Assembly (NCBI GenBank): GCA_041649135.1
Contig: JBAZNQ010000001.1
Span: 32,559 to 96,558 of the forward strand
Direction of reading: 5' to 3'
From: Patescibacteria group bacterium
Lineage (GTDB): Bacteria; Patescibacteriota; Kazan-3B-28
Length of the DNA stretch: 64,000 nucleotides
Position 1 is the first letter of the stretch, and the number at the start of each line of letters is the position of its first letter. Under the pieces are notes generated by a model, which saw only the letters and a list, made by a program, of their open reading frames with translations, was not told the DNA's origin and did no database searches. Shown piece after piece: positions 1 through 64,000 of this stretch. The position numbers were made by a program, and so were the translations under genes.

Positions 1-10
1 TCAAATATTT

Positions 11-105
11 ATACGATTCTGGATGCGGTCGCCGTGGCGACCTTACCAGAATGACGAGGAGAAAAATAGATTCCGGACTAAATCCGGAATGACAAGGGAG
101 GGGTG
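11..105. repeat. MITE-like palindromic element, GTCATTC/GAATGAC family (attctgg...ccagaatgac; attccgg...ccggaatgac)
   Basis: Inverted repeats visible in sequence. Same family recurs at 5345, 5932-6300, 14263, 15405, 16470, 26395, 30926 and 51945. Confidence 0.55.
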
Positions 106-189
106 GCCGGAAGGACAGTCCCCAAAATGTGCCCGTAGGGCGCTACCATAACTTTTCACTTATCACTTTTAACTTTTCACTTTTCTGAT

Positions 190-1398
190 ATGACAGAAAC
201 CAAACCATTACGAATCGGAGTAGATCTGCGGCCGCTTCTCACCGGACAAATTTCCGGGATCGAACAGTATACGATTTCGGTACTGTCTGAACTTTTACGC
301 ATCGATCACGACAACACGTACGTGTTGTTTTATGTTCGGTATCAGGATTTAGAACGGAATTTTCTGGAGTTATTGGAGCGGTATCCGATTCTAAAAAGTT
401 CCAATGTTGAAATTCGTCCGTTAAAGTGGGTCAACATTCCCCTGCTGCTTCACGCTACTTTTAAACCGCTTAACTGGCCCAAAGCCGATTTAGTTTGTGG
501 CGGGCTGGACGTGATGTGGATGCCATCGCCGATGTTGCTACCGGTCTCTCGCCACTGCGCCAAAATTACTACCGTTCACGATTTAATTTTTCAACTTTTC
601 CCCCAGTTTTTCACCTTAAAATCGCGGATTTGGCAGTGGCAAATGAATTATGCCTATGAGGCGCGCACTTCCGACCGAGTGATCGCCGTTTCCAATAACA
701 CCAAGCGCGATATGGTGAAATATTGGCACATCAACCCTAGTCAGATCGAAGTGATTTACGAAGGTGTTGATAAAAATTATTTTAATTCACCGGATGAAAA
801 ATTGTTTGCCGAACTTAAACAACGATGGAAATTATCGGAGCAATACATTTATTTTGTCGGCAGCGTGGAACCGCGCAAAAATCTCATCACAGTTGTCCGT
901 GCTTTACATCAATTACGCTCACAGAACAATGATACAATCAAGTTAGTAGTTTCCGGCGGAAAAAGCTGGTTAACTAGTGAACTTTATCAAACAATTACCG
1001 ACCTGGGTTTACAGGACGATGTTATCTTCACCGGTCGGGTAAAAGAGGCTGAAAAAATTGCCTTGTTTCAGCATGCCCTGGTCTTTGCTTTCCCATCATT
1101 TTATGAAGGTTTTGGCTTGATGGTGCTAGAAGCATTTGCCGCCGGTTGTCCGGTGATTTCCAGCAACGTTTCAGCCCTGCCGGAAATTGTTGGTAATGCT
1201 GGTATCCTGATCGCTCCCATCGATGTCGCTGCCCTTGCCCATCACATTCAAGATTTATCTCACCATCCTGCTTGCCGCGCTGAATTAATTGCCAAAGGCA
1301 AAGACACTGCGCGTCAGTTCACTTGGGAAGCTACTGCCAAACAAACTTTACAAATTATTCAGCTGGCAGCCAGATATAGAGAGAATGACAAAAAATAA
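190..1398 (+). CDS. Glycosyltransferase, GT4 family (GT-B fold, glycosyl transferase group 1)
   Basis: 402 aa. C-terminal motif EGFGLMVLEAFAAGCPVISSN is typical of group-1 glycosyltransferases. Preceded by a TTCACT-repeat leader. Confidence 0.8.
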   Translation: MTETKPLRIGVDLRPLLTGQISGIEQYTISVLSELLRIDHDNTYVLFYVRYQDLERNFLELLERYPILKSSNVEIRPLKWVNIPLLLHATFKPLNWPKADLVCGGLDVMWMPSPMLLPVSRHCAKITTVHDLIFQLFPQFFTLKSRIWQWQMNYAYEARTSDRVIAVSNNTKRDMVKYWHINPSQIEVIYEGVDKNYFNSPDEKLFAELKQRWKLSEQYIYFVGSVEPRKNLITVVRALHQLRSQNNDTIKLVVSGGKSWLTSELYQTITDLGLQDDVIFTGRVKEAEKIALFQHALVFAFPSFYEGFGLMVLEAFAAGCPVISSNVSALPEIVGNAGILIAPIDVAALAHHIQDLSHHPACRAELIAKGKDTARQFTWEATAKQTLQIIQLAARYRENDKK

Positions 1399-1432
1399 TA
1401 AATAGAAATAATTTTGGTGAGATTGGTGAAGA

Positions 1433-3457
1433 TTGGATAAATTGGTGAGATTTATTCTTATGTCTGATAAATATTATTACGCCAAACCAAAATCGAAATC
1501 ACGACTGTCGTACGGTCGGATTCCGGTCAGAACCGAAGACGAAAATATTCCGTCAGTTTTACAATTTCAGGCTCGTGGTCAAATTATGGATTTGGCATTT
1601 GTTGGTGAACAAGCTAGACGCATCCCATCCATTGCCCGACCCATCACTTGGTTGTGGTTAAAGATTGCCTTGTTGGTTCTTTTGGGTCTGCTAACTTATA
1701 CCGCTAGTGTGGCGTTGTATGGTGGCGCTAGTCAGATAAAAAAAGATACTGTGGGAACGGTGAATAAAGCTGTTGCCAAAATCGAAGCCGCCGCCCAAGC
1801 TGTTACTCTCCAAAATCTACCCGAGGCTAAACAAGATCTGATTGCCGCTGAAAATCTCTTTGCTACTGCCCAAAAAGATATTTTGTCTTTGGGACAAACC
1901 AATTTGTATATGTCAGGACTGGCTGGCGATAATTTTCAGATCATTGCTGGACAAAAATTAATTGATGCCGGACTAAATCTCGCTCAAGGCGGCCAGTTGT
2001 TAATCACTACTGCCGAACCAGCCCTACAATATTTCAATAGCGCTAATTCTACTTCCGGAACTATTAACGCTCAAACTACCCAAGATTTTCTCCCGCAGAT
2101 TATTCAAATGTTTTCTGCGAGTGTCCCCAACCTCGATAAAGCTCTAGTCAAAATCACCAAAGCTGACAACTTGCTCCAATCAATTCAACCTGACGCATTG
2201 GGGCCGGATTACACCACTACGCTCAAATTAGCTCAAGGCAAGGCCGCCACTCTCTCCGACGCGGTGGCAATGATGGATGTGCTGGCAAAACAATTGCCAC
2301 GGGCTCTCGGCTATCCTAATCCCCGCTCCTATCTGATCCTCAATCAAAACGACACCGAGCTTCGTCCCACAGGTGGTTTTATGGGGAGTGTGGCGATCTT
2401 GACGCTTCATCGTGGTAAAATTACCGATTTTTATGTTGATGACACTTATCGGATTGACGGTCAGCTTGCCGCTGCTCAAACTGGTGAAAAAGTTATCCCA
2501 AACGCCAATTTCGATCCGGATTTTCCATCCTCGGCAAAATACATTACCAAGCTTTATGAAGAAGCTGGTGGTGGAACACCAGACGGTGTAATCGCAATTA
2601 ACACCCAAGTGATGTCGGCATTTATGCAAGTCATTGGCGACATTGAATTGCCCAATCGCAAGCTAACTGTTACGTCAGATAATTTTGCCGAAGTTATTTA
2701 CGGCGAAATTCAAAAAGTCGAAAAGACTAGTACTCCCAAAGCCGTGTTGTCAGAACTTAGTCCGATCCTGATGCAAAAAATAATGTCGATGAGCCGTGAA
2801 GATATGAATCAATTAATGCCACTATTAGTTGATCAGCTGACCAAAAAAAATATTATGATTTACAGTCGGACATCGGATCTGGAAAAAATTCTCGCAACTC
2901 TGGATTGGTCGGGTGAACTTTATCAAACCGCTCCCAAACAGGATTATTTAATGATTGCGCGGGCCAACATGGGCGCCGTCAAAAGCAGCTATAACATTCA
3001 GGACGATATTCAACATCAGGTGAATATCAGCTCAACTGGAGAAATTACCGAAAAATTAATTCTCACCTACGTTCATACTGGCACTGGCAAAAAACCCGAT
3101 GGTACTAATAAAGATTATATTCGGGTTTATTTGCCGCAAGGTACGACAGTAAAAAATATTATTGGCTATGATATTGCGGAAAAAGTTGTTACTGAACCGG
3201 CTCATGAAAAAACTTTCTTTGGCTTTTATGTAACGACTGAACCAAATGAAACCAAAAAGATAATTTTAGATTATCAACTCCCCTTCACCCTCAACCTCGA
3301 AAAAGGGGAGAGCTACTCTGTCTACATCCAAAAACAAGCCGGTACCATTAATACTACCCTGACTTCCACTCTGAAAGCCCCCTCTACTGGCTTAAATGTT
3401 GCTGGTGCTATCAAAGACCTCTTCCGCGGGAGCTTTGTAGGGGATTTGAGTTTGTAA
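1433..3457 (+). CDS. DUF4012-domain membrane-anchored extracellular protein
   Basis: 674 aa with one N-terminal TM helix (ITWLWLKIALLVLLGLLTYTASVALYG). Contains the LNQNDTELRPTGGFMGSVA motif characteristic of DUF4012. The start may instead be the ATG at 1460. Confidence 0.6.
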   Translation: MDKLVRFILMSDKYYYAKPKSKSRLSYGRIPVRTEDENIPSVLQFQARGQIMDLAFVGEQARRIPSIARPITWLWLKIALLVLLGLLTYTASVALYGGASQIKKDTVGTVNKAVAKIEAAAQAVTLQNLPEAKQDLIAAENLFATAQKDILSLGQTNLYMSGLAGDNFQIIAGQKLIDAGLNLAQGGQLLITTAEPALQYFNSANSTSGTINAQTTQDFLPQIIQMFSASVPNLDKALVKITKADNLLQSIQPDALGPDYTTTLKLAQGKAATLSDAVAMMDVLAKQLPRALGYPNPRSYLILNQNDTELRPTGGFMGSVAILTLHRGKITDFYVDDTYRIDGQLAAAQTGEKVIPNANFDPDFPSSAKYITKLYEEAGGGTPDGVIAINTQVMSAFMQVIGDIELPNRKLTVTSDNFAEVIYGEIQKVEKTSTPKAVLSELSPILMQKIMSMSREDMNQLMPLLVDQLTKKNIMIYSRTSDLEKILATLDWSGELYQTAPKQDYLMIARANMGAVKSSYNIQDDIQHQVNISSTGEITEKLILTYVHTGTGKKPDGTNKDYIRVYLPQGTTVKNIIGYDIAEKVVTEPAHEKTFFGFYVTTEPNETKKIILDYQLPFTLNLEKGESYSVYIQKQAGTINTTLTSTLKAPSTGLNVAGAIKDLFRGSFVGDLSL

Positions 3458-4246
3458 AAAAACATCATCCACATTGTCGAGGATACTTTGTTCGATGATT
3501 TTTTTGGCTAGCTGCCCCCGGATAAATCGTGACTGATAACTCGGTGAGCGTTCAATTTCAACCATCACCAAAATGTTGGGTTGCACACCAGAGGGAAGGG
3601 TGACGCCATCGATTTTTGCTTTTAATTCGGATTCCTTACCAACACTAATGTTACCAAGACGCGTTCTCAGATCGGTATAACCCTGTATCATACCAACGAC
3701 CAGATCGGTTTTACTGTCTATAATCGGTGCTCCACTTGATCGATGATAGTGTTCGAATGAAGTTTCAAAAATCTCGTCGTCCATTAAGGAGCGGATATAA
3801 CCACTTTCAAAGCGTAATGTAGGTGGGGTAATCTCAAATCGAATATATGGGCTAGTTTCACCATAATGCCAAGCTCTTATCGGACTACCAATTTTGAGGG
3901 GTATCTCATCGCTTAAGTTTAGCCAACCATATGGCTTCAGATTACCCAAAACGCGACCGTAACAGATGTCAAAGTTGGCTAAATACAAGTTTAATTCAGA
4001 ATGTGGATTATAGTTGATTTTTAATAATGGGGAATCAGAAAGTGGGTTGCTTCTAAAAAATTGCGCGCGCAACAAACTAGAATCTTCCAGTTTCTCCGTA
4101 CTTTCATTTTCGAATACATGCCGTGCTGTTAAAAATCCTCCACTACTATCCACCAAAAATCCGGTGCCGAAATGACCCTGGGAAGTATTTCCTCCATCAG
4201 CGCGAGTTAAAGCAAAAACTGCTTTATGGTCATTGAAAGAATTCAT
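3392..4246 (-). CDS. Trypsin-like serine protease (S1 family)
   Basis: 284 aa. His motif TARHV and Ser motif SSGAPII (GDSGGP-like). The 3' end overlaps the preceding convergent gene by 66 nt. Confidence 0.7.
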   Translation of the reverse strand: MNSFNDHKAVFALTRADGGNTSQGHFGTGFLVDSSGGFLTARHVFENESTEKLEDSSLLRAQFFRSNPLSDSPLLKINYNPHSELNLYLANFDICYGRVLGNLKPYGWLNLSDEIPLKIGSPIRAWHYGETSPYIRFEITPPTLRFESGYIRSLMDDEIFETSFEHYHRSSGAPIIDSKTDLVVGMIQGYTDLRTRLGNISVGKESELKAKIDGVTLPSGVQPNILVMVEIERSPSYQSRFIRGQLAKKIIEQSILDNVDDVFLQTQIPYKAPAEEVFDSTSNI

Positions 4247-4253
4247 CCAAGTC

Positions 4254-4961
4254 TTATCTTACTTTTAAGTTCACCAATAGACCGCGTAGAATTTCTTTCG
4301 ACACTGGACGTCCAACTGCGATACCAGCTGAAATCTTAAAATTAGGATCGGTTTGTGACTGGTTGGTAATGTGACCAGACATAATCCCAATAACTTCACC
4401 ATTTTCTATCGAGGCAATTGGAGAGCCACTAAGGCCTGGATTGCTGTGCTTGTCAACAGCAAAGAATGACAACTCTCCATTGTTGGCATCTCTTTTTACT
4501 GAACTGATCATAGCACTGTGACTAGTAACGGTTAGTCCCCAGCCCATCTGCAATAGTGAATCTGCTAGCGGAAATCCAACAAACATTACATCACCTCCGG
4601 CAACCATCTCATCCGGGTTACCTAAATCGGCAGGAGTAGCCAGCAATACGTTGCTTACTCTAAATAACATGAGATCACGCGCGGCATCGACAACGACTGG
4701 CGCATCAAGTTTACACGCCGTGTAGCTGTCCAGTTTCTTGCCATCGGTCCCGTTGTAAAGCAGGATTCCTACATATGGTCGATCATTCTCTGGTATTCCG
4801 TTCCAAACATGGGCATTGGATACAATAAACTTTTCTTCGTCAATCTCTACCAAAAAACCAGTTCCCAATGTACGCAACTGTGTCGCTTTACCATCAGTTT
4901 TACTTACTACGAGTAAGCCAACCGAAGGGACGATTGTTTTAATTAATTCGGGTTTGTCCAT
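4254..4961 (-). CDS. Trypsin-like serine protease (S1 family), tandem paralog
   Basis: 235 aa. Motifs SNAHV and GLSGSPI. Lies 7 nt upstream of the second protease on the same strand. Confidence 0.7.
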   Translation of the reverse strand: MDKPELIKTIVPSVGLLVVSKTDGKATQLRTLGTGFLVEIDEEKFIVSNAHVWNGIPENDRPYVGILLYNGTDGKKLDSYTACKLDAPVVVDAARDLMLFRVSNVLLATPADLGNPDEMVAGGDVMFVGFPLADSLLQMGWGLTVTSHSAMISSVKRDANNGELSFFAVDKHSNPGLSGSPIASIENGEVIGIMSGHITNQSQTDPNFKISAGIAVGRPVSKEILRGLLVNLKVR

Positions 4962-5472
4962 GATAATTATGATAATCGATTATAACCAACTGCGTATTGT
5001 ACTCCCTCGAATCACCTTATGCAAAATTCTCCGCCATTGGAGCTTGGAACGTCAGACATTCCTTGAACATTCTTATCTAATCCGGCCCTTCAACGGAGGG
5101 TCGTCTTGAAATGAGCTAAATCTCTAGTGGGTGAAGCTGTTGTTTGATCCCGCCAGACTTGCCAAAGGCGAGCTGGGAACCGGTTGCTAAATGCAACCGG
5201 CGGGAGAGTTCAGCGAGAACGCCCAGAGATTTAGCCAATGAATAGACCCGCAGTTGCGGGCCACGGCTTTGGATACTTTCCCCAAGAGGAAAGTAACCGC
5301 GATCCAAGCGTCGCGGAGACGCTTGAAACAGAAACAAATTAAGAAAATGGATTCCTGCCTCCGCAGGAATGACAAGGAAAAAAAGAGCAAAAACCCCACG
5401 AAGTGGTAAACTTAAGGTAGAAATTGCTCTCTAATTGGGGTCGAATCTATATCAACCAATCGAGGTTAGATT
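4962..5472. other. Long (510-nt) hairpin-rich divergent intergenic region; candidate structured RNA or UTR
   Basis: Multiple stem-loops (ccggttgctaaatgcaaccgg, cgcgatccaagcgtcgcg, ctttccccaagaggaaag) plus one GTCATTCC-family hairpin at 5345-5375. No tmRNA, RNase P or SRP consensus could be recognised by eye. Confidence 0.3.
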
Positions 5473-5856
5473 ATGACTTCTCTTGAAATTATTATCTTGG
5501 TTTTCGCTGGTTTGATAATTGCGCTGGGTGCTGCCATGTTACTGCGTCCCCACCAACTTTCCAAAATCTTGATGGAGATGATGGATGAACCTAGCGAAAT
5601 CTTTAGTCTTGGTGTCATGACCCTGATTCTTGGTCTGGTAGTTTTGGGTATCACCGGTTATTCCGTTACGTGGGAAAGCACGCTTTGGATCGCTCCGCTG
5701 TTAGGTTGGATCGCCACGATAAAAGGTGCTCTGCTAATCCTGATGCCTGACGTCGTTAAGCCAATTGCCAAGCCGCTGTATAAGGCCAACGGTATGATGA
5801 TGTTTGCCGGCTTTATCGCTTTGGTGATTGGTGTTTGGCTGTTCTATCTCCTGTAA
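5473..5856 (+). CDS. Small integral membrane protein (4 predicted TM helices), function unknown
   Basis: 127 aa and hydrophobic. A GAGGT Shine-Dalgarno-like sequence lies 8 nt upstream. Confidence 0.5.
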   Translation: MTSLEIIILVFAGLIIALGAAMLLRPHQLSKILMEMMDEPSEIFSLGVMTLILGLVVLGITGYSVTWESTLWIAPLLGWIATIKGALLILMPDVVKPIAKPLYKANGMMMFAGFIALVIGVWLFYLL

Positions 5857-5931
5857 TTATCTTCAATTAAAAGCCGCCCTAAACATAGCCAAAGGGCGGC
5901 TTTTTAATTCCTAATCTATTCCTTAGTTTTC

Positions 5932-6300
5932 CGTCATCCCCGACCCGCTTGCCCGCCTCTGGAGGGATCGGGGATCCAGAAAGAAACAATTAATATTTTT
6001 TTACTGTCTGGATTCCCGCCTACCTGCCCGAAGTGCTACCAGCCCGCAGTAGATACAGCGTTTCTGGCGGGCATCGTTGCAGGCGGGCGCGGGAATGACA
6101 GTTAGGGTTGGGCTAGATCCTTCGACTTCGCTTGGGATGACAAAGAAGGAGAGATTGCTTCCTGCCCGAATCGCTACGCCAGCCCGCAGTAGACACAGTG
6201 TCTCTGGCGGGCGAATCGTTGCGGGCGGGCGTCATTACACTTCTCGCAATGACAAAAAAGAAAGGATGACAGATTAAGGTAGTCCCTCCCCTCGGCAAGC
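5932..6300. repeat. Cluster of MITE-like palindromic elements (GTCATCCCCG...CGGGAATGAC family) with nested inverted repeats
   Basis: Terminal and nested inverted repeats are visible. The small ORFs in the track here are on both strands and likely spurious. Confidence 0.6.
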
Positions 6301-6364
6301 TCGGGACAGGCTCGTTCGTTGGGAATACAAAAAAGCGCCGATTGGCGCCACCACAACTTTTTCA

Positions 6365-6437
6365 TCGCAGATCCTTCCGTCGGCACGTCAACCATAGCTT
6401 TAGCGACGGTGGAAGCTTTAGCGTAGGAGGACTACCC
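6365..6437 (+). ncRNA. Conserved ~70-nt structured element, copy 1 of 3 (GATCCTYCC...TAGCTTTAGCG...GGAGGACTACC)
   Basis: Homologous to 32957-33025 and 42426-42494. The inner stem is CCGTCG/CGACGG here versus CCTTCG/CGAAG in the other copies (compensatory change). Confidence 0.4.
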
Positions 6438-6502
6438 AAACCTATTTCTCTACTCTCTATTCACTATTCACTATCCCTAATCCCTAGATACCAGGCTAGA
6501 TA

Positions 6503-6850
6503 CTACTCTGTTACTTGCTTGACTACCCGCTCGAAAACTTCCGGATGTTGAGTAGCTAGTTGGGCCAAGATTTTTCTATCAAGAATGATCTTTTTGGCTA
6601 CCATCGCTTGGATAAACCGGCTGTATTTAATATCCATTCCACCCAAAGCCGCATTGATCCGATTGATCCACAAAGCCCGAAACTCCCGCTTTTTGTTTCT
6701 GCGATCACGATAGGAATAAGACAGCGCCTTCATCAAGGCTTCTTTTGCTCGCTTGATGTTAGTTCGGCGCAGTCCTCTAAAACCCTTCGTTGCGGCGAGT
6801 ACTTTCTTGTGCTTTCTGCGAACTACTTTTCCCCGTTTAATTCTGGCCAT
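6503..6850 (-). CDS. rplT: 50S ribosomal protein L20
   Basis: 115 aa, MARIKRGKVVRRKHKK... Forms an infC-rpmI-rplT operon. Has a CT-rich leader (tctctcatctctcatctc). Confidence 0.95.
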   Translation of the reverse strand: MARIKRGKVVRRKHKKVLAATKGFRGLRRTNIKRAKEALMKALSYSYRDRRNKKREFRALWINRINAALGGMDIKYSRFIQAMVAKKIILDRKILAQLATQHPEVFERVVKQVTE

Positions 6851-6922
6851 AGTGGATAGAGATGAGAGATGAGAGATGAGAGATGTAGGGTAAAACCTAT
6901 TCTCTACACTCTATTCTCTTAT

Positions 6923-7120
6923 TTATATTTTTCCCAACATTCTTTTGACTCTGGCAACATCAACAGCAGAAACCTGTGCCGGTTGAGCGCTTCGTCTTTT
7001 GCGGTCAGGCGACTTGTTAGTCAGCTTATGCGCGCCATAAGAACGACGACGAGCCAATTTGCCGGTCTTGGTAACGCTAAACCTCTTAGCTGCCGTTTTG
7101 TGAGTCTTAATCTTGGGCAT
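6923..7120 (-). CDS. rpmI: 50S ribosomal protein L35
   Basis: 65 aa, MPKIKTHKTAAKRF... Confidence 0.9.
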   Translation of the reverse strand: MPKIKTHKTAAKRFSVTKTGKLARRRSYGAHKLTNKSPDRKRRSAQPAQVSAVDVARVKRMLGKI

Positions 7121-7251
7121 AACAACAAACAGTGAAAAGTTAACAGTTAATAGTGAAAGGTTATGGTGTGAAATATATCTAGTCGATTAAGGAGAGAATC
7201 AAACGCCGTAGGCGTCACCTCAACTATTCACTATTCACCTCGGTCGGCCTC

Positions 7252-7776
7252 CTACTTCGTCGGCGCAATGATGATATGGATACTTCGTCCCTGACGAATT
7301 GGAGCTTGTTCCATTTTAGCTTTATCGCGTAACCTGTCAACCAGCTTTTCTAGGACCTCATGTCCCAGCTCCATGTGAGCCATTTGGCGTCCCCTGAACA
7401 TCACCGAGGCCTTCACCTTATGACCGAGCCCTAGGAACTTCTCCGCCTGTTTCACTTTTACCTGTAAATCATGGTCGCCGATCATCGGCCCGAGTCGGAC
7501 TTCCTTGACGATCACCTCCTTATGATGTTTCTTCTGCCGCTGTTGAGCTTTGGTCAAATCATATTTGTATTTGCCCAAGTCCAGAATTTTTGCCACCGGT
7601 GGATTAGCATTGGGAGATACCTCTACCAAATCCATCTCTGCCGCCTCGGCCAATTTCATGGCTTCTTGTAAGGTCATTTCACCTCGTGGAGTGCCCTCAT
7701 GGTCAATCACAAACAGCCGAGAAGCTCGGATCATGTGATTGGCGCGGATTCTTGGTGGGGGAGTTGGTCTACTCAA
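7252..7776 (-). CDS. infC: Translation initiation factor IF-3. The true start is probably the internal ATG at 7734 (the N-terminus as drawn is over-extended).
   Basis: IF3 N- and C-terminal domain motifs (IRASRLFVIDHEGTPRGEMT...; MFRGRQMAHMELGHEVL). Confidence 0.85.
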   Translation of the reverse strand: MSRPTPPPRIRANHMIRASRLFVIDHEGTPRGEMTLQEAMKLAEAAEMDLVEVSPNANPPVAKILDLGKYKYDLTKAQQRQKKHHKEVIVKEVRLGPMIGDHDLQVKVKQAEKFLGLGHKVKASVMFRGRQMAHMELGHEVLEKLVDRLRDKAKMEQAPIRQGRSIHIIIAPTK

Positions 7777-7791
7777 TCTATCCTCAAACTA

Positions 7792-8592
7792 TCATTTCTT
7801 AGGTTTCTTGGCTACTTTTACCGGTATTTTTGGTACCAGTAATTCTACGTATTTGCTACAACCTTTTACTTCTACTGGCGTATATGCTGCAGTTTCATTA
7901 CCCATTAATACCGGCATTTTTCTGTCACCTTCAATTTCAATTTCATCTGCCCACAACTTGGTCGGATTTTTTGGTGAATCGGTAATAATTTCTAACCGAA
8001 GTTTTTTGCCACCTTTATCACTATTTAATTTAATCGTTAATTTTTGTAATGGCACAGTTAGTTGTAAATCTTCATCCACTTTTATTTCGGCGCTTACATT
8101 CATTGTCCGTTGCGTTTTTGTAGTGGTACCCAAAAACTTTTTTAACAAACCTTCGCCGCGCAGATATTTGCCCAACAAATTTTGATGCGACACAATTTCC
8201 AGACCATCAACAAAATAATGCTTCCCTAATTTTCCCAACCGGCGCTCGGTCTTATCTGGATTTGCCAACATTCGGCAGGCCATTTGCCAATTCTTAATTC
8301 CGAGGCTGTGAGCTAAATAGTTCGTTTTACCGACCGGAATAATTCCCAATGGCATGCCTTCATCTGCCATCGAATTAATGATGGTATTAACAGTCGCATT
8401 GCCGCCAACTGCTACGACACCGGTGATAGCAGTTTTTAGATTTTTTGTCAGCGCTTCTTCGACATCGATCAGATTATCTAGCTCAACTAGCGTAAATTTA
8501 ATTTTCAACCGCTCTAAATTAGCGAGCAGTCGATTCTTTATCTTCTGAAATCTTTTACCACCGGCTTCCGGATTGGCGAGAAGTAGATACAT
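7792..8592 (-). CDS. Lipid kinase, DAGK_cat / YegS-BmrU family (diacylglycerol kinase catalytic domain)
   Basis: 266 aa. The N-terminal region (MYLLLANPEAGGKRFQK...; GVVAVGGNATVN...; GIIPVGKTNYLAHSLGI) is a typical DAGK_cat ATP-NAD kinase fold. Confidence 0.65.
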   Translation of the reverse strand: MYLLLANPEAGGKRFQKIKNRLLANLERLKIKFTLVELDNLIDVEEALTKNLKTAITGVVAVGGNATVNTIINSMADEGMPLGIIPVGKTNYLAHSLGIKNWQMACRMLANPDKTERRLGKLGKHYFVDGLEIVSHQNLLGKYLRGEGLLKKFLGTTTKTQRTMNVSAEIKVDEDLQLTVPLQKLTIKLNSDKGGKKLRLEIITDSPKNPTKLWADEIEIEGDRKMPVLMGNETAAYTPVEVKGCSKYVELLVPKIPVKVAKKPKK

Positions 8593-8598
8593 AGGCTG

Positions 8599-9039
8599 TT
8601 AGGCGGCAGAAGTACCTTGCTCATCAGTTTCTTCCGACTTGGTTTCCTGTACTTCGTAAGTCGGTTCAGTTTCCGGACGTTCAGCTTCCACCTCGTGCAT
8701 TGTACTGGTGCCTTTTAAAATGCCACCCGATTCGATCGATAACGAAGAGGAGGCAACATTGCCGTCGACCTTGCCGGTCTCTAAAATTTCGATCTTGCCG
8801 AAGGCATTGATATCACCCTTCACTTCACCGGCCACATAGACGTTTTCTCCATTGATGTCGGCGTCTACCACGGCATGCTCACCGACCACCACGTCCTTTT
8901 TGGTCAGCAGTTTGCCCTTAAAATCTCCATTGATTTGAATGTCGCCCTCGGTCTGGAGAGTCCCGTCTACCTTAACCCCCCGGCCAATAATGGTGTCGGG
9001 GTTATTGAAATCGGCAAAATCTGCTCTGGTCTTAGCCAT
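8599..9039 (-). CDS. Bactofilin family cytoskeletal protein
   Basis: 146 aa with repetitive beta-helical G-x-V/I motifs (GDIQINGDFKGKLLTKKDVVVGEHAVVDADINGENVYVAGEVKGDINAFGKIEI) and an acidic C-terminal tail. Confidence 0.7.
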   Translation of the reverse strand: MAKTRADFADFNNPDTIIGRGVKVDGTLQTEGDIQINGDFKGKLLTKKDVVVGEHAVVDADINGENVYVAGEVKGDINAFGKIEILETGKVDGNVASSSLSIESGGILKGTSTMHEVEAERPETEPTYEVQETKSEETDEQGTSAA

Positions 9040-9117
9040 ACAACCTCCACAGTATAAGCCAAATTTGCCAAAAAAGTCAAAATGCCTTTCCTTGACTAAT
9101 CTGGTGGACAGGTTAGA

Positions 9118-9456
9118 GTGAGAGCGACAAAACTTAGTAGGAGGTGCACCTTGTTCAATTTCACCGAGCTTAAGCCACAGATTCCGACATGTGAGACACT
9201 CGAGGCCTTGAATAGTCTCACTGATCTCTTTAACACAGCAGTCCTCACCGGCAAAATTGCTGGTGACTTATTGGACAGAATCCCAGCTATTCGCGATGAG
9301 ATCAAACAGCGAGCTCACCAACTCCACGCCCAGTTGGTGACTGAAGCTGGTCGTCAGCTGGATAATGTTCTAAGGAGTAGTGATGACCTGATTGTCGCGA
9401 CGAATCGAATCCGGAACGACTCTCGGAGATCGTCGACTTCTCCTCCCTCCCGCTGA
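9118..9456 (+). CDS. Hypothetical protein
   Basis: 112-aa ORF with no recognisable motifs. Followed by an intrinsic terminator at 9486-9515. Confidence 0.3.
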   Translation: MRATKLSRRCTLFNFTELKPQIPTCETLEALNSLTDLFNTAVLTGKIAGDLLDRIPAIRDEIKQRAHQLHAQLVTEAGRQLDNVLRSSDDLIVATNRIRNDSRRSSTSPPSR

Positions 9457-9485
9457 ATCATGGTCCCATCTCTATTTCATCGCCT

Positions 9486-9515
9486 AATGCCCTGTCTCGC
9501 AGGGCATTTTCTTTT
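9486..9515 (+). terminator. Rho-independent terminator (aatgccctgtctcgcagggcattttctttt)
   Basis: GC stem followed by a T-run. Confidence 0.6.
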
Positions 9516-9571
9516 GACCAAACCTACCTTTTCTGCTAGGCTAGGGAAGACCTAAACAGGGGTTTTTAGAC

Positions 9572-9796
9572 ATGGTATGGAGTCAGTTTTTAATTTGGTT
9601 TCAGGTGATTATCGGCATTCTCTTGATGGCTGTCATCCTTTTGCAGTCTCGGGGATCCTCTTTGGGTGAGACCTTTGGCGGCAGTGGCGTATTTTACGGT
9701 ACTCGCAGAGGACCAGAAAAAGCTCTTTATTACATTACTATCGTTCTAGCGATCTTGTTTGTCATCAGCTCCTTTGTGATGCTGTTCGTCAAATAA
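9572..9796 (+). CDS. secG: Preprotein translocase subunit SecG
   Basis: 74 aa with two TM helices and the LLQSRGSSLGETFGGSG motif. Confidence 0.8.
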   Translation: MVWSQFLIWFQVIIGILLMAVILLQSRGSSLGETFGGSGVFYGTRRGPEKALYYITIVLAILFVISSFVMLFVK

Positions 9797-9806
9797 TTTT
9801 GGCCTC

Positions 9807-11570
9807 ATGAGCAACCAAGAGCCCGAAATCCACGTCGTTAAGCGTCTAAAGTCGATCAAGACCACCCATACCGCTCTTTCGGCTATCAACGGCCTCCAGC
9901 GGTTCTTCGGCGATGCCATGCAATGGTTTGGTGGTTTGGCTCGCAAATTTAATTTCACCGAAAAAGCTGTTTTAGCTGTACTTATCACCATGATCGTCGG
10001 TGGTAGTGTTGGTTTGGCGCTTTCACGAGAAAATTCCAGCGAACTCCAACCGGCTACTGGTGGTGCCCATATCGAAGGCATGATTGGTCAGCCCCAATCC
10101 ATTAATCCACTTTTGGCTGGCACTAATTCCGTTGATCGCGATATCTCCCGCTTGGTTTATTCTGGCTTAACAAAAATCGGTGCTGGTCGGGAAGTCCTGC
10201 CAGACTTATCGACTGGCTGGGATGTTTTGGATAATGGCAAAACTTACATCTTCCAATTACAACCCAATGCCAAGTGGCATGACGGTCAGCCTTTTTCTGC
10301 CGATGACGTTGTATTTACTTTTAATGTTTTGCAGAACAACGACTATAACGGGGTCTTAAAAACTGATTTTACCGGCATACTGGTTGAAAAAGTTTCTGAT
10401 TTTGCAGTTAAGATCACATTGCCAATGTCTTCGGTTTTCTTTTTAACCGATGTCTCGTTTGGTATTATTCCCGCTCATATTTTCCAAGATATTCCCGTCA
10501 AAGATTTAGCGGCGAGTTACACCACTAGTAAAATTATCGGCACTGGGCCATACCAATATCAGAACTTCAAGGATGGCGCCCTCACCTTAAAACGTTTTGA
10601 AGACTATTACGGCACAAAGCCATATCTCGAAAGTATCGTTTTTTCTTTCTTTGATAACGCGGAAAATCTCTATGCCGCTTTGCGCAACCGTCAAGTTAGC
10701 GCCGCTGGCTTTACTGAACCAGTTTTTAGCGATACCTCATCATCAGACAACAAATACGAATTTGCGTTGCCGCAATATAAAGCGATTTTCTTTAATCAAT
10801 TAAGCGGTAATGCGTTGCTTCAAAATGCTACTATTCGCCAAGCTCTGGCCTATGCTACCAACAAACAGCAGATCATCGATGAAGTAGAACAAGGCTATGC
10901 CGTGCAAGTAGACTCACCAATTTTGCCGGGATTTTGGGGAAACAATCCGAATTTGAAAAAATATGAGTTTGATATCGCCAAAGCTGCCAGTTTATTAAAA
11001 CGCGATGGTTGGACAGATTCCGACAAAGACGGAATTTTAGATAAGAACAACGGCAAAACCCGCTTGAGTTTAAAAATTTCTTTCCGTGATGATGCGAAAT
11101 CTCGCCGGACTGCCGAATTAGTCCAACAGAATTGGAAATCGATCGGCGCAGAAGCCATTCTTTTGCCGTTGGATGCTACCACGTTGGTAAAAGACATTAT
11201 CCGGCCTCGGGCCTATGAAGTATTAATTTTTGGACAAGATTTAGGTGGCAACTCCGACCCGTATGTTTATTGGCACAGTAGTCAGATTACCGATCCGGGT
11301 CTAGCGCTCGCCCCGACTGTGGATAAGGACATTGATAACAATTTAGAACAAGCTCGGACGGCCGCTAGTTTGAGCAAAGCTATCCCGTACTATTTAAAGT
11401 TTCAGTCCGCCTTTGCGGATTTAGTTCCGGCTATTTTGCTTTATCAACCGAAATACACTTATCTGGCAGACAAAAAAGTCAAAGGCGTAACTGATAAAAT
11501 TAACTTGTCATCTACGGCTGATAGGTTTATAGATATCGGGAAGTGGTACGTTAAGTCCCATAGGGAATAA
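9807..11570 (+). CDS. ABC transporter substrate-binding protein, family 5 (peptide/nickel/oligopeptide-binding, OppA-like)
   Basis: 587 aa with an N-terminal TM anchor and an SBP_bac_5-like core (WHDGQPFSADDVVFTFN). Confidence 0.75.
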   Translation: MSNQEPEIHVVKRLKSIKTTHTALSAINGLQRFFGDAMQWFGGLARKFNFTEKAVLAVLITMIVGGSVGLALSRENSSELQPATGGAHIEGMIGQPQSINPLLAGTNSVDRDISRLVYSGLTKIGAGREVLPDLSTGWDVLDNGKTYIFQLQPNAKWHDGQPFSADDVVFTFNVLQNNDYNGVLKTDFTGILVEKVSDFAVKITLPMSSVFFLTDVSFGIIPAHIFQDIPVKDLAASYTTSKIIGTGPYQYQNFKDGALTLKRFEDYYGTKPYLESIVFSFFDNAENLYAALRNRQVSAAGFTEPVFSDTSSSDNKYEFALPQYKAIFFNQLSGNALLQNATIRQALAYATNKQQIIDEVEQGYAVQVDSPILPGFWGNNPNLKKYEFDIAKAASLLKRDGWTDSDKDGILDKNNGKTRLSLKISFRDDAKSRRTAELVQQNWKSIGAEAILLPLDATTLVKDIIRPRAYEVLIFGQDLGGNSDPYVYWHSSQITDPGLALAPTVDKDIDNNLEQARTAASLSKAIPYYLKFQSAFADLVPAILLYQPKYTYLADKKVKGVTDKINLSSTADRFIDIGKWYVKSHRE

Positions 11571-11601
11571 GAGAGAAGAGAGAAGAGAGAAGAGAGAAGA
11601 A
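11571..11601. repeat. Simple sequence repeat (GAGAGAA)n
   Basis: gagagaagagagaagagagaagagagaaga. Confidence 0.8.
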
Positions 11602-11733
11602 GGAACTAAAATCTCACCAATCTCTCCAATCTTCATCAATCTCACCAAGCGTCGGAACAATAAAAATAAAAAGCTGACCTCTGTTTGGCATTGATGAATT
11701 GGGAAATTGAAAATTAACTACACAGTAGTTTTT

Positions 11734-11820
11734 GGGCCGGTGGCGAAACTGGCATACGCGCAGCGTTAAGGGCGCTGTGGGGTAATACCCGTGGAGGTTC
11801 AACTCCTCTCCGGCCCACCA
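11734..11820 (+). tRNA. tRNA-Leu (class II, long variable arm). Anticodon loop TTAAGGG gives anticodon AAG (A34, unusual); CCA encoded.
   Basis: Acceptor GGGCCGG/CCGGCCC, anticodon stem cagcg/cgctg, T-arm gaggttcaactcctc. Confidence 0.75.
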
Positions 11821-11942
11821 TGAAACGGCTTCGCCGTAATATCCAATACCCAATATCCAATCAGAAAACAAAAAATCAAAAATCTCTTTAATCGAACATT
11901 GGACATTGGTGAATTGGACATTAACTACGAAGTAGTTTTTAA

Positions 11943-12019
11943 GGGCGCGTAGCTCAGCTGGTTAGAGCACTTGGTTTACATCCAAGGTGTCGGGGGTTCG
12001 AATCCCTCCACGCCCACCA
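11943..12019 (+). tRNA. tRNA-Val (TAC)
   Basis: Cloverleaf by eye; anticodon loop tttacat; T-loop ttcgaat; CCA encoded. Confidence 0.8.
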
Positions 12020-12193
12020 CGAACCACTCACATTCGTTCGGGTTCATGGCGCCGCCATGAACGATAGGAAGATAAAAAGTGGCGAGTGCCATGTGCCCTA
12101 AACCGCAAAGATTCAGGGCGTCGCTGGAGCAAAGCGACTAGTACTGTGGCATTCACTCTTGCTTGAAAAATATGGTTTAATTGAGTATGTTAT

Positions 12194-12268
12194 GCCGAGG
12201 TAGCTCAGTGGTAGAGCAGATGCCTGAAGAGCATCGTGTCGGGTGTTCGATCCACCCCCTCGGCACCA
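12194..12268 (+). tRNA. tRNA-Phe (GAA)
   Basis: gccgaggtagctcagtggtagagc...; anticodon loop ctgaaga; CCA encoded. Confidence 0.85.
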
Positions 12269-12269
12269 C

Positions 12270-12344
12270 GCGGGTGTCGTATAACGGCTATTACATTACC
12301 TTGCCAAGGTAGAGACGGGAGTTCGACTCTCCTCACCCGCTCCA
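12270..12344 (+). tRNA. tRNA-Gly (GCC)
   Basis: Acceptor gcgggtg/cacccgc; anticodon stem ttacc/ggtag, loop ttgccaa. Starts 1 nt after tRNA-Phe. Confidence 0.75.
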
Positions 12345-12482
12345 TCGAAAAATCGGCCAATGGCTGGTTTTTTGATGGGTGAACTCAAAAGTAACTTGGG
12401 AAACTTCTCGAGACCTTCTCTTGTACCACATAATGAATCTAGTACACTTAACGTGTATAAGTAATAAAGTTTTTGCACAATC

Positions 12483-13481
12483 ATGAAGACGCATTCTCGC
12501 AAAACATCAAAAAAACATTTTTCTGGCTCAAAACACAAATTACTTATTTGGATTATAGTACTACTTATCGCGGGAGCGACTGGTTATATGTACTTGAATA
12601 AGAACACCAGCCCAAGTCACGCTGATGCAGATTTGAATTTATATGTTTCAACGCTAGGTAACGACAGCAATCCAGGTACTATCAAGCGTCCCCTGAGGAG
12701 TATTCATCAAGCGCTCGCTCTTAAAGGGGAGCTGTCGGCATCAGCATTAGCAATTAACATTGTCGGACCATCCTATTTGGTCGACAAAAAGGACTATGTA
12801 GCGGCCGGTTATCAGATCCCTAATCGCATTACTGAAGGCTCTGTGAGCATGGGCCCTTTGCAGAGTGCTGCTACTGTCATCTCGGGGCGACAAACGACTA
12901 TTTATGCCGAGAGTCCGGTCGAAAATATAAGCTTCTTCGTAGGCAATACCGGAACGTTAAAAATCGGTGGGTTACGATTCACGGTCGGTCTTGTCGCTCA
13001 AGCATCTGGTCGCGATGCGAGTATTCAAATTGCGGCCAATGATTTCAGTTTGGCGTGGGCACCCGATCACGCTGACGCAGATCTTGATCTTTCCTGTTCC
13101 AGTTCGTCTTATTGCCGTGCCACTAAAAATACATTTACCATCTTCAATGGTCCATTTGGAGACATGCTCGTAAATGCTCTTAATCTTAATTCGTATGGCT
13201 CGGCCAGTATTGATGCCGATTGGAACACATTTAAGTATCCTGCAACAGAAGATTGGCCTGATGAGTTGAACCCGCCGGGACCGGGTGGCTACCAAATAAG
13301 AGGCATTGTGTCCTGGGGCAGTAGTCCATCAAGAATTCTTGGTAATACTTTTGTAAGCGATAAATTCAACGGCAAGACTGGATTCTTGGGCTACGTGGGT
13401 ATTAGCTATTCACCGTCAGCCGTTGTGGGCAAGAATAGCTTTACGAAGTTTAGCGGTATACCTCTCGATAAGCGTAATTAA
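12483..13481 (+). CDS. Secreted right-handed beta-helix (pectin-lyase-fold, DUF1565-like) protein
   Basis: 332 aa with an N-terminal signal/TM. The YVSTLGNDSNPGTIKRPLRSIHQA motif is typical of parallel beta-helix proteins. HADADL(N/D)L is duplicated internally. Confidence 0.5.
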   Translation: MKTHSRKTSKKHFSGSKHKLLIWIIVLLIAGATGYMYLNKNTSPSHADADLNLYVSTLGNDSNPGTIKRPLRSIHQALALKGELSASALAINIVGPSYLVDKKDYVAAGYQIPNRITEGSVSMGPLQSAATVISGRQTTIYAESPVENISFFVGNTGTLKIGGLRFTVGLVAQASGRDASIQIAANDFSLAWAPDHADADLDLSCSSSSYCRATKNTFTIFNGPFGDMLVNALNLNSYGSASIDADWNTFKYPATEDWPDELNPPGPGGYQIRGIVSWGSSPSRILGNTFVSDKFNGKTGFLGYVGISYSPSAVVGKNSFTKFSGIPLDKRN

Positions 13482-13661
13482 ATCTCTATTCGGTCATCAG
13501 CTATACTACACTTGTTGTTCTTCGACACGGGTGCATTGAGGTTAGCGCGCCAGTTATTACCCAGCGGGGCTGACCTGATGTTGTCGGAACTGCTATGAGC
13601 TGATTTTATCAGTGGGTTACGACCCGCGCGCTCGCCGTTCTACCCGTTGTCCAAGACGATC

Positions 13662-13690
13662 GAGGGGCAGTTTGCTGCCCCTCCTTTTCT
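13662..13690 (+). terminator. Rho-independent terminator (gaggggcagtttgctgcccctccttttct)
   Basis: Perfect stem plus T-run. Confidence 0.65.
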
Positions 13691-13752
13691 AGCTAGTTAA
13701 TTTTTCTCGTCCTAGGCTGTAATATAGGAGGGGCAGTTTTATTGTTATATTG

Positions 13753-13826
13753 GGCCAGATGGCCGAGCGGTTAGGCAGGGGTCTGCAAAACCCCGTACAG
13801 GAGTTCGACTCTCCTTCTGGCCTCCA
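13753..13826 (+). tRNA. tRNA-Cys (GCA)
   Basis: Acceptor ggccaga/tctggcc; anticodon loop ctgcaaa; T-arm aggagttcgactctcct. Confidence 0.8.
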
Positions 13827-14122
13827 GTCTTCGCTACCTTAACAGGTAGCTACGCCTGGCTGACGCCATTCTATTCTTAATGTGAGTGGCTAAGTCTGGT
13901 TGGAACTAATATAAAAACAAAAGCGAAGACTGTCCTGTGCAATCCTGCATAGCTCACAGAGCGACGCATGGGCGTAGTCCTGCATAGCTGTTAAGCGACG
14001 CACGGACGAAGCATGGACTTCCTCTAATTATTTCGCTGTAATATCCAATACCCAATCAGAAAACAAAAAATCAAAAATCTTTTTAATCGAACATTGGACA
14101 TTAACTACGAAGTAGTTTTCAT

Positions 14123-14206
14123 GGGCAGGTGGTGGAACGGTATACACGAAGGACTTAAAATCCTTTGCCGCAAGGCTTGAGGGTTCGAATCCCTCCCTGC
14201 CCACCA
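14123..14206 (+). tRNA. tRNA-Leu (TAA), class II
   Basis: Acceptor gggcagg/cctgccc; anticodon stem aagga/tcctt, loop cttaaaa; long variable arm. Confidence 0.8.
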
Positions 14207-14262
14207 ATAAACGGCTTCGCCGTAATACCCAATATCCAATTACCAATAAACAAAAAAATGAA

Positions 14263-14390
14263 CCGTCATTCCCGCGAAAGCGGGAATCCAGAAAAGAAAA
14301 TAAACAAAAAACTTTTTTCTGTTTTTGTCTGGATTCCCGATCCCTCCAGAGACGGGCAAGCGGGTCGGGAATGACGAAGGAACAGTTTGG
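14263..14390. repeat. MITE-like element with perfect 10-bp TIR GTCATTCCCG/CGGGAATGAC and nested inverted repeats
   Basis: gtcattcccgcgaaagcgggaatccag...ctggattccc...cgggaatgac. Confidence 0.65.
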
Positions 14391-14456
14391 AAAATTAGAA
14401 CTTAGGATTTGTTTGTGATTTGGTGCTTGAGATTTGGGATTTACTATTTAGAATAG

Positions 14457-14543
14457 GGGCACGTGGCGGAACTGGTATACGCGCAGCGTTCAGGTCGCTG
14501 TGGGAGCAATCCCGTGGAGGTTCAACTCCTCTCGTGCCCACCA
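14457..14543 (+). tRNA. tRNA-Leu (CAG), class II
   Basis: Acceptor gggcacg/cgtgccc; anticodon loop ttcaggt. Confidence 0.8.
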
Positions 14544-14623
14544 TGAAGCAGTGCATAGCACGCTTCATGGCCGTGAAGTGAGCTTCGCTCTACTTCACTG
14601 GCCAATATGGTTCTGATTTATAA

Positions 14624-14911
14624 AAGCAACAGACTAACCATATATCTACAACCAATTCACAACTTAGTCTTCTATCAAAAGAAAAACGTATTCAGACAAT
14701 TAATGCCATTGTTGGATATTTCAAATCCGAACGCAACGAAGATATTGGTATCATTGCGGCTGAAGAAATTTTAATTTTTTTCTTAGAGCAAATTGGTAAA
14801 TCTGTTTATAACCAAGGTGTCAAAGATGCTCGCAAAATTCTTGAACAGCGGTTAGCTGATTTTGGGATCGATCTAGAAGGGCTGATCTTGGAGGAGCCCA
14901 GCCCAAGGTAA
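14624..14911 (+). pseudogene. Small conserved-looking ORF fragment (~95 codons) lacking an ATG/GTG/TTG start; possible small protein with a non-canonical start, or a remnant
   Basis: The open frame translates to ...IQTINAIVGYFKSERNEDIGIIAAEEILIFFLEQIGKSVYNQGVKDARKILEQRLADFGIDLEGLILEEPSPR*. It is absent from the ORF track because it has no in-frame ATG. Confidence 0.3.
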
Positions 14912-14914
14912 GAT

Positions 14915-15328
14915 TTGGTATTATATGCTCATATGACTAAACTTCCTCATCAAGCCAGACGATATGGTTATCGGATTAAAAAACGCTTCCGCGAAGACCC
15001 TTTTTCAGTAATCGTCCTCTATGCGCTATTTTTTAGCTTGTTCTTTCTGATCTTCGCCTTTCGTGGGTTAATCGCCACAGTTTTCATCAAACCGTTGGGT
15101 ATCATCAATCCTTCGACCCAAACGACAACTTTGCCGACTAACCAAACTCCTGCTGACGAGACTAATAGTTTTATTTTAAAGAGCGATCAAAAATATACCG
15201 TCAAAGAAGGCGATACCCTTTACAGCGTTGCGAACGCGCTGGAATTAAATTGGAAAGATTTAGCGACGCTCAATGAAATTCAGCCACCCTACGACTTGGA
15301 AGTTGGTCAGGAATTGAAGCTCCCATAA
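14915..15328 (+). CDS. LysM-domain membrane protein
   Basis: 137 aa with a TM helix and a C-terminal LysM motif (YTVKEGDTLYSVANALELNWKDLATLNEIQPPYDLEVGQELKLP). Confidence 0.7.
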   Translation: MVLYAHMTKLPHQARRYGYRIKKRFREDPFSVIVLYALFFSLFFLIFAFRGLIATVFIKPLGIINPSTQTTTLPTNQTPADETNSFILKSDQKYTVKEGDTLYSVANALELNWKDLATLNEIQPPYDLEVGQELKLP

Positions 15329-15329
15329 C

Positions 15330-15640
15330 AGAATAAATTCTAAATTCGAAATCCTAAATCCTAAACAAATCTTAAATCTTAAATTCTAATGCTTCAAACG
15401 TTTTCTCTGTCATTCCCGCCCTCCTCTTTGTCATTCCCGCGTAGGCGGGAATCCAGCCAAGAACAAAAACATTTTTTCTTTTTTCTGTCTGGATTCCGGA
15501 TCAAGTCCGGAATGACGAATTGTTTATTTTAGTAATTGGTATTTCGTGCTTCGTGCTTGTTTCGTATTTCGTATTTCGTATTTATCTCCCTAGATACTAG
15601 ATACTGAATTGTGTTTCGTGTTTCGGATTTACTTTCAAGA
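15330..15640. repeat. Left arm of a ~310-bp inverted repeat flanking the DUF218 gene
   Basis: Near-identical reverse complement of 16300-16650. Contains a MITE-like GTCATTCC element and tandem (ATTTCGT)n and TAGATAC motifs. Confidence 0.7.
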
Positions 15641-15641
15641 A

Positions 15642-16250
15642 ATGACAAAATTCTTTATTTGGCTAATTTTTTTGGTTGGGTTGCTGGGTGGATTGATCAT
15701 CGGGGTGGGTTTTTATTTATCGCCACAAGGTGTGTTAAAAACTTCTGATGCGATCGTGGTAATTAGCGGAGGAGAGACTGATTTGCGAGTGAAAGAAGGT
15801 GTTAGATTGTATCAGGCCGACTGGGCGCCTCTCATGATCATGTCCGGTGCCGCTCGGGATGAAGGCGAATCAAATGCCGAAGCCATGAAACGACTGGCCA
15901 TCAGTTATGGGGTGCCATCAGACAAGATCCTAGTTGAAAAAGAAGCTCGTGACACCTTCGACAATGCGAAATTTACCCACGATTTACTGGAAGAACACCA
16001 GATTAGATCTATTATTCTGGTGACCTCTCCTTACCATCAGCGTCGGGCCTATCTAACTTTCCGCTACTATCTTGGTCCCGATGTAACAATCATCAACCAC
16101 TCGGCGGCTGACTCGGCTTGGCGAAAAAATGGTTGGTGGAATAACGCTTGGGCCAGAAGCATCACCTTCAGCGAGCTCCAAAAGCTGACTTATTTAGCAG
16201 TTTTCTTTAAGGGAGAGACAAAAACCAGTATACTGGACGGGACAAATTAG
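15642..16250 (+). CDS. DUF218 / YdcF-ElyC family protein with N-terminal TM helix
   Basis: Motifs VVISGGE, SPYHQRRAYLTFRYYLG. The first ATG in the track (15609) lies inside the inverted-repeat arm, so 15642 is preferred. Confidence 0.6.
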   Translation: MTKFFIWLIFLVGLLGGLIIGVGFYLSPQGVLKTSDAIVVISGGETDLRVKEGVRLYQADWAPLMIMSGAARDEGESNAEAMKRLAISYGVPSDKILVEKEARDTFDNAKFTHDLLEEHQIRSIILVTSPYHQRRAYLTFRYYLGPDVTIINHSAADSAWRKNGWWNNAWARSITFSELQKLTYLAVFFKGETKTSILDGTN

Positions 16251-16299
16251 TATCTAGTATCTAGCGACTAGTATCTAGCGACAAGGATTAGTCACTAGA

Positions 16300-16650
16300 A
16301 AAAATCCGAAGCACGAAATCCGAAATCCGAAACACAATTCAGTATCTAGTATCTAGGGAGGTAAATTCGAAGCACGAAATTCGAAATCCGAAACAAGCAC
16401 GAAATCCAAAATCCGAAATCCGAAACAAATCCGAAGCACGAAATACCAATGATTAAAATAAACAATTCGTCATTCCGGACTTGATCCGGAATCCAGACAG
16501 AAAAAAGAAAAAATGTTTTTGTTCTTGGCTGGATTCCCGCCTACGCGGGAATGACAAAGAAGAGGGTGGGAATGACAGAGAAAACGTTTGAAGCATTAGA
16601 ATTTGGAATTTGTTTATAATTTAGATATTAGAGTTTCGAATTTTATAAAA
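16300..16650. repeat. Right arm of the ~310-bp inverted repeat flanking the DUF218 gene
   Basis: Reverse complement of 15330-15640, with small indels in the (AAATCCGAA)n tracts. Confidence 0.7.
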
Positions 16651-16662
16651 AAGGAGGCAATT

Positions 16663-17220
16663 ATGTGGTGGATTTGGCTTATTTTAATCTTAGCTTTGGT
16701 AGCTTGGGTGGTTGGGATGTTCAATGGTCTGGTAATCCTCAAAAATCGCGTTAATGAGGCCGCTAGCGATATTGATGTTCAGCTCAAGCGTCGGCATGAC
16801 TTGATTCCCAATTTGGTCAATACTGTACAAGGTTATGCCCAGCATGAACGGGAATTGTTCGAAAAAGTTACTCAAGCTCGTAGTAATGCGGTCGCAGCTG
16901 GCAGTAACCCCGATCTCAAACAAAAAGCCGCAGCCGAGAACACTCTGACTTCTGCTTTGCGCAGTCTCTTTGCGGTAGCAGAGAATTATCCTGACCTAAA
17001 AGCCAACCAAAACTTCTTAGCTTTGCAGGAAGAATTATCTGATACCGAAAATAAGATCATGTCATCACGTCGCTTTTACAACACCAATGTTCGTGACTAC
17101 AACATTCGTCGTGAGATCTTCCCAACTAGTATCATGGCTCAAATGTTCAAATTTGAACGTCGTGAACAATTTGAGTTGGAGGACATCAAGGAGCGCGAGC
17201 TTCCCGAAGTGAAGTTCTAA
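16663..17220 (+). CDS. lemA: LemA family membrane protein
   Basis: N-terminal TM then the LemA signature (RRHDLIPNLVNTVQGYAQHERELFEKVTQARS). A strong Shine-Dalgarno (aaggagg) lies 7 nt upstream of this ATG. The ORF-track start at 16603 is probably too early. Confidence 0.8.
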   Translation: MWWIWLILILALVAWVVGMFNGLVILKNRVNEAASDIDVQLKRRHDLIPNLVNTVQGYAQHERELFEKVTQARSNAVAAGSNPDLKQKAAAENTLTSALRSLFAVAENYPDLKANQNFLALQEELSDTENKIMSSRRFYNTNVRDYNIRREIFPTSIMAQMFKFERREQFELEDIKERELPEVKF

Positions 17221-17221
17221 C

Positions 17222-18112
17222 ATGTACAAAGCAATTTCTGCCAATCGGTTTCGCACCATACTTTTGATGGCAATATTTTTTGCCGTCATAGTTGGGATTG
17301 GTTGGATTTTGGCAAACGTCTACGATGACCCAGCGATGCTTGGTATCGCGGTAGTAATTAGCGTGGCGATGAACTGGATTAGTTATTTCCGGAGCGACAA
17401 AATCGCATTGACTACTGCCAAAGCCCGACCAGTTGATGTTCGCGATCTGACCGAACACAAAATTCAAAATTTAGTTGAGAATTTAAGCATTACTGCTGGT
17501 GTCCCAGCGCCACAAGTTTATATCATTGACGATCCATCAATGAATGCATTCGCTACTGGTCGCAATCCAGCTCACGCCAGTATCGCTTTAACCCGTGGTT
17601 TGATCGAAACGTTGGACAAAACCGAAATCGAAGGCGTAATCGCACACGAGCTTTCTCATGTCAAAAATTATGATATTTTATTAGCTACTGTAGTAGTAAC
17701 TTTGGTTGGTACAATTACATTGTTGGCCGATTGGTTCACGCGTTCTCGGTGGATCGCCAGCAGTAACGACAATGACAATGGTGGCACTAATATATTAGCG
17801 GCGGTGGGATTAGTCTTAATTGTTTTATCACCAATTTTTGTCACTTTGTTACAACTAGCGGTTTCTCGTAAACGTGAATTACTGGCCGATGCCTCGGGGG
17901 CAATGTTAACCCGCTATCCCGAAGGTCTGGCACGGGCCTTAGAAAAAATTTCTGCCAAACCTCAAACTTTAAAATCTGCCAATCGGGCTACTGCGCATCT
18001 TTTTATCGTCAGCCCGTTTGCCAGTAAGGTGAGGGCATCGATTGCTAATCTCTGGTCAACTCACCCGCCAATTGAACAACGAATTAAGTTATTAAGAGGT
18101 ATGGGGGCTTAA
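17222..18112 (+). CDS. htpX: Zinc metalloprotease HtpX (M48 family)
   Basis: HELSHVKNYD HExxH motif and 4 TM segments. Starts immediately after lemA, a common gene pairing. Confidence 0.8.
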   Translation: MYKAISANRFRTILLMAIFFAVIVGIGWILANVYDDPAMLGIAVVISVAMNWISYFRSDKIALTTAKARPVDVRDLTEHKIQNLVENLSITAGVPAPQVYIIDDPSMNAFATGRNPAHASIALTRGLIETLDKTEIEGVIAHELSHVKNYDILLATVVVTLVGTITLLADWFTRSRWIASSNDNDNGGTNILAAVGLVLIVLSPIFVTLLQLAVSRKRELLADASGAMLTRYPEGLARALEKISAKPQTLKSANRATAHLFIVSPFASKVRASIANLWSTHPPIEQRIKLLRGMGA

Positions 18113-18946
18113 ATGAAACTTATTCAACCAACAGCCTTGGTCTTAATTGCCCTGCTAGCACTCGGTGGTGCGCGGTGCGGGCAAAATGCGACCGTCAACG
18201 GTAGTATTGAACAGACCAGTATCGCTACTGGTATCACCTACGACAACCAGCCAGAAAACAGTCTGGAGCAAGTTCCGGCGAGTGCAACAGCGATTTATCT
18301 TTCGGCAGAAATTGCCAACCCGACTAAATCCACTACCGTACAGGTGGCTTGGTATCAATTACCAACTACCGTCATCGCCAGCGAGGAATTTAGTGGCAAA
18401 CGGGAAAGTGGCGGTAATAATCTCGATTTCGACTATACCAAGTCCACCAGCTGGTTAGCTTCGCGAATAACTCGAACCGGCTTAAGCTGGTCGCTGGGCG
18501 ATTATCGGGTAGAAGTCAGCCTGAATGGCAATATCGCCAAAACCCTGTTCTTCAAAGTGGTGAGTGACAGCGAAGCCGAAAAAGCCAGCGTCGAGAAAAT
18601 TGTGAGCGCCTTAAGGGTAGGGGACGCTTTGGACGACGACAACCAGTTAGTCGCCGCTAAAACCAGCTTGGCTCGGGGGACTGACAATATCCACATTGCT
18701 GTTACCCTAACCGGTGCCAAAGCTGGTAGTAATCTGGAAGTCGGAGTTCGGTTTGTCAAAACCGATCTAGTTATCAACTCCTTTTCGTCAGTAGTATCGG
18801 GTAGTAAAACCCTGATTTTCTCCCTCCCCCGAGACCGTTTTGGCCGACTTTGGACCGATAAACTCTGGCCGGTCGGTAGTTTCGAAGTTACCGCCAAATT
18901 GAACGGGGTCATTGCTCGAACCACCACCTTTGTGGTCCAGCCTTAA
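18113..18946 (+). CDS. Secreted or lipoprotein-like hypothetical protein with two tandem beta-rich repeats
   Basis: Signal peptide MKLIQPTALVLIALLALGGARCG. No recognisable catalytic motif. Confidence 0.4.
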   Translation: MKLIQPTALVLIALLALGGARCGQNATVNGSIEQTSIATGITYDNQPENSLEQVPASATAIYLSAEIANPTKSTTVQVAWYQLPTTVIASEEFSGKRESGGNNLDFDYTKSTSWLASRITRTGLSWSLGDYRVEVSLNGNIAKTLFFKVVSDSEAEKASVEKIVSALRVGDALDDDNQLVAAKTSLARGTDNIHIAVTLTGAKAGSNLEVGVRFVKTDLVINSFSSVVSGSKTLIFSLPRDRFGRLWTDKLWPVGSFEVTAKLNGVIARTTTFVVQP

Positions 18947-19115
18947 AAAAAGTGGTTGCATCCATTGTGGGGTATCGTTTATAATGCAGACAACCTTGTG
19001 GGGTCTTGACGAGTAGCCCGATTTTAGTCATCTTTTTGCTACTATCCGAGACATTAAAAGCTGGTTCTATTCTTAACTTTTTGAGCAACTCTCGATTCAA
19101 AGAGCAGGTATTTTT

Positions 19116-22100
19116 ATGGCAAAAAATCAGCTGGACAAAGATATTTTGATTACCGCTAACCGCCTTTACGAAGATAAGTGGTACACCGATAAGAAAAAAG
19201 TTCCCCCGCTTCCCGAGCTAAACAATTTACAGCGTCGTTCATACGAGTACTTCATTCGTGAAGGCCTCAAAGAATTGTTCGCTGAAATTAGCCCGATCGA
19301 AGACTTAACGGGTAAAAATTTGGAACTTCATTTTGTCGACTACTATTTTGAGGAGCCGAAGTTTACCGAACAAACTGCTCATGAGCGGTACGCTACCTAT
19401 GAAGCGAGTCTTCGCGTCAAATTGCGATTAGTAAATAAGAACACCGGCGAAATTAAAGAACAAGAAGTTTTTTTGGGCGATATTCCGGTGATGACCCAAT
19501 CCGGAACTTTTATTATTAATGGTGTTGAGCGGGTCATCGTTTCTCAATTAGTTCGCTCCTCCGGCGTGTTATTCACTCGTGAAGATGGTCTTGAACACGG
19601 TCAGTATGGTGCCAAGATCATTCCTGAACGAGGCGCTTGGTTGGAACTGGAGACTAACGGTAAGGGAATTATTTCGGTCAAGATCGATCGCAAACGCAAA
19701 ACTTTTATTACTACTTTGTTGCGAGCTTTTGGGATTAGTAGCGACGCAGAATTAATTGAATTGTTTGCTGATGTTGGTGACAATCCTAAACTTGGTTTTC
19801 TGAAAGCAACTATCGAAAAGGATCCAACCAAATCTACCGATCAAGCTTTGTTGGAAGTTTACAAAAAAATTCGTCCCGGCGATCTCGCAACTGTTGATAA
19901 CGCTCGGACGCTTTTTGTTAATACGTTCCAGAATTTTCGTCGTTACGATCTAGGTGCCGTTGGTCGCTACAAATTAAACAAGCGGTTAAAAGTAAATCAT
20001 CCTAACGAACCAGAGTTTCGAGTTTTAACTAAGGACGATCTGATCACGATTACTCGTGAGATCATTCGGTTAGACAATAACGGTGGTTTAGCTGATGACG
20101 TTGATCACCTGAAGAACCGACGTGTGAAAGCTGTCGGTGAGTTGATGCAAAATAAATTCCGGACTGGTTTATTGCGCGTAGAAAGAATCGTTAAAGACCG
20201 CATGAGCGTTTCGGATATTAATACGATGACTCCGGCCCAGCTGATTAATGCTCGACCGATTTCCGCGATCATGCAGGAATTCTTCGGTTCTTCGCAGTTA
20301 AGCCAATTCATGGATCAGACCAATCCTTTGGCCGAGCTGGAACATAAACGGAGATTGTCGGCGATGGGCCCAGGTGGGTTGTCCCGCGAACGGGCCGGTT
20401 TTGAAGTTCGTGATGTCCATACCAGCCATTACGGTCGGATCTGTCCGATTCAAACTCCAGAAGGTCAAAACATTGGTTTGGTCGGTCATCTCGCTTCTTA
20501 CGCTCAAGTTAATGATTTTGGGTTTATCGAAACTCCCTATCGCAAAATCAACTCTGAAGTTGCTAATGATGGCAAAGCGGCGATTGGTCGGACTCTTCAC
20601 CGAGACGTCATTGATCCCAAAACCAAAAACATTGTCGCGGCTTCCGGTACTGTCGCCGATGAAGCGTTAGTCCAAAAGTTAGCCAAAATCGACGGTATTA
20701 CCAAAATTGAAGTTAAATCTTTTGTCACACCGCACATTGAATATCTTGATGCTCATGTTGAGGAAGATTTAGTTATTGCTCAAGCCAATATTCCGTTGGA
20801 TGACAAAGGCCAAGTCTTAAGCAGTCATGTTGCCGCTCGTCAGCAAGGCGAACCAACCTCTGTTTCGATCGGTCGCGTTAGCTATATGGACGTTTCACCA
20901 AAACAGATCGTTAGTGTTACCACTTCTTTGATCCCGTTTGTTGAACATGATGATGCCAAACGTGCCCTGATGGGTTCCAACATGCAACGTCAGGCTGTTC
21001 CGTTGGTGATTCCTCAAGTTCCAATTATCGGCACCGGTATGGAAGCTGACGCCGCGGTTGGTTCTGGATGGGTGATTACCGCTCCGGAAGATGGCACGAT
21101 TAAATACGCCGACAGTAGCCGAATTGAATTTTTGGCCGAAGGTAGCAAAAAGCCGATTACTTACACGCTGACCAAATTCGCTCGCAGTAATCATGAAACC
21201 AACCTCAATCAAACTCCGCTAGTCAATACTGGCGACAAAGTGAAGAAGGGGACTGCGTTATGTGACGGTCCAGCAATTAGTAATGGCAAATTGGCGCTGG
21301 GACGCAACTTGGTAGTTGCCTTCATGCCATGGGGCGGTGCTAACTATCAGGATGCCGTGATTTTGTCTGATCGAGCTGTTAAAGATGATGTCTTTACGTC
21401 TATTCATATTAAGCGGGAAGAGATTGATGTTCGCGATACTAAATTAGGCCCGGAGATCACCACTCGCGACATTCCTAATGTTGGCGAGGAAGCCGTGGCT
21501 GATTTGGATGAAGATGGCATTATTCGCATTGGTGCTCGCGTTACCTCCAACAATATTTTAGTCGGTAAGATTACTCCCAAAGGTGAAACTGAATTAACTG
21601 CCGAGGAAAGACTGTTGCGGGCTATCTTTGGTGAAAAAGTTAAAGATGTTAAAGATACTTCTCTTCGGATGCCACACGGCGGTTATGGAAAAGTTATTGG
21701 TGTTCAAGTTTTTGATGCTAGTAAAGGTGACAAACTCGAAGTTGGTGTGTTAAAGCGCATTTACGTTAATATTGCCCAGATGCGTAAAATTTCAGTTGGC
21801 GACAAATTAGCCGGTCGTCACGGTAATAAGGGTGTTATTTCAAAAATCGTACCGCAAGAAGATATGCCATGTTTGCCAGATGGTACTCCGGTTGATGTCA
21901 TTTTGAATCCCCTTGGTGTCATCTCCCGGATGAACTTGGGTCAGATTTTGGAAACTCATTTGGGTTGGGCCGCTGGCACTTTAGGTTTCAATGCGGTTAA
22001 CCCAGTTTTCGAAGGTATTGGAATGCAGGGCATTGTCGAAGAACTGCGGAAGGGCAATTTACCAGAAAACGGCAAAATTCAATTAACTGACGGTCGCTCC

Positions 22101-22556
22101 GGTGAACCTTTCGGTCAGCCCACTACGGTCGGTGTAATTTACATGATGAAATTGGCGCACATGGTTGATGACAAGATCCATGCTCGTTCCATCGGCCCGT
22201 ATGCTTTGGTTACCCAGCAGCCACTCGGTGGTAAAGCTCAACTTGGCGGTCAGCGATTTGGTGAAATGGAAGTTTGGGCGTTGGAAGGCTATGGCGCCGC
22301 CTATATTTTGGAAGAAATGCTGACGATCAAATCCGATGACGTTCAGGGACGCGCCCGCACTTATGAATCGATCATCAAGGGTGAGCCGATCCAAAAACCT
22401 CAAACGCCAGAAGCTTTCAACGTAATTGTTAAGGAACTCCAAGGTTTAGGGCTAAACGTTGAAGTGGTTCATTCTCCAGACGAATTAAAGCGTCCGATCG
22501 GTGAACATCGTGATAGCGGTAAAGCTTTACATAAAACTATCAAGCGTAAATCTTAA
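19116..22556 (+). CDS. rpoB: DNA-directed RNA polymerase subunit beta
   Basis: 1146 aa, with unmistakable conserved blocks. Confidence 0.98.
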   Translation: MAKNQLDKDILITANRLYEDKWYTDKKKVPPLPELNNLQRRSYEYFIREGLKELFAEISPIEDLTGKNLELHFVDYYFEEPKFTEQTAHERYATYEASLRVKLRLVNKNTGEIKEQEVFLGDIPVMTQSGTFIINGVERVIVSQLVRSSGVLFTREDGLEHGQYGAKIIPERGAWLELETNGKGIISVKIDRKRKTFITTLLRAFGISSDAELIELFADVGDNPKLGFLKATIEKDPTKSTDQALLEVYKKIRPGDLATVDNARTLFVNTFQNFRRYDLGAVGRYKLNKRLKVNHPNEPEFRVLTKDDLITITREIIRLDNNGGLADDVDHLKNRRVKAVGELMQNKFRTGLLRVERIVKDRMSVSDINTMTPAQLINARPISAIMQEFFGSSQLSQFMDQTNPLAELEHKRRLSAMGPGGLSRERAGFEVRDVHTSHYGRICPIQTPEGQNIGLVGHLASYAQVNDFGFIETPYRKINSEVANDGKAAIGRTLHRDVIDPKTKNIVAASGTVADEALVQKLAKIDGITKIEVKSFVTPHIEYLDAHVEEDLVIAQANIPLDDKGQVLSSHVAARQQGEPTSVSIGRVSYMDVSPKQIVSVTTSLIPFVEHDDAKRALMGSNMQRQAVPLVIPQVPIIGTGMEADAAVGSGWVITAPEDGTIKYADSSRIEFLAEGSKKPITYTLTKFARSNHETNLNQTPLVNTGDKVKKGTALCDGPAISNGKLALGRNLVVAFMPWGGANYQDAVILSDRAVKDDVFTSIHIKREEIDVRDTKLGPEITTRDIPNVGEEAVADLDEDGIIRIGARVTSNNILVGKITPKGETELTAEERLLRAIFGEKVKDVKDTSLRMPHGGYGKVIGVQVFDASKGDKLEVGVLKRIYVNIAQMRKISVGDKLAGRHGNKGVISKIVPQEDMPCLPDGTPVDVILNPLGVISRMNLGQILETHLGWAAGTLGFNAVNPVFEGIGMQGIVEELRKGNLPENGKIQLTDGRSGEPFGQPTTVGVIYMMKLAHMVDDKIHARSIGPYALVTQQPLGGKAQLGGQRFGEMEVWALEGYGAAYILEEMLTIKSDDVQGRARTYESIIKGEPIQKPQTPEAFNVIVKELQGLGLNVEVVHSPDELKRPIGEHRDSGKALHKTIKRKS

Positions 22557-25500
22557 TGAAACCAGATAACATTACTGAATCAGACTTTTTGGCGGTTCGG
22601 ATCGGTGTCGCTTCGCCCGAACAGATTTTCGATTGGTCTCACGGCGAAGTTACCAAACCAGAAACCATTAACTACCGGACTCTGCGTCCGGAGAAAGATG
22701 GTTTGTTTGATGAAAGAATTTTTGGCCCCACCAAAGATTGGGAATGTTATTGCGGCAAATACAAGAAAATCCGATACAAAGGCATTGTCTGCGATAAATG
22801 CGGCGTGGAAGTTACCCGAGCCGCTGTTCGGCGTGAACGGATGGGACACATTCAATTAGCCGCCCCAGTTAGCCACATCTGGTATTTGCGTGGCACGCCA
22901 TCTCGTTTGGGTCTGACATTAAATGTCCCCGCCCGTCGAGTTGAGCAGGTAATTTATTTTGCCGCTTACATTATTACTAGTGTCGAAGAAGATGCTCGCA
23001 GTCAGGCGCTGGCACAACTAGAACAAGAATTCAAGAATCACATTACTCGCTTAAAAAATGAGCACAAACAACAACGTTTAAGCGATGCTGAACTTGAAGA
23101 AAAATTAGACAAACTCAAAGCCGCCTACCAAACTGCAGTCAATGAAATTAAAGAATTGAAATTAAAGCAGATCCTCTCCGAGCATGAATACCGCAATCTG
23201 GCGCTGAAATATGGTCAGGTATTCAAAGCCGGTATTGGTGCCGAGGCAGTTTACCAATTGATCAAAGACATGGATTTGGATGAGGAAATCAAACAGATCC
23301 GGTTGCAGTTGCGTGATGCCGCTGGCCAAAAATTCAAGCGTTTGCAAAAACGGTTACGTTTGTTGGATGGCATGATCAAGGCTAATCTTCATCCATCTTG
23401 GATGTTTATTACCGTTTTGCCAGTTATTCCACCAGACCTTCGGCCAATGGTACAGCTCGATGGTGGTCGGTTTGCTACTTCTGACTTAAACGATTTGTAT
23501 CGTCGGGTTATCAACCGCAATAATCGCTTAAAGAAATTAGTCGAGATCGGCGCTCCGGAAGTTATTACTCGCAACGAAAAACGGATGCTTCAGGAAGCCG
23601 TTGATGCTTTGTTTGACATTACTGCTCGTGAAACCTCTACCACCACAGCGACTAAGCGCCAGCTAAAATCGTTGTCCGATATGTTAAAGGGTAAGCAAGG
23701 TCGGTTCCGTCAGAACCTGCTTGGTAAGCGTGTCGATTATTCTGGTCGTTCTGTCATTGTGGTTGGTCCAAAATTGGAACTGGACGAATGTGGTGTGCCA
23801 AAATCAATTGCTTTGGAATTATTTAAACCGTTTGTGATCGCCAAGTTAATGCAGGACGGCATTGTTCATAATGTCAAAACTGCCGGTAAGATGGTGGAAA
23901 AAGAAACCACCGAAGTTTGGGATGCGCTGGATAGTGTCATCGGTCACTATCATGTGTTGTTAAATCGCGCTCCTACTCTTCACCGTTTGGGTATCCAAGC
24001 CTTCAAGCCAATCTTGGTGGAAGGAAATGCGATCCAACTGCATCCGTTAACTTGTACGGCTTTTAACGCGGACTTTGATGGCGACCAAATGGCGATCCAT
24101 TTACCATTGTCTGAACCGGCCCAAAAAGAAGCGCGGGAAATTATGTTATCCACTAAGAACTTACTGAAACCAGCTACCGGTGATCCGATCGTACTGGCCG
24201 ACCAAGACATGATCTTGGGCTGCTACTATTTGACCTTAAAGGCTGATTTACCAGCCGAGGGAAAACTAAAAACCTTCTCCGATATTAATGAAGCGAGATT
24301 AGCGTTAGCTCACCATGCGATCCATCTACACACTCCAATTTTTGTGTCAGCCAAGGGTGAAAATCGCGAAACTACCCTCGGTCGATTGATCTTTAATGAA
24401 ATTTTGCCGGAAGAATTCGCATACTTTAATGATGTAGCCGATAAAAAATCGCTCAAAAAAATCGTTATCAACTGTTACAAAGTCATGACTCAAGAACGGA
24501 CAGTTGAGTTGGTTAATGGCATCAAAGATCTTGGCTTCGAATATGCAACCTTATCCGGCGCTACTTTTTCTGCCACCGATTTGGAAATTCCTAATGAAAA
24601 GGCCAGCATTATTTCTAATACTGACGATCAAGTTGAGATTATCCGTCAACAATTTAAAGAAGGTTTAATTACTGCCGACGAACGTCGCCGTTTAGTCATT
24701 AACTTATGGGAAAAAACTAAACAGGAAGTGGAAGCTCTCTTAAAGAGCCAATTAAGTCACAAATTGTTTAATCCTACTGCCATGATGGTCAATTCTGGCG
24801 CCAGAGGTAGTTTGGAACAGTTCAACCAGATGGTTGGTATTGTTGGTACCAAAGTTAGTGCGACCGGTAGCAAGATCGAATTGCCAGTTAAATCCAACTA
24901 CAAAGAAGGTCTCGAATCTTTGGAATATTTCTTATCCACTCATGGCGCCCGTAAAGGTCTCTCCGATACTGCCTTGCGTACTTCTGATGCTGGTTATTTG
25001 ACTCGTCGTTTGGTGGATGTTTGTCAGGATGTAGTCGTCGCTCAAACCGATTGCGGCACCTCTGCTGGTATCCAAATGCCACGTAATGCCGAAGATTTGT
25101 TGGGTGATCCATTTGAAAAAAGACTAGAAGGCCGCTACCTAGCCGAAGATGTGAAAGCTGACGGCAAAGTTGTGGCTCACGTTGGTGATTACATTACAGA
25201 AGATCTTGCCAAAGCGATTGATGCTACCGGTGTCGCTTCTGTCACTCTGCGTTCGCCGATTTGGTGCGAAGCCGATTGGGGCATTTGTCAGAAATGTTAT
25301 GGCAAAGATTTGGCTCGGGGTAAATTGACGGCTATTGGTGAGGCGGTTGGTATTGTTGCCGCTCAAAGTATCGGTGAGCCGGGTACCCAGTTAACCATGA
25401 GAACTTTCCATACTGGTGGTGTAGCTTCGACTGCCGATATTACCCAAGGTTTGCCACGGGTAGAAGAATTGTTTGAAGCTCGCAATCCTAAAACCGAAGC

Positions 25501-26350
25501 CATGATGGCCACCATTGCCGGTGTTATCAGCATCATGGAAGTTGGCAATAAAAAAGTTATGCGACTGGAAGGCGACGAAGATGCCACTACCCAAATTTCA
25601 GTTCCTACCGGTGCTGATGTTAAGATTTCTGGCACTACTAAAGTCAAGCGCAATGATGTTTTGTTTATTACCAAGTCCGGTGAAGAGTTTAAATCACCGA
25701 CTAGTGGCGAAGCCGTTGTTGAAGATGGCTCGATCATGCTAACTTACACCAAAAAACAGACCTACGAATTCCAACTTACCAATCGGACTTTCCTGCGTGT
25801 AAAAGACGGCGATACAGTTGAGCGTGGTCAGCAATTAACGGAAGGCCAGCTCAATTTGAAAGATCTAATGGAGCTAAAGGGAGTGGAAGCAACCCAACGC
25901 TACATCATTAACGAAATTCAAAAAATTTATAATTTACAAGGCCAGAACATCAGCGACAAACATATTGAAATTGTCGTTCGACAAATGTTCTCCAAGGTTC
26001 GCATCGAAAAAGCCGGCGATAGCGATTTAATTGCCGGTGAAATTGCTGAACGGTTGAAATTCAATCAGGCCGCTGCTGACATGGTGACCAAAGGCAAGAC
26101 TCCGCCGATTGCTACTCAACTATTGTTGGGCGTAACCAAGGCTTCCTTAAATACTGAAAGCTTCCTGTCTGCCGCTTCCTTCCAAGAAACTACTCGGGTT
26201 TTGGTAGATGCCGCAGTCGTTGGTAAAGTCGATTACCTTCGAGGTCTGAAAGAAAATGTCATTGTTGGACGGCTCATTCCTGCTGGTACCGGCTTCTATG
26301 AGTATCACAAGGATATGACACCACCGGTTAAGATTGACAACGAAGAATAA
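22556..26350 (+). CDS. rpoC: DNA-directed RNA polymerase subunit beta'
   Basis: 1264 aa; NADFDGD catalytic motif and zinc-binding Cys. Overlaps the rpoB stop. Confidence 0.98.
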
Positions 26351-26394
26351 TATCAGATAAACTACGGCGTGGGCAGAAATTAACCAATCTGTCC

Positions 26395-26600
26395 CATTAA
26401 GTCGTCATTCTGACAAGCCTCCCTCCCCGTCATTCTGAACTTCTCGTCATTCCAAACCCCTCCCCCGTCATTCTGGCAAGCGCAGCGCATCCAGAATCGT
26501 ATAAAGACAACCTTTTCCTTGTCATTCCGAGCGAGCGTAGCGAGTCGAAGAATCTAGACCGAAGGTCGCTCCGCTAGATCCTTCATTACCATTCAGGATG
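26395..26600. repeat. Tandem cluster of MITE-like GTCATTCYG...CAGAATC/GGATGAC hairpin elements between rpoC and rpsL
   Basis: Four GTCATTC heads followed by inverted tails. Confidence 0.55.
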
Positions 26601-26669
26601 ACAGATGTGAAGAACACCATTCACTCTCCTCTCTATTCTCTATTCACTATTCACTATTCACTATCTCCT

Positions 26670-27098
26670 ATGCCGACAGTTAATCAACTATTAAAGTCTG
26701 GCCGTAAAACCGCCGCCAAAAAGAGCAAATCACCTGCTCTGCAACGTCGTTTCAATACGCTCAAAAATCGGCCGGTGCGGTTAAAAAAGGGTTCTCCCTT
26801 CAAGCGGGGTGTCTGTACCAAAGTTACTACCATGACTCCTAAAAAACCAAACTCCGCTCTGCGAAAGATCGCTCGTGTTCGGTTAACCAATCGGATGGAA
26901 GTTACCGCCTACATTCCCGGCATCGGTCATAATCTGCAGGAGCACTCTATTGTTATGATCAGAGGCGGTCGGGTGAAAGACCTTCCGGGTGTTCGCTACC
27001 ATATTGTCCGAGGCCATTTGGATACGGCTGGTGCTGCCAATCGGAAACAGGGCCGGAGTAAATATGGCGCCAAAAAAACAGAAGCAATTAAAGCATAA
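26670..27098 (+). CDS. rpsL: 30S ribosomal protein S12
   Basis: [13 protein letters not shown]... The start is taken at the internal ATG 26670, directly after a CACTATTCACT repeat leader. Confidence 0.95.
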
Positions 27099-27202
27099 AT
27101 CCCAAGCACGAAATACAAAATCCTAAACAAATCCCAAATCCCAAAAAATATCTTCCTTATATGTTTAGAATTTAGAAATTATAATTTAGAATTTACCAAG
27201 GT

Positions 27203-27676
27203 ATGGCTCGTAGCAAACAAAAAATAGCTAAACATTTTGAACCGGACCAAAAGTACGGCAATATTTTAATTGGCCGGCTGATCAGTAAGATTATGCTTAA
27301 CGGTAAGCGTACCGTTGCTGAACGGATCGTTTATCAAGCGCTGGATGCGGCCTCTAAAAAATTAGGTAAAGAGCCAGTCGAAGTTTTTGAAACTGTCATG
27401 CACAATATCTCTCCCTCCGTTCAGTTAAAAGCGCGTCGGATGGGCGGTTCCAATTTGCAAGTACCGACTGAAGTTAGCGCTGACCGCCGAATTGTCATTG
27501 CTATGAAATGGTTAGTTCAAGTTTCTCGGGGCATTAAAGGCAAACCGATGAAAGATAGATTAACTCAAGAATTAATTGACGCTTACAACGGCACCGGTAA
27601 CACGATGCGCAAGAAAGAAGAAACTCACCGGATGGCTGAAGCCAACCAAGCCTTCGCCCATTTCTCGAAGTTCTAA
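27203..27676 (+). CDS. rpsG: 30S ribosomal protein S7
   Basis: 157 aa. Confidence 0.95.
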   Translation: MARSKQKIAKHFEPDQKYGNILIGRLISKIMLNGKRTVAERIVYQALDAASKKLGKEPVEVFETVMHNISPSVQLKARRMGGSNLQVPTEVSADRRIVIAMKWLVQVSRGIKGKPMKDRLTQELIDAYNGTGNTMRKKEETHRMAEANQAFAHFSKF

Positions 27677-27753
27677 CAAATAGACGAATAGACGAATCGA
27701 TAAGTCTATTAGTCTATAGGTCTATAAATCTATAGGTCTATAAGTCTTTATTC

Positions 27754-29826
27754 ATGACCGAACGACAATATTCTCTCGACAAAACCCGTAACATTGGCAT
27801 CATCGCCCATATTGACGCTGGCAAAACCACCGTTTCCGAGCGAATTCTTTTTTATACCGGAAAAACTTATAAAATCGGTGAAGTTCATGAAGGTGCGGCT
27901 GTCATGGACTGGATGGAACAAGAACAAGAGCGGGGGATTACGATTACCTCTGCCGCTACGACTTGTTTCTGGAATGATACTCGAATTAACTTAATTGATA
28001 CGCCGGGCCATGTTGATTTTACCGTTGAAGTAGAACGCTCTCTGCGTGTCCTAGATGGCGGTGTCGTCGTATTTGATGGTGTGGCTGGTGTCGAACCACA
28101 ATCTGAAACAGTTTGGCGTCAGGCGGACAAATATTCGGTCCCACGCATTTGTTTTGTGAACAAAATGGATCGCATGGGTGCTGACTTCTATTTCTGCTAC
28201 AAAACTATCCTTGATCGGCTCGGTGCTAACGCTGTGCCGATCCAATTACCAATTGGTGCGGCAGAAACTTTTAAAGGTATCGTCGATTTAGTTACTGAAC
28301 GAGCCTACATTTATCAAGACGATTTAGGCAAAGATATTTTGGAAACTGATGTACCGGATGATTTGAAGGACAAGGTTAAAGAATTTCGTCACAACATGCT
28401 TGAGAAAATTGTTGAGACTGAAGACGCTCTGATGGAAAAGTTTTTGGCTGATCAAGCCATTACCAACGATGAACTAAAGCAGGCCATGCGGGCCGCGATT
28501 ATCGCCGGTAAAATGGTGCCGGTCATGTGTGGTACTGCTTTAAAGAATAAAGGGATTCAAAAACTCCTCGATGCTGTGGTGGATTATTTGCCGACTCCCC
28601 TAGATGTTCCGCCGATTAAGGCCACCGATCCAAAAACTGGCGAGGATATTGAACGGCATCCTTCGGATGATGAGCCATTTACCGCCTTGGCGTTCAAAAT
28701 TGCCACCGACCCATTTGTGGGGAAATTAGTTTATTTTCGAGTTTATTCCGGCACATTAAAGTCCGGCTCTTATGTTTTAAATGCCAGCAAAGGCACCAAA
28801 GAACGGGTTAGCCGCATTTTGCGGATGCACAGTAATCACCGCGAAGAAGTGGATCAAATTTTTGCCGGTGAGATCGGCGCTATTGTTGGTCTAAAAGATG
28901 TTACTACTGGTGATACGTTATGCGAAGAAGCTCATCCCGTCTTACTTGAATCAATTACCTTCCCTGAACCAGTTATCTCAATCGCGGTTGAGCCCAAGAC
29001 CAAAGCCGACCAAGAAAAAATGGGTTTGGCGTTGGCGAAGCTGGCAGAAGAAGATCCAACTTTCCGGGTTACTTCCAACCAAGAGTCGGGTCAGACCGAA
29101 ATTTCCGGTATGGGTGAACTTCACTTGGATATTATTGTTGATCGGATGAAGCGCGAATTTAAAGTTGAAGCTAATATTGGTAAACCGCAGGTGGCTTATC
29201 GTGAAACTATCACTACCGAAGCTACTAATGAGACCAAATACATCAAACAATCCGGTGGTCGCGGTCAGTATGGTCATGTTGTCTTAAAACTCGAACCACT
29301 CGAAACTGGTGGGTTTGAATTTGTGAACAAAATTGTTGGCGGTGTCATTCCCAAAGAATACATTCCGGCTGTTCAGAAGGGGATTGAGGCGGCGTTGGGA
29401 CGCGGGGTGATCGCCGGCTATCCGGTAGTTGATATTAAGGCGACGTTATTCGATGGTTCGTATCACGAAGTCGACTCTAACGAAATGGCCTTCCAAATTG
29501 CAGGTAGTATGTGTTTCCAAGAAGGTGTCCGTAAGGGCAATCCAGTCATTCTCGAACCTATTATGAAAGTTGAAGCAGTTACTCCTGAAGAATATGCCGG
29601 TGATGTAATGGGGGATTTAAACTCCAAACGCGGCCGCATTGAGGGCATGACTGATCGGGCTAATGCTAAAGTGATTCGGGCCTTCGTTCCGCTCGCCGAG
29701 ATGTTTGGCTATGCCACTAACCTGCGCTCCATGTCCCAAGGCCGCGCCTCCTACACCATGGAGTTCGACCATTACGAAAAGGTTCCGGCCAACATTCAGG
29801 CCGAGCTAGTCGCTAAAAAAGGCTAA
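27754..29826 (+). CDS. fusA: Elongation factor G
   Basis: 690 aa; [10 protein letters not shown]-domain. Confidence 0.97.
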
Positions 29827-29831
29827 AAAAG

Positions 29832-29886
29832 AGGCCCAGACACATAGCTTTTGACAGCTGTTGTTATCTTGGGCCTTTTTCTTTTC
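29832..29886 (+). terminator. Rho-independent terminator after fusA (aggcccaga...tcttgggcctttttcttttcg)
   Basis: Long stem plus T-run. Confidence 0.6.
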
Positions 29887-30218
29887 GTGTAGGCATAGTT
29901 CTTGTTTAGCCATGCCTACGGCTGGTGCCGGGTACGCCGTCTTTATGGTACGACCATACCCAGAGTACAGAGAAGATGAGGAGGAAGACCCCCCTGCCAA
30001 CCAATTCTGTGAACACTGCCACTCGCACCTCCAAGTCGATTGATACGTTCACTGTAGCAAAAATATCAAAATTGTCAACCCCAGAGCTACTTACTACTAA
30101 CTTAACCCCAAACAAGCTGGTGCCCATAAAAAGCTAATTGGGCCATGAAATAACTCAAATATCAAGCTCCCCGCCATCCGGCGGGGAGCTTACAAAACCG
30201 CCACCAGAGCCGAAAATC

Positions 30219-30247
30219 TTGACATAGCCCTCGATAACTGGTAGGTT
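30219..30247 (+). promoter_or_regulatory. Candidate sigma70 promoter (TTGACA-17 nt-TAGGTT) driving the fusA-tuf islet genes
   Basis: Perfect -35 with 17-nt spacing; weak -10. Confidence 0.35.
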
Positions 30248-30306
30248 TAGTTTAGCTCATTAGGCAGACCTTGCTATTAAGCGGGCTGACCACAAAGGAG
30301 AAAAAA

Positions 30307-30396
30307 ATGGGCAACACAATCAAAGTGCACATTCCCAATAATGACGAGGCGTACGTCCTCAGCAAACTCGGCCGAACATTCTCTACGAGTTGCTAG
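30307..30396 (+). CDS. 29-aa ORF (MGNTIKVHIPNNDEAYVLSKLGRTFSTSC) with a canonical Shine-Dalgarno, ending in a TAG that is in frame with the next ORF
   Basis: SD aaaggag lies 7 nt upstream. The GC-rich codon usage differs from the host genes. Confidence 0.35.
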   Translation: MGNTIKVHIPNNDEAYVLSKLGRTFSTSC

Positions 30397-30840
30397 ATGG
30401 ACGGCAGCCGCTATATGCTGGCGAGCGCCGGTGTGGTGGAGGCTGTTATATCGGCGTTAAAGGCGATAGGCGTCGAGATACTGTATGTCACCGAACTTGT
30501 AAAGGTGCCTGAGTCGCTTGTCACCCGCCTACCCGCAGGATCTCTCCACCTGGCAGGCGATCGGGTTCATCTCTCCCCATCGATGAAAGCCGGGGAATAC
30601 ATAGCAAAAGCCAAGGATCTTGATGCTCTCAGGGAGGGCCTTGCCGCTGCCGGGATCCGCTCCATTACGGAGCACCACTCGGCTGACAAGATCACTGATC
30701 TCCTCATCACGGACGACCATTCTGATGGCAGCGACTCCACTAACGATGTGGACGACACCGGTACTGATGGGGGAGGGGGCGACAACACCTCATGGTCAGA
30801 TAACGACGACGACACCGGTACGGACCACACACCGGCCTAG
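30397..30840 (+). CDS. 147-aa protein of unknown function: ~100-aa N-terminal domain plus a poly-acidic D/T/G-rich disordered tail (DDHSDGSDSTNDVDDTGTDGGGGDNTSWSDNDDDTGTD)
   Basis: ~58% GC versus ~42% for flanking genes. The ATG is immediately after the upstream TAG, in the same frame. A terminator follows. Confidence 0.5.
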   Translation: MDGSRYMLASAGVVEAVISALKAIGVEILYVTELVKVPESLVTRLPAGSLHLAGDRVHLSPSMKAGEYIAKAKDLDALREGLAAAGIRSITEHHSADKITDLLITDDHSDGSDSTNDVDDTGTDGGGGDNTSWSDNDDDTGTDHTPA

Positions 30841-30875
30841 TCTCGTTTCGAGACTCAAAACCTAGTACCTACCCA

Positions 30876-30903
30876 GGCCGCGGAACTCTCCGCGGCCTTT
30901 CTC
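30876..30903 (+). terminator. Rho-independent terminator (ggccgcggaactctccgcggcctttctc)
   Basis: 8-bp GC stem plus T-run. Confidence 0.6.
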
Positions 30904-30925
30904 ATATGGAGAAGCCCCTTATTGT

Positions 30926-30993
30926 GTCATTCTGGGGAGCCCCACAGGGCGACGCCAGAATCTTATATACGATTCTGGACAAGCCAGAATGAC
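30926..30993. repeat. MITE-like GTCATTCTGG...CCAGAATGAC element
   Basis: Inverted termini. Related to the copy at 11-66. Confidence 0.55.
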
Positions 30994-31194
30994 GGAGCAA
31001 CGGTTGTTGACACCTCGCTCAAGATGACCAAAATATGAGGGACCACCTTCCCCCAGATTGGTTAGATTGGATTAAATTGGATAAATTGGTTAGATTTTCT
31101 CAAAAAACCCTTGCTTTATCCTCCGAATTTAGGTATTTTCTAAAAGTATCACTTTTTACACCTATACTAATCTGTAAAGTTTTTAGAGGGACTT

Positions 31195-32382
31195 ATGGCT
31201 GAAACATTTAAGCGCGATAAGGTTCACGTTAACGTCGGCACCATCGGCCACGTTGACCATGGTAAGACCACTCTGACTGCCGCTATCACTCAAGTGTTAG
31301 CTAGTAAGGGTTTGGCCACTGCCCGCAAGTTCGATGAGATCGATAATGCTCCTGAAGAAAAGGCGCGTGGTATTACCATTGCGACGAGCCATCAGGAATA
31401 TGAGTCAGCGAAGCGTCACTACGCTCACGTTGACTGCCCCGGTCATGCTGACTACGTCAAGAACATGATCACCGGTGCCGCCCAGATGGACGCCGCTATT
31501 TTGGTGGTGGCCGCTACTGACGGTCCGATGCCACAAACTCGTGAGCACATTCTTTTGGCTCATCAGGTTGGTGTGCCTCAAATTATTGTCTTTTTGAATA
31601 AAACTGACATGGTTGACGATCCAGAATTGATCGACCTTGTCGAACAGGAAGTTCGTGACCTGCTCAAGAAATACGAATATCCAGGTGATGAGACCCCAAT
31701 TATTCGTGGAAGTGCTCTGAAAGCTCTGGAAAATCCAACTGACGAAGCTGCTGCCAAACCAATTATGGATTTGGTCGAAGCTCTCGACACCTATATCCCA
31801 GATCCAGTTCGGGCGCTTGATAAACCATTCTTGATGCCAGTTGAAGATGTCTTCTCCATCAAAGGCCGTGGTACGGTTGCTACTGGTCGTGTGGAGCAGG
31901 GTGTCATCAAAGTTAACGAAGAAATTGAGATCGTTGGGATTAAACCAACCATGAAATCGGTTGTTACTGGTGTGGAAATGTTCCGCAAATTGCTTGATCA
32001 AGGTCAGGCTGGCGACAACGTTGGTTTGCTATTGCGCGGTGTTGAGCGTGAGCAGATCGAGCGTGGTCAGGTGATCGCCAAACCGGGTAGTATTACTCCT
32101 CATACCGAATTCGAATCTGAAATTTACGTCTTGAGTAAAGAGGAAGGTGGCCGTCATACTCCATTCTCCAAAGGTTACAAGCCGCAGTTCTACTTCCGGA
32201 CGACTGACGTTACTGGCGAAGTCATTTTGGGCGAAGGCACCGAAATTGTTATGCCAGGTGATACTGCCAAAGTGAAAGTCGTCTTGATCGCTCCGATCGC
32301 TATGGACGAAGGCTTGCGGTTTGCTATTCGTGAAGGTGGTAAGACCGTTGCTTCTGGGGTTGTCTCAAAAATTCTCAAATAA
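31195..32382 (+). CDS. tuf: Elongation factor Tu
   Basis: 395 aa; GHVDHGKTT. Confidence 0.98.
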
Positions 32383-32445
32383 TTATCAAATCAGGCGTCG
32401 CTTCAATTTCGAAGCGGCGCCTGAACAAAAATTTCTTGTACACTT

Positions 32446-32823
32446 ATGGCAAAAGCTCTCTCCCAATCAGATCCCAAAAAGAAACCGGAAAACGTCAAAC
32501 ATTCCGAAATCAAATCCGATAAGCAACGGATTCGGATTCGCTTAAAGGCGTATGATCACCGGATTTTAGATCGGTCGGCACATCAAATTATTGAAACTGC
32601 CGAGCGGACTGGTGCCGTTGTGTTGGGACCTATTCCTCTGCCAACCGATAAAAAAATTTACACTGTCTTGAAATCCACTTTTGTGCATAAAGATTCGCGA
32701 GATCAGTTTGAAATGCGGATCCATCGCCGGCTGATTGAAATTATTGATCCAACTGCCAAAACCATTGACGCCCTCACCAATTTGAGTCTGCCTGCCGGTG
32801 TCAGCATCGAAGTAAAAATGTAA
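32446..32823 (+). CDS. rpsJ: 30S ribosomal protein S10
   Basis: [14 protein letters not shown] motif. Confidence 0.95.
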
Positions 32824-32956
32824 GGTTTAGAGAAAAGAGACGAGAGTATAGAGAAAAATCTCTACGCTTTCATCTCTACTCTCTAACAGCAACAATTACT
32901 TCTGCGTCCCGCCATTGAATGGGACCAGAAGACAGATTTATATGAACCCCTATCCC

Positions 32957-33025
32957 TCGCAGATCCTCCGACTCGGTCCTTCGTAGCTTTAGCGAAGTAG
33001 GAAGCCTTGGCGTAGGAGGACTACC
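32957..33025 (+). ncRNA. Conserved ~70-nt structured element, copy 2 of 3, in the rpsJ-rplC spacer
   Basis: tcgcagatcctccgactcggtccttcgtagctttagcgaagtaggaagccttggcgtaggaggactacc, followed by a (CCTCTCT)n leader and the rplC ATG. Confidence 0.4.
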
Positions 33026-33070
33026 TGAACTTATCCCTCTCCTCTCTCCTCTCTCCTCTCTCCTCTATCT

Positions 33071-33649
33071 ATGAAAGGTTTACTCGCAAAAAAATTGATG
33101 ATGAGCCAGAGTATTGCCGCAGACGGCAAGGTTCAACCGATCACTATCTTGGAAGTCGTTCCCAATGTCATTCGACAAATTAAAACGACTGAAACAGATG
33201 GCTATTTTGCGTTACAGTTAGCCTTTCCTAAGATCAATGCCAAGAAAGGTTTCACCAAGATCGCCGAATTTAATTATCCCGAAGGTGAATACAAAATTGG
33301 TGACTCCATTGCTGTTGACATCTTTACGGTCGGCGACAAAGTTCAGGCGACGGGTGTTACGAAAGGTAAAGGCTTCGCCGGCACGATCAAACGCCACAAT
33401 TTTTCCAGCGGTCCTTCAGGACATGGTCATGATCATCATCGGGCACCGGGGTCTTTGGGCCCTATGGGCATTGCTCGAGTGATCAAGGGTCGTCGCATGG
33501 GCGGTCACATGGGTGCTACGCAAATTACGGTCAAAAATCTGTCAGTCGTGGCGATCGACCCAAGTCATAATTTGATCGCTATCTCGGGTGCGATCCCGGG
33601 TGCTAATAAACAAATGGTAATGATCACACAAAATGGCGGACAAGAATAA
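33071..33649 (+). CDS. rplC: 50S ribosomal protein L3
   Basis: 192 aa. Confidence 0.95.
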   Translation: MKGLLAKKLMMSQSIAADGKVQPITILEVVPNVIRQIKTTETDGYFALQLAFPKINAKKGFTKIAEFNYPEGEYKIGDSIAVDIFTVGDKVQATGVTKGKGFAGTIKRHNFSSGPSGHGHDHHRAPGSLGPMGIARVIKGRRMGGHMGATQITVKNLSVVAIDPSHNLIAISGAIPGANKQMVMITQNGGQE

Positions 33650-34280
33650 TCCTGAACCAGTTGTTACTGAAACCAAGGCTGCTGATTGGCAAGTTTTGCC
33701 GGAGACTGCTTTAGGGGACGTCAAAGTTCAACCCCAAGTTTTACGGGAAGTGATTTTGGCTCTTCAAACCAACCGTCATCACGCTACTGCCAATACCAAG
33801 CGTCGTGGTGAAGTTAGCGGCGGCGGTCGCAAACCATGGCGGCAAAAGGGGACGGGACGAGCCAGAACTGGTTCCATCCGGAATCCTTTGTGGAAAGGTG
33901 GCGGCATTATCTTTGGCCCGTTAAAAACCAAGAATTATCAGCAAAATGTGCCAACTAACTTACGGCGTCAGGCGTTATTCGGTGCCCTAAAGTTAAAACT
34001 TGATCAGGGTAAAGTTGCGGTTTGGAAATTAACCGAACCAGTCGCCAAAACTAAATTAGTCTTATCCCAGCGACCAGAACTTCTGGAAGCTAGCCCGATC
34101 TTGGTAGTGGTACCAAATAGCGATTTCAAAACTAGTTTGCGTAATCTGCCGAATGTTCAGTTAGTTACTCCCGTTACTCTCAATGCTTTGGGAGTCGCGT
34201 CAGCTCGACGGATTATCTTTATTAATGATACTTTTGACCAAATTAAAGCCAGAGCCAAGGCTGAACCACTTGCCTCGTAA
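33633..34280 (+). CDS. rplD: 50S ribosomal protein L4
   Basis: 215 aa. Confidence 0.93.
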
Positions 34281-34354
34281 AAATCTAGCCAACAGTAATC
34301 GATTATCACCATTAACTTTAATATCAACTATACCAAGTACAAATTTCTAACGGG

Positions 34355-34633
34355 ATGACTATCATCAAGCGACCAATTATTTCTGAAAAAAGCATTGCCC
34401 AAGGTACGGTGAATAAGTACACTTTTTTAGTCACTCGGGTAGCTAACAAGTCTCAAATTGCGTTAGCTATCGAAAAGTTGTTTAAAGTTAAGGTTACAGA
34501 TGTTAATGTTTTAAACTTGGCTGGCAAAAGAAAAAAGTTTCGTCGGACCATGGGTCAGCGGGATGCTCGTCGTAAAGCCATGGTTACGTTGAAAGCTGGT
34601 GACCGCATCGCCTTATTTGAAGAAAACAAATAA
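34355..34633 (+). CDS. rplW: 50S ribosomal protein L23
   Basis: 92 aa. Confidence 0.93.
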   Translation: MTIIKRPIISEKSIAQGTVNKYTFLVTRVANKSQIALAIEKLFKVKVTDVNVLNLAGKRKKFRRTMGQRDARRKAMVTLKAGDRIALFEENK

Positions 34634-34700
34634 ATTAATTTAATAACCAAATATCTTCCCTAATTATTAACTGTTCACTCTTAACTTTTCACTAATTATC

Positions 34701-35549
34701 ATGTCCGTCAGAACACTCAAACCTAATACTTCTGCCCAGCGCAAAATGCAGTACATTCTGTATCGGGATGTGCTGACCCAAGGCGCCAAGCCGGTCAAAA
34801 GTTTACTGAAAGGTAGAAATCGGACGGATGTTCGGAACAATCGTGGTGTAAAAACCATGACTGGTCGCGGTGGTGGCGCCAAGCGGTCCTATCGCATGGT
34901 AGACCTCCATCAGAAGAGATTTGAAATTCCGGCTACTGTTCAAAGCATTCAATACGATCCTAATCGGACTACCTTTATTGCTCACATTACTTTTATTGAC
35001 GGTGTTCACGCCTACATTCTGGCTCCCGAGGGGCTCAAGGTAGGGGATAAGGTTGTCTCTGGTATCAACACCAAGGTTAAGCTCGGCAACCGACTCCAGT
35101 TGAAAAATATTCCAGCTGGTACCACCATTCACAATATCGAGTTGGTACCCAACAAAGGCGGTCAAATTGCTCGCTCTGCCGGTTCATCTGCCTTGCTTAT
35201 GAGTTTTGACGCTGGGTTTGCTCTCCTCAAAATGCCATCTGGTGAAATTCGCCGGGTTCCGGAAACTGGTTTTGCCAGCATTGGTTCCTTGTCCAACCCC
35301 GATCATATGAATATCAGAATTTCTAAAGCCGGTCGCACCCGGAAAATGGGACTTCGTCCTACTACCCGCGGTAAAGCCAAAAACCCAGTTGATCACCCGC
35401 ATGGTGGTGGTGAAGGTAATACTTCTATCGGTTTGAAGAAACCAAAGACCAAAACTGGTCGTCCCGCCCTTGGCTTTAAGACCCGTAATCGCAAAAAACC
35501 AAGTAGCAAGTTTATTGTTAAACCAAGAGCAAAAAAACATAAAAAATAA
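34701..35549 (+). CDS. rplB: 50S ribosomal protein L2
   Basis: HPHGGGEG motif. Confidence 0.97.
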   Translation: MSVRTLKPNTSAQRKMQYILYRDVLTQGAKPVKSLLKGRNRTDVRNNRGVKTMTGRGGGAKRSYRMVDLHQKRFEIPATVQSIQYDPNRTTFIAHITFIDGVHAYILAPEGLKVGDKVVSGINTKVKLGNRLQLKNIPAGTTIHNIELVPNKGGQIARSAGSSALLMSFDAGFALLKMPSGEIRRVPETGFASIGSLSNPDHMNIRISKAGRTRKMGLRPTTRGKAKNPVDHPHGGGEGNTSIGLKKPKTKTGRPALGFKTRNRKKPSSKFIVKPRAKKHKK

Positions 35550-35658
35550 TAAATTAAGTTAATAATTAATAATTAACGGTGAATAATTAGGGAATAAAAT
35601 ATATCAATCGTCGCTTGCGACACCAAAACTATTCACTTTTAACTTTTCACTATCTCTT

Positions 35659-36018
35659 ATGTCACGTTCAAGCAAAAAAGGACCATACATCGACGAACGC
35701 CTAATGAAAAAGGTGCTCGCCGCCAAGGATTCCGGTAGCAAGTCGGTCATTAAGACTTGGTCACGTAGTTGTTCTATCACTCCGGAAATGGTTGGTTTGA
35801 CCATCGGTGTCCATAACGGTAAAGACCATATTCCGGTTTACATTCAGGAAGCCATGGTTGGACATAAGTTGGGTGAGTTTTCCTTGACCCGTAAATTCCG
35901 TAGCCACGGCGGTAAGATGGCTAAAGAACAAGCCAAGGCTGCTACCGCTCCGGCCGCTCCAGCTGCTACTCCAGCCGCCAAGCCAGCCGCTAAAAGCAAA
36001 GGCGGTAAGAAAAAATAA
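35659..36018 (+). CDS. rpsS: 30S ribosomal protein S19 with Ala/Pro/Lys-rich C-terminal extension
   Basis: S19 core plus the tail [32 protein letters not shown]. Confidence 0.93.
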
Positions 36019-36021
36019 ATC

Positions 36022-36540
36022 ATGGAAACTAAAGCCACCGCAAAATTCACTCGGATTAGCCCGAAAAAAGCCCAACCTATGGTGAAGGCTTTGCGTGGGG
36101 CAACTGTTACTGATGCGATGGCTGAACTGAAATATCATTCCAGTAAAACGGCTCGAATTCTTTACAAGTTGATTAAATCGGCCACTAATAATGCCATTAA
36201 CAACTATAATTTAAAAGAAACTAATCTTCGGGTTAAAACGCTGACTGTTGATACCGGCCCAACTATGAAACGGTATTGGTTCCGTTCCCATGGTTCCGCC
36301 GACCCATTATTGAAGCGGAGTAGCCATTTTGCGGTTGTCTTGGAAGAAATTAAGCCAACCCTGATCAAAAAGAAAGTCGAAGCGCCTAAATCGATCACTA
36401 CCACATCAGCTCCTTCTAGTACTGCCGCCGAAACTGCTGTTACCCCAACGACTGATCTAGCGCCTAAATCGAAATTACCAAAACCCAAATTGACTAAAGG
36501 ATTAAAGCAAGTATTTACTCGTCGAACTACAAATAAATAA
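36022..36540 (+). CDS. rplV: 50S ribosomal protein L22 with ~55-aa low-complexity C-terminal extension
   Basis: 172 aa. Confidence 0.92.
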   Translation: METKATAKFTRISPKKAQPMVKALRGATVTDAMAELKYHSSKTARILYKLIKSATNNAINNYNLKETNLRVKTLTVDTGPTMKRYWFRSHGSADPLLKRSSHFAVVLEEIKPTLIKKKVEAPKSITTTSAPSSTAAETAVTPTTDLAPKSKLPKPKLTKGLKQVFTRRTTNK

Positions 36541-36630
36541 AAACAAGTAAATTCGAAGCACGAAATCCGAAATACTAAAAACGTTCAGAAAATTATAATT
36601 TAGAAATTAGAATTTAGAAATTAACCTGTT

Positions 36631-37302
36631 ATGGGACAAAAGATTCATCCACATTTATTCAGACTCGGTGTCACTTCCAAGTGGAAGGCGCGTTGGTTTG
36701 ACAGCAAAAACTACGCCAAGTTTTTATTGGAAGATTACAAAATTCGTCAGCTAGTCAACGCCAAATTAAAACGGGCAGCTAATGATTTGGAAATTGAACG
36801 GGTGGGTAGTGATATGAATTTAGTAATTCTCACTTCTCGTCCGGGTGTGATTATCGGCCGAGGTGGCGCCGGCGTTGAAGACTTAAAGCAAGCAGTCAAG
36901 AAATTAACTACTGCGACCAACGTTAATATCAATATTCAAGAGATCCATGACCCAGAAACTTCTGCTTCAGTCATCGCCAATAATATTGTTGAACAGATTG
37001 AAAAAAGAATTCCTTTCCGTCGAGCCATTAAACAATCAATTGAAGCTGCTCGTCAGGCCAAAGCCGAAGGTGTTCGGATCGTCATTGCTGGTCGGTTAAA
37101 TGGTGCGGAAATTGCTCGTCGGGAAGTCTTTGGCTTCGGTAAGGTACCATTACATACTATTAAGCGGTTCATTGATTATTCCTTTAAAACTGCCTACACC
37201 ACTTATGGCACGATCGGCGTTAAGGTTTGGGTGTTATTGCCATCAGTAAAAGAAGACGAAACCAATGACCAGCCACAATCAGCAGCTCATAACTCTTTAT
37301 AA
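36631..37302 (+). CDS. rpsC: 30S ribosomal protein S3
   Basis: 223 aa; KH domain. Confidence 0.95.
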   Translation: MGQKIHPHLFRLGVTSKWKARWFDSKNYAKFLLEDYKIRQLVNAKLKRAANDLEIERVGSDMNLVILTSRPGVIIGRGGAGVEDLKQAVKKLTTATNVNINIQEIHDPETSASVIANNIVEQIEKRIPFRRAIKQSIEAARQAKAEGVRIVIAGRLNGAEIARREVFGFGKVPLHTIKRFIDYSFKTAYTTYGTIGVKVWVLLPSVKEDETNDQPQSAAHNSL

Positions 37303-37364
37303 ATTTCCCACTACTTATCATTTTTCACTTTTAACTCTTCACTCTTAACTATTCACTATTCACT

Positions 37365-37772
37365 ATGTTAATCCCCAGAAAAGTAAAATATCGCAAGCAG
37401 CATCGAGGCAAAATGGGTGGCGTCGCCACTCGGGGGAGTGCTATTGCTTTTGGTAAATTCGGTCTCAAATCTCTGGAGGCGCATTGGATTACTGCCCGCC
37501 AGATCGAAGCCGCTCGTCGAGCTATTACCCACTTTATTAAACGTGAAGGCAAAGTCTGGATTCGGATCTTCCCGCATCAATCGGTTACCTCTACTCCCAA
37601 CGAAACCCGTATGGGTGGCGGTAAGGGGGCAGTCAGCCATTATGTTGCTACCATCAAACCAGGCACGATCTTATTTGAAATGGATGGAGTGCCGGAAGCA
37701 GTTGCCGAAAAGGCACTCAATCTGGCTGGCCACAAATTACCGATCAAAACTAAGTTTGTAACTAAGGTTTAA
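37365..37772 (+). CDS. rplP: 50S ribosomal protein L16
   Basis: [15 protein letters not shown]. Confidence 0.95.
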
Positions 37773-37774
37773 TT

Positions 37775-37999
37775 ATGACAAAGACGAGTACCACACTAAT
37801 CGATTACCGTAAACTTGCGTTGAAGGATTTGGTTAAGCAAATCGATGAGACCCAGTTGAAGCTGCAGGAACTGCGCAATCAATTGACCATCGGTAAGCTA
37901 AAAAGTTATAACCAAATTCACGACTTAAGACGGTCAATCGCTCAAATGGAAACCGTTCGGAATGAAAAAATTATGTTGGAGGCAATCTCTCATGGATAA
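37775..37999 (+). CDS. rpmC: 50S ribosomal protein L29
   Basis: 74 aa. Confidence 0.9.
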   Translation: MTKTSTTLIDYRKLALKDLVKQIDETQLKLQELRNQLTIGKLKSYNQIHDLRRSIAQMETVRNEKIMLEAISHG

Positions 38000-38255
38000 A
38001 ATTAGGCAACAAAAAACCGGTCAAGCTATTTCCCGAGCTGGTCATCAAACGGTGATCGTTCGGGTGGATACTTACATTGCTCACCCACTCTACAAAAAGC
38101 GGGTTCGCAAAACCAAGCGGTTTGCCGTCCACGATGTCGATAACAAAGTTCAGATCGGTGATGCCGTGATTATTGGCGAAACTCGTCCGATCAGCAAAAC
38201 CAAGCATTGGGAAGTAATCGAAATTCTGTCAACTAAACCTAATACCACCATATGA
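37992..38255 (+). CDS. rpsQ: 30S ribosomal protein S17 (start at internal ATG 37992, overlapping the rpmC stop)
   Basis: [25 protein letters not shown]. Confidence 0.9.
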
Positions 38256-38620
38256 TCCAAGAAGGAACTAATTTAAAAGTGGCTGACAACACCGGCGCCA
38301 AGCGGGTTCGTTGTTTCAAAGTCTTAGGCGGTTCCCGTCGTCGCTATGCTGGCTTAGGCGATATTATTGTTTGTGCTGTCAAAGAAGCCTCTGCTACTGG
38401 TGTCGTCAAAAAGAAGGACGTTGTCAAAGCCGTGATCATTCGGGTGAGAAAGTCAGTTCGACGTTCCGACGGTAGCTACATTCGGTTTGATGACAATGCT
38501 GTCATTATCGTTGACGCCCAAAAGCAACCCCGAGGGACTCGAGTTTTTGGACCGGTTGCCCGCGAGTTGCGCGATAAAAACTTTATGAAAATTATCTCAC
38601 TAGCTCCAGAGGTCTTATAA
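38252..38620 (+). CDS. rplN: 50S ribosomal protein L14
   Basis: [17 protein letters not shown]. Confidence 0.95.
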
Positions 38621-38652
38621 CATTCCACCATTAAGCAAATTCGATCAACAAA

Positions 38653-38976
38653 ATGAAATTACGAAAAGGCGACAAAGTATTAGTAATCAAAGGCAAAGAC
38701 CGAGGCAAGTCTAGCGCTATCGTAGTGGTTGATCCCAAAACTGCCAAGTTGAAACTTGAAGGTCTGAATGTTTATAAGCGCCATCTTCGGAAAGCGTCCC
38801 GACCGGGTGTAGCTGGTGGTATCACCGAACGCATCTTGCCGATTGATGCCGCAAAAGTTATGCTGATTTGCGCTAACTGCAATCAGCCAACTCGGGTTGG
38901 ATATAAGAAAATTGGTGGCAAAACTGAAAGAATCTGTAAAAAATGTCAGGCGATCATCGCTTATGCTAAAAAGTAA
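38653..38976 (+). CDS. rplX: 50S ribosomal protein L24 (KOW) with C-terminal Cys4 zinc-ribbon-like motif
   Basis: KGDKVLVIKGKDRGK, followed by CANC...CKKC. Confidence 0.9.
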   Translation: MKLRKGDKVLVIKGKDRGKSSAIVVVDPKTAKLKLEGLNVYKRHLRKASRPGVAGGITERILPIDAAKVMLICANCNQPTRVGYKKIGGKTERICKKCQAIIAYAKK

Positions 38977-39508
38977 ATATTTAAAATTAGTTCCCGAATT
39001 AAAACAGACTCTCGGCCTGAAATCGATTTCCGCTGTACCAAAACTGCAGAAAGTGGTGATTCATGTTAGTGCTGGTCGGGCGATTGGCGAACCGAAATTG
39101 ATCGAGACCGTGGTTGAAGAATTGAAAAAGATTACTGGTCAAAAGCCAGTTGTCACCAAAGCCAAGAAATCTGTTGCCGGCTTTAAACTGCGCGAAGGAG
39201 TTGAGATCGGTGTCATGGTGACACTTCGAGGAAACCGGATGTATGATTTTCTGGACAAGCTGGTTAATGTTACTTTACCTCGGGTACGCGACTTCCAAGG
39301 CCTGCCACCTCACAAAGGTTTCGACAAAAACGGTAGTTTTAACCTTGGTATCCGCGAACATATTGCTTTCCCTGAAGTTGTTTTCGAAAATGTTGAAAAA
39401 ATTCTTAGCTTACAAATTACCATTGTTACCACCGCCAAGACTCCAGCCCACACCAAAGCTCTGTTAGTCGGTCTCGGCTTCCCTTTCCAAACAGAATCCA
39501 CTAAATAA
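38963..39508 (+). CDS. rplE: 50S ribosomal protein L5 (start at ATG 38963, 14-nt overlap with rplX)
   Basis: MLKSKYLKLVPELKQTLGLKSISAVPKLQKVVIHVSAG. Confidence 0.92.
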   Translation: MLKSKYLKLVPELKQTLGLKSISAVPKLQKVVIHVSAGRAIGEPKLIETVVEELKKITGQKPVVTKAKKSVAGFKLREGVEIGVMVTLRGNRMYDFLDKLVNVTLPRVRDFQGLPPHKGFDKNGSFNLGIREHIAFPEVVFENVEKILSLQITIVTTAKTPAHTKALLVGLGFPFQTESTK

Positions 39509-39554
39509 ATCCTGATCATCTATAACTTTTCACTTATCACTATTAACTACTCAT

Positions 39555-39740
39555 ATGGCTCGTAAAGCATTAATCAACAAAGCGAATAAGAAACCCAAAT
39601 TTTCCACTCGGATCGTGCGACGGTGTTCGATTTGCGGTCGTCCTCACGGTTTCATGAGAGACTTTGGGGTTTGCCGCATCTGCTTTCGAGAATTAAGTCG
39701 TACCGGACAGCTGCCAGGAATTAAAAAAGCCAGCTGGTAA
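39555..39740 (+). CDS. rpsN: 30S ribosomal protein S14 type Z (zinc-binding)
   Basis: 61 aa; CSICGRPHG...CRIC. Confidence 0.93.
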
Positions 39741-39856
39741 AGATAATAATCTAATCAATTTATTCCAATCTCACCAATCTGACCAATCTGACCAATCAAA
39801 ATTAATCCATAACTTATTCACTTCTCATTATTCATTCTTAATTCTTAATTATCCTT

Positions 39857-40261
39857 ATGACTATTACCGATCCTATTGCTGATATGTTGACCGCTCTGCG
39901 CAATGCTGTTGCTGTGCACAAGGATATCGTCGTTGTGCCCCATTCCAAACTGCGTGAAGCTATCGCGAAATTGATCCAAGAAGAGGGTTATGTTCGTGAT
40001 GTCAGAGTCGAGACTAATCCCCAAACTAAGTTTTTAGAATTGCAGGTGGGGCTTAAATACGCTTCCAATGGTGATTCCGTGATTCAGGGTATCCGTCGGG
40101 TTAGTCATCCGGGTCAACGAATTTACAGCTCTTCTAACCGCTTGAAGAAAGTTTTGAGCGGTGTCGGAACTTCTGTCGTGTCTACTTCTCAAGGCCTAAT
40201 GACTGATCACCAAGCTCGCCAACAGGGGCTAGGCGGTGAAGTACTATTTAAGATTTGGTAA
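39857..40261 (+). CDS. rpsH: 30S ribosomal protein S8
   Basis: TDPIADMLTALRNA. Confidence 0.95.
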   Translation: MTITDPIADMLTALRNAVAVHKDIVVVPHSKLREAIAKLIQEEGYVRDVRVETNPQTKFLELQVGLKYASNGDSVIQGIRRVSHPGQRIYSSSNRLKKVLSGVGTSVVSTSQGLMTDHQARQQGLGGEVLFKIW

Positions 40262-40387
40262 ATCGTAAAGTTAATCATTAATAGTGAATAGTTAAGGAAA
40301 ATAATTTAACCCCCCCCAATCTCTATTCTCTAATCTCTCTTCTCTCTTCTCTCTTCTCTACTCTCTAATCTCTACTCTCTAACTCCC

Positions 40388-40939
40388 ATGTCTAAAATCG
40401 GCAAACTTCCAATTGAGGTCCCAAACACAGTCACCATCACGTTGACCAATGATTTGGCTGTGGTTAAAGGTCCCAAGGGTGAGCTATCTGTTGCTATTCC
40501 CAAAGTGATCACTATTAAACAGGAAGGGAGTCAGCTGTTAGTTACTCGTATTAATGAAGACAAACCAACTCGAGCTCTCCACGGCTTAATTCGTTCGTTG
40601 GTTGCCAATGCCGTAGAAGGTGTTACGAATGGCTTTACTAAAACTCTGGAAATCAACGGTGTTGGTTATCGGGCTGAATTAAAAGGGCAAGTGGTCGTTT
40701 TACATCTTGGGTTCTCCCATCCGGTTGAGGTGCCGATCTTAAACGGGGTTGAAGTCAAATTGGAGAAGAACCAAGTCATTATTTCTGGTATTGATAAACA
40801 ACAGGTGGGCGAAATGGCGGCTGTCATTCGCTCCCACAAAAAACCCGAACCTTACAAAGGCAAAGGCATTAAATACATTGATGAAATTGTCCGCCGTAAA
40901 GCTGGTAAGACCGCCGCTACTGGTAAATCAGCTGGTTAA
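40388..40939 (+). CDS. rplF: 50S ribosomal protein L6
   Basis: 183 aa. Confidence 0.95.
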   Translation: MSKIGKLPIEVPNTVTITLTNDLAVVKGPKGELSVAIPKVITIKQEGSQLLVTRINEDKPTRALHGLIRSLVANAVEGVTNGFTKTLEINGVGYRAELKGQVVVLHLGFSHPVEVPILNGVEVKLEKNQVIISGIDKQQVGEMAAVIRSHKKPEPYKGKGIKYIDEIVRRKAGKTAATGKSAG

Positions 40940-40949
40940 AGCTTGAATT

Positions 40950-41300
40950 ATGTTAAAAGAAATTCGTAAAACCCAACGTCGTAAAATTTTGCGCACCAAT
41001 CGCACTCGGGTTAAAGTTGGCGTTCATGCCAATCGTCCTCGGTTGGTCATTCATCGGAGTAACAAATATATTTATGCCCAGATCGTTGATTCGGTCGGAC
41101 AGGTATTAGCCTCCGCCTCCAGCTTAAAGGCCAAGGGTAAAACTCCTGTGGAACGAGCGGCTATCGTCGGTCAGACTATCGCTGCCGCTGCCCAAGCCAA
41201 GTCAATTACTCAAGTTGCTTTCGATCGTCGCGGATACAAATATCATGGTCAAATTAAAGCCCTGGCTGATAGTGCCAGAGAGGGCGGTCTAATCTTCTAG
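40950..41300 (+). CDS. rplR: 50S ribosomal protein L18
   Basis: 116 aa; ends with a TAG stop. Confidence 0.93.
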   Translation: MLKEIRKTQRRKILRTNRTRVKVGVHANRPRLVIHRSNKYIYAQIVDSVGQVLASASSLKAKGKTPVERAAIVGQTIAAAAQAKSITQVAFDRRGYKYHGQIKALADSAREGGLIF

Positions 41301-41309
41301 TTAATTTTT

Positions 41310-41903
41310 ATGGAAAATCGTCAGAACCAAAATCAGGATAGAGGTAATCGTGGCTCCGGTCGGGGTGGCAGTCGCCGGCCAGCCCATTCGACTGCGCCAT
41401 CAGAATTCCAAGAACGAGTTCTGGAAATTAATCGGGTTACTCGAGTAGTTAAAGGTGGTAAACGGATGCGTTTTCGCGCACTCGTGGTCATTGGTGATCG
41501 GATCAGCCGAATTGCTTTCGGTTTAGGTAAAGCTAATGATGTTACTACCGCCGTTGCCAAAGCTGTCAATGAAGCCAAAAAGAATGTTCTGACAGTTAGC
41601 TTGGTCAATGGTACTCTGCCTTATAAAGTTACCAGCAGTCATAAAAGCGCCACGGTGCTCATCAAACCTACTCGGTCTGGTAGTGGGTTGATCGCTGGCG
41701 GATCAGTTCGAGTTGTGCTCGATCTGGCTGGCGTCAAAGATGCGGTGGCTAAAGTGATGGGTTCATCTAATAAAATTAGTAATGTAGTTGCTACGATCAA
41801 AGCGCTCGAATCAGTCCAATTACCAAAGGACATTTTGGCTAAGCGTGGCAAAACCGCCAAGACCAAAGCGCAACCAACTACGACCGAGGAGGATAACGCC
41901 TAA
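41310..41903 (+). CDS. rpsE: 30S ribosomal protein S5 with RG-rich N-terminal and K-rich C-terminal extensions
   Basis: 197 aa. Followed directly by rplO with no rpmD (L30) between them. Confidence 0.95.
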   Translation: MENRQNQNQDRGNRGSGRGGSRRPAHSTAPSEFQERVLEINRVTRVVKGGKRMRFRALVVIGDRISRIAFGLGKANDVTTAVAKAVNEAKKNVLTVSLVNGTLPYKVTSSHKSATVLIKPTRSGSGLIAGGSVRVVLDLAGVKDAVAKVMGSSNKISNVVATIKALESVQLPKDILAKRGKTAKTKAQPTTTEEDNA

Positions 41904-41914
41904 AGGAGTCAACT

Positions 41915-42361
41915 ATGGATCAACTACACGACATTACTGGTATTGCCAAACATCCCGATCGCAAACGGGTTGGACGCGGTTATTCGGCTGGCGGCGGTTC
42001 TACTGCCGGTCGCGGTAACAAAGGCCAAAAAGCCAGAACCGGTGGTAATGTGCCAGCCTACTTCGAAGGTGGCCAAACTCCACTCATTCGCCGGTTGGCA
42101 AAGCGAAAAGGTTTCCGGTCGCACCGCAAATTTTCAGTTGTTCGTATCAATCTGAAAGATTTGGTCAAATACACCGACGATTACAAGCTTAATATCCAAC
42201 ATTTGATCGAAACTAGTCTGATCAATCCCGATACCAAGGTTAAAATTTTAGGTGAAGGCGAACTGACTGGAAGTTTCCAAGTGCAGGCTCATTTCATTTC
42301 CGCTCAAGCTCGCGCTAAAATTGAAGCACAGGGCGGCAAGGTTGAAATAGTTAATAGTTAA
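41915..42361 (+). CDS. rplO: 50S ribosomal protein L15
   Basis: 148 aa. Confidence 0.95.
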   Translation: MDQLHDITGIAKHPDRKRVGRGYSAGGGSTAGRGNKGQKARTGGNVPAYFEGGQTPLIRRLAKRKGFRSHRKFSVVRINLKDLVKYTDDYKLNIQHLIETSLINPDTKVKILGEGELTGSFQVQAHFISAQARAKIEAQGGKVEIVNS

Positions 42362-42425
42362 CAGTTAATAGTGAATAATTAGGGAACAATATATAAATCG
42401 TCGCTAGCGACACCTGAACTTTTCA

Positions 42426-42494
42426 TCGCAGATCCTCCGACTCTGTCCTTCGTAGCTTTAGCGAAGTAGGAAGCCTTGGCGTAGGAGGACTACC
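42426..42494 (+). ncRNA. Conserved ~70-nt structured element, copy 3 of 3, in the rplO-secY spacer
   Basis: Differs from copy 2 by about one substitution. Confidence 0.4.
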
Positions 42495-42519
42495 AAAACT
42501 CTTAACTTTTCACTCTCTA

Positions 42520-43800
42520 ATGAACATTCTTGATTCAATCAGACAGATTTTCAAACACCGCGATTTACGTCTGCGGATCATTTTTACTCTGGTTGCCTTA
42601 CTGTTTGTGCGACTGATCACTCATACTCCCATGCCGGGTGTAGATTTGGATGCCTTAGCTCAAGTTTTCTCACAAAATCAATTCTTGGGCTTAATTGACC
42701 TTTTTTCCGGCGGCTCCCTTAATCGTTTCTCTATTGCCATGATGGGTGTCGCGCCCTACATCAACGCTTCCATTATTATGCAGTTGATGGGTATGGCATT
42801 ACCAAGCGTAGAAGCCCTGCAGAAAGAAGGGGATTATGGCCGGAGAAAGATCAGCCAATATACTCGCTTACTGACCGTACCCTTGGCCATCATCCAAGGT
42901 TACGGCATGATTGCTCTCCTCCAAAGTTCCGACGTGAATATTTTGGGCAATATTGGCATATTGCAGCTGGTTGGCATCTTGCTAATCGTTACCACCGGTA
43001 CTTTGCTCTTAATGTGGTTGGGTGAATTGATTTCCGAACACGGTATTGGCAATGGCATCTCGTTAATTATCTTCATTGGCATTCTGGCTAGTTTGCCCCA
43101 AAGCTTATCCAGTACGATTGCCCTGTTTGACGTTAGTCGCTTGATGGAAATTCTCATCTTTGCCATTTTGGCAGTCGCTACTATCTTCTTAGTAGTTTGG
43201 ATTACGGAAGGCCAACGCAACATCCCGATCGCTTACGCTGGTCGGGGTGGTGGCAATCGTCTTTATGCCGGCCAAAGCAATCATCTGCCACTGCGAGTGA
43301 ACCAAGCCGGTGTTATCCCGATTATTTTTGCTATTTCATTACTATTGTTCCCCGGTCTGATCGCATCTTTCTTTGCTTCCGCTCGAACTGCATGGTTGGC
43401 TTCCGCCGCTCAATGGGTGCAAACTGCTTTTCAAGATCAATGGGTCTACGGCATTTTATACTTCGTCTTTGTAGTCTTCTTTACCTACTTTTACACTTGG
43501 GTCATCTTCAAACCGGATCAGGTCGCTGAAAACATTCAAAAATCTGGTGGTTTCATCCCCGGTATTCGTCCCGGTCGTCAAACAGTTGAATTCTTGAATT
43601 TTGTTACCAACCGAATTACTTTAGCCGGTGCTATTTTCCTCGGCCTAATTGCCGTATTGCCAAATATTGTGCAGGGGATCACCAATATTCAAACTCTGAC
43701 TTTGGGTGGTACTGGTCTATTGATCGTCGTTTCGGTCGCATTGGAATTAATGCGTCAACTACGAGCCCAATTAATTATGAAGCGGTACGATGAGATCTAA
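42520..43800 (+). CDS. secY: Preprotein translocase subunit SecY
   Basis: 426 aa; 10 TM. Confidence 0.97.
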   Translation: MNILDSIRQIFKHRDLRLRIIFTLVALLFVRLITHTPMPGVDLDALAQVFSQNQFLGLIDLFSGGSLNRFSIAMMGVAPYINASIIMQLMGMALPSVEALQKEGDYGRRKISQYTRLLTVPLAIIQGYGMIALLQSSDVNILGNIGILQLVGILLIVTTGTLLLMWLGELISEHGIGNGISLIIFIGILASLPQSLSSTIALFDVSRLMEILIFAILAVATIFLVVWITEGQRNIPIAYAGRGGGNRLYAGQSNHLPLRVNQAGVIPIIFAISLLLFPGLIASFFASARTAWLASAAQWVQTAFQDQWVYGILYFVFVVFFTYFYTWVIFKPDQVAENIQKSGGFIPGIRPGRQTVEFLNFVTNRITLAGAIFLGLIAVLPNIVQGITNIQTLTLGGTGLLIVVSVALELMRQLRAQLIMKRYDEI

Positions 43801-44392
43801 TCCCTCCAAGCCAACAGCGGGCAGGCCGGACATTATTCTTTATGGCGGTCCGGGTTCAGGGAAAAGTACTCAAGCTTCGGCTTTGGTTGCCAGCCTAAAC
43901 GCTCAACATTTAAATATGGGTGGTTTATTGCGTGCCTTTGTTAAGGGCCGAAGTGCTGATGCGTTGCGTACTAAAAAGATCATGTTCGCTGGCAAGCTTG
44001 TGCCGGTCAGAATCACCAATAGTTTAGCCGAACGATTTGTTGATCAAACAAAGTCTCATCACCGGATCGTCTTCGATGGTTATCCTCGAAGTCTCGCTCA
44101 AGCCAAATTTTTAGATAAATTAATGGCCAAAACCGGTCGTTCGGTCAATCTGCTGTATATCAAATTGCCGGTCAAAGTTGCTCGCGATCGATTGATCAAA
44201 CGGGCTCGCATCGAACATCGCCCCGATGATTTAGATCCTTCTGCCTTGCGGTCACGCATTGCTGTTTTTCATCACGAAGCTAAAGATCTATTAGCGCATT
44301 ATCGCAAAACTAAACAGTTGATAATTATCGATGGCGATCAAACTGTTAAACAAGTTCAGGCCGCTATCGCCAAAGCCGTTTCCAAATGCTAA
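43790..44392 (+). CDS. adk: Adenylate kinase
   Basis: GGPGSGKSTQ P-loop. Confidence 0.9.
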   Translation: MRSNPSKPTAGRPDIILYGGPGSGKSTQASALVASLNAQHLNMGGLLRAFVKGRSADALRTKKIMFAGKLVPVRITNSLAERFVDQTKSHHRIVFDGYPRSLAQAKFLDKLMAKTGRSVNLLYIKLPVKVARDRLIKRARIEHRPDDLDPSALRSRIAVFHHEAKDLLAHYRKTKQLIIIDGDQTVKQVQAAIAKAVSKC

Positions 44393-45141
44393 CTGACGCT
44401 GAAATTATTGATATCAAAGAATGTGGCCGCCGTTTGGTGGGGATTTTAGCTGAACTGAAGGCGATGGTTAAGCCGGGTACTAATTTATTGGAGCTAGAAG
44501 CCGCCGCCAACCAATTGGCGAGTAAAGCTGGTGGCATCCCCTCATTTAAGGGCTATCATGGCTATCCAGCCGCTCTCTGTCTCTCCGTCAACAGCACCAT
44601 CGTTCATGGCATCCCCAAAGACTATGTCTTAAAAGCCGGCGATATTTTAGCTATTGATATGGGATTGTTCTACAAAGGATGGCACACCGATTCTGCCCTA
44701 ACCCTCGGAGTAGGGGATATTGCTCCCATGGCCGCTCGGCTGATGGAGGGCACCTATCTTGCCCTTCTTAGCGGTACTGATGCCGTCCGTCCCGGCAATC
44801 GGGTCCAAGATATCTCTCAAGCCATTGAAAAGGTGCTTCGGGCGCGTAATTTGACTATTTTCCGCCAGTTAGTTGGTCATGGCACTGGTCGCCAGCTCCA
44901 TCTTGACCCATTAATTCCTAATTTTGACACTGGTGAGCGAGGGCCAAAGCTGACGGCTGGCATGCTGGTGGCACTTGAGCCGATTACTGGTCTGGGCCTA
45001 GAGGATACCCGAGAATTGCCCGACGGCTGGACTATCGAGACGGTTGACGGCCAAATTGCCGCCCATTTTGAGCACACCATCCTGATTACCCCTGATGGGC
45101 CAGAGGTCATCACCCCTCTGACTGATCTGGTCAAATTCTGA
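44386..45141 (+). CDS. map: Methionine aminopeptidase type I
   Basis: 251 aa; pita-bread fold motifs. Confidence 0.93.
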   Translation: MLTDAEIIDIKECGRRLVGILAELKAMVKPGTNLLELEAAANQLASKAGGIPSFKGYHGYPAALCLSVNSTIVHGIPKDYVLKAGDILAIDMGLFYKGWHTDSALTLGVGDIAPMAARLMEGTYLALLSGTDAVRPGNRVQDISQAIEKVLRARNLTIFRQLVGHGTGRQLHLDPLIPNFDTGERGPKLTAGMLVALEPITGLGLEDTRELPDGWTIETVDGQIAAHFEHTILITPDGPEVITPLTDLVKF

Positions 45142-45297
45142 AAAACTCCTTGACGCCCACCTCGAAACATAGAATAATGTCAAAGTAATTTTCGCCCTAT
45201 CGGAATCTGATTTTTGGGCCTCCAACTGGGTATCCGGACCGTAAGTCTTCTAAGCAGGAACTATCTGGCAGATTGGGCGGATTCCATCACTTACCCT

Positions 45298-45525
45298 ATG
45301 AATACTTCATCCGGCAAACAAGTTATCGAGCTAGACGGCACCATTCGGGAAACACTTCCTAATGCTATGTTCAAAGTCGAGCTTGAGAGTGGTCACACGA
45401 TTTTGGCACATATCTCTGGCAAAATGCGAATGCACTACATCAAGATTGCCGCTGGCGATAAAGTCAAAGTCGAAATGAGTCCCTATGATATTGAAAAAGG
45501 CCGCATCACCTACCGCTATAAATAG
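45298..45525 (+). CDS. infA: Translation initiation factor IF-1 (start at internal ATG 45298)
   Basis: S1-like OB fold ([19 protein letters not shown]). Confidence 0.9.
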
Positions 45526-45653
45526 CCACTAGGGATTAGCCGCCAGCCACTAATTTTATAGCTTACCAGTCTAAATGACGAAAAGAAAAAAGCTACCGTT
45601 AGGTAGCTACCGGAACTTATCACTTTTAACTTTTAACTTTTCACTATCCCAAT

Positions 45654-45767
45654 ATGAAAGTCCGACCATCTGTAAAACCCATGTGTAAAGATTGCCGCGT
45701 GATTAAGCGGAAGGGAGTCGTGCGGGTAATTTGTAAAACCAAGAAACATAAACAACGTCAAGGCTAA
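45654..45767 (+). CDS. rpmJ: 50S ribosomal protein L36 (37 aa; not in the ORF track because below its length cutoff)
   Basis: [37 protein letters not shown]; TTCACT-repeat leader. Confidence 0.85.
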
Positions 45768-45880
45768 ATAAAGTTAATAATTAACAGTTAAAAGTGAAAA
45801 AATACGGTAAACATTAATTTAATAGCCTAAATATTTTCCTTAATTCTTAACTTTTCACTCTTAACTTTTCATTATCATCT

Positions 45881-46270
45881 ATGGTTATCCGAATTGCAGG
45901 TATCAACTTGAACAATGACCGGCGCATCGACATCGCGCTGACTGCTGTTTATGGTGTTGGTCGTCCGTTAAGTGCCGAAATTCTCAAGCAGTTGAAGATC
46001 TCACCAGCCACTCGGGTCAAGGATTTGACTGAAGCCGAGGAAAACAAGCTCCGTACATTTATTGAAAAAGAATTATTAGTTGAAGGCGATCTCCGTCGGG
46101 AGGTGGCTGTGAATATTAAGCGGCTGAAAGATTTGGGCTCCTACCGCGGCCTTCGGCACATTCGCAAACTGCCGGTTCGTGGTCAGCGTACCAAAACCAA
46201 TGCTCGCACCAAGCGTGGCAAACGCGTTACTATGGGTAGCGGCCGCAAGAAAACCGGTGACAAGACCTAA
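45881..46270 (+). CDS. rpsM: 30S ribosomal protein S13
   Basis: 129 aa. Confidence 0.95.
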
Positions 46271-46407
46271 ACACAATAAATCCGAAACTCAAAATCCGAA
46301 ATCCTAAACAAATCCCAAATCATAATTCCCGAAACTATTCGTTTAAAACATTAAAATATTTGTGCTTGTTTAGAATTTAGTGCTTAGAATTTAGAATTTA
46401 CACCGTT

Positions 46408-46881
46408 ATGTCTCGAAAAAAACGTTTACAAAAGAAAGCCGAAAAAGGACGCAAGGCCGAAGCTAAAAAGCAGGCTTATGCTACTAAAGCCGCGACTAAA
46501 GGTCGCGTCAAGAAAAAGAAAGTTAAGCGGGTTGCCGCCGAAGGTAAGGTTTATATTAAATCAACCTTCAACAATACTTTGATCACGATTTCTGATTTGG
46601 AAGGCAACGTTTTGGCTACCGGCTCCAGCGGTCGCGAAGGGTTCAAGGGTTCGAAAAAATCCACTTCCTTTGCCGCTTCCAAAGCCGCCGGTTCGGCCAT
46701 CAACAAAGCCATCACTTCTACTGGTCTGCAAAAGGCTCACATTTTTGTTCAGGGTGTTGGTACTGGTCGGGAAGCCGCCATTCGGTCCATCGCTCAAGGA
46801 GGATTGGAAATTCTGTCGATCAAGGACGTTACTCCGATCCCTCATAACGGTCCGCGTCAGCGTAAATCTCGGAGAGTTTAA
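46408..46881 (+). CDS. rpsK: 30S ribosomal protein S11 with Lys/Arg-rich N-terminal extension
   Basis: 157 aa. Confidence 0.95.
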   Translation: MSRKKRLQKKAEKGRKAEAKKQAYATKAATKGRVKKKKVKRVAAEGKVYIKSTFNNTLITISDLEGNVLATGSSGREGFKGSKKSTSFAASKAAGSAINKAITSTGLQKAHIFVQGVGTGREAAIRSIAQGGLEILSIKDVTPIPHNGPRQRKSRRV

Positions 46882-46970
46882 AAAATTTATCCCGTTAGTA
46901 ATTTGATCAACGGGATTCCCCTAAATAAATCAACCGAAAATTATACCTCATAGCACAAATTTTTAACGGA

Positions 46971-47597
46971 ATGGTTACCAACATTGGACCAAAACTTAAA
47001 CGGGTTAGACGATTGGGCGAAGAATTCGCTATGGCCGGTGATCGGTCATCTGCCGCCAAGTACGTTAAGCTCCATCGCAAACAACCCCCAGGCATGCATG
47101 GCAAGAAAGCTGGTTTCGCCAAATTAACTGGTTATGGCCAGCAGTTACGTGAAAAGCAAAAAGCTCGTGCTTTTTATAATCTGACCGAAAAACAACTGCG
47201 TCGGTATTACGGCAAAGCTAACAGCCAGCATGGTTCTACCGATGTGGCACTCTTAGTTGAGTTGGAACGCCGTTTGGATAATGTTATTTATCGGGCTGGG
47301 TGGGCTAATTCTCATCCTGCCGCTCGCCAGCTCGTCTCGCATGCTCATTTGACGGTTAATGGTCGGAAAGTCGACACTCCATCCTTCCAAGTTAAGTCTG
47401 GTGATGAGATCACGTTTGCCAGCAATCGTCCAGCGTTACAGGATGGTGTTAAGGAATTGTCCAAAGCCAATCAACCAGCCTCTTGGTTGAAAGTCGATCC
47501 GGACAAATTAACCATTCAGGTTATCAATTTGCCGGTTCGGGGAGAGATCGAGGCTCCATTTAATGAAAAAGTTATCGTTGAGTTCTATTCGAGGTAA
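46971..47597 (+). CDS. rpsD: 30S ribosomal protein S4
   Basis: 208 aa. Confidence 0.93.
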   Translation: MVTNIGPKLKRVRRLGEEFAMAGDRSSAAKYVKLHRKQPPGMHGKKAGFAKLTGYGQQLREKQKARAFYNLTEKQLRRYYGKANSQHGSTDVALLVELERRLDNVIYRAGWANSHPAARQLVSHAHLTVNGRKVDTPSFQVKSGDEITFASNRPALQDGVKELSKANQPASWLKVDPDKLTIQVINLPVRGEIEAPFNEKVIVEFYSR

Positions 47598-47619
47598 TAA
47601 TTTGTGGGGAGAATAAATT

Positions 47620-48555
47620 ATGATTGAAGACATCAACATCCCAAGTATCAAGCTCGAAGAAAAAGCGATTAATCGCGCCGTCTTCGTAGTCGAGCCGTGC
47701 TTTCCGGGTTACGGCACAACTTTAGGTAATTCCCTTCGTCGAGTTTTGTTAAGCTCTTTGCCGGGTGCGGCTATCATTGCTGTCAAAATCGCTGGTGTTG
47801 ATCACGAATTTTCGCCGGTCATCGGTGTCAAAGAAGACGCTGTTGGTATTATCTTGAATCTCAAAAAGCTTCGGTTTATTATGCACGAAGCCGGTCCAGT
47901 CGCTTTGAAATACAAGGGTGGTAAGACTGGTGAAATTACTGGTGCTGATTTAGAAATTCCTAGTACGGTTACCTTGGTCAATCCCGAACAATACATTGCC
48001 ACAGTCTCCGAAAAAACCGCTCTGGAAATGGAAATTCAGGTCGCCAAAGGTCGCGGATATATGCCCAGTGAAGCCATGGATGAAAAGAATTTCTCCATCG
48101 GTACGATTGCTGTTGATGCCGCTTTCTCTCCAGTCGTCAAAGTCATGTTTAATGTCGAGCCAACTCGTGTTGGCGAAATGATCAACTATGACAAGCTGAC
48201 AATTAATGTTTTAACCGATGGGACGATTACTCCGGAAGAGGCCGTTCGCCAAAGTGCTCAAATTTTGGCTAAGCAATTAACTGTCTTCGGTGTTGATTTA
48301 GAGAATCTGCCGATCGGTGAAACACCAACCGAAGCCGAAGCCGTCGATGTAAAAGACTTCAGTATTGATGAGGTTAATCTATCAGTTCGGACCACTAACG
48401 CATTAGTTAACAATGGTATCAAAAAAGTTAGCGAAATTCTGGAAGTTGGTGCCGAAAAACTCGGGACGATGAAAGGTCTAGGTGCAAAAGCGTTGGACGA
48501 AATTACTGACAAATTAGCCGAGCTTGGTATTAAGTTTAATAATCCCGATTCTTAA
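47620..48555 (+). CDS. rpoA: DNA-directed RNA polymerase subunit alpha
   Basis: 311 aa. Confidence 0.97.
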   Translation: MIEDINIPSIKLEEKAINRAVFVVEPCFPGYGTTLGNSLRRVLLSSLPGAAIIAVKIAGVDHEFSPVIGVKEDAVGIILNLKKLRFIMHEAGPVALKYKGGKTGEITGADLEIPSTVTLVNPEQYIATVSEKTALEMEIQVAKGRGYMPSEAMDEKNFSIGTIAVDAAFSPVVKVMFNVEPTRVGEMINYDKLTINVLTDGTITPEEAVRQSAQILAKQLTVFGVDLENLPIGETPTEAEAVDVKDFSIDEVNLSVRTTNALVNNGIKKVSEILEVGAEKLGTMKGLGAKALDEITDKLAELGIKFNNPDS

Positions 48556-48658
48556 TTCCCCCTCATTCCTCTCTATTCTCTATTCTCCTCTCTACTCTCT
48601 AACCTCTTCTCTCTACTCTTAACTTTTCACTTTTAACTATTAACTATTAACTTTTCTT

Positions 48659-49012
48659 ATGCGTCATTTGGTCAAAGGCAAAAAGCTGGGGAGAGTCAAG
48701 CGACAACGCACCGCGTTGATTCGCAATCTCTTAACTTCGCTCATTTTACATGAGCGTATCGTTACTACCGAAGCCAAGGCCAAAGCTCTTCGCCCGAAGA
48801 TCGAACGGTTAGTTACTATCGCCAAAAAGGGTAACCTAATGGCCAAACAGCAGTTGATGAAACCTCTTTACAATAACCAGATCGTAGTTAAAAAAATGTT
48901 ACAGGTTATTGCTCCCCGTTATCAGGGACGCGTTGGTGGCTATGTCCGGATTGTTCGCAAAGGAACTCGGGTCGGTGACGCCGCGCCAACTTCCGTAATC
49001 GAATTTGTATAA
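48659..49012 (+). CDS. rplQ: 50S ribosomal protein L17
   Basis: 117 aa. Confidence 0.93.
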   Translation: MRHLVKGKKLGRVKRQRTALIRNLLTSLILHERIVTTEAKAKALRPKIERLVTIAKKGNLMAKQQLMKPLYNNQIVVKKMLQVIAPRYQGRVGGYVRIVRKGTRVGDAAPTSVIEFV

Positions 49013-49017
49013 ATCAA

Positions 49018-49575
49018 ATGAAGAATTCTGATAATCAAAATAAGGAAGGGAAAACAGCGAACTTAGTTGAGCCGAAGGCTCAACTCGGCTCCACCGATGA
49101 GCGTCGAGAGGGAAGCCATGGGTTGTCATCTCGGGTGCTTCATCAAGCCACTGCCCACATGCCGAGTCACAAACTTCCAGAACGCTGGTTTTTGGTTGAT
49201 GCCAAAGACAAAGTGTTAGGTCGGTTGGCAGTAAAGATCGCCGAACTGTTGATGGGCAAAGATAATGCCATGTTCAATCAGGCGGTACAGGCGCGGACCA
49301 ACGTCGTCGTTATCAACGCAAAATACGTTAAATTAACTGGCAATAAATTGACTGGGAAAATTTATACCTCTCATTCCGGTTACCCAGGTGGTATTACCAC
49401 CAAAACTCCGGCGGATATTCTAGCTGGCAACAAACCCAACGAAGTTTTACGTCACGCCGTAGCTGGTATGTTACCCAAAAATAAATTACATAATCTTACT
49501 CTTGATCGGTTAAAAATCTACGCCGAAGACGAACATCGTCATGGTGGGCAGAACCCAATTCCGGTTAAGCTATAA
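49018..49575 (+). CDS. rplM: 50S ribosomal protein L13 (possible 47-aa N-terminal extension; alternative start ATG at 49159)
   Basis: WFLVDAKDKVLGRLA. Confidence 0.9.
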   Translation: MKNSDNQNKEGKTANLVEPKAQLGSTDERREGSHGLSSRVLHQATAHMPSHKLPERWFLVDAKDKVLGRLAVKIAELLMGKDNAMFNQAVQARTNVVVINAKYVKLTGNKLTGKIYTSHSGYPGGITTKTPADILAGNKPNEVLRHAVAGMLPKNKLHNLTLDRLKIYAEDEHRHGGQNPIPVKL

Positions 49576-49689
49576 AACTATTTCTTTAATTGTTTGATGA
49601 TTGTAATCTGGTGATTGATTATTAACCCTCTATAGTAAAATTCTTAATTGTTTGATGATTGTAATTTGGTGATTGATTATTAACCCGCT

Positions 49690-50103
49690 ATGGAAAAAAC
49701 TCTTCAACTCTCTGGTACTTATTATTACGGCGTTGGCCGTCGCAAAACCGCCTCTGCCGAGGTGCGGTTATATAAGGGTGACGGCAAAATTACCATCATC
49801 AATGGTCAGGTTGGCAGTCGCTATTTTAGCCCACAGAGTTTAGTCGAAAAAATTTATCAACCATTAGAAGCTGTCGGTTTGCGAAAAGATTTTGATATTT
49901 CTATCCAAGTCCATGGTGGCGGCATGGCGGCTCAAGCTGATGCCGCTTGTCATGGAATTGCTCGCGCGTTAGTTGCTTTTGATGCTAATCTTAAAACAGC
50001 GCTTAAAAAGACCGGATTCTTAACTCGCGATGCTCGAGCCAAAGAACGCAAGAAATTCGGTCTCAAACGAGCTCGTCGTGCACCACAGTTCTCGAAACGC
50101 TAA
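49690..50103 (+). CDS. rpsI: 30S ribosomal protein S9
   Basis: 137 aa. Confidence 0.95.
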   Translation: MEKTLQLSGTYYYGVGRRKTASAEVRLYKGDGKITIINGQVGSRYFSPQSLVEKIYQPLEAVGLRKDFDISIQVHGGGMAAQADAACHGIARALVAFDANLKTALKKTGFLTRDARAKERKKFGLKRARRAPQFSKR

Positions 50104-50204
50104 CATGCAGTTAAGGGTTAAAAGTGAAAAGTTAAAAGTTTTGGTGTCCTTCGGACCATCCTAAATAACCACTCACTATTCACCGTTCACTATTCACCAC
50201 CTCT

Positions 50205-50480
50205 ATGTTCAAAGCTATCGTCAAATTCTTACATGAAGCTCGGGTAGAACTTGCCAAAGTCACTTGGCCTACTCGTCAGGCGGCCATTAATTTGACCCTG
50301 ATCGTTATCACGGTATCAATTTTATTTACCCTCTATATCACAGTTGTTGACTACGGTTTGACTACCGGTATCAAATGGGTAACTCAACAAGCCGCCGAAC
50401 TGAAAGCTGGTAACTCAAGTGATGTTACCGCTACCCCAAGCGACATCCAAGTTACTCCTTTAACTGAACCAACTGAATAA
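50205..50480 (+). CDS. secE: Preprotein translocase subunit SecE
   Basis: 91 aa; single TM. Confidence 0.8.
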   Translation: MFKAIVKFLHEARVELAKVTWPTRQAAINLTLIVITVSILFTLYITVVDYGLTTGIKWVTQQAAELKAGNSSDVTATPSDIQVTPLTEPTE

Positions 50481-50497
50481 ATTTATTCCGATAGAAA

Positions 50498-51289
50498 ATG
50501 GACAACGATTTACAAAAACCATCACAGGACGATCGATCAGAGCTCGACAATGTTGTTTCAGCCGAGGAAACCGTCGAAACTCCAGAAGAAAGTTCAGCCG
50601 AAGCCGAAGTTGAGGCTGAAGCCGGTACTGGTGAATTAGCCGAAGTTGAAGAGTCAATCGAACAGGCTGCTTTGCCGGTTGAGGAGATTGAAGAAGAAAT
50701 TGAAGAAAAGACTGACGAAGAACCAACCGCCGAAGCTCTAACCGCCGCCTCTCTAGCTCAAAAATGGCCGGGACAGTGGTATGTCCTTCATACCTATTCT
50801 GGCTATGAAGATGCAGTATCGGAGAGTTTGAAACAAAGAATTTCCTCTCTAGACATGCAAGACAAGATCTTTGATGTTTTGGTTCCAAAGGAAAATCAGA
50901 TTGAGATCAAGAACGGCAAACGCAAGATCGTTGAAAAGAAGATGTTCCCCGGTTACGTCTTAGTAAATATGAATGTAACAGAAGACTCTTGGTATGTTGT
51001 CCGCAACACTCCTAACGTTACTGGTTTTATTGGTTCCGGTACTGTGCCAGTCCCAGTTGCCGAACACGAACTCAAGGGTATCTTCAAACGGATGGATGTC
51101 GAAGAACCAAAATATAAGATCGATGTTAATATCGGTGATCTCGTCCACATCAAAGACGGTCCATTCAAAAATTACGACGGTTCAGTTGCTGAAATTGACG
51201 AAGAGAAAGGTAAGATCAAAGTCTTGGTTTCCATCTTTGGCCGCGAAACCCCCGTCGAACTAGATTTCTTACAGATCAAAAAAGCATGA
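50498..51289 (+). CDS. nusG: Transcription termination/antitermination factor NusG with ~85-aa acidic N-terminal extension
   Basis: NGN and KOW domains (WYVLHTYSGYE; GDLVHIKDGPFKNYDGSVAEI). Confidence 0.9.
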   Translation: MDNDLQKPSQDDRSELDNVVSAEETVETPEESSAEAEVEAEAGTGELAEVEESIEQAALPVEEIEEEIEEKTDEEPTAEALTAASLAQKWPGQWYVLHTYSGYEDAVSESLKQRISSLDMQDKIFDVLVPKENQIEIKNGKRKIVEKKMFPGYVLVNMNVTEDSWYVVRNTPNVTGFIGSGTVPVPVAEHELKGIFKRMDVEEPKYKIDVNIGDLVHIKDGPFKNYDGSVAEIDEEKGKIKVLVSIFGRETPVELDFLQIKKA

Positions 51290-51331
51290 TAGTTCAATAG
51301 ACTAATAGACCAATAGACGAATTGATGGAGA

Positions 51332-51697
51332 ATGTTCAAGTTTGAAAAACTAAATGTGTGGCAGTCTGCTCGAATTTTCATTCAGACAATATATAAACTT
51401 AGTCAGCAATTCCCATCGAGTGAATTATACGGGTTAACATCACAAATTCGTCGTGCAGCCGTATCAGTAGCACTGAATATCGCCGAGGGTTGTAATTCAG
51501 GTTCTAACAAAGAGTTTAATCGGTTTCTCTATCTGTCTTCTCGTTCCCTTGACGAAGTTATTAGCTGCCTGTACCTTGCAATGGACCTAGAATACATTCA
51601 AAAGACAGATTTTGATGTCATCTATCAAGCTGCCGAAAATCTCGGCAAACAAATATCTGGTTTAAAAAGGTTCCTAGCCCAATCCGTCAGTCTATAA
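51332..51697 (+). CDS. Four-helix-bundle protein (TIGR02436; 23S rRNA intervening-sequence protein family)
   Basis: MFKFEKLNVWQSARIFIQTIYKLSQQFPSSELYGLTSQIRRAAVSVALNIAEG. Confidence 0.7.
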   Translation: MFKFEKLNVWQSARIFIQTIYKLSQQFPSSELYGLTSQIRRAAVSVALNIAEGCNSGSNKEFNRFLYLSSRSLDEVISCLYLAMDLEYIQKTDFDVIYQAAENLGKQISGLKRFLAQSVSL

Positions 51698-51729
51698 ATC
51701 TATCTATCTACTAATCTATTAATCTACTT

Positions 51730-51912
51730 ATGCCTGCTAAAGCCAAAATCACTAAAAAAGTCAAACGCCCCATCATCAAACTGATGTGTACTGAATGTAA
51801 ACAGGGTGTTTACTCTACTCGCAAGAATCCGACCAACACGCCGGATAGATTGGTCAGAAAGAAATTCTGCCGCATCTGCAAAAAAACCACCGAGCACAAA
51901 GAGACGAAATAG
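51730..51912 (+). CDS. rpmG: 50S ribosomal protein L33 (Cys4 zinc form)
   Basis: 60 aa; CTECKQ...CRICKK. Confidence 0.9.
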
Positions 51913-51944
51913 TATCTAGCATTCAGTATCTAGCATCTAGCTCC

Positions 51945-52160
51945 GCGTCATTCCTGCGGAGGCAGGAATCCATTTTCTTTTTGTCATCCCGAGCGTAGTC
52001 GAGGGATCTAGCGTAGTGCTATCAAAAATCATCTTAAAACCCCGCTCCCTCTTCTTGTCATCCCCGCGCAGGCGGGGATCCACCCCGTTTTGTCATCCTG
52101 AACTCGTTTCAGGATCTAAAAATCACCTATCAAAACCCCGCTCCAGTAGCGGGGTTTATG
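51945..52160. repeat. Cluster of MITE-like GTCATYC hairpin elements plus a terminator-like hairpin (aaaaccccgctccagtagcggggttta)
   Basis: Repeats visible by eye. Confidence 0.55.
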
Positions 52161-52182
52161 GTAAAATACACCTGTACTATAT

Positions 52183-52256
52183 AGGGGCGTCGTTCAGTGG
52201 TAGGACGTGGGTCTCCAAAACCCAAGACGAGTGTCCGATTCACTCCGCCCCTGCCA
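52183..52256 (+). tRNA. tRNA-Trp (CCA). The T-loop reads UCCGAUU (C at position 55), which is non-canonical.
   Basis: Acceptor aggggcg/cgcccct; anticodon stem tgggt/accca, loop ctccaaa. Confidence 0.75.
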
Positions 52257-52299
52257 GCAAAATTATTCGCTTTCACAGTGGATTTTATTTTGATCCAAA

Positions 52300-52896
52300 G
52301 TGGAAGTTAGAACCGTAAGGCGATGTTATACTAAACTTGTGTATGATCAAGTTAAACAGTTTGTAGAAGAATCTTTTAGTGCTGGGGTTAATGAGAAGAG
52401 TATGAAGCACTTTGAGCAAACAGTTGCTTGGCTTAAACGTTTGAAACCCGATGCTGATGAGCCAATGTTAATTGCTGCCTATTCGCACGATATTGCCAGA
52501 GCATTGCGACAAGTAGATTCAAAAACCTTGTTTAAAAATAAAGAACTTAACGATCCCGAGGTGTTGAAAGAGCATCAAGAGCAGGGAGCCCAAATCATGG
52601 GAGAGTTTCTGAGGGATAATGATTACGACGAAGTGTCAGTCAAACGGGTAGAGAACATGATACGCCACCACGAAGAGGGTGGTGATGAGGAATCTAACCT
52701 TCTGATGGATGCTGACAGTCTGAGTTATTTGGAGGTTAATGCCAAAAAACATATTGGACTAATTGATGTTTGGGGAAAGGGAAAAGTTGAACGGAAAATT
52801 GATTGGATGTATAGCAGGATTTCTTCTGCTCGGGCTAAAGAATTTGCCCAGCCATATTACCAAGAAGTGAAGGACTTACTGAACAAGCATTTCTAA
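52300..52896 (+). CDS. HD-domain metal-dependent phosphohydrolase (cassette 1)
   Basis: H...HD motif (KHFEQT...LIAAYSHDIARAL). The stop TAA lies inside the att-like repeat core TTCTAAC. Confidence 0.6.
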   Translation: MEVRTVRRCYTKLVYDQVKQFVEESFSAGVNEKSMKHFEQTVAWLKRLKPDADEPMLIAAYSHDIARALRQVDSKTLFKNKELNDPEVLKEHQEQGAQIMGEFLRDNDYDEVSVKRVENMIRHHEEGGDEESNLLMDADSLSYLEVNAKKHIGLIDVWGKGKVERKIDWMYSRISSARAKEFAQPYYQEVKDLLNKHF

Positions 52897-52969
52897 CTTC
52901 CTCCACCACGGTCTGCCAGTTATTTTATTCGCTCCCAGAGCGGATTATTGTCGGTAGTATAATACAAAC

Positions 52970-53533
52970 ATGGAAAAGCTAACTTTTATTACTGGCAATC
53001 CAGCCAAGGCAAAATATCTCGGTGACTACTTTCATTTTCCAGTTGATCACCTCAAATTAGATTTGCCAGAGATTCAGTCTACGGATTTACAAACAATCGT
53101 TGAAGACAAGGTCAAACGAGCTTTTGCCATTACAAGTACGCCCGTAATAGTTGAGGATGTCTCTCTGATATTTCACGGGATGAAAGCACTCCCTGGTCCA
53201 CTCATTAAATGGTTTCTTGAAACTTTGGGGAATAACGGACTATGTAAATTGGTGGATGGTTTAAATAACCGCAAAGCAACAGCCAAAGTAATGTTCGCAA
53301 TTTGTGATGAGTCAGGTGTTCATACCTTTGCTGGTTCAATGGAAGGCTCTATCTCCGAGTTGCCAAGAGGGGAGATGGGTTTTGGCTGGGATCCGATTTT
53401 TATACCCGACGGTTATGACAAAACTTGGGCGGAAATGACCGATGACGAAAAACACGCTGTCTCCATGCGGAAACAAGCGTTGGAGCAAATGTCAGAGTTC
53501 TTGTCCAAACAAAACGTAATGGTTAATGGATAA
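52970..53533 (+). CDS. Non-canonical purine NTP pyrophosphatase (Ham1/RdgB/ITPase family) (cassette 2)
   Basis: MEKLTFITGNPAKAKYL...GFGWDPIF. Confidence 0.75.
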   Translation: MEKLTFITGNPAKAKYLGDYFHFPVDHLKLDLPEIQSTDLQTIVEDKVKRAFAITSTPVIVEDVSLIFHGMKALPGPLIKWFLETLGNNGLCKLVDGLNNRKATAKVMFAICDESGVHTFAGSMEGSISELPRGEMGFGWDPIFIPDGYDKTWAEMTDDEKHAVSMRKQALEQMSEFLSKQNVMVNG

Positions 53534-54020
53534 TCAGCATCCTCAAAAACAATTTATGGAAGCCGCTATAGCAGAGGCAACCGAAGCTCGCGATAACGGT
53601 GATTATGCCATCGGAGCGATTATTGTTCATGATGGTCAAGTTATTTCCAGAGCCACCAACCGATCTAAGGTCGACCAAGACGCAACCCAGCACGCCGAGA
53701 TAGTCGCAATTCGTCAGGCGTCGCAAATGCTCGGGTCTCGCTATTTGGAGGAGTGCATTTTGTACACTACCCACGAACCCTGCCCTATGTGTGCTGCCGC
53801 TGTTGTTTGGGCAAAAATGAGAGGTGTTGTATCGGGGGCTCGCATGGAAGACATGACGGACTATCGCATCAAGAATGGCAACGATGAATGGAAATGGCGG
53901 ACTATCAGCATTCCTGCCCGAGAGGTGTTAGCAAAAGGGGAACCAAAGGTTATGCTAATAGAGGAGTTTATGCGGGATGAGTGTAGGCAGCTGTTTCACG
54001 GTGCCGAATCAAATTCCTAA
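53526..54020 (+). CDS. CDA-fold zinc deaminase, TadA-like (tRNA adenosine or nucleoside deaminase) (cassette 2; overlaps the Ham1 gene by 8 nt)
   Basis: HAEIVAIRQA...THEPCPMCAAAVVWAKMRGVVSGA. Confidence 0.7.
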   Translation: MDNQHPQKQFMEAAIAEATEARDNGDYAIGAIIVHDGQVISRATNRSKVDQDATQHAEIVAIRQASQMLGSRYLEECILYTTHEPCPMCAAAVVWAKMRGVVSGARMEDMTDYRIKNGNDEWKWRTISIPAREVLAKGEPKVMLIEEFMRDECRQLFHGAESNS

Positions 54021-54074
54021 CTTCCTCCGCCACGGTTTCTGCCAACCGCTTATACTCTCTACAGATAAAAGATT

Positions 54075-54626
54075 ATGAAAAACGACATTAGACCCATATA
54101 TAGTGAGTTGCGAGGATATCTTAGTGTCGCTCCACTCGCAGATGGATACTTGTTTGGCAGCGAAGCTAATAGATTTAGTCATCAACTAAACGTCACCATC
54201 GATGAATTAAACGAGGCTACCAAGAGCAACTATGACAAATTTAAAGTGGTACTTGAACATGACAGCGGTAGCCCAGCCCTTATGATTAGTGATTACCGCA
54301 ATAGGTTGAGCGGTCTGATCTATAAGATCCAAGGAGAATATTTTGCAGATGAACAGCAGTCGGGAAGTGGGCCCAGTACTATTATTAATGCCAACCAAAG
54401 TCAGGCTCAAAGCCAACAGCAAAGCCTTATAGTCGACTTGGTTTTCTTTGTTGCTGAGAAAAAAGCGGAGTATCAGGATGGAACACCTGAGAAGACATTC
54501 CTAGATAAGTTTGGGGATGCGCTCAAAACGGCCAAGGGAGTTCAGGATATAATTCAGCTTATCTTCACTATAGCGAGTCAGGTTGGCCTTCAGTTGGAAC
54601 AGCTTAAGAACTTATTTGGGGGATAA
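54075..54626 (+). CDS. Hypothetical protein (cassette 3)
   Basis: 183-aa ORF with no recognisable motif. Confidence 0.4.
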   Translation: MKNDIRPIYSELRGYLSVAPLADGYLFGSEANRFSHQLNVTIDELNEATKSNYDKFKVVLEHDSGSPALMISDYRNRLSGLIYKIQGEYFADEQQSGSGPSTIINANQSQAQSQQQSLIVDLVFFVAEKKAEYQDGTPEKTFLDKFGDALKTAKGVQDIIQLIFTIASQVGLQLEQLKNLFGG

Positions 54627-54632
54627 TACGTA

Positions 54633-54974
54633 ATGGAAATTACCTACGAAGATTTTGAAAAAGTAGATATCCGACTTGGTCGGGTTATTGATGCTCAAGA
54701 TTATCCAGAAGCCAAAAAGCCTGCTTTCAAGTTGAAGATAGACTTTGGCCCAGAGATTGGCATCAAGAGTTCCAGCGTTCAAGCTGTCGGTGCTCACACT
54801 AAAGAAGAACTTAATGGCATGCTGGTTTGTTGTGTAGTTAATTTCCCACCTAAGCGAATTGGCGATTTCACATCCGAAGTACTGACTCTTGGTTTTAAGA
54901 ACGCTGACGGTATCGGCTGGGTACTGATTACTCCAGCCAAGCAGTCGGTTAATATCGGAGATAAACTTCAATAA
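54633..54974 (+). CDS. tRNA-binding domain protein (CsaA/Trbp111/EMAP-like OB fold) (cassette 3)
   Basis: DIRLGRVIDAQDYPEAKKPAFKLKIDFGPEIG... Confidence 0.65.
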   Translation: MEITYEDFEKVDIRLGRVIDAQDYPEAKKPAFKLKIDFGPEIGIKSSSVQAVGAHTKEELNGMLVCCVVNFPPKRIGDFTSEVLTLGFKNADGIGWVLITPAKQSVNIGDKLQ

Positions 54975-54975
54975 T

Positions 54976-55710
54976 ATGAATAAAATTGCATTAGTAACGG
55001 GCTCGTCTAAAGGTATTGGTATGGCAATTGCCATAGAACTATCATCCAGGGGATTTGATGTAATCATCAATAATAGTCACGAAAATGCTGAAGGCCAAGC
55101 CGTCGTTGATGAAATTAACCAACACGGTGGCAGAGCTGTCTATATGCCAGCCGATGTCTCTAATATTAATGATGTTATTAAACTCAAAACCGAAATCGAA
55201 GAACAGTTTGGACACCTAGACGTTCTTATCAATAATGCTGGAATCGTCAGAAAGGAATATCCAGGCCAAGCTAACTGGGAGGATTGGGATAGGGTGTTTG
55301 CTGTAAATGTGAGAGGTATGGCTCAATGTATCTATGAACTATCTCCAGTCATGCCCGAGGGTTCAGCGATAGTGAACATTGTATCTGTGTGGGGGCTTGA
55401 GCTCCCTGCATATGACGCCAACGCTTACGCTGCTTCTAAGGCAGCCGTAGTTAGTCTCACCAAGACCCTCGCTCTCCAGTTGGCTCCTAAGATTAGAGTC
55501 AATGCAGTAGCTCCTAGCGTCGTGGCAATTGAACAACCCCACGAAACTAATCCAGATACCGTTAAATGGGTGCAGGACAATATGCCCCTTGGACGCAAAG
55601 CCACACCTCAAGAGATTGCTAAATTAGTGGCTTTTTTGGTGTCAGATGATGCTAGCTTTATTATCGGTGATTGTATAAAAATTGACGGTGGATTAACTTT
55701 GAAGATCTAG
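54976..55710 (+). CDS. Short-chain dehydrogenase/reductase (FabG-like SDR) (cassette 3)
   Basis: TGSSKGIG Rossmann motif, NNAG, catalytic YAASK. Confidence 0.8.
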   Translation: MNKIALVTGSSKGIGMAIAIELSSRGFDVIINNSHENAEGQAVVDEINQHGGRAVYMPADVSNINDVIKLKTEIEEQFGHLDVLINNAGIVRKEYPGQANWEDWDRVFAVNVRGMAQCIYELSPVMPEGSAIVNIVSVWGLELPAYDANAYAASKAAVVSLTKTLALQLAPKIRVNAVAPSVVAIEQPHETNPDTVKWVQDNMPLGRKATPQEIAKLVAFLVSDDASFIIGDCIKIDGGLTLKI

Positions 55711-55875
55711 CTAACACACTGAGGCAATTGTTGCAGAATGACAGTTCTAACTTCCTCCACCACGGTCTGCCAGATAAATTATCCGCTATGACAGCGAATA
55801 TTTTTGTGTGGGCAACGCGTAGTTAGAACTTTGCCCAAGAAAAAAGCTCATTATTTACAGTCGCGAGCGAACGAC

Positions 55876-56841
55876 TTACCACCGCTTATAGAGAGCCCCC
55901 GTCTTTTGCAACAGCCAGAATGCTAACATTCCAGTCGCAAGAAAGAACGCTACTCCACCGAAGGTGGTGTTGAGCAATGGATGGGGATGAAACCACCATG
56001 TCATTACTGCGAGCAACAACCAGACATCGAACATGTGCTTTGATGTGCGGTGTTCATAGTCCATGTTCGAGTTCCAGAATCGAGCAGCTCCATGCACTAC
56101 GCCTCTAGTCATGCCCCATCCAAAAAACAAGAACAGTGGTAACAACATGTATGTCTCGTGCCATCTAGCCGAAAGCCACATGCCTATCACTGTTGGCCAC
56201 GGCATCAAGCAGGCAATCCAACATACGGCTCGAAACGCCTGAGGCTCGCCAACCAGTAGTGGCAGAGTACGCTTATTACCGTTTCTATCGGCTTCCATGT
56301 CTTCGATGTCCTTTAGCGTTTCGCGTATGACCAATGCCATTACAACGCTCAGGAATACACCTAACACTAGGGGCTTCGAAGAGCCTGCGACAGGGAACAG
56401 CATGAGTACTGGGCTGGAGGCTGTCACGGCTACCAGAACATTGTTGACTGGATACCAAGGTCGGATCCAGTTGTACAACCATATCCCTACACCGATTTGC
56501 GACAGCAAGAGGGATGACTGCCAAATGGCTAAACCTTGATTGTCTGAACGATGTAGAAACAACCAGCTGACAGCAATCACCACCAGAACACACCACTGTA
56601 TGACGGCAAGTTGGTATAGTTTGGCATGTTCGAGGTCGGTCATTTCTCGGCTTTTACCCCGATCCTCATTGCGGTCAAATAAATCGTTCCAGAGCATAGT
56701 CGCTCCACAAATCCATGCCTGAATAATGGCCAAGACCACAATTCCGACACCAAACTTGTAAAGCTGGACAGACATTCCGACCAACAGCCCTGCCGCTAGT
56801 AAGCTGACAGGCACTCTGTATCGTAAAAGTACATTCCGCAT
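55876..56841 (-). CDS. UbiA-family prenyltransferase, membrane (cassette 4, reverse orientation)
   Basis: NDLFDRNED (NDxxDxxxD), multiple TM segments. A strong SD aaggaggtg lies upstream on the minus strand. Confidence 0.65.
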   Translation of the reverse strand: MRNVLLRYRVPVSLLAAGLLVGMSVQLYKFGVGIVVLAIIQAWICGATMLWNDLFDRNEDRGKSREMTDLEHAKLYQLAVIQWCVLVVIAVSWLFLHRSDNQGLAIWQSSLLLSQIGVGIWLYNWIRPWYPVNNVLVAVTASSPVLMLFPVAGSSKPLVLGVFLSVVMALVIRETLKDIEDMEADRNGNKRTLPLLVGEPQAFRAVCWIACLMPWPTVIGMWLSARWHETYMLLPLFLFFGWGMTRGVVHGAARFWNSNMDYEHRTSKHMFDVWLLLAVMTWWFHPHPLLNTTFGGVAFFLATGMLAFWLLQKTGALYKRW

Positions 56842-56922
56842 TATTCACCTCCTTTACTGTATTTGCGGATGTTTCATTATATGGGCCGACGAGTAGATTA
56901 GTCCACAGGGATCGGTCAAGGG

Positions 56923-56951
56923 TTGACGCAACCCAGTTATCGTCCAATAAT
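56923..56951 (+). promoter_or_regulatory. Candidate sigma70 promoter TTGACG-17 nt-AATAAT for the 56985 gene
   Basis: Spacing and hexamers visible; SD aaaggagg before the ATG. Confidence 0.35.
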
Positions 56952-56984
56952 ACAGCCATTCAGTGACAACCAAAGGAGGTCAAA

Positions 56985-57377
56985 ATGTCGCTGTCACGCA
57001 CCTTGGCGGTCTTAGTGTATATTGCTCATCACCTCTGGGTCGGGGCAGCCATGCTGGCGTCCCTCACTTGGTTGGTGGATCACTTCAACTTGGTCTGGAT
57101 TAGTCCCCAGATTGTCAGCTTTGCGACTCGTTGGATGGCAAGTAGCATGGTGGTAATGATCATTGGTCCAGTGTTGTGTTGGGATGGGACATCTCACTAT
57201 CACTGTGCCCCACTATATTTACGCAGAGCCATTCAGGTCGCGTCTGGTGACAAAGTTGGGGGACTGTTTACCCCTCTTTTCAGCCATATACTTCCGTGGT
57301 CGGATGTCCACATAGCCTTAGCACTTAACCTATTCTTGTTAGGGGTGTGGCTCAGACTATTGTTGATAGAGCACTAA
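56985..57377 (+). CDS. Small membrane protein, hypothetical (cassette 4); followed by a terminator at 57398-57430
   Basis: 130 aa; 4 hydrophobic segments. Confidence 0.45.
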   Translation: MSLSRTLAVLVYIAHHLWVGAAMLASLTWLVDHFNLVWISPQIVSFATRWMASSMVVMIIGPVLCWDGTSHYHCAPLYLRRAIQVASGDKVGGLFTPLFSHILPWSDVHIALALNLFLLGVWLRLLLIEH

Positions 57378-57640
57378 GATGCAATTGTATTCGTCGCTTA
57401 CGGCCCCCATCTGGGGGCCTATCATTTTAATTTAATGGTAAACTTACAGGTATAGGACTGGTGGATTGGGTTAAAGCCGTTCTAACTTCCTCTACCAAGG
57501 TCTGCCAATAAAATTAACCGCTTTCATAACGGATTTTATTTTCAGCCACAGTAGAAGTTAGAACTTGAAGGTGTTACAATATCCCCATCAAACTAGAGGG
57601 GGCTAGCGCTCCTTCAAACCTCAACAAAGGAGGGTGGGCT

Positions 57641-58756
57641 ATGTACCACCACATCGAAAACGAACACTGCCCTATGTCGCACGGGTTTTGTTACCGCGAT
57701 GGAGTGCTGTATGTCACAGTTTTGGAAGCCTATCTTCCAGAACTACTAGAACGGCTACCTCAAGCGGTGGCCAATCTAGTATGCCGTCATCAGGACAAGC
57801 AACGGCTGGGAGAGTTCGGTGGGCTAGACGACTTAAATGGCTATCTCACGGAACCCGTCGGTGGCTATTGCGGTTTTGGCAGATTTGGCGAATCTCTGGC
57901 ATTCTTTCCATCTCCAGAATCTGGCTGGATTGAATTTCGCTACACTATACCAGGTAGTTATGAACAGGCTGTTCCTGGAATGGCGTCGCTGAACTTTTTG
58001 CTGTTCGTGCTGGCCTGGCTCACCAAGCCAGACGGTATTGCCTCGCCTCGAGGCAATCAGCTCGTAATCCGCGAGGGTGGTTCGTATAGCGTCGCGAAAG
58101 AGGTAGGCGATTGGCTTTGGTCGCAACCCATCGTCAATCTTCCCATCGCCCAAGCCATCGCTGAAGTCTATGCGTCTCTACATAGCCAGCTAACTCCCGA
58201 AGAGATTCACCTTGGCCTAGTTAGACCATCTGCCACAGACGTATTGTCTAAGCCTGGCGGTGCAACTGCCAATATCTACGGGCGGTCCATTCATCTTAAC
58301 TACCCTGGCGGTGCTGCCACTGGGCTAGATGCCGAGATGGCTCGCGAGAATCGGGGCTACCGCGTAGTGCCTCACAATGTTGATGTGCCCGCCCAAGATC
58401 TCGGGCTGTTGGTGGGGATGGCGAAGCTTCACGAACTGGTTGAAGCCGGTATCGATTCACAATGGATGAAGTACTACAGCATGTTCGCCACTCAAACCTT
58501 CGTTGAGCCTAACCCCGAAGAAATACCCATCAATCATCCCACCGAGGCTGGTGTCTACGAAGTCCGAGGCGAAGAGTACCTCACGATTGAGGTGTACCAA
58601 CACCCCGTTCTCGGACTTAGCGTCTGGTGCGAGGATGCCGATCGCGGAGTAAATGCGGATACCGAAGACGATGTAGCTGGCCATATCCGAGCCGATATGG
58701 CGGGCATCAACTTCGTGCGACGGCTACGCCCCCTGCAGTCAGGAGGACAAAACTAG
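57641..58756 (+). CDS. Hypothetical 371-aa protein, GC-rich (cassette 5), paralogous to 58996-59862
   Basis: SD aaggaggg. The C-terminal block VPHNVDVPAQDLGLLVGMAKLHELVEAG is shared with the next cassette. A terminator follows. Confidence 0.55.
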   Translation: MYHHIENEHCPMSHGFCYRDGVLYVTVLEAYLPELLERLPQAVANLVCRHQDKQRLGEFGGLDDLNGYLTEPVGGYCGFGRFGESLAFFPSPESGWIEFRYTIPGSYEQAVPGMASLNFLLFVLAWLTKPDGIASPRGNQLVIREGGSYSVAKEVGDWLWSQPIVNLPIAQAIAEVYASLHSQLTPEEIHLGLVRPSATDVLSKPGGATANIYGRSIHLNYPGGAATGLDAEMARENRGYRVVPHNVDVPAQDLGLLVGMAKLHELVEAGIDSQWMKYYSMFATQTFVEPNPEEIPINHPTEAGVYEVRGEEYLTIEVYQHPVLGLSVWCEDADRGVNADTEDDVAGHIRADMAGINFVRRLRPLQSGGQN

Positions 58757-58995
58757 AACCTACGGTCAGAATGCGACTGACTACCATCGGATGGCGAACC
58801 TACGGGTTCGCCTCCTTTAATTTAATGTTAAACTTACAGATATAGGGCAGGTGGACTGGATAAGAATTCTTCTAACTTCCTCCACCAAGGTCTGCCAATA
58901 AAATTAACCGCTTTCATAACGGATTTTATTTTCAGCCACAGTAGAAGTTAGAACTTGAAGGTGTTACAATATCCCCATCAAACTAGAGGGGGCTA

Positions 58996-59862
58996 GTGCT
59001 CCTTCAAACTCTGGAGTCTAACCACATGACAGATGATAATCTGAGCCTTTTTCACATCAGTCGTCAAAATTGCCCAGCGAATTATCGTCTGGCAATCGTG
59101 GACCCTAGGGTCATCACCGTGCTAGTCCACCGTAGCGTTTGGGAGTCGTTCTGCGAAGACACCAATCGTCGACATAATCCATTGTCACCCATGATAGGCG
59201 GCAATAATATCTTGGGCGAGGAAGTACCATTTATCGCCCCAGGAAGTATCAACGCGCCGTTTGGATATCATGACGGCGTGACGAGGATAGCCTCCGAGGA
59301 TCCACAGTGGGAAACCCTTTGTATTAAGCTGCCAATCGAGAAGAGTGCGAGTGGCGGGAAGGGTAACCACATGTTGGCTTTGGCCAACACTAGAGCAGTA
59401 CTGGTGTCCTTGATGGGGTCTCATTCGACCGCCCAAGAACCCCAGCTGTTGGCCATCTGGCAGATGTCGCTGTGGAACCCAGATTGCAGCATCGGCTGCA
59501 GGATGTCTCAAGCAATTGTTGCCTGGCTTACGGCTTTGACTGTAGAGCAAAGGGCCCGAATTGAAGCTGAAGTCTCGTTAGCGATGCGGACTGCTTTCAC
59601 AGTGATTCGCGACGGTGTCGTTTCACCGATCAGCAAGTCTGCTAGTGGTAAGGTCGGTATGCATCTATCTCATGGGGACAGTATATATTTGTACTGCTAT
59701 GGGACTAATTCTGGCTCTTTGGGCGCAGAATCCATCTCCAAGGCGATGTGTGGCGATCTCTTGCCACACAATATGGATAGCCCATACCAAGCGCTAGTCA
59801 CTGTCGCGGGGTTAGCCAAGCTGTACGAGATTGCCCGTGTGGCACTCTACCCATCAGAGTAG
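58996..59862 (+). CDS. Hypothetical 288-aa protein, GC-rich (cassette 6), paralog of 57641-58756
   Basis: Shared block LPHNMDSPYQALVTVAGLAKLYEIARVA. Terminator at 59883-59915. Confidence 0.5.
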   Translation: MLLQTLESNHMTDDNLSLFHISRQNCPANYRLAIVDPRVITVLVHRSVWESFCEDTNRRHNPLSPMIGGNNILGEEVPFIAPGSINAPFGYHDGVTRIASEDPQWETLCIKLPIEKSASGGKGNHMLALANTRAVLVSLMGSHSTAQEPQLLAIWQMSLWNPDCSIGCRMSQAIVAWLTALTVEQRARIEAEVSLAMRTAFTVIRDGVVSPISKSASGKVGMHLSHGDSIYLYCYGTNSGSLGAESISKAMCGDLLPHNMDSPYQALVTVAGLAKLYEIARVALYPSE

Positions 59863-60094
59863 GCCAAAACTGATCTCGAATTGGGCGGACATTCCCTTGT
59901 CCGCCCGCTTTTAATTTAATGGTAAACTTACAGGTGTGGGACTGGTGGATTGAGTCACAACCTTCCTAACTTCCTCCACTCTAGCCGCGTCCCACGACCA
60001 GCGGGCAGGCCACAATCTGCCAACCGCTACAATGGCAAAGCGACCGTAGCGTTTCAAAAATCCAAGATAAAACATTAATTCTTAACTAATCATT

Positions 60095-60562
60095 ATGTCG
60101 GATATTACATTCAAGAAAGTAACGATTGAAGATGTTGATAAACTTTTAGAGGTTGAAAAAACTGCCGTAAGTTCAAAAACATATTTTTCAATTACAGACA
60201 GGGAAGAGGCAAAAAAAGAAATCGAGAATAATGAAGTATATTTTATTATTAAGCATAATAAAATCGTTGGGACTACAGAATATCAAATCAAAAATCCCAA
60301 CCATGCATATCTTGGAGGACTTGTCATTATCCCGAGTTTTCAGGGGCAAGGTATTGCGCGCAAAGCGGCAGAATTTAAGCTCGAAAAGCTAAAGAATATA
60401 AAACGAATCGATCTTACAGCGCACCCTCGGAATAATAAGATAATTGTGCTTTATCTGTCGCTCGGATTCCATATTGAATCATGGAAAGATAATTATTTTG
60501 GAGATGGTGAGCCAAGATTAATACTGGCATTAAACAACTCACATTCTGATGAATGCGGATAA
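60095..60562 (+). CDS. GNAT family N-acetyltransferase (cassette 7, AT-rich)
   Basis: GGLVIIPSFQGQGIARKA acetyl-CoA binding motif. Confidence 0.65.
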   Translation: MSDITFKKVTIEDVDKLLEVEKTAVSSKTYFSITDREEAKKEIENNEVYFIIKHNKIVGTTEYQIKNPNHAYLGGLVIIPSFQGQGIARKAAEFKLEKLKNIKRIDLTAHPRNNKIIVLYLSLGFHIESWKDNYFGDGEPRLILALNNSHSDECG

Positions 60563-60634
60563 AGTAAGTTAAAAACGAGCAAAAAGATCGGAATCGAGCT
60601 GTTCTGCCAAAAGAAAACTTAGGAATTACATAAA

Positions 60635-61246
60635 ATGCCGCATAATAAAGATATGCTGGCTATCCTTAGTATTGCGGTCGTAGCATTTATCGCGACAAAT
60701 CTCGACGACACTCTTCTGCTTATAGGTTTTTTCTCTCACAAATCATATAAACCCATCCAGGTCGTCATCGGCCAATATCTCGGCATCGGCTTGCTTGTGT
60801 TTGTAAGCGCAATAGGCGCAGCCATTTCACTCTCGATCGCTCCGGCATATGTCGGGTTGCTCGGTTTTTTGCCTATAGTGATTGGAGCTAAAGAATTTTG
60901 GCATACTTTTATTACCGGTGATGCACAGGCAGAGAATACAAAAATCGCTTCTTCTGGAAAAATTCTTTCAATTGCTGCTGTCACCATTGCCAACGGAGGG
61001 GACAATATCGGCATATATATTCCTTTGTTTGCCACCATGACTTCCGCTCAATTTATAGTCACAGTGGTAATGTTTGCCGTGATGACTGGGCTGTTATGTT
61101 TGGCAGGATATTGGCTGGTATACCACAAAAGATTCGGTCGCCACATACAATATTGGGGGCATCGGATGCTGCCGTTTGTGCTAATTGGGCTCGGAGTATA
61201 TATTCTGTGGCACAACGGGAGTACTTCTTTGATTAAAGGGTACTAG
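60635..61246 (+). CDS. CadD-family cadmium/metal resistance transporter-like membrane protein (cassette 7)
   Basis: MPHNKDMLAILSIAVVAFIATNLDDTLLLIGFF; 5-6 TM. The stop is immediately followed by a variant att-like repeat. Confidence 0.55.
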   Translation: MPHNKDMLAILSIAVVAFIATNLDDTLLLIGFFSHKSYKPIQVVIGQYLGIGLLVFVSAIGAAISLSIAPAYVGLLGFLPIVIGAKEFWHTFITGDAQAENTKIASSGKILSIAAVTIANGGDNIGIYIPLFATMTSAQFIVTVVMFAVMTGLLCLAGYWLVYHKRFGRHIQYWGHRMLPFVLIGLGVYILWHNGSTSLIKGY

Positions 61247-61365
61247 AGCCCTAACCTCCTCCACCCTAGCCACGTCCCGCGATCGGCGGGCAGACCACAG
61301 TCTATTAGTATTGGTTTTCGACTCTTACGGTACAATAGAAGCAGTTATACTCGTTTATTTTTCTT

Positions 61366-61803
61366 ATGTCAAAACTCTTCATAGTTTCATCTCTTGGCTT
61401 AATGGTATGTTGCGGATTGTGTTTAAGCGGCTGTCAAAAAACCAATTCCACCAATCAGTCTCAAAGTTCTACCCCCAAAATTTATACCGATCAATCAAAA
61501 TTCGCCTCTGCTTTTACTAAATGTGAAGTTAGTGAGTTACAAATTCCTTTTGGTAGTGATGCGACCTACTCTATTAAAATGTTAGGGATTACTGACGGTA
61601 AATGTGGTTATCAGGTACAGGTTCGTAATAATACTCAAGGTAAGGTAACTAGTGGTCCAGCGGACTTGACTTGTAACATGCCAACAACGTCACTTAGTCA
61701 AAACGCTCTCGGTCATCTCTTTGGGTATGATAAAGCCACCGGCATGGAAACCACAAAAGCCGAACAGGATCAACTAGAGGCAAAGTATTGTCAATCAAGT
61801 TAA
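61366..61803 (+). CDS. Lipoprotein, hypothetical
   Basis: Signal peptide with lipobox LSGC. Confidence 0.5.
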   Translation: MSKLFIVSSLGLMVCCGLCLSGCQKTNSTNQSQSSTPKIYTDQSKFASAFTKCEVSELQIPFGSDATYSIKMLGITDGKCGYQVQVRNNTQGKVTSGPADLTCNMPTTSLSQNALGHLFGYDKATGMETTKAEQDQLEAKYCQSS

Positions 61804-61837
61804 GACCTTCCGGTAGGCTCCATAATCAATTCGCCCC

Positions 61838-62161
61838 ATGCAACATTACTCTCAAGAATTCGCCAATAGGTGGTCTCAACTGACATTGCCCCAACAGCTG
61901 GGTAATGTTGGGAGTGAAGTTAGCCGGATGCTCAAATGGCGAGACAAAGACCCCATCATTGCCGAACGGGCTTTTGAACGAATGCTGGAACTTATTGATT
62001 TGACTCTTCAAAATCAGACCAACGGTCCTCGTTTGCGAGAAATTGCCCGTGCTCGGGAAGTTTTGGTTCAGACGTGGTTGGAACGATCCACTTCGGATAA
62101 TGCGGAATGGGCATCTTTGAATCGGTACTTTTTCTATTTCGCCTTACTCGGTAATGCTTAA
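61838..62161 (+). CDS. Hypothetical small alpha-helical protein
   Basis: 107-aa ORF. Confidence 0.35.
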   Translation: MQHYSQEFANRWSQLTLPQQLGNVGSEVSRMLKWRDKDPIIAERAFERMLELIDLTLQNQTNGPRLREIARAREVLVQTWLERSTSDNAEWASLNRYFFYFALLGNA

Positions 62162-62221
62162 CATTTTTGTCCAATCCATCTCCCAAAAGATCTCTTACTA
62201 TACAACTCTAAATCTACTCAC

Positions 62222-63043
62222 ATGAGAAGAACACCCGAAGCTGGTGGACCACCAGAACCTCCCTCAACACCAGAAACATCACAGGAAAAGGAACATTTTG
62301 AACCAACCATTCGGATTGATCTTGTTCGGCATGGGGAAGCAGAATATAGCGATGAACTAGAGCAGCAAGTCGAAGCACAGGGCTACCCCTATGATAAACT
62401 CTTCCCAGCGTCCAAAACTACAGCAGAGCTTCGAGGAACGCGGGCTGGCAAGGAGGGTCGTTTAACCAAAGAGGGGAGAGCACAACTGACCATGTCCATG
62501 GAACATCTAGCCAAAAAGATTGATCCAGCCAATGAAGTAATCATAGTGTTGTCTAGCCCACAATTAAGAGCGGAGGAATCGGCAGGGGTCGTCATTGATG
62601 CCCTAAAACAACAAGGCGTTGATATTCTGGGAGCTAGGGAACATCTAGACCTTATCGATATGCAAAGACCTTGGATTGGGATATTGCAATTTCTTAAACA
62701 GAGCCCGTCTGGTGAATCTCCATTCAAGTACTGGCTACAAATGTCAGAGGAAGAGCTTCAAGAGGCAGATATTGAAGGGATAAAAAGCATTGAAGATCGG
62801 ACAGGCCACTTTATAAAACTTATTCAAGCACTAGCTCGACTTAGACGAGTGGGGTGGGGCCTAGATAAAAAGACCCTTCGCGTTATTGCTGTTACTCATG
62901 ATATTAATCTTATAGCTATCGCTGGTTGCGTTCCGGGCCTTAGCAAAAAAGAACTTAATGATGTTAAGCATGCTGAAATTGTCGAACTAGGTATGGACGA
63001 TCGCGGTGACGCTCAATTAATAACTGATGATGAAACAGCCTAA
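62222..63043 (+). CDS. Histidine phosphatase superfamily (phosphoglycerate-mutase-like) protein
   Basis: RHG catalytic motif DLVRHGEAEY. Confidence 0.6.
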   Translation: MRRTPEAGGPPEPPSTPETSQEKEHFEPTIRIDLVRHGEAEYSDELEQQVEAQGYPYDKLFPASKTTAELRGTRAGKEGRLTKEGRAQLTMSMEHLAKKIDPANEVIIVLSSPQLRAEESAGVVIDALKQQGVDILGAREHLDLIDMQRPWIGILQFLKQSPSGESPFKYWLQMSEEELQEADIEGIKSIEDRTGHFIKLIQALARLRRVGWGLDKKTLRVIAVTHDINLIAIAGCVPGLSKKELNDVKHAEIVELGMDDRGDAQLITDDETA

Positions 63044-63083
63044 GTATGTTCTAATTTTTTCTGGTATCGATTCCAACGCTTTG

Positions 63084-64000
63084 ATGACTGATCTCATGAT
63101 CCACGGACCCTACGGCCGTTTCCCGGCCGTTTTTTTGGTAGACGAAGGGCTTTGGCAATTGTACTTACCATCCGAGTTTTTACATCAACTTTCCGAAGAG
63201 GGGTACATGAACGCCTTACAAAAAGATTTTGTGGTCGGCTTTAACAAAGATGCGCAAAAAATGATTCAGGAAATCAGGAATTTCTACCAGTCTTATGACA
63301 AAGCCAATTCATTATCCCGTGAGAATTTTATAGACTATTTTAATGCTATGACGGATTTGGTAGTGCGTTTTTTTGAGCTCTATACCATTACTGAATTTTT
63401 CTATTCTGGGAAAATTGATCAAGAAATCTACCAATGGGCGAAACAAACTCATCCTGCTCACATTTCGCTGACAGTCAATAAATTACTTAATGGCACATAC
63501 CAGGGCGATGTCTCGAGTGTGATCAAGCAATTGGCTAATTTTCTTCAGGAAATTGGTAGGATACGTTTCGAGCTAAGAGAGACCATCAATCAACTCTACA
63601 TTGGTGACGGCGTTTATCTCGCCACTATGCGGTCTTTCGCTCGTCTTACTAATCGTGACGACTTTTCCGAATTAACTATACAAGAAATTCGCGATGTGAT
63701 TTTTGGTAAGGATGTGCCAGACGGGAAACATCGTCGCAAACTACTCGCAGTCCAACAAGAGGGTGGCGAATGGCGGTTCATGTCGAATGATCGAGCTCAT
63801 CAAATATTGTCTAGTGTTCAAAGATCTATCGGATCTCTTGAGGAACTGCATGGGCACACAGCTAGCCCCGGCAAAGCGCAGGGCATTGCGAGAATCTATT
63901 CGCTTAGTCGCTCCCCTGATTTTGATAGATTCAACCAAGGAAATATTTTAGTAGCTAGTACTACCGGTCCAGAGTTTATGCCTGCCATCCAGCGAGCCGG
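63084..64000 (+). CDS. Partial (5' portion) protein with PEP-utilising-enzyme mobile (swivel) domain; continues beyond the window
   Basis: Open frame from ATG 63084 to the window end. C-terminal visible motif HGHTASPGKAQGIARIY...GNILVASTTGPEFMPAIQRA resembles PpsA/RPH swivel domains. Not in the ORF track because it has no stop within the window. Confidence 0.45.
   Translation, partial: MTDLMIHGPYGRFPAVFLVDEGLWQLYLPSEFLHQLSEEGYMNALQKDFVVGFNKDAQKMIQEIRNFYQSYDKANSLSRENFIDYFNAMTDLVVRFFELYTITEFFYSGKIDQEIYQWAKQTHPAHISLTVNKLLNGTYQGDVSSVIKQLANFLQEIGRIRFELRETINQLYIGDGVYLATMRSFARLTNRDDFSELTIQEIRDVIFGKDVPDGKHRRKLLAVQQEGGEWRFMSNDRAHQILSSVQRSIGSLEELHGHTASPGKAQGIARIYSLSRSPDFDRFNQGNILVASTTGPEFMPAIQRA

What the first reader, a model, noticed from the sequence alone, without database searches (positions are those of the whole stretch)
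32957..33025. Three copies of a ~70-nt structured RNA-like element with compensatory stem changes, two of them inside ribosomal operons
Near-identical elements lie in the rpsJ-rplC spacer (32957-33025) and the rplO-secY spacer (42426-42494); a diverged copy is at 6365-6437. Consensus: TCGCAGATCCTYCCG-[stem]-TAGCTTTAGCG-[stem']-…GGCGTAGGAGGACTACC. In copies 2 and 3 the inner stem is CCTTCG/CGAAG. In copy 1 it is CCGTCG/CGACGG, so both arms changed together. That is direct covariation evidence for a base-paired RNA. The outer GATCCTCC pairs with GGAGGAtC, sequestering an SD-like GGAGGA that sits ~45 nt from the nearest start codon, too far to act as an SD. Copies 2 and 3 are each followed by a G-less pyrimidine leader and then the next ribosomal gene. 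This suggests an intra-operon regulatory RNA such as an r-protein autoregulatory mimic, a processing site or an attenuator.
Basis: seen in the sequence. Interest (0 to 1): 0.68.

Follow-up and report, generated by a model that had tools for sequence, protein, structure and literature searches.

The report
Dispersed hairpin repeat, not ribosomal regulator
The three ~70-nt elements are real, but they are recently inserted copies of a small hairpin repeat with a conserved 14-nt cap that also occurs in unrelated bacteria and viral contigs, not a regulator specific to ribosomal-protein operons.

Summary
The three copies exist at the stated coordinates. Copies 2 and 3 differ by 1 nt; copy 1 is diverged. 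The window comes from a Patescibacteria (CPR) genome related to 'Kazan'.

Six relatives (L3 70-88% identical) lack the element in the rpsJ-rplC spacer. Two keep the uninterrupted ancestral site, and the others carry different inserts at the same point, next to a dead copy of the L3 start codon. Where the rplO-secY junction was recovered, it is 0-3 nt in two relatives and holds a different repeat in a third. So the element is a recent insertion, not a conserved regulator.

Each copy is a two-unit member of a hairpin class: a variable 6-bp stem capped by G-W-A-GC-[YUUR]-GC-G-W-A. In 84 loop-anchored viral sites the stem pairs in 73% of cells against 52% in shuffles (0/500). 56 of 84 sites have complementary flanks, against 1 of 47 for a control 15-mer. 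The cap apex is T..A or C..G in all 88 hairpin sites.

Class members occur in genomes assigned to several bacterial phyla, are mostly intergenic, and lie on either strand. This genome holds two further, non-ribosomal copies. Rfam and literature string searches found nothing.

What the hairpin does remains inferred.

The parts
32957..33025 (+). Copy 2, a two-unit hairpin element in the rpsJ-rplC spacer. Outer arms TCCTCC 32964-32969 / GGAGGA 33015-33020. Inner arms TCCTTC 32977-32982 / GTAGGA 32997-33002. Cap GTAGCTTTAGCGAA 32983-32996. Second cap-like unit AGCCTTGGCGTA 33003-33014 on the 3' strand.
   Evidence: class model R1 scores 43.0 bits, E 9e-10 over 32973-33006
42426..42494 (+). Copy 3 in the rplO-secY spacer, with the same anatomy shifted by +9469. 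Inner arms 42446-42451 / 42466-42471, cap 42452-42465, outer arms 42433-42438 / 42484-42489.
   Evidence: R1 44.7 bits, E 3e-10 over 42442-42475
6365..6436 (+). Copy 1, diverged, 3' of and antisense to rplT. Outer arms TCCTTCC 6372-6378 / GGAGGA 6426-6431. Inner arms TCAACC 6388-6393 / GGTGGA 6408-6413. Cap ATAGCTTTAGCGAC 6394-6407. Second unit AGCTTTAGCGTA 6414-6425.
   Evidence: R1 18.5 bits, E 0.008 over 6384-6417
13820..13863 (-). Fourth, single-unit hairpin of the same class, overlapping the last bases of tRNA-Cys (13753-13826, + strand) and lying on the opposite strand. Arms CCAGGC/GACTGG. The cap GTAGC...GCGAA has its apex extended to UACCU-GUUA-AGGUA.
   Evidence: R1 24.0 bits, E 2e-4; sequence; tRNA position
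32943..32947 (+). TGAAC, the left copy of a 5-nt direct repeat around copy 2. The right copy is at 33026-33030. It is part of the dead ancestral L3 start ATGAA (32942-32946).
   Evidence: relatives L044 and L042 read ...TTTATATGAAAGG uninterrupted at this point
33026..33030 (+). TGAAC, the right copy of the direct repeat flanking copy 2. It is compatible with a 5-bp target-site duplication. The corresponding pentamers are TGAAC/AAAAC for copy 3 and ACAAC/CAAAC for copy 1.
32942..32986 (+). Relic upstream reading frame. The ancestral L3 ATG now opens a 14-codon frame (MNPYPSQILRLGPS) that stops at the TAG inside the hairpin cap.
   Evidence: read directly from the sequence and compared with relatives; translation not tested
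33031..33070 (+). G-less pyrimidine heptamer tract between copy 2 and the live rplC start. Its length differs between strains (28 nt longer in the JGI variant L002).
32899..32931 (+). Context, not part of the element: the hairpin that really is conserved in this spacer (CTTCTGCGTCCCGC...GGGACCAGAAG). It is present in all 7 species compared.
   Evidence: 12 pairs, 5 of them with compensatory double changes

Best explanation
Each copy is a two-unit member of a widespread, apparently undescribed family of small hairpin repeats.

Anatomy. The basic unit is a 6-bp stem of almost any sequence, usually pyrimidine-rich on the 5' side and purine-rich on the 3' side. It closes a conserved 14-nt cap, 5'-G-W-A-G-C-[Y-U-U-R]-G-C-G-W-A-3'. 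That reads as a 3x3 internal loop (GUA opposite GAA, or flipped) followed by two G-C pairs and a YUUR apex.

Origin (shown). In this CPR genome the elements are recent insertions into intergenic DNA. Copy 2 sits next to the first five bases of the ancestral L3 start (ATGAA), which is duplicated so that the gene keeps a start codon. TGAAC also recurs upstream of copy 3 (42411-42415) and at the secY start (42521-42525).

Spread (inferred). The repeats probably propagate at the DNA level. A trans-acting enzyme that was not identified would read the folded cap, probably on single-stranded DNA. Selection then keeps only insertions in spacers.

Effect (inferred). Because copies 2 and 3 are in sense orientation inside r-protein operons, they should be co-transcribed and fold into a stem-loop of about -20 kcal/mol between cistrons. 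By analogy with REP (repetitive extragenic palindrome) elements, the expected effect is a passive barrier to 3'-5' decay or a processing point. It is not a sensor of any ribosomal protein.
For: Insertion and non-conservation.
- The rpsJ-rplC spacers of six relatives lack the element. L044 and L042 keep the uninterrupted ancestral site. L040, L041, L043 and L045 carry different inserts at the same place.
- The rplO-secY spacer is 0-3 nt in L040 and L042.
- Class model R1 finds nothing in 87 kb covering the six relatives' loci and 20.8 kb of this genome's own contig (L013, overlapping the window's 3' end); best E 1.2.
- Copy 2 is flanked by TGAAC on both sides.

Class membership. R1 scores 44.7, 43.0 and 18.5 bits for the three copies.

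Reality of the hairpin class.
- 56 of 84 sites anchored only on the loop 15-mer have at least 5 of 6 complementary flanking bases, with 35 different 5' arms.
- Only 1 of 47 control 15-mer sites does.
- 73.4% of cells pair against 51.7% in shuffles (0/500). The covariation score is 0.543 against 0.217, and slid registers reach at most 48%.
- The cap apex is T..A (47) or C..G (41) in hairpin sites, never C..A or T..G.

Dispersal.
- Eight exact matches fall in genomes labelled Hydrogenedentota, Verrucomicrobia, Pirellulales, Akkermansia, Niastella, Kiritimatiellia, Flavobacteriales and Nanoarchaeia.
- There are about 90 sites in viral contigs. 55% are intergenic against 8.5% for the control, and both orientations occur (14 sense, 19 antisense).
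- The same genome has two more copies away from r-protein genes.
Against: - No mobilising enzyme was found. Only about 84 kb of the genome could be read.
- The 5-nt flanking repeat is perfect for one copy only.
- There are no terminal inverted repeats beyond the stem itself.
- All three two-unit copies lie next to translation genes. With n=3 in a window dominated by such genes this cannot be evaluated, but it leaves room for a preference for highly expressed operons.
- G.T mismatches outnumber A.C in the arms (18 vs 7). The CUUG-type apex is a classic stable RNA tetraloop (my own knowledge, not tested here). Both hint at selection on the RNA.
- Conservation of a 14-nt cap across phyla is unusual for REP or MITE families, which are normally lineage-specific.
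- Many source genomes are MAGs (metagenome-assembled genomes), so some phylum labels may reflect mis-binning.
Confidence: 0.6

Rival explanations
1. Ribosomal-protein autoregulatory RNA, attenuator or SD-sequestering switch inside the S10/spc operons.
For: Copies 2 and 3 sit in sense orientation at two operon junctions. The 3' arm is GGAGGA and the 5' arm TCCTCC.
Against: - No Rfam match.
- Absent from the orthologous rpsJ-rplC spacer in six relatives, and from the rplO-secY junction in the three where it was recovered.
- Copy 1 is antisense to rplT.
- Other class copies are unrelated to r-protein genes.
- Only 3 of 35 genes use an SD-like motif, and GGAGGA lies 30-50 nt from the ATG.
- No U-tract follows the hairpin.
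- Inner stems in the class are often not SD-like at all.
Confidence: 0.04
2. A functional RNA module. The conserved GUA/GAA internal loop with its GC-YUUR-GC apex would be a binding site for a conserved RNA-binding protein or nuclease. Possible roles are mRNA 3'-end protection, a processing site that cuts polycistronic mRNA into units, or a re-initiation device in which the relic upstream frame stops at the UAG in the cap.
For: - Strict conservation of an internal-loop sequence over a freely covarying stem, and of a tetraloop-like apex with Y-R covariation.
- A variable apex length with the GUAGC/GCGAA core kept.
- G.T exceeds A.C among stem mismatches on the cap strand (18 vs 7).
- Bacterial genome copies lie mostly downstream of a co-oriented gene.
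- In all three window copies an upstream frame ends at the cap TAG, and copy 1 is 3 nt longer, so the frame is kept.
Against: - In viral contigs the orientation relative to flanking ORFs is 14 sense to 19 antisense. The antisense RNA would carry a pyrimidine-rich loop, not the same motif.
- Copy 1 and the tRNA-Cys copy are antisense to local transcription.
- No wobble is tolerated at the cap apex (0 of 88 hairpin sites).
- No partner protein is known.
- Single-sequence stability is unremarkable.
Confidence: 0.2
3. A single-stranded-DNA signal. The folded hairpin on the lagging-strand template or on a rolling-circle intermediate would be read by an HUH-type nuclease or transposase (IS91-, Rep- or RAYT-like) or by a priming enzyme. 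The frequent 5' CTTG tag would be the cleavage or target tetranucleotide.
For: - CTTG precedes the stem in 16 of 56 class hairpins, CCTG in 4 more, and the base before the stem is G in 37 of 56.
- The window copies are flanked by GAAC-like pentamers, which read GTTC on the other strand.
- The IS91 family uses CTTG/GTTC targets next to subterminal palindromes (PMC13181058).
- REP hairpins are cut by RAYT as single-stranded DNA (PMC3733652, PMC3479197).
- The cap contains TAGCG[A/T], as does the CS-6 loop motif of ssoA origins (PMC4598088).
- Orientation is independent of transcription.
- Pairing at the cap apex is strictly Watson-Crick.
- An inverted doublet is present in L029.
Against: - No HUH gene was seen near any copy. 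The recurrent neighbours in viral loci are portal and other structural genes.
- The IS91 family makes no target duplication, whereas copy 2 has one.
- The resemblances are 4-6 nt long.
- No match in 72,556 plasmids.
Confidence: 0.15

Closest known systems
REP / REPIN elements (repetitive extragenic palindromes; the GTAG- and CGTC-tagged superfamilies of Di Nocera et al. 2013, PMC3733652)
   Same: Both are short (about 26-70 nt) imperfect palindromes in many intergenic copies. Both occur singly, in arrays or as inverted doublets. Stems show complementary substitutions. Some families are found in several phyla, and REPs are co-transcribed with operons, where they are thought to stabilise upstream mRNA.
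   Different: The conserved part here is a 14-nt cap inside the hairpin, not an unpaired GTAG or CGTC tag at one end. GTAG occurs, but within the loop. The stem sequence is almost free. No RAYT gene was seen. The cap is the same in genomes assigned to different phyla and in viral contigs.
MITEs (miniature inverted-repeat transposable elements)
   Same: Both are non-coding, multi-copy and near-identical within a genome (copies 2 and 3 differ by 1 nt). Empty orthologous sites exist in relatives, and a 5-nt direct repeat flanks copy 2.
   Different: There are no terminal inverted repeats beyond the 6-7 bp outer stem. The duplication is imperfect for two of three copies. Elements with the same cap occur across phyla, which is not typical of MITEs.
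Ribosomal-protein leader and autoregulatory RNAs (for example the S10/L4 leader and the S8 site in the spc operon)
   Same: The location is similar: inside or next to r-protein operons, in a hairpin-forming spacer.
   Different: There is no model match, no conservation at the orthologous site, and no link to r-protein genes in other genomes. The structure that is conserved in this spacer is a different hairpin, at 32899-32931.
IS91-family ends and ssoA single-strand origins of rolling-circle plasmids
   Same: Both combine a hairpin with a short conserved sequence read on single-stranded DNA. IS91 has a CTTG/GTTC tetranucleotide beside a subterminal palindrome, and ssoA has TAGCGT (CS-6) in a terminal loop.
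   Different: The resemblance covers only 4-6 nt. No transposase or Rep gene is nearby. RSB, the second conserved sequence of ssoA origins, was not looked for. ssoA is about 160 nt and described in Firmicutes plasmids.

Membership tests
Rfam r-protein leaders (and any other Rfam 15 family) | Match to the family covariance model | tested here: not met
   Whole window at gathering threshold: tRNAs only. Both spacers at E up to 10: only chance miRNA/snoRNA-like hits outside the element. Nine class loci at E up to 1: nothing.
r-protein autoregulatory RNA | Conserved at the orthologous operon position in related genomes | tested here: not met
   Six relatives (L3 70-88% identical) lack it in the rpsJ-rplC spacer. 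The rplO-secY spacer is 0-3 nt in two of them. The class model found no hit.
r-protein autoregulatory RNA | Mimics the rRNA binding site of the regulating protein | not testable with these tools
   No rRNA of this organism is in the window and there is no binding assay.
Intrinsic terminator / attenuator | G+C-rich hairpin immediately followed by a U-run | tested here: not met
   The terminator scan lists no site at the elements. The sequences after the hairpin are CTACCTGAAC, CTACCAAAAC and CTACCCAAAC.
REP / REPIN | Short imperfect palindrome in multiple intergenic copies | tested here: met
   Five hairpins in about 84 kb of this genome, all intergenic apart from a 7-nt overlap of one hairpin with the 3' end of tRNA-Cys.
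REP / REPIN | Unpaired GTAG or CGTC tag at one end of the palindrome | tested here: not met
   GTAG lies inside the cap. The commonest 5' flank is CTTG (16 of 56). Definition taken from PMC3733652.
REP / REPIN | A cognate RAYT transposase gene flanked by the repeats | not testable with these tools
   Only about 84 kb of a 420-kb contig could be read. No Pfam hit of that kind appears among the called genes.
MITE | Empty orthologous sites, showing insertion | tested here: met
   L044 and L042 read ...AAAGATTTATATGAAAGG uninterrupted where the window carries the insert.
MITE | Target-site duplication and terminal inverted repeats | tested here: inconclusive
   TGAAC/TGAAC is perfect for copy 2. 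Copy 3 has TGAAC/AAAAC and copy 1 ACAAC/CAAAC. The only inverted repeat is the 6-7 bp outer stem.
Cap-hairpin class defined here (model R1) | 6-bp stem closing G-W-A-GC-YUUR-GC-G-W-A, scored by a covariance model built only from viral-contig examples | tested here: met
   44.7 bits (copy 3), 43.0 bits (copy 2), 18.5 bits (copy 1), and 24.0 bits for a fourth hairpin at 13820-13863.
IS91-like / HUH-mobilised element | CTTG/GTTC tetranucleotide next to a subterminal palindrome, no target duplication, and an HUH transposase | tested here: inconclusive
   The tetranucleotide tag is frequent and GAAC-like flanks are present. However, copy 2 shows a duplication, and no HUH gene was seen among the recurrent neighbours.

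The most novel reading that the evidence does not exclude
The cap-hairpin (variable stem + 5'-GWAGC-YUUR-GCGWA-3') would be a previously undescribed, cross-phylum structured nucleic-acid module, possibly cross-domain. It would be shared by bacteria assigned to at least six phyla, by a contig binned as Nanoarchaeia, by uncultivated phages and by contigs binned as giant viruses. It would be read through its GUA/GAA internal loop by a conserved but unknown protein. That would make it a third 'superfamily' of prokaryotic palindromic repeats beside the GTAG- and CGTC-tagged REPs, with its own mobilisation or RNA-level function and a recurrent association with heptamer tandem repeats.
Probability: 0.35. 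Interest if true: 0.7.

Novelty: new variant of a known kind. Interest (0 to 1): 0.5.

Why it matters
For this window, the result removes a false lead: the element is not an r-protein regulator. It also points to the structure that is conserved in the spacer, the hairpin at 32899-32931.

More broadly, it defines a compact motif that is easy to search for. The motif has strong covariation, a wide taxonomic spread and no Rfam entry.

If a partner enzyme or binding protein exists, it would explain how tiny hairpins spread between distant microbes and their viruses. It would also explain why they settle at gene boundaries, including start codons of essential operons in reduced CPR genomes. The many 'hypothetical proteins' made of SSFAKATADK / SYGGQ / LKLRRT-like strings may partly be translations of this repeat. 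That last point is an inference from the six-frame translations.

Tried and rejected
- Rfam at gathering and at permissive thresholds found nothing relevant.
- Single-sequence folding of both strands and of whole spacers gave no significant stability, apart from a z of -2 for the whole rpsJ-rplC spacer. That signal comes from other hairpins.
- A metagenome scan with the window-type ends returned one chance match, L011.
- A protein search with the pseudo-peptide read from the reverse strand returned one weak hit and was useless.
- BLAST of the element and of a class consensus against plasmids found no match. Against cultured phages it gave only chance-level hits.
- Literature searches for sequence strings and pseudo-peptides found nothing relevant. 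Searches for REP-like repeats in CPR or the Planctomycetes-Verrucomicrobia-Chlamydiae group found only the general REP literature.
- A search for a recurrent partner gene around 75 class loci found only phage structural genes shared by one related phage group (portal, tail tube, RusA), and no transposase.
- Promoter reading: no sigma-70-like site lies within the elements.
- A link to the 23S-IVP (four-helix-bundle) or PD-(D/E)XK small ORFs was considered. One such ORF lies 470 nt from the hairpin in L005 and one in the window at 51332-51697, but there is no consistent association.
- The ssoA and IS91 resemblances are kept only as leads.

Full report
OBSERVATION

The three copies are real. They lie at 6365-6436, 32957-33025 and 42426-42494, all on the + strand. 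Their conserved blocks occur far more often than in shuffled sequence. The 16-mer GCGTAGGAGGACTACC occurs 3 times against 0.22 expected, and TAGCTTTAGCG with up to one mismatch 5 times against 0.74. Copies 2 and 3 differ at one base.

Pfam assigns the flanking genes:
- Copy 2 lies between S10 (32446-32823) and L3 (33071-33649).
- Copy 3 lies between L15 (41915-42361) and SecY (42520-43800).
- Copy 1 lies 3' of L20 (6503-6850), which is on the minus strand. It is therefore antisense to that operon, and a minus-strand hairpin plus T-run follows at about 6325-6349.

Single-sequence folds of either strand are no more stable than dinucleotide shuffles.

SOURCE ORGANISM

The window is part of a 420-kb metagenome contig (ENA ERZ27247363). 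Its L3 protein is named 'Patescibacteria group bacterium' by NCBI. The nearest named relatives are candidate division Kazan, at 54-57% identity. A strain variant from a JGI metagenome keeps the element, with two substitutions at its 5' edge. The pyrimidine heptamer tract downstream is 28 nt longer in that strain.

IS IT A KNOWN RNA?

No. Rfam 15 finds only tRNAs in the window. Permissive scans of both spacers give nothing at the element. No terminator-like or promoter-like site coincides with it.

IS IT CONSERVED WHERE A REGULATOR SHOULD BE?

No. I fetched the same operon region from six relatives whose L3 is 88, 81, 79, 77, 71 and 70% identical.

- All share a hairpin, CTTCTGCGTCCCGC...GGGACCAGAAG, followed by AAAGATTTAT and the L3 start ATGAAAGG.
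- L044 (81%) and L042 (70%) have exactly that, uninterrupted.
- In the window the sequence reads ...TTTATATGAA|C-CCCTATCCC-[element]-TGAACTTATCCC-(heptamers)-TCTATCT|ATGAAAGG. A block of about 123 nt therefore sits right after the first five bases of the old start codon region, and ATGAA is duplicated.
- L040 and L041 carry different hairpin inserts at the same point. L043 and L045 carry yet other sequences.
- The L15-SecY junction is 0-3 nt in L040 and L042. In L041 it holds a copy of L041's own repeat.
- A covariance model of the hairpin class finds nothing in 87 kb covering these six loci plus L013 from this genome's own contig; the best E is 1.2.

The element is thus a recent, lineage-specific insertion. 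TGAAC flanks copy 2 on both sides (32943-32947 and 33026-33030). The corresponding pentamers are TGAAC/AAAAC for copy 3 and ACAAC/CAAAC for copy 1.

WHAT THE ELEMENT BELONGS TO

An exact-pattern scan of one genome per species returned eight hits. They are labelled Hydrogenedentota, Verrucomicrobia, Pirellulales, Akkermansia, Niastella, Kiritimatiellia, Flavobacteriales and Nanoarchaeia. All show the same grammar: 5' units TCC[G/T]CC-GTCTTG and 3' units AGC[T/C]TT[A/G]GCG-[A/T]A-GG[C/A]GGA.

To remove the bias of that pattern, I anchored a scan of viral contigs on the loop alone, using GTAGCTTTAGCGAAG.

- Of 84 distinct sites, 56 have at least 5 of 6 complementary bases on the two flanks, with 35 different 5' arms. 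Examples are TCCGCC/GGCGGA, CCCTGC/GCAGGG, TATTCC/GGAATA and TTTGAC/GTCAAA.
- A composition-matched control 15-mer gave 47 sites, of which 1 has such flanks.
- Counted over all 84 sites, 73.4% of cells pair against 51.7% in shuffles (0 of 500 shuffles reach the observed value). The covariation score is 0.543 against 0.217. Sliding the 3' arm by 1-3 columns drops pairing to 36-48%.
They are never C..A or T..G; those combinations occur only at the 12 sites without a stem.

The unit is therefore a 6-bp stem, then GUA opposite GAA (or the flipped GAA/GUA), then G-C and C-G pairs, then a YUUR apex.

A model built only from viral examples scores the window as follows:
- copy 3: 44.7 bits
- copy 2: 43.0 bits
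- copy 1: 18.5 bits
- a fourth hairpin at 13820-13863 on the minus strand: 24 bits (E 2e-4)

The fourth hairpin overlaps the last bases of tRNA-Cys. It keeps GUAGC...GCGAA, but its apex is extended to a 5-bp stem. A fifth hairpin lies 3.9 kb upstream of the window, between a phosphoribulokinase-family (PRK) gene and a sugar-transferase gene (L015:5948-5984, 19.8 bits).

The window's 69-nt elements are two-unit versions: outer arms TCCTCC/GGAGGA, inner arms TCCTTC/GTAGGA, the cap, and a second cap-like unit AGCCTTGGCGTA on the 3' strand.

The stems it compares are not homologous on the 5' side. Under the class model, copy 1 differs from copies 2 and 3 in the inner stem by one true double change, one repaired mismatch and one lost pair. 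The idea that the element is base-paired is right, but the proof comes from the wider family.

The SD-sequestration idea has little footing. Only 3 of 35 genes in the window have an SD-like motif, and inner stems elsewhere are often not SD-like. G-less heptamer leaders precede about ten genes that lack the element.

CONTEXT OF THE CLASS

- In viral contigs, 55% of hairpin sites are intergenic by a crude ORF call, against 8.5% of control sites.
- Between co-directional ORFs the hairpin is sense in 14 cases and antisense in 19.
- Antisense copies often abut a stop codon.
- In the eight bacterial loci the neighbours are unrelated metabolic genes.
- Recurrent neighbours in viral loci are structural genes of one related phage group, and no transposase appears.
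- CTTG precedes the stem in 16 of 56 cases.
- A minority (11 of 93) have an upstream arm that could pair alternatively with the 5' arm.
- In several unrelated contigs the hairpin sits inside heptamer tandem repeats, as it does in the window.
- Among stem mismatches, G.T outnumbers A.C by 18 to 7. This is a weak hint of selection on the cap-strand transcript.

MECHANISM

Shown:
- The elements are insertions.
- They belong to a dispersed hairpin class under selection to pair.
- They are not tied to r-protein genes.

Inferred:
- They spread at the DNA level through an unidentified enzyme that reads the cap.
- Copies 2 and 3 are co-transcribed and act, if at all, as passive intercistronic stem-loops that protect against decay or mark a processing point, as proposed for REPs (PMC3733652).

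Rivals kept open:
- An RNA-level protein-binding module.
- A single-stranded-DNA signal for an HUH-type nuclease. The IS91 family uses CTTG/GTTC next to subterminal palindromes (PMC13181058). The ssoA loop motif CS-6 is TAGCGT (PMC4598088). Both are resemblances of 4-6 nt only.

COMPARISON AND NOVELTY

The closest known kind is the REP/REPIN and MITE world. Cross-phylum palindromic repeat superfamilies have precedent in the GTAG- and CGTC-tagged REPs (PMC3733652). This class differs in having its conserved sequence inside the hairpin rather than as an end tag. No Rfam family, plasmid, cultured phage or paper found by string search matches it.

I rate it a new variant of a known kind. The finding as originally framed is not supported. 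The by-product, a well-defined and widespread cap-hairpin, is of moderate interest.

CAVEATS

- Most taxon labels come from MAGs.
- ORF calls in the fetched loci are heuristic.
- The class was sampled with exact-pattern scans, so the true variability of the cap is under-estimated.
- Only about 84 kb of the source genome could be read.

Noticed in passing
window 32899-32931: This is the structure that really is conserved in the rpsJ-rplC spacer. The hairpin CTTCTG-CGTCCC-loop-GGGAC-CAGAAG lies 10 nt upstream of the ancestral L3 start and is present in all 7 species compared. It has 12 pairs, 5 of them with compensatory double changes. There is no Rfam match. It is a candidate internal regulatory or processing hairpin of the S10 operon in this CPR clade.
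   Followed up: partly
window 32828-32888: A long hairpin sits directly after the rpsJ stop codon. Five of the six relatives have a hairpin at the same place, but with entirely different sequence, some built from complementary short repeats. L042 lacks it. This was seen by eye and in the fold; the pairs were not counted.
   Followed up: partly
window, most spacers from 26.6 to 50.2 kb (e.g. 34656-34697, 35553-35658, 37310-37364, 40267-40387, 42345-42386, 48555-48658): Spacers are inflated by heptamer tandem repeats. Purine-rich units (AGTTAAT, AGTGAAT) follow stop codons, and complementary G-less units (TTCACTA, CTCTCTA, TTAACTT) precede start codons, so each spacer can fold on itself. Relatives have mostly 0-10 nt at the same junctions. 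The tract length varies between strains.
   Followed up: partly
window, 35 gene starts between 19116 and 51332: Only 3 of 35 genes have a GGAG/GAGG/AGGA motif 5-20 nt upstream of the start. Translation initiation here appears largely SD-independent.
   Followed up: partly
L041:9775-10000 and L041:18557-18710: A relative (L3 71% identical) carries its own, different hairpin repeat (CCCGTAGAGAAATTTAGAACGCCTTGGGCGCA...) in the same two spacers, rpsJ-rplC and rplO-secY. Each copy follows ATGAA[T/C] and has a TGAAC- or ATGAAT-like duplication. L040 has a related insert with inverted ends CCCGTTAGAAAA...TTTTCTAAACGGG. The start codons of rplC and secY look like insertion hot spots where the duplication regenerates the start.
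   Followed up: partly
window 5341-5378, 5930-5975, 14265-14306, 15441-15487, 16514-16555, 51942-52110: Other palindromic repeats of the type TGTC-ATTCCCGC-GAAA-GCGGGAAT-CCAG and GTCATCCCGAGCG...GGGATC. Their layout fits the CGTC/TGTC-tagged REP superfamily described in PMC3733652, here in a CPR genome. The stretch 5900-6330 next to copy 1 is a cluster of several repeat types.
   Followed up: no
window 29850-31120: A block of about 1.3 kb with visibly more G and C lies between fusA and tuf. It holds an ORF (30397-30840) without any Pfam match, plus palindromic repeats. Relatives have 210-400 nt (L042, L040) or other small ORFs (L041) at this junction. It is probably another insertion.
   Followed up: no
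window 51332-51697: A '23S rRNA intervening sequence protein' (four-helix-bundle, PF05635) ORF lies within the r-protein gene region, upstream of a small Cys-rich ORF at 51731-51913 that was not identified. It is flanked by 8-mer repeats TAGACNAA upstream and their complement downstream.
   Followed up: no
window 15342-15583 and 16402-16643: A 242-nt inverted repeat (89% complementary) brackets a DUF218 gene (15609-16250). The arms are themselves made of AATCCGA/AATCCTA heptamers.
   Followed up: no
window 52250-60000 (e.g. 57426-57619 and 58816-59009): A family of 60-190 nt direct repeats (CTGCCA..AAATTA..CGCT..; TTCTAACTTCCTCCACCA) recurs between genes, next to ORFs without Pfam matches (57641-58756, 58996-59862).
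   Followed up: no
L009:2320-2400, L022:180-260, L030:4090-4180, L168, L197, L005:2750-2810: In unrelated genomes and viral contigs the cap-hairpin is embedded in, or followed by, heptamer tandem repeats such as (CGGCTAT)n, (AATATTG)n, (GTATCGA)n, (GGTTGAT)n and (CGGCTAC)n. This is the same association as in the window.
   Followed up: partly
L010:2114-6028: On the contig binned as Nanoarchaeia, several class hairpins (2717, 2960, 5273, 5960) lie inside one 1304-aa reading frame that combines isoleucyl-tRNA-synthetase-type and histidine-phosphatase domains. They are antisense to it. They may be in-frame intragenic insertions, or the frame may be an artefactual fusion.
   Followed up: no
L066, L086, L090, L094, L112 (contigs labelled GVMAG) and L055: Contigs binned as giant-virus MAGs carry an A+T-rich version of the hairpin (TATTCC-cap-GGAATA). 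It is preceded by a conserved segment of about 25 nt, AAGCGA.T.GA.GTTTTCCGATTA. Binning was not verified.
   Followed up: no

Follow-up and report, generated by a model that had tools for sequence, protein, structure and literature searches.

Initiation independent of a Shine-Dalgarno (SD) sequence is known on the unstructured leaders of Bacteroidetes and Cyanobacteria, and on S1-dependent leaders that are AU- or pyrimidine-rich. Cyanobacteria also carry heptanucleotide STRR repeats, reportedly described by Mazel et al. in 1990. Among long simple sequence repeats (LSSRs), which in prokaryotes have units of 5-11 nt, heptanucleotide repeats make up the commonest class in repeat-rich prokaryotes, according to Mrazek et al. 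(2007) as cited in PMC4679880. TAACTGA repeats occur in marine Beggiatoaceae, some Cyanobacteria and Bacteroidetes (MacGregor 2015, PMC4679880); in Beggiatoaceae they immediately precede start codons without an SD, some of them within ribosomal-protein operons, and heptamer repeats of Nostoc also adjoin start codons (bioRxiv 10.1101/2022.06.06.494920). The TAACTGA heptamer repeats of Beggiatoaceae (PMC4679880) appear to be the closest precedent for the leaders analyzed here.

G-free leaders in a Kazan-3B-28 genome

The stretch of DNA that we analyzed (the window) comprises 64,000 nt from Kazan-3B-28 Patescibacteria (JBAZNQ010000001.1, positions 32,559 to 96,558, forward strand), and 17 of its 77 genes are preceded by 40 nt (-40 to -1) containing one G or none. 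G-free runs of 28 nt or more number 45 on the plus strand, where 13.3 would be expected and no block shuffle out of 200 gave more than 27; 16 of these runs (28-113 nt) close with the AT of a start codon. The pattern TTMACTNTTMACTNTTMACT has 17 matches in the window where none is expected, 15 of them in sense orientation and about 45 nt or less upstream of eight start codons, including that of minus-strand rpmI.

A leader of this kind was found at every gene for which a preliminary description of this DNA had named one, with identities given by Pfam matches (S12, L3, L36, S13, L17, SecE, L20, L33 and a GT4 glycosyltransferase) or by public gene calls (L2, S19, L16, S14, S8, L6 and SecY). The claim that most core genes are so equipped was overstated: from rpsJ to rpmG, G-free leaders precede 13 of 34 genes, approximately 13 of the 34 are tightly coupled (gap of at most 17 nt, or overlap), and others have G-containing arrays or SD-like sequences. 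The repeat leaders of rpsC, rpsK, rpsI and the upstream rpsG are C-poor and G-containing, of the TTTAGAA or GATTGGTGA type, that of fusA is a TCTATAGG-type array, and that of rpmI has four G within its last 40 nt. G-containing forms make up about one quarter of all repeat leaders (rpsG, rpsC, rpsK, rpsI and the DUF4012 gene), and G depletion is a majority tendency, not a rule. The main sites are as follows.

143..186, plus strand: GT4 glycosyltransferase leader, G-free ACTTTTC/TTCACT heptamer array, start ATG 190
1399..1459, plus strand: DUF4012 gene leader, C-free (TTGGTGAGA)n, ATG 1460; a repeat leader that is not G-free
6851..6922, minus strand: rpmI-rplT module, GA-rich arm aagagaatagagtgtagagaatagg then G-free (CATCTCT)n arm, rplT ATG 6850; sense hairpin -20 kcal/mol, z -2.6
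7121..7251, minus strand: infC-rpmI family A module, ggtgaatagtgaatagttgagg arm, loop hairpin, cctttcactattaactgttaacttttcact arm, rpmI ATG 7120
26613..26671, plus strand: rpsL leader, G-free CTATTCA/TTCACTA array, start ATG 26670
27099..27202, plus strand: rpsL-rpsG family B module, AAATCC arm then TTTAGAA arm, before ATG 27203
33028..33072, plus strand: rplC leader, G-free (CTCTCCT)n array, start ATG 33071
34623..34702, plus strand: rplB spacer with a single G, TTAACTG/TTCACTC array, start ATG 34701, MFE 0.0
35550..35658, plus strand: rplB-rpsS two-arm family A module, purine arm gttaataattaa..ggtgaataattaggg, loop with small gtcgcttgcgac hairpin, G-free pyrimidine arm to ATG 35659
36541..36630, plus strand: rplV-rpsC family B module, AAATCCG-type arm, C-free TTTAGAA/AAATTAG array, ATG 36631
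37286..37366, plus strand: rplP leader, 81-nt G-free run of about six TTCACTN/TTAACTN units, ATG 37365, MFE 0.0
39515..39556, plus strand: rpsN leader, G-free, ATG 39555
39741..39858, plus strand: rpsN-rpsH spacer, (CCAATCTGA)n array then G-free TTCACT/ATTCTTA leader, ATG 39857
40262..40389, plus strand: rpsH-rplF spacer, gttaatcattaatagtgaatagttaagg purine arm followed by a G-free (TCTCTAT)n array of 92 nt, ATG 40388
41903..41914, plus strand: rplO, a contrasting case in the same operon, canonical SD-like aaaggag 7 nt before the start
42346..42521, plus strand: rplO-secY spacer, AATAGTT/AGTGAAT purine arm over the rplO stop, family A loop, 75-nt dispersed element nested at 42426-42500, G-free arm up to ATG 42520
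45614..45655, plus strand: rpmJ leader, G-free AACTTTT array, ATG 45654
45768..45882, plus strand: rpmJ-rpsM two-arm family A module, AAAGTTA/AAAGTGA arm, 57-nt G-free TCTTAACTTTTCAC arm, ATG 45881
46271..46407, plus strand: rpsM-rpsK family B module, AAATCCG/AAATCCC arm then GTTTAGAATTTAG arm, ATG 46408
48548..48660, plus strand: rpoA-rplQ spacer, filled entirely by a 113-nt G-free run, (CTCTCTA)n then (ACTTTTA/TTAACTA)n, MFE 0.0
50104..50206, plus strand: rpsI-secE two-arm module, AGTTAAA/AAAGTGA arm, GC hairpin loop, CACTATTCACC arm, ATG 50205
51691..51731, plus strand: rpmG leader, G-free (AATCTATC)n, ATG 51730

Period-7 arrays and two-arm modules

TRF identified 41 period-7 tandem arrays in the window (19 bases per kb, more than 25 different units), whereas the median across the SecY loci of 80 other genomes is 0. 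Autocorrelation of the intergenic sequence peaks at lags 7 (0.324), 14 (0.303) and 21 (0.277), while coding sequence has period 3. The units of G-free leaders are diverse (TTCACTN, TTAACTN, CTCTCNT, CATCTCT and CTAATCT, with ATTCTTA in the Kazan genome L213), and other period-7 arrays adjoin tRNA genes, follow stop codons or form G-containing leaders. The best reading is that G-free leaders are one class among fast-changing modules of 7-base tandem repeats that fill intergenic gaps.

Many arrays share a layout running from stop codon through purine arm, loop and pyrimidine arm to ATG, with the same gene-relative orientation on both strands; infC, rpmI and rplT on the minus strand show the order of stop, purine arm, pyrimidine arm and ATG seen on the plus strand. 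The purine arm starts at the stop codon or a few nucleotides away, and overlaps it at rplO. Inverted purine copies after stops had been reported previously and were recovered at about 35575, 40277, 42346-42385, 45770-45800 and 50109-50140. The trailer arm is the complement of the leader-arm heptamer (TTCACT/AGTGAA and CATCTCT/AGAGA, and ATTCTTA/AATGAA in L213). Module copies are 84-96% identical to each other in the window, and 90-96% identical over 98-170 nt within each of two distant Kazan genomes, L210 (GCA_001771185.1) and L213. Within positions -35 to -6 of long spacers, cases with no more than one G outnumber those with no more than one C by 12 to 2 in the window, 9 to 2 in L213 and 4 to 3 in L210, for a total of 25 G-poor to 7 C-poor leaders. 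The spacers matched no Rfam family even at E<=0.5. A RAYT-like fragment, scoring below its family cutoff, lies near the operon in L213 only.

Variation among relatives and strains

The repeats are lineage-specific and hypervariable. Four relatives with 81-89% SecY identity (L001, L207, L208 and L209) have zero or one period-7 array, and their operon gaps have medians of 2-9 nt, compared with 69 nt in the window, and array-free relatives pack the same operon genes with gaps of 1-5 nt. Summed over the operon, gaps amount to 484-1327 nt in these four genomes and the array-poor L211, against 2250 nt in the window. At 76% SecY identity, L210 and L213 have 13 and 27 arrays respectively, and carry the AGTGAA.../...TTCACT and AAATCC.../...TTTAGAA module families at junctions other than those of the window; the rpsM-rpsK module and the L33 leader of L210 share 77% identity across 109 nt. 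The best reading of these sequence comparisons is that the modules are not ancestral and have filled gaps of some Kazan genomes in recent time; the persistence of the families at 76% SecY identity could mean that the host uses them.

Between strains whose flanking genes are 99.4-99.7% identical, the rpsS|rplV junction either has or lacks a module of about 100 nt, the rpsC leader module (36541..36630) is one unit (7 nt) longer in L084, and the rplP leader (37286..37366) is 13 nt longer in the same strain. A different 82-nt module stands in place of the rpsN-rpsH spacer in L085, and in L216 the rpoA-rplQ spacer shows length changes of -5 and -7 nt along with several substitutions. All inter-strain indels that we found are in spacers, the variant leader alleles are still G-poor, and the polymorphic module site has a possible 2-nt TC duplication only.

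Interpretation and comparison with known systems

An assembly artefact of low-complexity sequence is almost certainly not the source of these patterns: repeats can confuse short-read assemblers, and one related contig includes a stretch of N, but the arrays recur base-for-base in independent ENA, JGI and Logan assemblies (L086 and L215, 100% identical over 2.4 and 8.3 kb; L217 and L218, 99.8-99.9% identical), and NCBI genomes hold similar arrays. We also regard it as very unlikely that the arrays act at the DNA level, as promoters, terminators or transcription-factor site arrays that divide the operon into transcription units. The spacers are AT-rich with a few -10/-35-like matches (such as 34674-34702, 35559-35600 and 46369-46397), and heptad repeats recruit regulators at some promoters, the TTTTGAT repeats of ctxAB being an example; yet neither sigma-70-like promoter matches (34 versus 31.3+-5.1 in shuffles, for a consensus that may not be that of Patescibacteria) nor intrinsic-terminator matches (18 versus 21.2+-4.2) are enriched, no T run follows the hairpins, the units are too diverse for one factor, and a period of 7 would be out of phase with the DNA helix. 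Distinctly unlikely, too, is a primary role as RNA structure, with the arms forming operon-internal hairpins for RNase III-type processing or stability, or for coupling in which a ribosome terminating upstream opens the purine arm and so exposes the leader of the next gene. The position of the purine arm at or near the stop codon and the constant matching of leader heptamers by complementary trailer arms suit this idea, as do approximately six spacers with both arms, whose sense-RNA hairpins have predicted energies between -12 and -31 kcal/mol (z from -1.3 to -2.6); the Correia/NEMIS elements of Neisseria, co-transcribed MITEs that are cleaved at hairpins, offer a precedent. Against it, a partner arm in the same spacer is missing for most G-free leaders, which fold to 0.0 kcal/mol, individual z-scores are weak, and in five of the six two-arm spacers predicted folding is stronger on the antisense than on the mRNA strand (z between -2.0 and -3.8 in four of them), which means that sense mismatches are A-C, whereas selection for an RNA hairpin would be expected to yield the reverse. 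Processing hairpins may exist at a minority of spacers. The earlier proposal that each spacer folds into a long stem does not hold: only those six or so have both arms, with modest hairpins, and several spacers are wholly G-free with an MFE of 0.0. The accompanying view of the leaders as unstructured agrees with that same value for fully G-free spacers, and in the two-arm modules 2-21 nt directly before the AUG stay unpaired.

The canonical 16S 3' tail is ...CACCUCCU, and the window contains no 16S gene. As first described, G-free leaders occupy the SD position without an SD, and all 17 G-poor leaders gave duplexes of +0.6 kcal/mol or higher with the canonical anti-SD, equivalent to no pairing. 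Across the window, duplexes of -6 kcal/mol or stronger occur at 22% of starts versus 7.7% of random sites; canonical SDs include aaaggaggtgaataATG at 55876 on the minus strand, aaaaaggaggcaattATG at lemA and aaaggagtcaactATG at rplO, and strong SDs with correct spacing precede the native genes lemA, rplO, rpoA and rpsQ. Because canonical SDs are used elsewhere in the genome, the host anti-SD is very probably ordinary, in which case initiation at G-free leaders must be SD-independent, translation from them being assumed because the genes are essential. A disguised SD, in which an altered 16S rRNA 3' end of this lineage pairs with the leader motif, had been raised as the finding that would undo the original interpretation; besides these correctly spaced SDs, the leader units are unrelated (TTCACT, CTCTC, CTAATC) and no single complement suits them all, making it extremely unlikely. 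A dedicated replacement for the SD, namely an evolved pyrimidine-rich enhancer read by S1 or another RNA-binding protein that sets core-gene expression, has several observations in its favor: repeats are flush with 16 start codons and keep their gene-relative orientation on both strands, G-poor leaders prevail over C-poor in three genomes and remain G-poor in variant alleles, related families persist in distant lineages, and the same proposal has been made for TAACTGA repeats (PMC4679880). We nonetheless consider it unlikely, and the notion of a conserved system did not hold up, as the closest relatives express the orthologous genes 1-5 nt apart without repeats, the junctions occupied differ from genome to genome, and presence and length vary among strains more than 99.4% identical. 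The many unrelated units also argue against one sequence-specific binder, some ribosomal-protein genes have G-containing arrays, and further arrays sit beside tRNA genes and after stops.

On balance, we think it reasonably likely that G-free leaders are the start-proximal arms of mobile, slippage-prone intergenic repeat modules (LSSR, MITE/REPIN-like) that split formerly coupled genes, with start-adjacent copies filtered for unstructured, start-codon-free, SD-independent initiation. Such modules, approximately 45-170 nt of tandem 7-nt units, many with two roughly complementary arms, would proliferate in some Kazan genomes and change as slippage adds or removes single units and as entire modules are inserted, deleted or replaced. 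Their insertion sites would be stop/start junctions within operons, among them the S10-spc-alpha ribosomal-protein operon, whose closely spaced genes in array-free relatives are presumably translated by termination-reinitiation coupling. The downstream essential gene must stay translated, and the start-adjacent copies that persist would thus be mostly G-free on the sense strand. Without G, neither G-C nor G-U pairs can form and the leader RNA would be single-stranded; with no AUG, GUG or UUG in the leader, the first start codon that a ribosome meets would be the genuine one. Initiation might use the open pyrimidine-rich standby region (possibly with S1), a 70S ribosome continuing from the upstream stop, or both. 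Alternatively, the G-free orientation could be intrinsic to element insertion rather than selected.

Compared with known SD-independent leaders, those of Kazan similarly lack an SD, are predicted to have little structure near the start and probably face a canonical anti-SD, but they are apparently recent repeat insertions found before some genes only, have a C/U-rich, G-free composition instead of an A-rich one, and coexist with genes that have normal SDs. Like MITEs and REP/REPIN sequences (Correia/NEMIS, ERIC, RAYT-mobilized REPINs), the modules are short, non-coding, multi-copy intergenic elements with inverted arms, polymorphic in presence between strains and inserted in operons, where they are presumably co-transcribed; they differ in that the arms are tandem heptamer arrays of variable length, and in that neither a cognate transposase nor a clear, convincing target-site duplication was found in the window. 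With LSSR and STRR repeats they share the predominance of heptanucleotides, intergenic location, sporadic occurrence across taxa and copy-number change by slippage, whereas two-arm inverted modules, gene-relative polarity and G-free composition are not known from the LSSR/STRR surveys, which reportedly did not extend to Patescibacteria. The resemblance to TAACTGA repeats covers tandem 7-nt units in arrays of few copies, mostly "forward" and a few nucleotides upstream of starts; placement within ribosomal-protein operons (fusA, rplC, rpsD and others); rarity of canonical SDs in repeat spacers, the Beggiatoaceae 16S anti-SD being normal; patchy distribution, with close relatives lacking repeats; and the proposal of S1, Csp or leaderless-like initiation. 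Unlike that single sequence, however, the Kazan repeats have many units, none of which is TAACTGA, a majority class that is wholly G-free, arrays for which a complementary arm often follows the stop codon of the gene before, a Patescibacterium as host, and documented strain-level polymorphism.

Gene content and G-free leaders

The window carries an rpoB-rpoC pair and, after it, the ribosomal-protein operons str, S10, spc and alpha and then secE, nusG and rpmG, at a GC content of about 44%. Gene identities were taken from Pfam scans and from the public gene calls for the same contig, and the window corresponds to approximately 321.7-385.7 kb of ENA contig ERZ27247363 k141_2225525. By SecY, the best relatives carry the label Patescibacteria or candidate division Kazan (one of them, Kazan RIFCSPHIGHO2_01_FULL_44, is 76% identical), and rpmD (L30) is missing between rpsE (41310-41903) and rplO (41915), as expected for Patescibacteria. 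Between nusG and rpmG, at 51332-51697, lies a gene whose product is a 23S rRNA intervening-sequence protein (PF05635, a bAvd-like four-helix bundle); several Kazan relatives (L207, L210 and L211) do not have it there. The stretch at 55800-59900 has a higher GC content (0.52) and strong canonical Shine-Dalgarno (SD) sites, contains a 194-nt intergenic repeat (57426-57619 versus 58816-59009, 93%), and may be an acquired island.

The preliminary description had reported pyrimidine-rich leaders essentially free of G immediately 5' of start codons, and these were found as described: G-free runs of 28 nt or more number 45 on the plus strand versus 13.3 expected from 200 block shuffles, the largest shuffle value being 27, and 16 of the runs end precisely with the AT of a start codon.

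Genes at whose start codon a G-free run ends
Plus strand: GT4 glycosyltransferase, rpsL, rplC, rplB, rpsS, rplP, rpsN, rpsH
Plus strand (continued): rplF, secY, rpmJ, rpsM, rplQ, rpmG, two non-core genes

The leader of secE is similar with a single G, and rplT and rpmI on the minus strand also have leaders of the G-free type when read in sense. Across the window, 17 of 77 genes have at most one G at positions -40 to -1. The three-unit pattern TTMACTNTTMACTNTTMACT matched 17 times compared with 0 expected from shuffles, and 15 of these matches read in sense and lie closely 5' of 8 start codons. The extension of the claim to most core genes did not hold, as in the rpsJ-to-rpmG interval G-free leaders precede only 13 of 34 genes, and about as many are tightly coupled. 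Other leaders are also built of repeats: those of rpsG, rpsC and rpsK (TTTAGAA) and of rpsI and a DUF4012 gene (GATTGGTGA-like units) contain G and lack C, while the TCTATAGG-type array before fusA has both. Immediately 5' of rpsI, a 58-nt unit is duplicated in tandem (49586-49698, 92% identity).

For all 17 G-poor leaders, the best duplex with the canonical anti-SD core was +0.6 to +3.7 kcal/mol, and none has a purine stretch able to pair with CCUCC at 5-12 nt before the start, in agreement with the reported lack of SD sites. SD-bearing genes elsewhere in the window gave -8 to -13 kcal/mol. Overall, 22% of all starts versus 7.7% of random positions had a duplex of -6 kcal/mol or stronger, and classic examples among these starts are lemA, rplO, rpoA, rpsQ and genes of the putative island at 55.8-59.9 kb. 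No rRNA gene lies within the window, and from these SD statistics we infer that the anti-SD is canonical. A cryptic SD within the G-free leaders is very unlikely because canonical SDs occur in the same window and the leader units are mutually unrelated, and initiation at these leaders must be SD-independent. A literature search on SD usage in Patescibacteria found nothing relevant.

In the public gene calls (locus L083, on the same contig), rpsN is omitted (near 39555) and rplP (37365) starts 48 nt too late, cases in which gene callers seem to have been misled by the repeat leaders. An exact-protein look-up of rpsN returned no match because the gene is uncalled in the source assembly. Beyond such errors, these repeats have the practical consequence that they can break or mis-join MAG assemblies.

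Period-7 repeat modules

The TTCACT leaders are real, but they are one class of a general repeat feature of this genome. TRF identified 41 period-7 arrays and some of period 8-9 in the window, built from more than 25 different units that include ACTTTTC, TTCACTA, TTCACTN, TTAACTN, TCTCTAT, CTCTCCT, CTCTCNT, CATCTCT, AGAGATG, TTTAGAA, AAATCCG, AATAGTT and AAGAGAG; the median number of period-7 arrays in 80 SecY loci of other genomes was zero. Autocorrelation identity in intergenic DNA peaks at lags of 7, 14 and 21; the period of coding DNA is 3. As in long simple sequence repeats (LSSRs), the arrays consist of head-to-tail 5-11-nt units whose length and frequency exceed chance, and their copy number is unstable between close genomes. 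Arrays are also placed after stop codons and flanking tRNA genes. Directly 5' of tRNA-Leu and tRNA-Val, the motif TTAACTAC-NN-AGTAGTTTTT, a small hairpin, occurs at 11714-11733 and 11921-11940, each time preceded by an ATTGG-type array.

An all-against-all comparison of spacers revealed dispersed families with copies 84-96% identical, and many spacers are laid out as stop codon, arm, loop, complementary arm and ATG.

Module families and their two arms, in order
Family A: AGTGAA/AGTTAA arm, then TTCACT/TTAACT arm
GA/CT family: AGAGAAT arm, then CATCTCT arm
Family B: AAATCC arm, then TTTAGAA arm

The purine-rich inverted copies previously noted after stop codons are indeed present: in family A and the GA/CT family, on both DNA strands, the purine arm follows the stop and the G-free arm precedes the start. 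A bias tied to the replication strand was rejected, since the minus-strand infC-rpmI-rplT cluster keeps the gene-relative layout; polarity is therefore relative to the gene. An AATAGTT/AGTGAAT array (42346-42381) overlaps the last codons and stop (42359-42361) of rplO, so that the repeat supplies the C-terminus and stop of L15.

Several further repeats were observed in the window. A 335-nt inverted repeat built of family B heptamer arrays (15329-15641 and 16251-16662, 81% identity) lies on either side of a DUF218 gene (15642-16250). A 75-nt dispersed element occurs just 5' of the rplC and secY G-free leaders (32957-33031 and 42426-42500, 96% identical), with a diverged copy at approximately 6345-6460; it contains a GGAGGA/TCCTCC pairing, and shuffled sequences are predicted to fold at least as well (z about 0 to +1). 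Upstream of rplC, a hairpin (cttctgcgtcccgcc...gggaccagaag) at about 32890-32930 is conserved in the SecY-matched loci L001 and L207 and is a candidate S10-operon leader, split here from the rplC start by inserted repeats. Palindromic repeats of the GTCATTC(C/T)...GGAATCC type (26400-26545, 5371-5403 and 51950-51969) resemble 'gtcattcccgcggaggcgggaatcc' copies present in L210 and L213 and make up a second dispersed family, which is REP-like.

The suggestion that each spacer folds into a long stem was not borne out, as both arms are present in only about six spacers. Sense hairpins in these two-arm spacers are modest (-12 to -31 kcal/mol, z -1.3 to -2.6), with the 2-21 nt directly 5' of the AUG single-stranded in the predicted fold, and an MFE of 0.0 was obtained for, among others, the spacers at 37303-37364, 39509-39554 and 48556-48658. 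In 5 of 6 two-arm spacers tested, predicted folding is stronger on the antisense strand than in the mRNA (z -2.0 to -3.8 in four), a pattern that fits selection acting against mRNA structure and not in favour of it. Rfam covariance models found only tRNAs at gathering score in the window and no known cis-regulatory RNA such as ribosomal-protein leaders; relaxing the search to E<=0.5 for 32400-52000 gave no match. Consensus scans for sigma-70-type promoters and intrinsic terminators showed no enrichment.

Variation among relatives and strains

Gaps between operon genes are wider in the window than in SecY-matched loci of other genomes, where period-7 arrays range from none to 27; the summed gaps are 484-1327 nt in L001, L207, L209 and L211, compared with 2250 nt here.

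Period-7 arrays and operon gaps in the window and SecY-matched loci
Window: 41 period-7 arrays in 64 kb; gaps sum to 2250 nt, median 69 nt
L001: SecY 81%; 0 arrays; median gap 2 nt
L207, L208: SecY 88-89%; 1 array each; median gap 4 nt (L207)
L209: SecY 87%; 0 arrays; median gap 9 nt
L211, L212: SecY 76-78%; 3 arrays each; median gap 2 nt (L211)
L210 (GCA_001771185.1): SecY 76%; 13 arrays; median gap 15 nt
L213: SecY 76%; 27 arrays; median gap 45 nt

The two array-rich loci carry the module families of the window at other junctions (S19|L22, S14|S8 and before L33 in L210; before S19, S11, S9, S3, S8 and S13 in L213), with copies 90-96% identical within each. At -35 to -6 of long spacers, the ratio of those with at most one G to those with at most one C is 12:2 in the window, 9:2 in L213 and 4:3 in L210; the G-depletion bias is real but not absolute. 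Among the matches listed in a pattern scan of metagenomes for TTMACTNTTMACTNTTMACT, most were scattered singles from unrelated environments, and contigs with many different period-7 arrays occur elsewhere.

Focusing on strains of the same organism from other samples, with 99.4-99.7% coding identity, we found differences confined to spacers. Between rpsS and rplV, L084 has a family B module of about 100 nt versus 3 nt in the window; the same strain has 7 additional nt (one TTTAGAA unit) in the rplV-rpsC spacer and 13 in the rplP leader. In L216, 5 nt and 7 nt are missing from the rplQ leader, which also has clustered substitutions, and L085 has a different 82-nt module in the rpsN-rpsH spacer. 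An assembly artefact was ruled out because two other assemblies (L086 and L215) carry the arrays at 100% identity. The modules are thus lineage-specific, multi-copy, fast-changing repeats put into junctions that are tight in relatives.

Origin of the modules and known systems

The preliminary description was largely right in its observations and partly right in its interpretation: initiation must proceed independently of an SD, but the leaders represent inserted repeats rather than a conserved initiation system. The modules would have spread by some transposition or recombination route, with arrays expanding by slippage, and next to the start codons of essential genes the copies that persist would be only those that still allow translation. 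A G-free sense strand permits no G-C or G-U pairs and contains no AUG, GUG or UUG, so that the ribosome would meet an open track on which the first start codon is the true one. Like MITEs, the modules are short, non-coding, multi-copy elements bounded by inverted repeats (copies 84-96% identical in the window, 90-96% in L210 and L213). At rpsS|rplV, comparison of the empty site in the window with the filled site in L084 shows at most a 2-nt 'TC' duplication. No transposase is encoded in the 64-kb window, and tblastn found no RAYT in it. Only L213 has a truncated RAYT-like gene close to the operon, a Y1_Tnp that best matches the REP-associated tyrosine transposase family (47.6 bits versus a cutoff of 80). 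Candidate RAYT-like (Y1 transposase) genes were seen in L213 and in loci L009 and L171, including on contigs rich in heptamer arrays (L213, 20927-21275; L171, 1156-1500 and 3057-3401); in L171, a (CTGACCA)n array abuts the start codon of a RAYT-like gene, and two inverted arrays, GTGAATA/ATTCACC, form a pair at 8286-8369.

A bolder reading, which we consider improbable, is that the modules are portable junction cassettes, mobile elements that bring their own stops and G-free leader. The purine arm AGTGAATAGTTAA, which contains TGA, TAG and TAA, would provide stops in all three frames and the G-free arm a leader devoid of structure or start codons, with ribosomes reaching the first AUG either through standby binding aided by S1 or through 70S scanning that sets out from the preceding stop codon. 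Such a translation context would let modules colonise even the most conserved of the essential operons in streamlined Patescibacteria. Hosts might have come to tune ribosomal-protein stoichiometry with them.

A tiny, streamlined CPR genome here tolerates hypervariable repeats of 45-160 nt at more than 12 S10-spc-alpha junctions, and essential ribosomal-protein genes there must therefore initiate without SD sites and without tight coupling. Strains more than 99% identical carry array-bearing and array-free alleles of one junction, which makes them a natural experiment for studying SD-independent initiation.

Among the long simple repeats of repeat-rich prokaryotes, the class with heptanucleotide units is the most common (Mrazek 2007, cited in PMC4679880), and heptamer repeats near start codons are described in Nostoc (bioRxiv 10.1101/2022.06.06.494920). 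Our literature search did not find start-proximal heptamer repeats reported in Patescibacteria, to which the present data extend the unexplained heptamer repeats before start codons of Beggiatoaceae and Cyanobacteria. The closest precedent is the TAACTGA direct repeats of Beggiatoaceae, which MacGregor 2015 (PMC4679880) describes immediately 5' of start codons, inside ribosomal-protein operons, with few SDs and a patchy distribution, proposing S1, Csp or leaderless-like initiation. Like these, the window's heptamers end at the start in one gene-relative orientation (16 G-free arrays at ATG). The G-poor leaders of the window lack SDs, and its anti-SD is probably canonical, judging from the strong SDs elsewhere in the window. 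In contrast, the window arrays, in a patescibacterial host, have many units rather than one, among them no TAACTGA (TAACTGT and TAACTAT occur only as variants), and their majority class is G-free. They are also paired with a complementary post-stop arm in a MITE- or REPIN-like manner, and their turnover at the strain level is seen directly.

What the first reader, a model, noticed from the sequence alone, without database searches (positions are those of the whole stretch)
52250..61310. Cassette array bounded by att-like palindromic repeats, anchored at the 3' end of tRNA-Trp
The 9 kb after tRNA-Trp is punctuated by at least 8 related sequences at 52250, 52891, 54015, 55744, 57480, 58869, 59964 and 61249. 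Most begin (G)TTCTAACTTCCTCCACCA(C/A)GGTCTGCCA; 59964 and 61249 are divergent variants. The three full-length copies end with the complementary core GTTAGAAC ~86 bp later, forming imperfect palindromes. Copies 57480-57565 and 58869-58954 are almost perfectly self-complementary. The first copy is simply the tRNA-Trp 3' terminus (…CCCCTGCCA) plus its 60-bp downstream flank (…GTTAGAAC), and every later copy retains CTGCCA and the downstream flank. So each cassette boundary regenerates the tRNA 3' end, as expected for repeated site-specific integration. Several cassette ORFs have their stop codon inside the repeat core (TTC-TAA-C at 52894 and 54018). That placement, and the palindromic sites, are classic features of integron attC sites. 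Cassettes carry 1-3 genes: an HD hydrolase; Ham1 with a TadA-like deaminase; a tRNA-binding protein with an SDR; a UbiA prenyltransferase in reverse orientation; two GC-rich paralogs of unknown function; and GNAT with CadD. They mix AT-rich and GC-rich (~57%) compositions and often carry strong Shine-Dalgarno sites that are absent from host genes. The last two boundaries (59964, 61249) are a variant with a 36-nt GC-rich insertion. No integrase or recombinase ORF is visible in the window. This could be a CALIN-like cluster, a sedentary integron whose intI lies elsewhere, or an unrecognised recombination system.
Basis: partly seen in the sequence, partly recalled or inferred. Interest (0 to 1): 0.88.

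Follow-up and report, generated by a model that had tools for sequence, protein, structure and literature searches.

The report
Serine-recombinase gene cassettes stacked after tRNA-Trp
Downstream of the tRNA-Trp gene of a tiny candidate-phyla-radiation (Kazan group) bacterium lies a real stack of at least seven small, recombinase-less gene cassettes. Each was inserted exactly at the tRNA's CCA end and each ends in the same 26-base arm. It looks like an integron, but the junctions fit the attachment sites of a tRNA-Trp-specific large serine recombinase family, not integron attC sites.

Summary
The repeats are real. The motif CTAACTTCCTCCACC(..)CTGCCA occurs 7 times in 52.9-61.3 kb and nowhere else in the window. 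tRNA-Trp ends in the same CTGCCA and is followed by the complementary arm GTTAGAAC.

Related Kazan-group genomes show presence/absence polymorphism. In some, tRNA-Trp is followed directly by a conserved gene. In others, unrelated cargo sits between the tRNA's CCA and the identical 26-nt arm, after which the same conserved gene resumes. So insertion happens at CTGCCA, not at G|TT of the palindrome's outer arm. This, plus the lack of any IntI, rejects the integron/CALIN reading.

In three other CPR genomes a large serine recombinase (LSR) gene abuts the tRNA-Trp 3' end. One such 5.8-kb element ends distally in the same arm type (GTTCTAACATCCTCCAC..CTGCCA). LSR elements and cassettes also share a GTTNNAAC box at a fixed distance from CCA (+60 and +49 to +51).

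Best reading: an SCC-like composite array of LSR-less mini-cassettes, mobilised in trans, with the newest next to the tRNA. No LSR is present in the window or in the 10 kb beyond its right end, and mobility is inferred, not shown. I found no published description.

The parts
52183..52256 (+). tRNA-Trp (CCA anticodon, encoded CCA end). Its last 6 nt, CTGCCA, form the insertion point (attB left half).
   Evidence: ARAGORN; Rfam tRNA 59.6 bits. Occupied versus empty sites.
52257..52313 (+). P' module of cassette 1. It holds a conserved 25-nt arm (GCAAAATTATTCGCTTTCACAGTGG), which forms a weak hairpin followed by a T-run, and the GTTAGAAC box at +50 to +57 (52306-52313).
   Evidence: (D2).
52257..52918 (+). 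Cassette 1: HD/DUF4202 gene (52345-52896) and P arm (52893-52918, CTAACTTCCTCCACCACGGTCTGCCA).
52919..54044 (+). Cassette 2: truncated P' (hairpin kept, box lost), a TATAAT-like element, Ham1 (52970-53533), a CMP/dCMP-type deaminase (53526-54020), and P arm 54017-54044 (2-nt insertion).
54045..55772 (+). Cassette 3: minimal P' (ACCGCT + TATACT), an unknown 183-aa protein, a tRNA_bind domain protein, an SDR, and P arm 55747-55772.
55773..57507 (+). Cassette 4: P' with box 55822-55829, UbiA prenyltransferase on the minus strand (55876-56841), a 130-aa membrane protein (56985-57377), terminator 57402-57419, conserved 54-nt block 'D4' (57425-57478), and P arm 57482-57507.
   Evidence: (D4).
57508..58897 (+). 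Cassette 5: P' with box 57557-57564, orphan 371-aa gene (57641-58756), terminator 58793-58812, D4 block 58815-58868, and P arm 58872-58897.
58898..60022 (+). Cassette 6: P' with box 58947-58954, a 278-aa distant paralogue of the 371-aa protein (59026-59862), terminator 59882-59907, D4 block 59909-59962, and a variant P arm (59966-60022) in which a 37-nt GC-rich segment replaces the 6-nt CACGGT before CTGCCA.
60023..61307 (+). Cassette 7: minimal P' (ACCGCT + TACAAT), GNAT (60095-60562), CadD (60635-61246), and a degenerate variant P arm (61251-61307) that has lost CTGCCA.
61308..64000 (+). Continuation of the variable region (lipoprotein, 107-aa protein, histidine phosphatase, PEP-utilising enzyme) with no recognisable junctions. 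The variable region runs on to about window-equivalent 68.4 kb, where the conserved reversed ABC2/ABC genes begin. In relatives those genes sit next to tRNA-Trp.

Best explanation
The 9 kb after tRNA-Trp is a tandem array of at least seven small integrative cassettes (0.66-1.7 kb, 1-3 genes each) that carry no recombinase. It is part of a 16-kb variable region.

Each cassette has four parts:
- a P' module: a conserved arm of about 25 nt, RYAAAATTAYYCGCT..AGCGG, which forms a hairpin plus T-run that can terminate the tRNA or the preceding cassette. Four of the units also carry a GTTAGAAC box exactly 50 nt after CCA;
- a -10-like element, which may be its own promoter;
- the cargo genes;
- a 26-nt P arm, CTAACTTCCTCCACCACGGTCTGCCA, whose end copies the CTGCCA terminus of tRNA-Trp.

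Cassettes enter by conservative site-specific recombination with the crossover in or beside CTGCCA. The tRNA stays intact, and the P arm of one cassette abuts the P' of the next, which gives the 86-nt palindromic junctions.

The enzyme is most likely a large serine recombinase (LSR) of a CPR-wide family that targets the tRNA-Trp 3' end. It would be supplied in trans by larger elements that use the same site, as ccr-less SCC modules are mobilised by Ccr.

The native sequence to the right of the target varies freely between genomes. The tRNA-side junction should therefore remain a usable target, so new cassettes would insert next to the tRNA and older ones would decay distally.

Shown here: the structure, the insertion point, the presence/absence polymorphism, and the LSR link to the site and arm. 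Inferred: trans-mobilisation, current activity, and the order of insertion.
For: 1. The motif is non-random and confined to the array.

2. Genome and metagenome scans found the exact 26-mer in 7 other distinct contigs, with unrelated sequence on both sides. Wherever the contig reaches far enough upstream, tRNA-Trp lies 0.5-2.5 kb upstream on the same strand.

3. Empty versus occupied sites:
- L018 and L019 have tRNA-Trp CTGCCA followed at once by a 60-aa membrane-protein gene. L006 has a 2.46-kb cassette (ArsR-type genes) and the P arm, then the same gene and spacer.
- L017 has tRNA-Trp next to the reversed ABC2 genes. L011 has a 0.57-kb cassette in between. The window has 16.2 kb in between.

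4. The same 335-aa cassette occurs in L009 and L010 with different neighbours. Homology starts at CCA|G(C/T)AAAATAG and ends at CTGCCAACAG.

5. LSR link:
- LSR genes of one family (49% identical to the L015 enzyme) abut and overlap the tRNA-Trp 3' end in L015, L022 and L025, in different genomic contexts.
- The 5.8-kb L025 element ends distally in GTTCTAACATCCTCCACGATGGCCTGCCA, a P arm of the window's type.
- L021 shows P arm-CTGCCA-LSR 3' end, which is the attP configuration.
- An LSR remnant lies in the L002 array and an LSR lies 0.8 kb from the tRNA in L016.

6. A GTTNNAAC box lies at +60 in all 4 LSR elements, although the 19 codons in between are not conserved. It lies at +49 to +51 in 7 cassette P' modules (two spacer types) from 4 genomes.

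7. Cassettes 4-6 carry Shine-Dalgarno sites and higher GC than the host, which has almost no such sites. This points to foreign origin.

8. Junction decay increases distally: c6 and c7 are variant or degenerate, and a D4 remnant lies at about 67.5 kb.
Against: - No LSR or other recombinase is present in the 64-kb window (within the ORFs searched) or among the genes called in the 10 kb beyond its right end. The rest of the genome could not be read.
- Canonical LSRs recombine only attP with attB. Tandem accretion therefore needs relaxed target requirements, as reported for Ccr.
- No clear dyad symmetry surrounds the crossover in the cassette junctions: at best 10 of 22 positions, which is near chance after choosing the best offset.
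- The cassette-type box is inverted and 10 nt closer to CCA than the LSR-type box.
- In L015 the block ending in the D4 plus P arm belongs to a separate last cassette, not to the LSR element itself.
- Three samples of the same species (99.4-100% identical) show the same array wherever they overlap it, so no recent movement is seen.
- The exact identity of the 26-mer across contigs is partly an ascertainment effect of the search pattern. Copies found by other routes differ at 2-4 positions.
Confidence: 0.6

Rival explanations
1. The architecture and insertion point are the same, but the enzyme is a tyrosine recombinase (a phage-type integrase or a Xer-like host enzyme) that uses CTGCCA(R) as a 6-7 bp overlap region. 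The LSR elements would merely share the hotspot.
For: - A 6-7 nt identity (CTGCCA, or CTGCCAA) is shared by the tRNA end and every window P arm, which is the size of a tyrosine-recombinase overlap.
- L009 has a 225-nt insert bounded by 21-nt direct repeats of the tRNA 3' end, the classic tyrosine-integrase signature.
- L025 has a 40-nt direct repeat at both ends of its element.
- Tandem insertion is easy for tyrosine integrases.
Against: - No tyrosine recombinase gene was seen at any locus that was annotated or searched.
- In other arrays the shared core shrinks to CCA (CCCGCCA, CCTACCA, CTGGCCA).
- The P arm type is found at the far end of an LSR element, and LSR genes overlap the site in three genomes.
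Confidence: 0.12
2. The array is a graveyard. Large LSR (or other) elements integrated serially at tRNA-Trp and each was later deleted down to a stub. The 'cassettes' would never have been units of mobility and would be immobile now.
For: - Distal junctions are degenerate (c6, c7, and the D4 remnant).
- Copies c1, c2 and c6 lack the right box.
- The array is identical in three samples of the species, as far as those contigs overlap it.
- An LSR pseudogene lies in the L002 array.
Against: - Cassette P' modules are a conserved family of their own: a 25-nt arm, plus the box at +49 to +51 in 4 genomes. They are not LSR gene remnants; tblastn finds none in the array.
- Single complete cassettes of 0.57-2.5 kb, with both arms intact, occur in L011, L006 and L009.
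- The same cassette sits in two different arrays.
- ORFs are intact, and each unit carries a -10-like element just upstream of its first gene.
Confidence: 0.15
3. The region is an integron-like array (CALIN or sedentary integron). The 86-nt palindromes would be attC sites recombined by an IntI encoded elsewhere, with crossover at G|TT of the right arm.
For: - Three sites are imperfect palindromes of attC-like length.
- Their outer boxes, TTCTAAC and GTTAGAA, match RYYYAAC and GTTRRRY at 6 of 7 positions.
- One arm carries a 3-nt bulge.
- Two stop codons lie in the left box.
Against: - The cassette boundary lies at the tRNA CCA, 50 nt away from the right box.
- The native spacer is at the distal junction, the opposite of the integron prediction.
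- Distal sites in single-cassette genomes are left arms only.
- 4 of 7 window sites have no right arm.
- No IntI was found in the window or at any related locus.
- The left arm is also the terminal arm of an LSR element.
Confidence: 0.03
4. The repeats are not recombination sites. They would be conserved terminator/promoter or RNA-processing punctuation (a tRNA-like 3' end mimic) between ordinary chromosomal genes.
For: - P' has a hairpin plus T-run, and a -10-like element follows it.
- The P arm ends in GCCA, like a tRNA.
Against: - Presence/absence polymorphism occurs exactly at these sequences, with unrelated cargo in every genome.
- There is no Rfam hit and no conserved RNA helix (the helix was checked by eye on c4, c5 and L015).
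- Promoter-like sites are not enriched: 15 found against 15.2 expected.
Confidence: 0.05

Closest known systems
Staphylococcal cassette chromosome (SCCmec, ACME, pseudo-SCC) composite islands
   Same: - Large serine recombinases (CcrAB/CcrC) integrate elements at one site at the 3' end of a conserved gene.
- Modules stack in tandem, each bounded by short direct repeats.
- Modules without recombinase genes (for example ACME) are mobilised by Ccr supplied from a neighbour (PMC7029739).
   Different: - The target here is the CCA end of a tRNA gene rather than rlmH/orfX.
- The units are 10-50 times smaller (0.6-2.5 kb).
- Each unit carries a terminator-like hairpin and a -10-like element that may be a promoter.
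- The arm conserved among units is 26 nt long.
- The host is a CPR bacterium.
- No recombinase lies inside or beside this particular array.
Integron cassette arrays and CALINs (IntI with attC)
   Same: - A one-sided, ordered stack of small, mostly one-gene to three-gene cassettes next to a fixed platform site.
- Imperfect palindromic junctions with TAAC...GTTA-type outer boxes.
- A uniform site type with very diverse cargo.
- The newest cassette is probably nearest the platform.
   Different: - The boundary lies in the middle of the palindrome (CTGCCA), not at G|TT of R'.
- There is no IntI.
- Terminal sites are half sites.
- Cassettes carry -10-like elements, so they may have their own promoters.
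- The candidate enzyme is a serine recombinase, not a tyrosine recombinase, and nothing requires a folded single strand.
tRNA-gene-targeting genomic islands and prophages, including tandem 'additive' islands (established knowledge, not tested here)
   Same: Insertion occurs at a tRNA 3' end with the tRNA end regenerated. Repeated copies of the tRNA terminus mark successive insertions.
   Different: - Only 6 nt of the tRNA are repeated. The rest of the arm is a distinct conserved sequence.
- The units are gene-cassette sized and lack integrases.
- The associated integrase family is serine type, not tyrosine type.
Serine-integrase prophages (phiC31, Bxb1, A118 type)
   Same: - The LSR gene sits at the edge of the element next to attP.
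- The arm conserved on the P side (26-29 nt) is about the length of an attP half-site.
- No long identity between partner sites is needed.
   Different: - The target is a tRNA end.
- The LSR reading frame runs across the crossover.
- An extra GTTNNAAC box lies 50-60 nt from the crossover.
- The sites tolerate tandem stacking.

Membership tests
Integron / CALIN | An integron integrase (IntI, tyrosine recombinase) next to the array (integron), or attC sites recognisable by the attC model (CALIN) | tested here: not met
   No recombinase was found in the window (the Pfam scans did not cover the ribosomal-protein and rpoBC operons) or among the genes called in the 10 kb beyond its right end. No tyrosine recombinase was seen at the related loci that were annotated.
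Integron / CALIN | attC architecture: R''(RYYYAAC)-L''...L'-R'(GTTRRRY) imperfect palindrome of 57-141 nt with extrahelical bases | tested here: inconclusive
   Three of 8 sites (c3, c4, c5) are 86-nt imperfect palindromes. Their outer boxes match the consensus at 6 of 7 positions and one arm has a 3-nt bulge. The other sites are half sites. Whether the bulges correspond to the canonical extrahelical bases could not be judged.
Integron / CALIN | Cassette boundary (crossover) at G|TT of R', with the last cassette followed by a complete attC | tested here: not met
   Occupied versus empty sites (L006 against L018/L019, L011 against L017) put the boundary right after the tRNA CCA. The native spacer lies at the distal junction, and distal sites are left arms only.
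Integron / CALIN | A hit with the IntegronFinder attC covariance model | not testable with these tools
   The model is not in Rfam. The Rfam scans returned only tRNAs, apart from one sub-threshold chance-level match at E = 0.8.
LSR-integrated elements / SCC-like composite island | A large serine recombinase (Resolvase + Recombinase + Zn_ribbon_recom) linked to the site | tested here: inconclusive
   Not met in the window. Met in relatives: LSR genes abut tRNA-Trp in L015, L022 and L025, sit near it in L016, lie next to a P arm in L021, and survive as a remnant in L002.
LSR-integrated elements / SCC-like composite island | Integration at one specific chromosomal site, with a short repeat at both ends and the target gene left intact | tested here: met
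   CTGCCA is present at the tRNA end and at the end of every unit, and the tRNA is intact. Empty sites are seen in L017-L019.
LSR-integrated elements / SCC-like composite island | The same attachment arm on recombinase-carrying elements and on recombinase-less modules | tested here: met
   The L025 LSR element ends in GTTCTAACATCCTCCACGATGGCCTGCCA, against the window's GTTCTAACTTCCTCCACCACGGTCTGCCA. The box lies at +60 or +49 to +51.
LSR-integrated elements / SCC-like composite island | Demonstrated excision or integration (circles, in vitro recombination) | not testable with these tools
   No reads are available and no biochemistry can be done. The only evidence is comparative: the same cassette occurs in two arrays.
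Classical tRNA-targeting island (tyrosine integrase) | A tyrosine integrase gene and direct repeats of at least 15 nt of the tRNA 3' end | tested here: not met
   There is no integrase. In the window only 6 nt of the tRNA are repeated. A 21-nt repeat exists only around the 225-nt insert in L009/L001.
IS200/IS605-type single-strand transposons (HUH TnpA) | A TnpA (Y1 HUH) gene and subterminal hairpins at both ends | tested here: not met
   No such gene was found in the window or the annotated loci. The P-arm end has no hairpin of its own.

The most novel reading that the evidence does not exclude
Kazan-group and related CPR bacteria possess a true gene-cassette capture platform that is a functional analogue of the integron but built from different parts.

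- The CCA end of tRNA-Trp plays the role of attI.
- A 26-nt P arm plus a 25-nt P' arm play the role of attC.
- A trans-acting large serine recombinase plays the role of IntI.
- Cassettes bring their own terminator and, probably, their own promoter.
- A cassette pool is shared across lineages, including genes from donors that use Shine-Dalgarno sites.
Probability: 0.35. Interest if true: 0.85.

Novelty: new variant of a known kind. Interest (0 to 1): 0.7.

Why it matters
CPR bacteria have tiny genomes, and few of their mobile elements have been characterised. A dedicated, ordered acquisition site that stacks ready-to-express mini-cassettes would be a main route by which they gain accessory functions. 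Here the cargo includes nucleotide-pool sanitising enzymes, metal resistance, an acetyltransferase and orphan genes.

It would also be a second, independently evolved 'cassette array' design, with a serine recombinase at a tRNA end where the integron uses a tyrosine recombinase and folded attC sites.

A serine integrase family that recognises a short arm and the nearly universal tRNA-Trp terminus may also interest people who build integration tools.

Tried and rejected
- **Integron crossover at the right arm.** Rejected by the position of the native spacer.
- **tRNA-like minihelix formed by the D4 block and the P arm.** A 12-bp helix can be drawn for c4, but it is not kept by compensating changes in c5, c6 or L015. 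There is no Rfam hit.
- **D4 block as a copy of the tRNA-Trp promoter plus 5' end.** The local alignment score is 19-21 against a null of 16.5 +/- 2.7, which is not significant. It may simply share a TGGTAAA-type -10 element.
- **Dyad symmetry around the crossover, as expected for serine-integrase sites.** The best result was 10 of 22 positions, with no consistent centre.
- **Right box as a -35 element.** The spacing to the -10-like hexamers is only 11-14 nt, and the promoter scan shows no enrichment.
- **Viral contigs.** No match was found to the motif or to the LSR.
- **Homologues of the 371-aa cargo protein.** Only the protein itself was found (NCBI MAG, locus tag WC553_00550).
- **Literature.** Five searches were run on integrons or serine recombinases in Patescibacteria/CPR and at tRNA-Trp. 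None found a description.
- **attC covariance model from real attC sites.** I did not build one, because the collections give no attC annotation and a small model would not have been decisive.

Full report
**1. The observation**

The window comes from a candidate-phyla-radiation bacterium of the Kazan group.
- The closest named relatives by NusG, and by the motif scan, are 'candidate division Kazan bacterium' MAGs.
- The source contig is ENA ERZ27247363 k141_2225525, 420 kb long.
- tRNA-Trp lies at 52183-52256. It follows secE, nusG, a 23S-rRNA-IVP protein gene and rpmG.

The motif is real and confined to the array.
- CTAACTTCCTCCACC occurs seven times with at most one mismatch between 52893 and 61251, all on the + strand.
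- The only other window match needs three mismatches. Chance expectation is 1.24, and none of 100 shuffles reaches the observed count.
- In five copies the motif continues to CTGCCA 26-28 nt after its start. In one copy (c6) a 37-nt GC-rich segment replaces the 6-nt CACGGT before CTGCCA. The last copy (c7) carries a related segment of the same length and has lost CTGCCA.
- tRNA-Trp ends in the same CTGCCA.

I call the 26-nt left arm 'P' and the sequence that follows CTGCCA 'P''.
- The 57 nt after the tRNA are 80% identical to the sequence that follows CTGCCA in copies c4 and c5.
- They end in GTTAGAAC, the complement of the GTTCTAAC that begins the P arm.
- Only c3, c4 and c5 have both arms.
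- Copies c4 and c5 fold well as single strands (dG -16.6 kcal/mol, z -7.0). Copy c3 folds weakly (z -2.5). The one-armed sites fold no better than shuffles.

**2. Cargo**

The units carry the following genes:
- an HD/DUF4202 protein;
- Ham1 plus a CMP/dCMP-type deaminase;
- an unknown protein plus a tRNA_bind protein plus an SDR;
- UbiA (reversed) plus a small membrane protein;
- an orphan 371-aa protein;
- its distant 278-aa paralogue (30% identity over 102 residues);
- GNAT plus CadD.

Of the 19 host genes checked, 18 have no Shine-Dalgarno sequence and one (rpoA) has a bare GGAG.
- The UbiA, 130-aa and 371-aa genes have AAAGGAGG. The 278-aa gene has only a weak GGAG.
- These four genes are 49-54% GC against 45% for the window.
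- This suggests foreign origin.

**3. Relatives**

Scans of the genome and metagenome collections for the 26-mer (three degenerate positions and a 0-2 nt gap allowed) gave ten loci from seven distinct contigs.
- In all of them the sequence on both sides of the 26-mer is unrelated to the window and to each other.
- Where the contig reaches far enough, tRNA-Trp lies upstream on the same strand: 0.5 kb in L011, 1.1 kb in L001/L009, and 2.5 kb in L006.
- Each of these has the same layout: tRNA-CTGCCA, a 45-nt spacer with a hairpin, GTGGAG-GTTAGAAC, cargo, the P arm, then unrelated flank.
- The tRNA-Trp genes of these genomes are only 72-81% identical to the window's, yet the arm is identical. That identity is partly imposed by the search pattern. 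Copies found by other routes differ at 2-4 positions (L009 second copy, L015, L025).

**4. Where insertion happens**

Syntenic tRNA-Trp loci were fetched through NusG homologues.

The small membrane-protein gene marks one empty site.
- In L018 and L019 the tRNA's CTGCCA is followed at once by a 60-aa membrane-protein gene. In L018 the spacer is ATCAATATAATAATCTATCGCGGAGGTAAGTATG.
- In L006 the same gene (88% identical protein) and the same spacer (ATTAATATATAATCTATCGTGGAGGTAAATATG) follow the CTGCCA of the P arm.
- The tRNA in L006 is instead followed by a different 40-nt spacer plus the right arm.

The reversed ABC2/ABC genes mark another.
- In L017 the tRNA is followed directly by the reversed ABC2/ABC genes.
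- In L011 the same genes follow a 0.57-kb cassette.
- In the window's genome they lie 16.2 kb after the tRNA.

One cassette occurs in two arrays. A 335-aa cassette is present in L009 and L010 with different neighbours. Homology starts at CCA|G(C/T)AAAATAG and ends at CTGCCAACAG.

Two conclusions follow.
- Insertions therefore begin immediately after the tRNA's CCA and end with a CTGCCA of their own.
- An integron-type crossover at G|TT of the right arm predicts the native spacer on the tRNA side and a complete palindrome at the distal end. Both predictions fail.

**5. The recombinase**

No recombinase is encoded in the window, within the ORFs searched, or among the genes called in the 10 kb beyond its right end. 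Related genomes do link one to the site.

- In L015 a 551-aa large serine recombinase (Resolvase plus Zn_ribbon_recom) lies convergent with tRNA-Trp. Its reading frame runs through TGG, the complement of CCA, into the tRNA.
- Family members 49% identical to it do the same in L022 and L025. There tRNA-Trp sits in quite different neighbourhoods.
- The 5.8-kb L025 element ends distally in AGTTCTAACATCCTCCACGATGGCCTGCCA, a P arm of the window's type. That arm is followed by the same 34 nt that follow the tRNA.
- A 1.8-kb contig (L021, LSR 59% identical) shows a second arm type joined through CTGCCA to the LSR 3' end. This is the attP configuration. The same arm type is a junction in the L010 and L007 arrays and sits beside an LSR remnant in L002.
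- All four LSR elements carry GGTTCTAACC starting exactly 59 nt after CCA, although the 19 codons in between are unrelated in sequence.
- Seven cassette-type P' modules, from four genomes and with two spacer types, carry GTTAGAAC at +49 to +51.
- LSR-type and cassette-type P' also share an AAATTA motif within the first 12 nt.

**6. Mechanism proposed**

The cassettes are recombinase-less units carrying the two arms of this LSR family's attachment site. They integrate at the tRNA-Trp CCA end when the enzyme is supplied in trans.

- The native sequence to the right of the target is unrelated among L017, L018, L019, L011, L009 and L025. The right half of the target therefore seems not to be read.
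- That would leave the tRNA|P' junction usable for the next insertion.
- This explains tandem stacking, P-P' palindromic junctions, and a gradient of decay away from the tRNA (c6, c7, and the D4 remnant at about 67.5 kb).
- The P' hairpin plus T-run would terminate the tRNA or the preceding unit, and -10-like elements follow it. That part is inference, because the consensus scan shows no enrichment.

**7. Weaknesses**

- The LSR is not seen in this genome fragment.
- Canonical serine integrases do not use attL as a target.
- There is no clear dyad symmetry at the crossover.
- The cassette box is inverted and 10 nt nearer to CCA than the LSR box.
- The D4-plus-P end in L015 belongs to a separate last cassette, because an internal junction lies at about 19.3 kb.
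- Three samples of the species carry the same array wherever they overlap it.
- Current mobility is therefore unproven. A tyrosine recombinase acting on the 6-7 nt CTGCCA(R) core, or a graveyard of decayed elements, remain possible.

**8. Comparison with known systems**

- The nearest known system is the staphylococcal SCC composite island. There serine recombinases (Ccr) act at one site at the 3' end of a conserved gene. Modules stack between short direct repeats, and ccr-less modules are mobilised in trans (PMC7029739).
- The resemblance to integrons is functional (an ordered stack of small cassettes at a platform site) and superficial in sequence (TAAC...GTTA boxes). Membership fails on the boundary test and on IntI.
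- I found no published description of such arrays, or of tRNA-Trp-specific serine recombinases in CPR bacteria.

**9. Verdict**

The integron label is rejected. The finding is a new variant of a known kind (site-specific integrative cassette arrays). It is of good interest because of its miniature, integron-like organisation in a CPR genome.

Noticed in passing
L015 11159-11236; L022 11591-11623; L025 11582-11614: The LSR reading frames run across the attachment point. The Trp codon TGG is the complement of the tRNA's CCA, so the last 11-25 residues are encoded by the complement of tRNA-Trp when the element is integrated. In the attP form (L021) they are encoded by the complement of the P arm. 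Integration therefore swaps the enzyme's C-terminal tail.
   Followed up: partly
L001 3530-3734 (minus strand) = L009 about 4107-4311: A GC-rich, hairpin-rich insert of 204 nt lies between tRNA-Trp and a 21-nt direct repeat of its 3' end (GGATTCCTTCCGCCCCTGCCA); start-to-start the two copies are 225 nt apart. It has no ORF and no Rfam hit. The repeat plus the following right arm is 93% identical to L006, whereas the tRNAs themselves are 74% identical.
   Followed up: partly
L016 5676-5810; L015 about 15000-15140: Both LSR-bearing elements carry a long (about 125-150 nt) near-perfect hairpin. It is followed by ..ACCACCACGAGATCTGCCCC / ..ACGCATGAGGTCTGCCCG, which resembles the 3' part of the P arm (CCACCACGGTCTGCC). 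It could be an origin, a second site or an RNA.
   Followed up: no
window 57425-57478, 58815-58868, 59909-59962; L015 20496-20549; L023 about 15330-15370: A conserved 54-nt block ('D4', TTTTAATTTAATGGTAAACTTACAGGTATAGGACTGGTGGATTGGGTTAAAGCC) always follows a strong terminator and precedes the P arm in the GC-rich cassettes. It is about 90% identical in another genome. It contains a TGGTAAA element like the tRNA-Trp promoter, but the overall similarity to that promoter is not significant.
   Followed up: partly
window 51332-51697: A 23S-rRNA-intervening-sequence protein gene (PF05635, bAvd-like) sits between nusG and rpmG here and in L018. It is absent from the same position in L014-L017, L019 and L020, so it is another small variable insert in a conserved operon.
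   Followed up: no
L017 11010-11771: In this relative the conserved tRNA-Trp promoter (GGTTTATGGTAAAAT) is separated from the tRNA by a 219-aa ORF. Something has therefore inserted upstream of the tRNA as well.
   Followed up: no
window 190-51912 (19 host genes checked): Eighteen of the 19 host genes checked, including ribosomal protein and RNA polymerase genes, have no Shine-Dalgarno sequence, and one (rpoA) has a bare GGAG. Many have a TTAACTTTTCA-like motif upstream instead (for example before secY, S13 and the GT4 gene).
   Followed up: no
window 12483-13481: A 332-aa ORF with no Pfam match lies inside a cluster of seven tRNA genes, between tRNA-Gly and tRNA-Cys.
   Followed up: no
L008 (second junction near the 3' end of the 1.5-kb contig); L010 1-210; L007 oriented 1650-1910: Other arm types also end cassettes in these arrays. 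Examples are ..GGCAGGCAGGCTCAATCACGGTCTGCCA, ..ATCTCCTTTGGTGGGACCATAGAGCCATATGCCCTGCCA and ..GGGTTCCCTCTACCCCTACCA. The last closely resembles the 3' end of another lineage's tRNA-Trp (L020). The GC-rich segments in c6 and c7 share GGCAGRCCACAR with these arms.
   Followed up: partly
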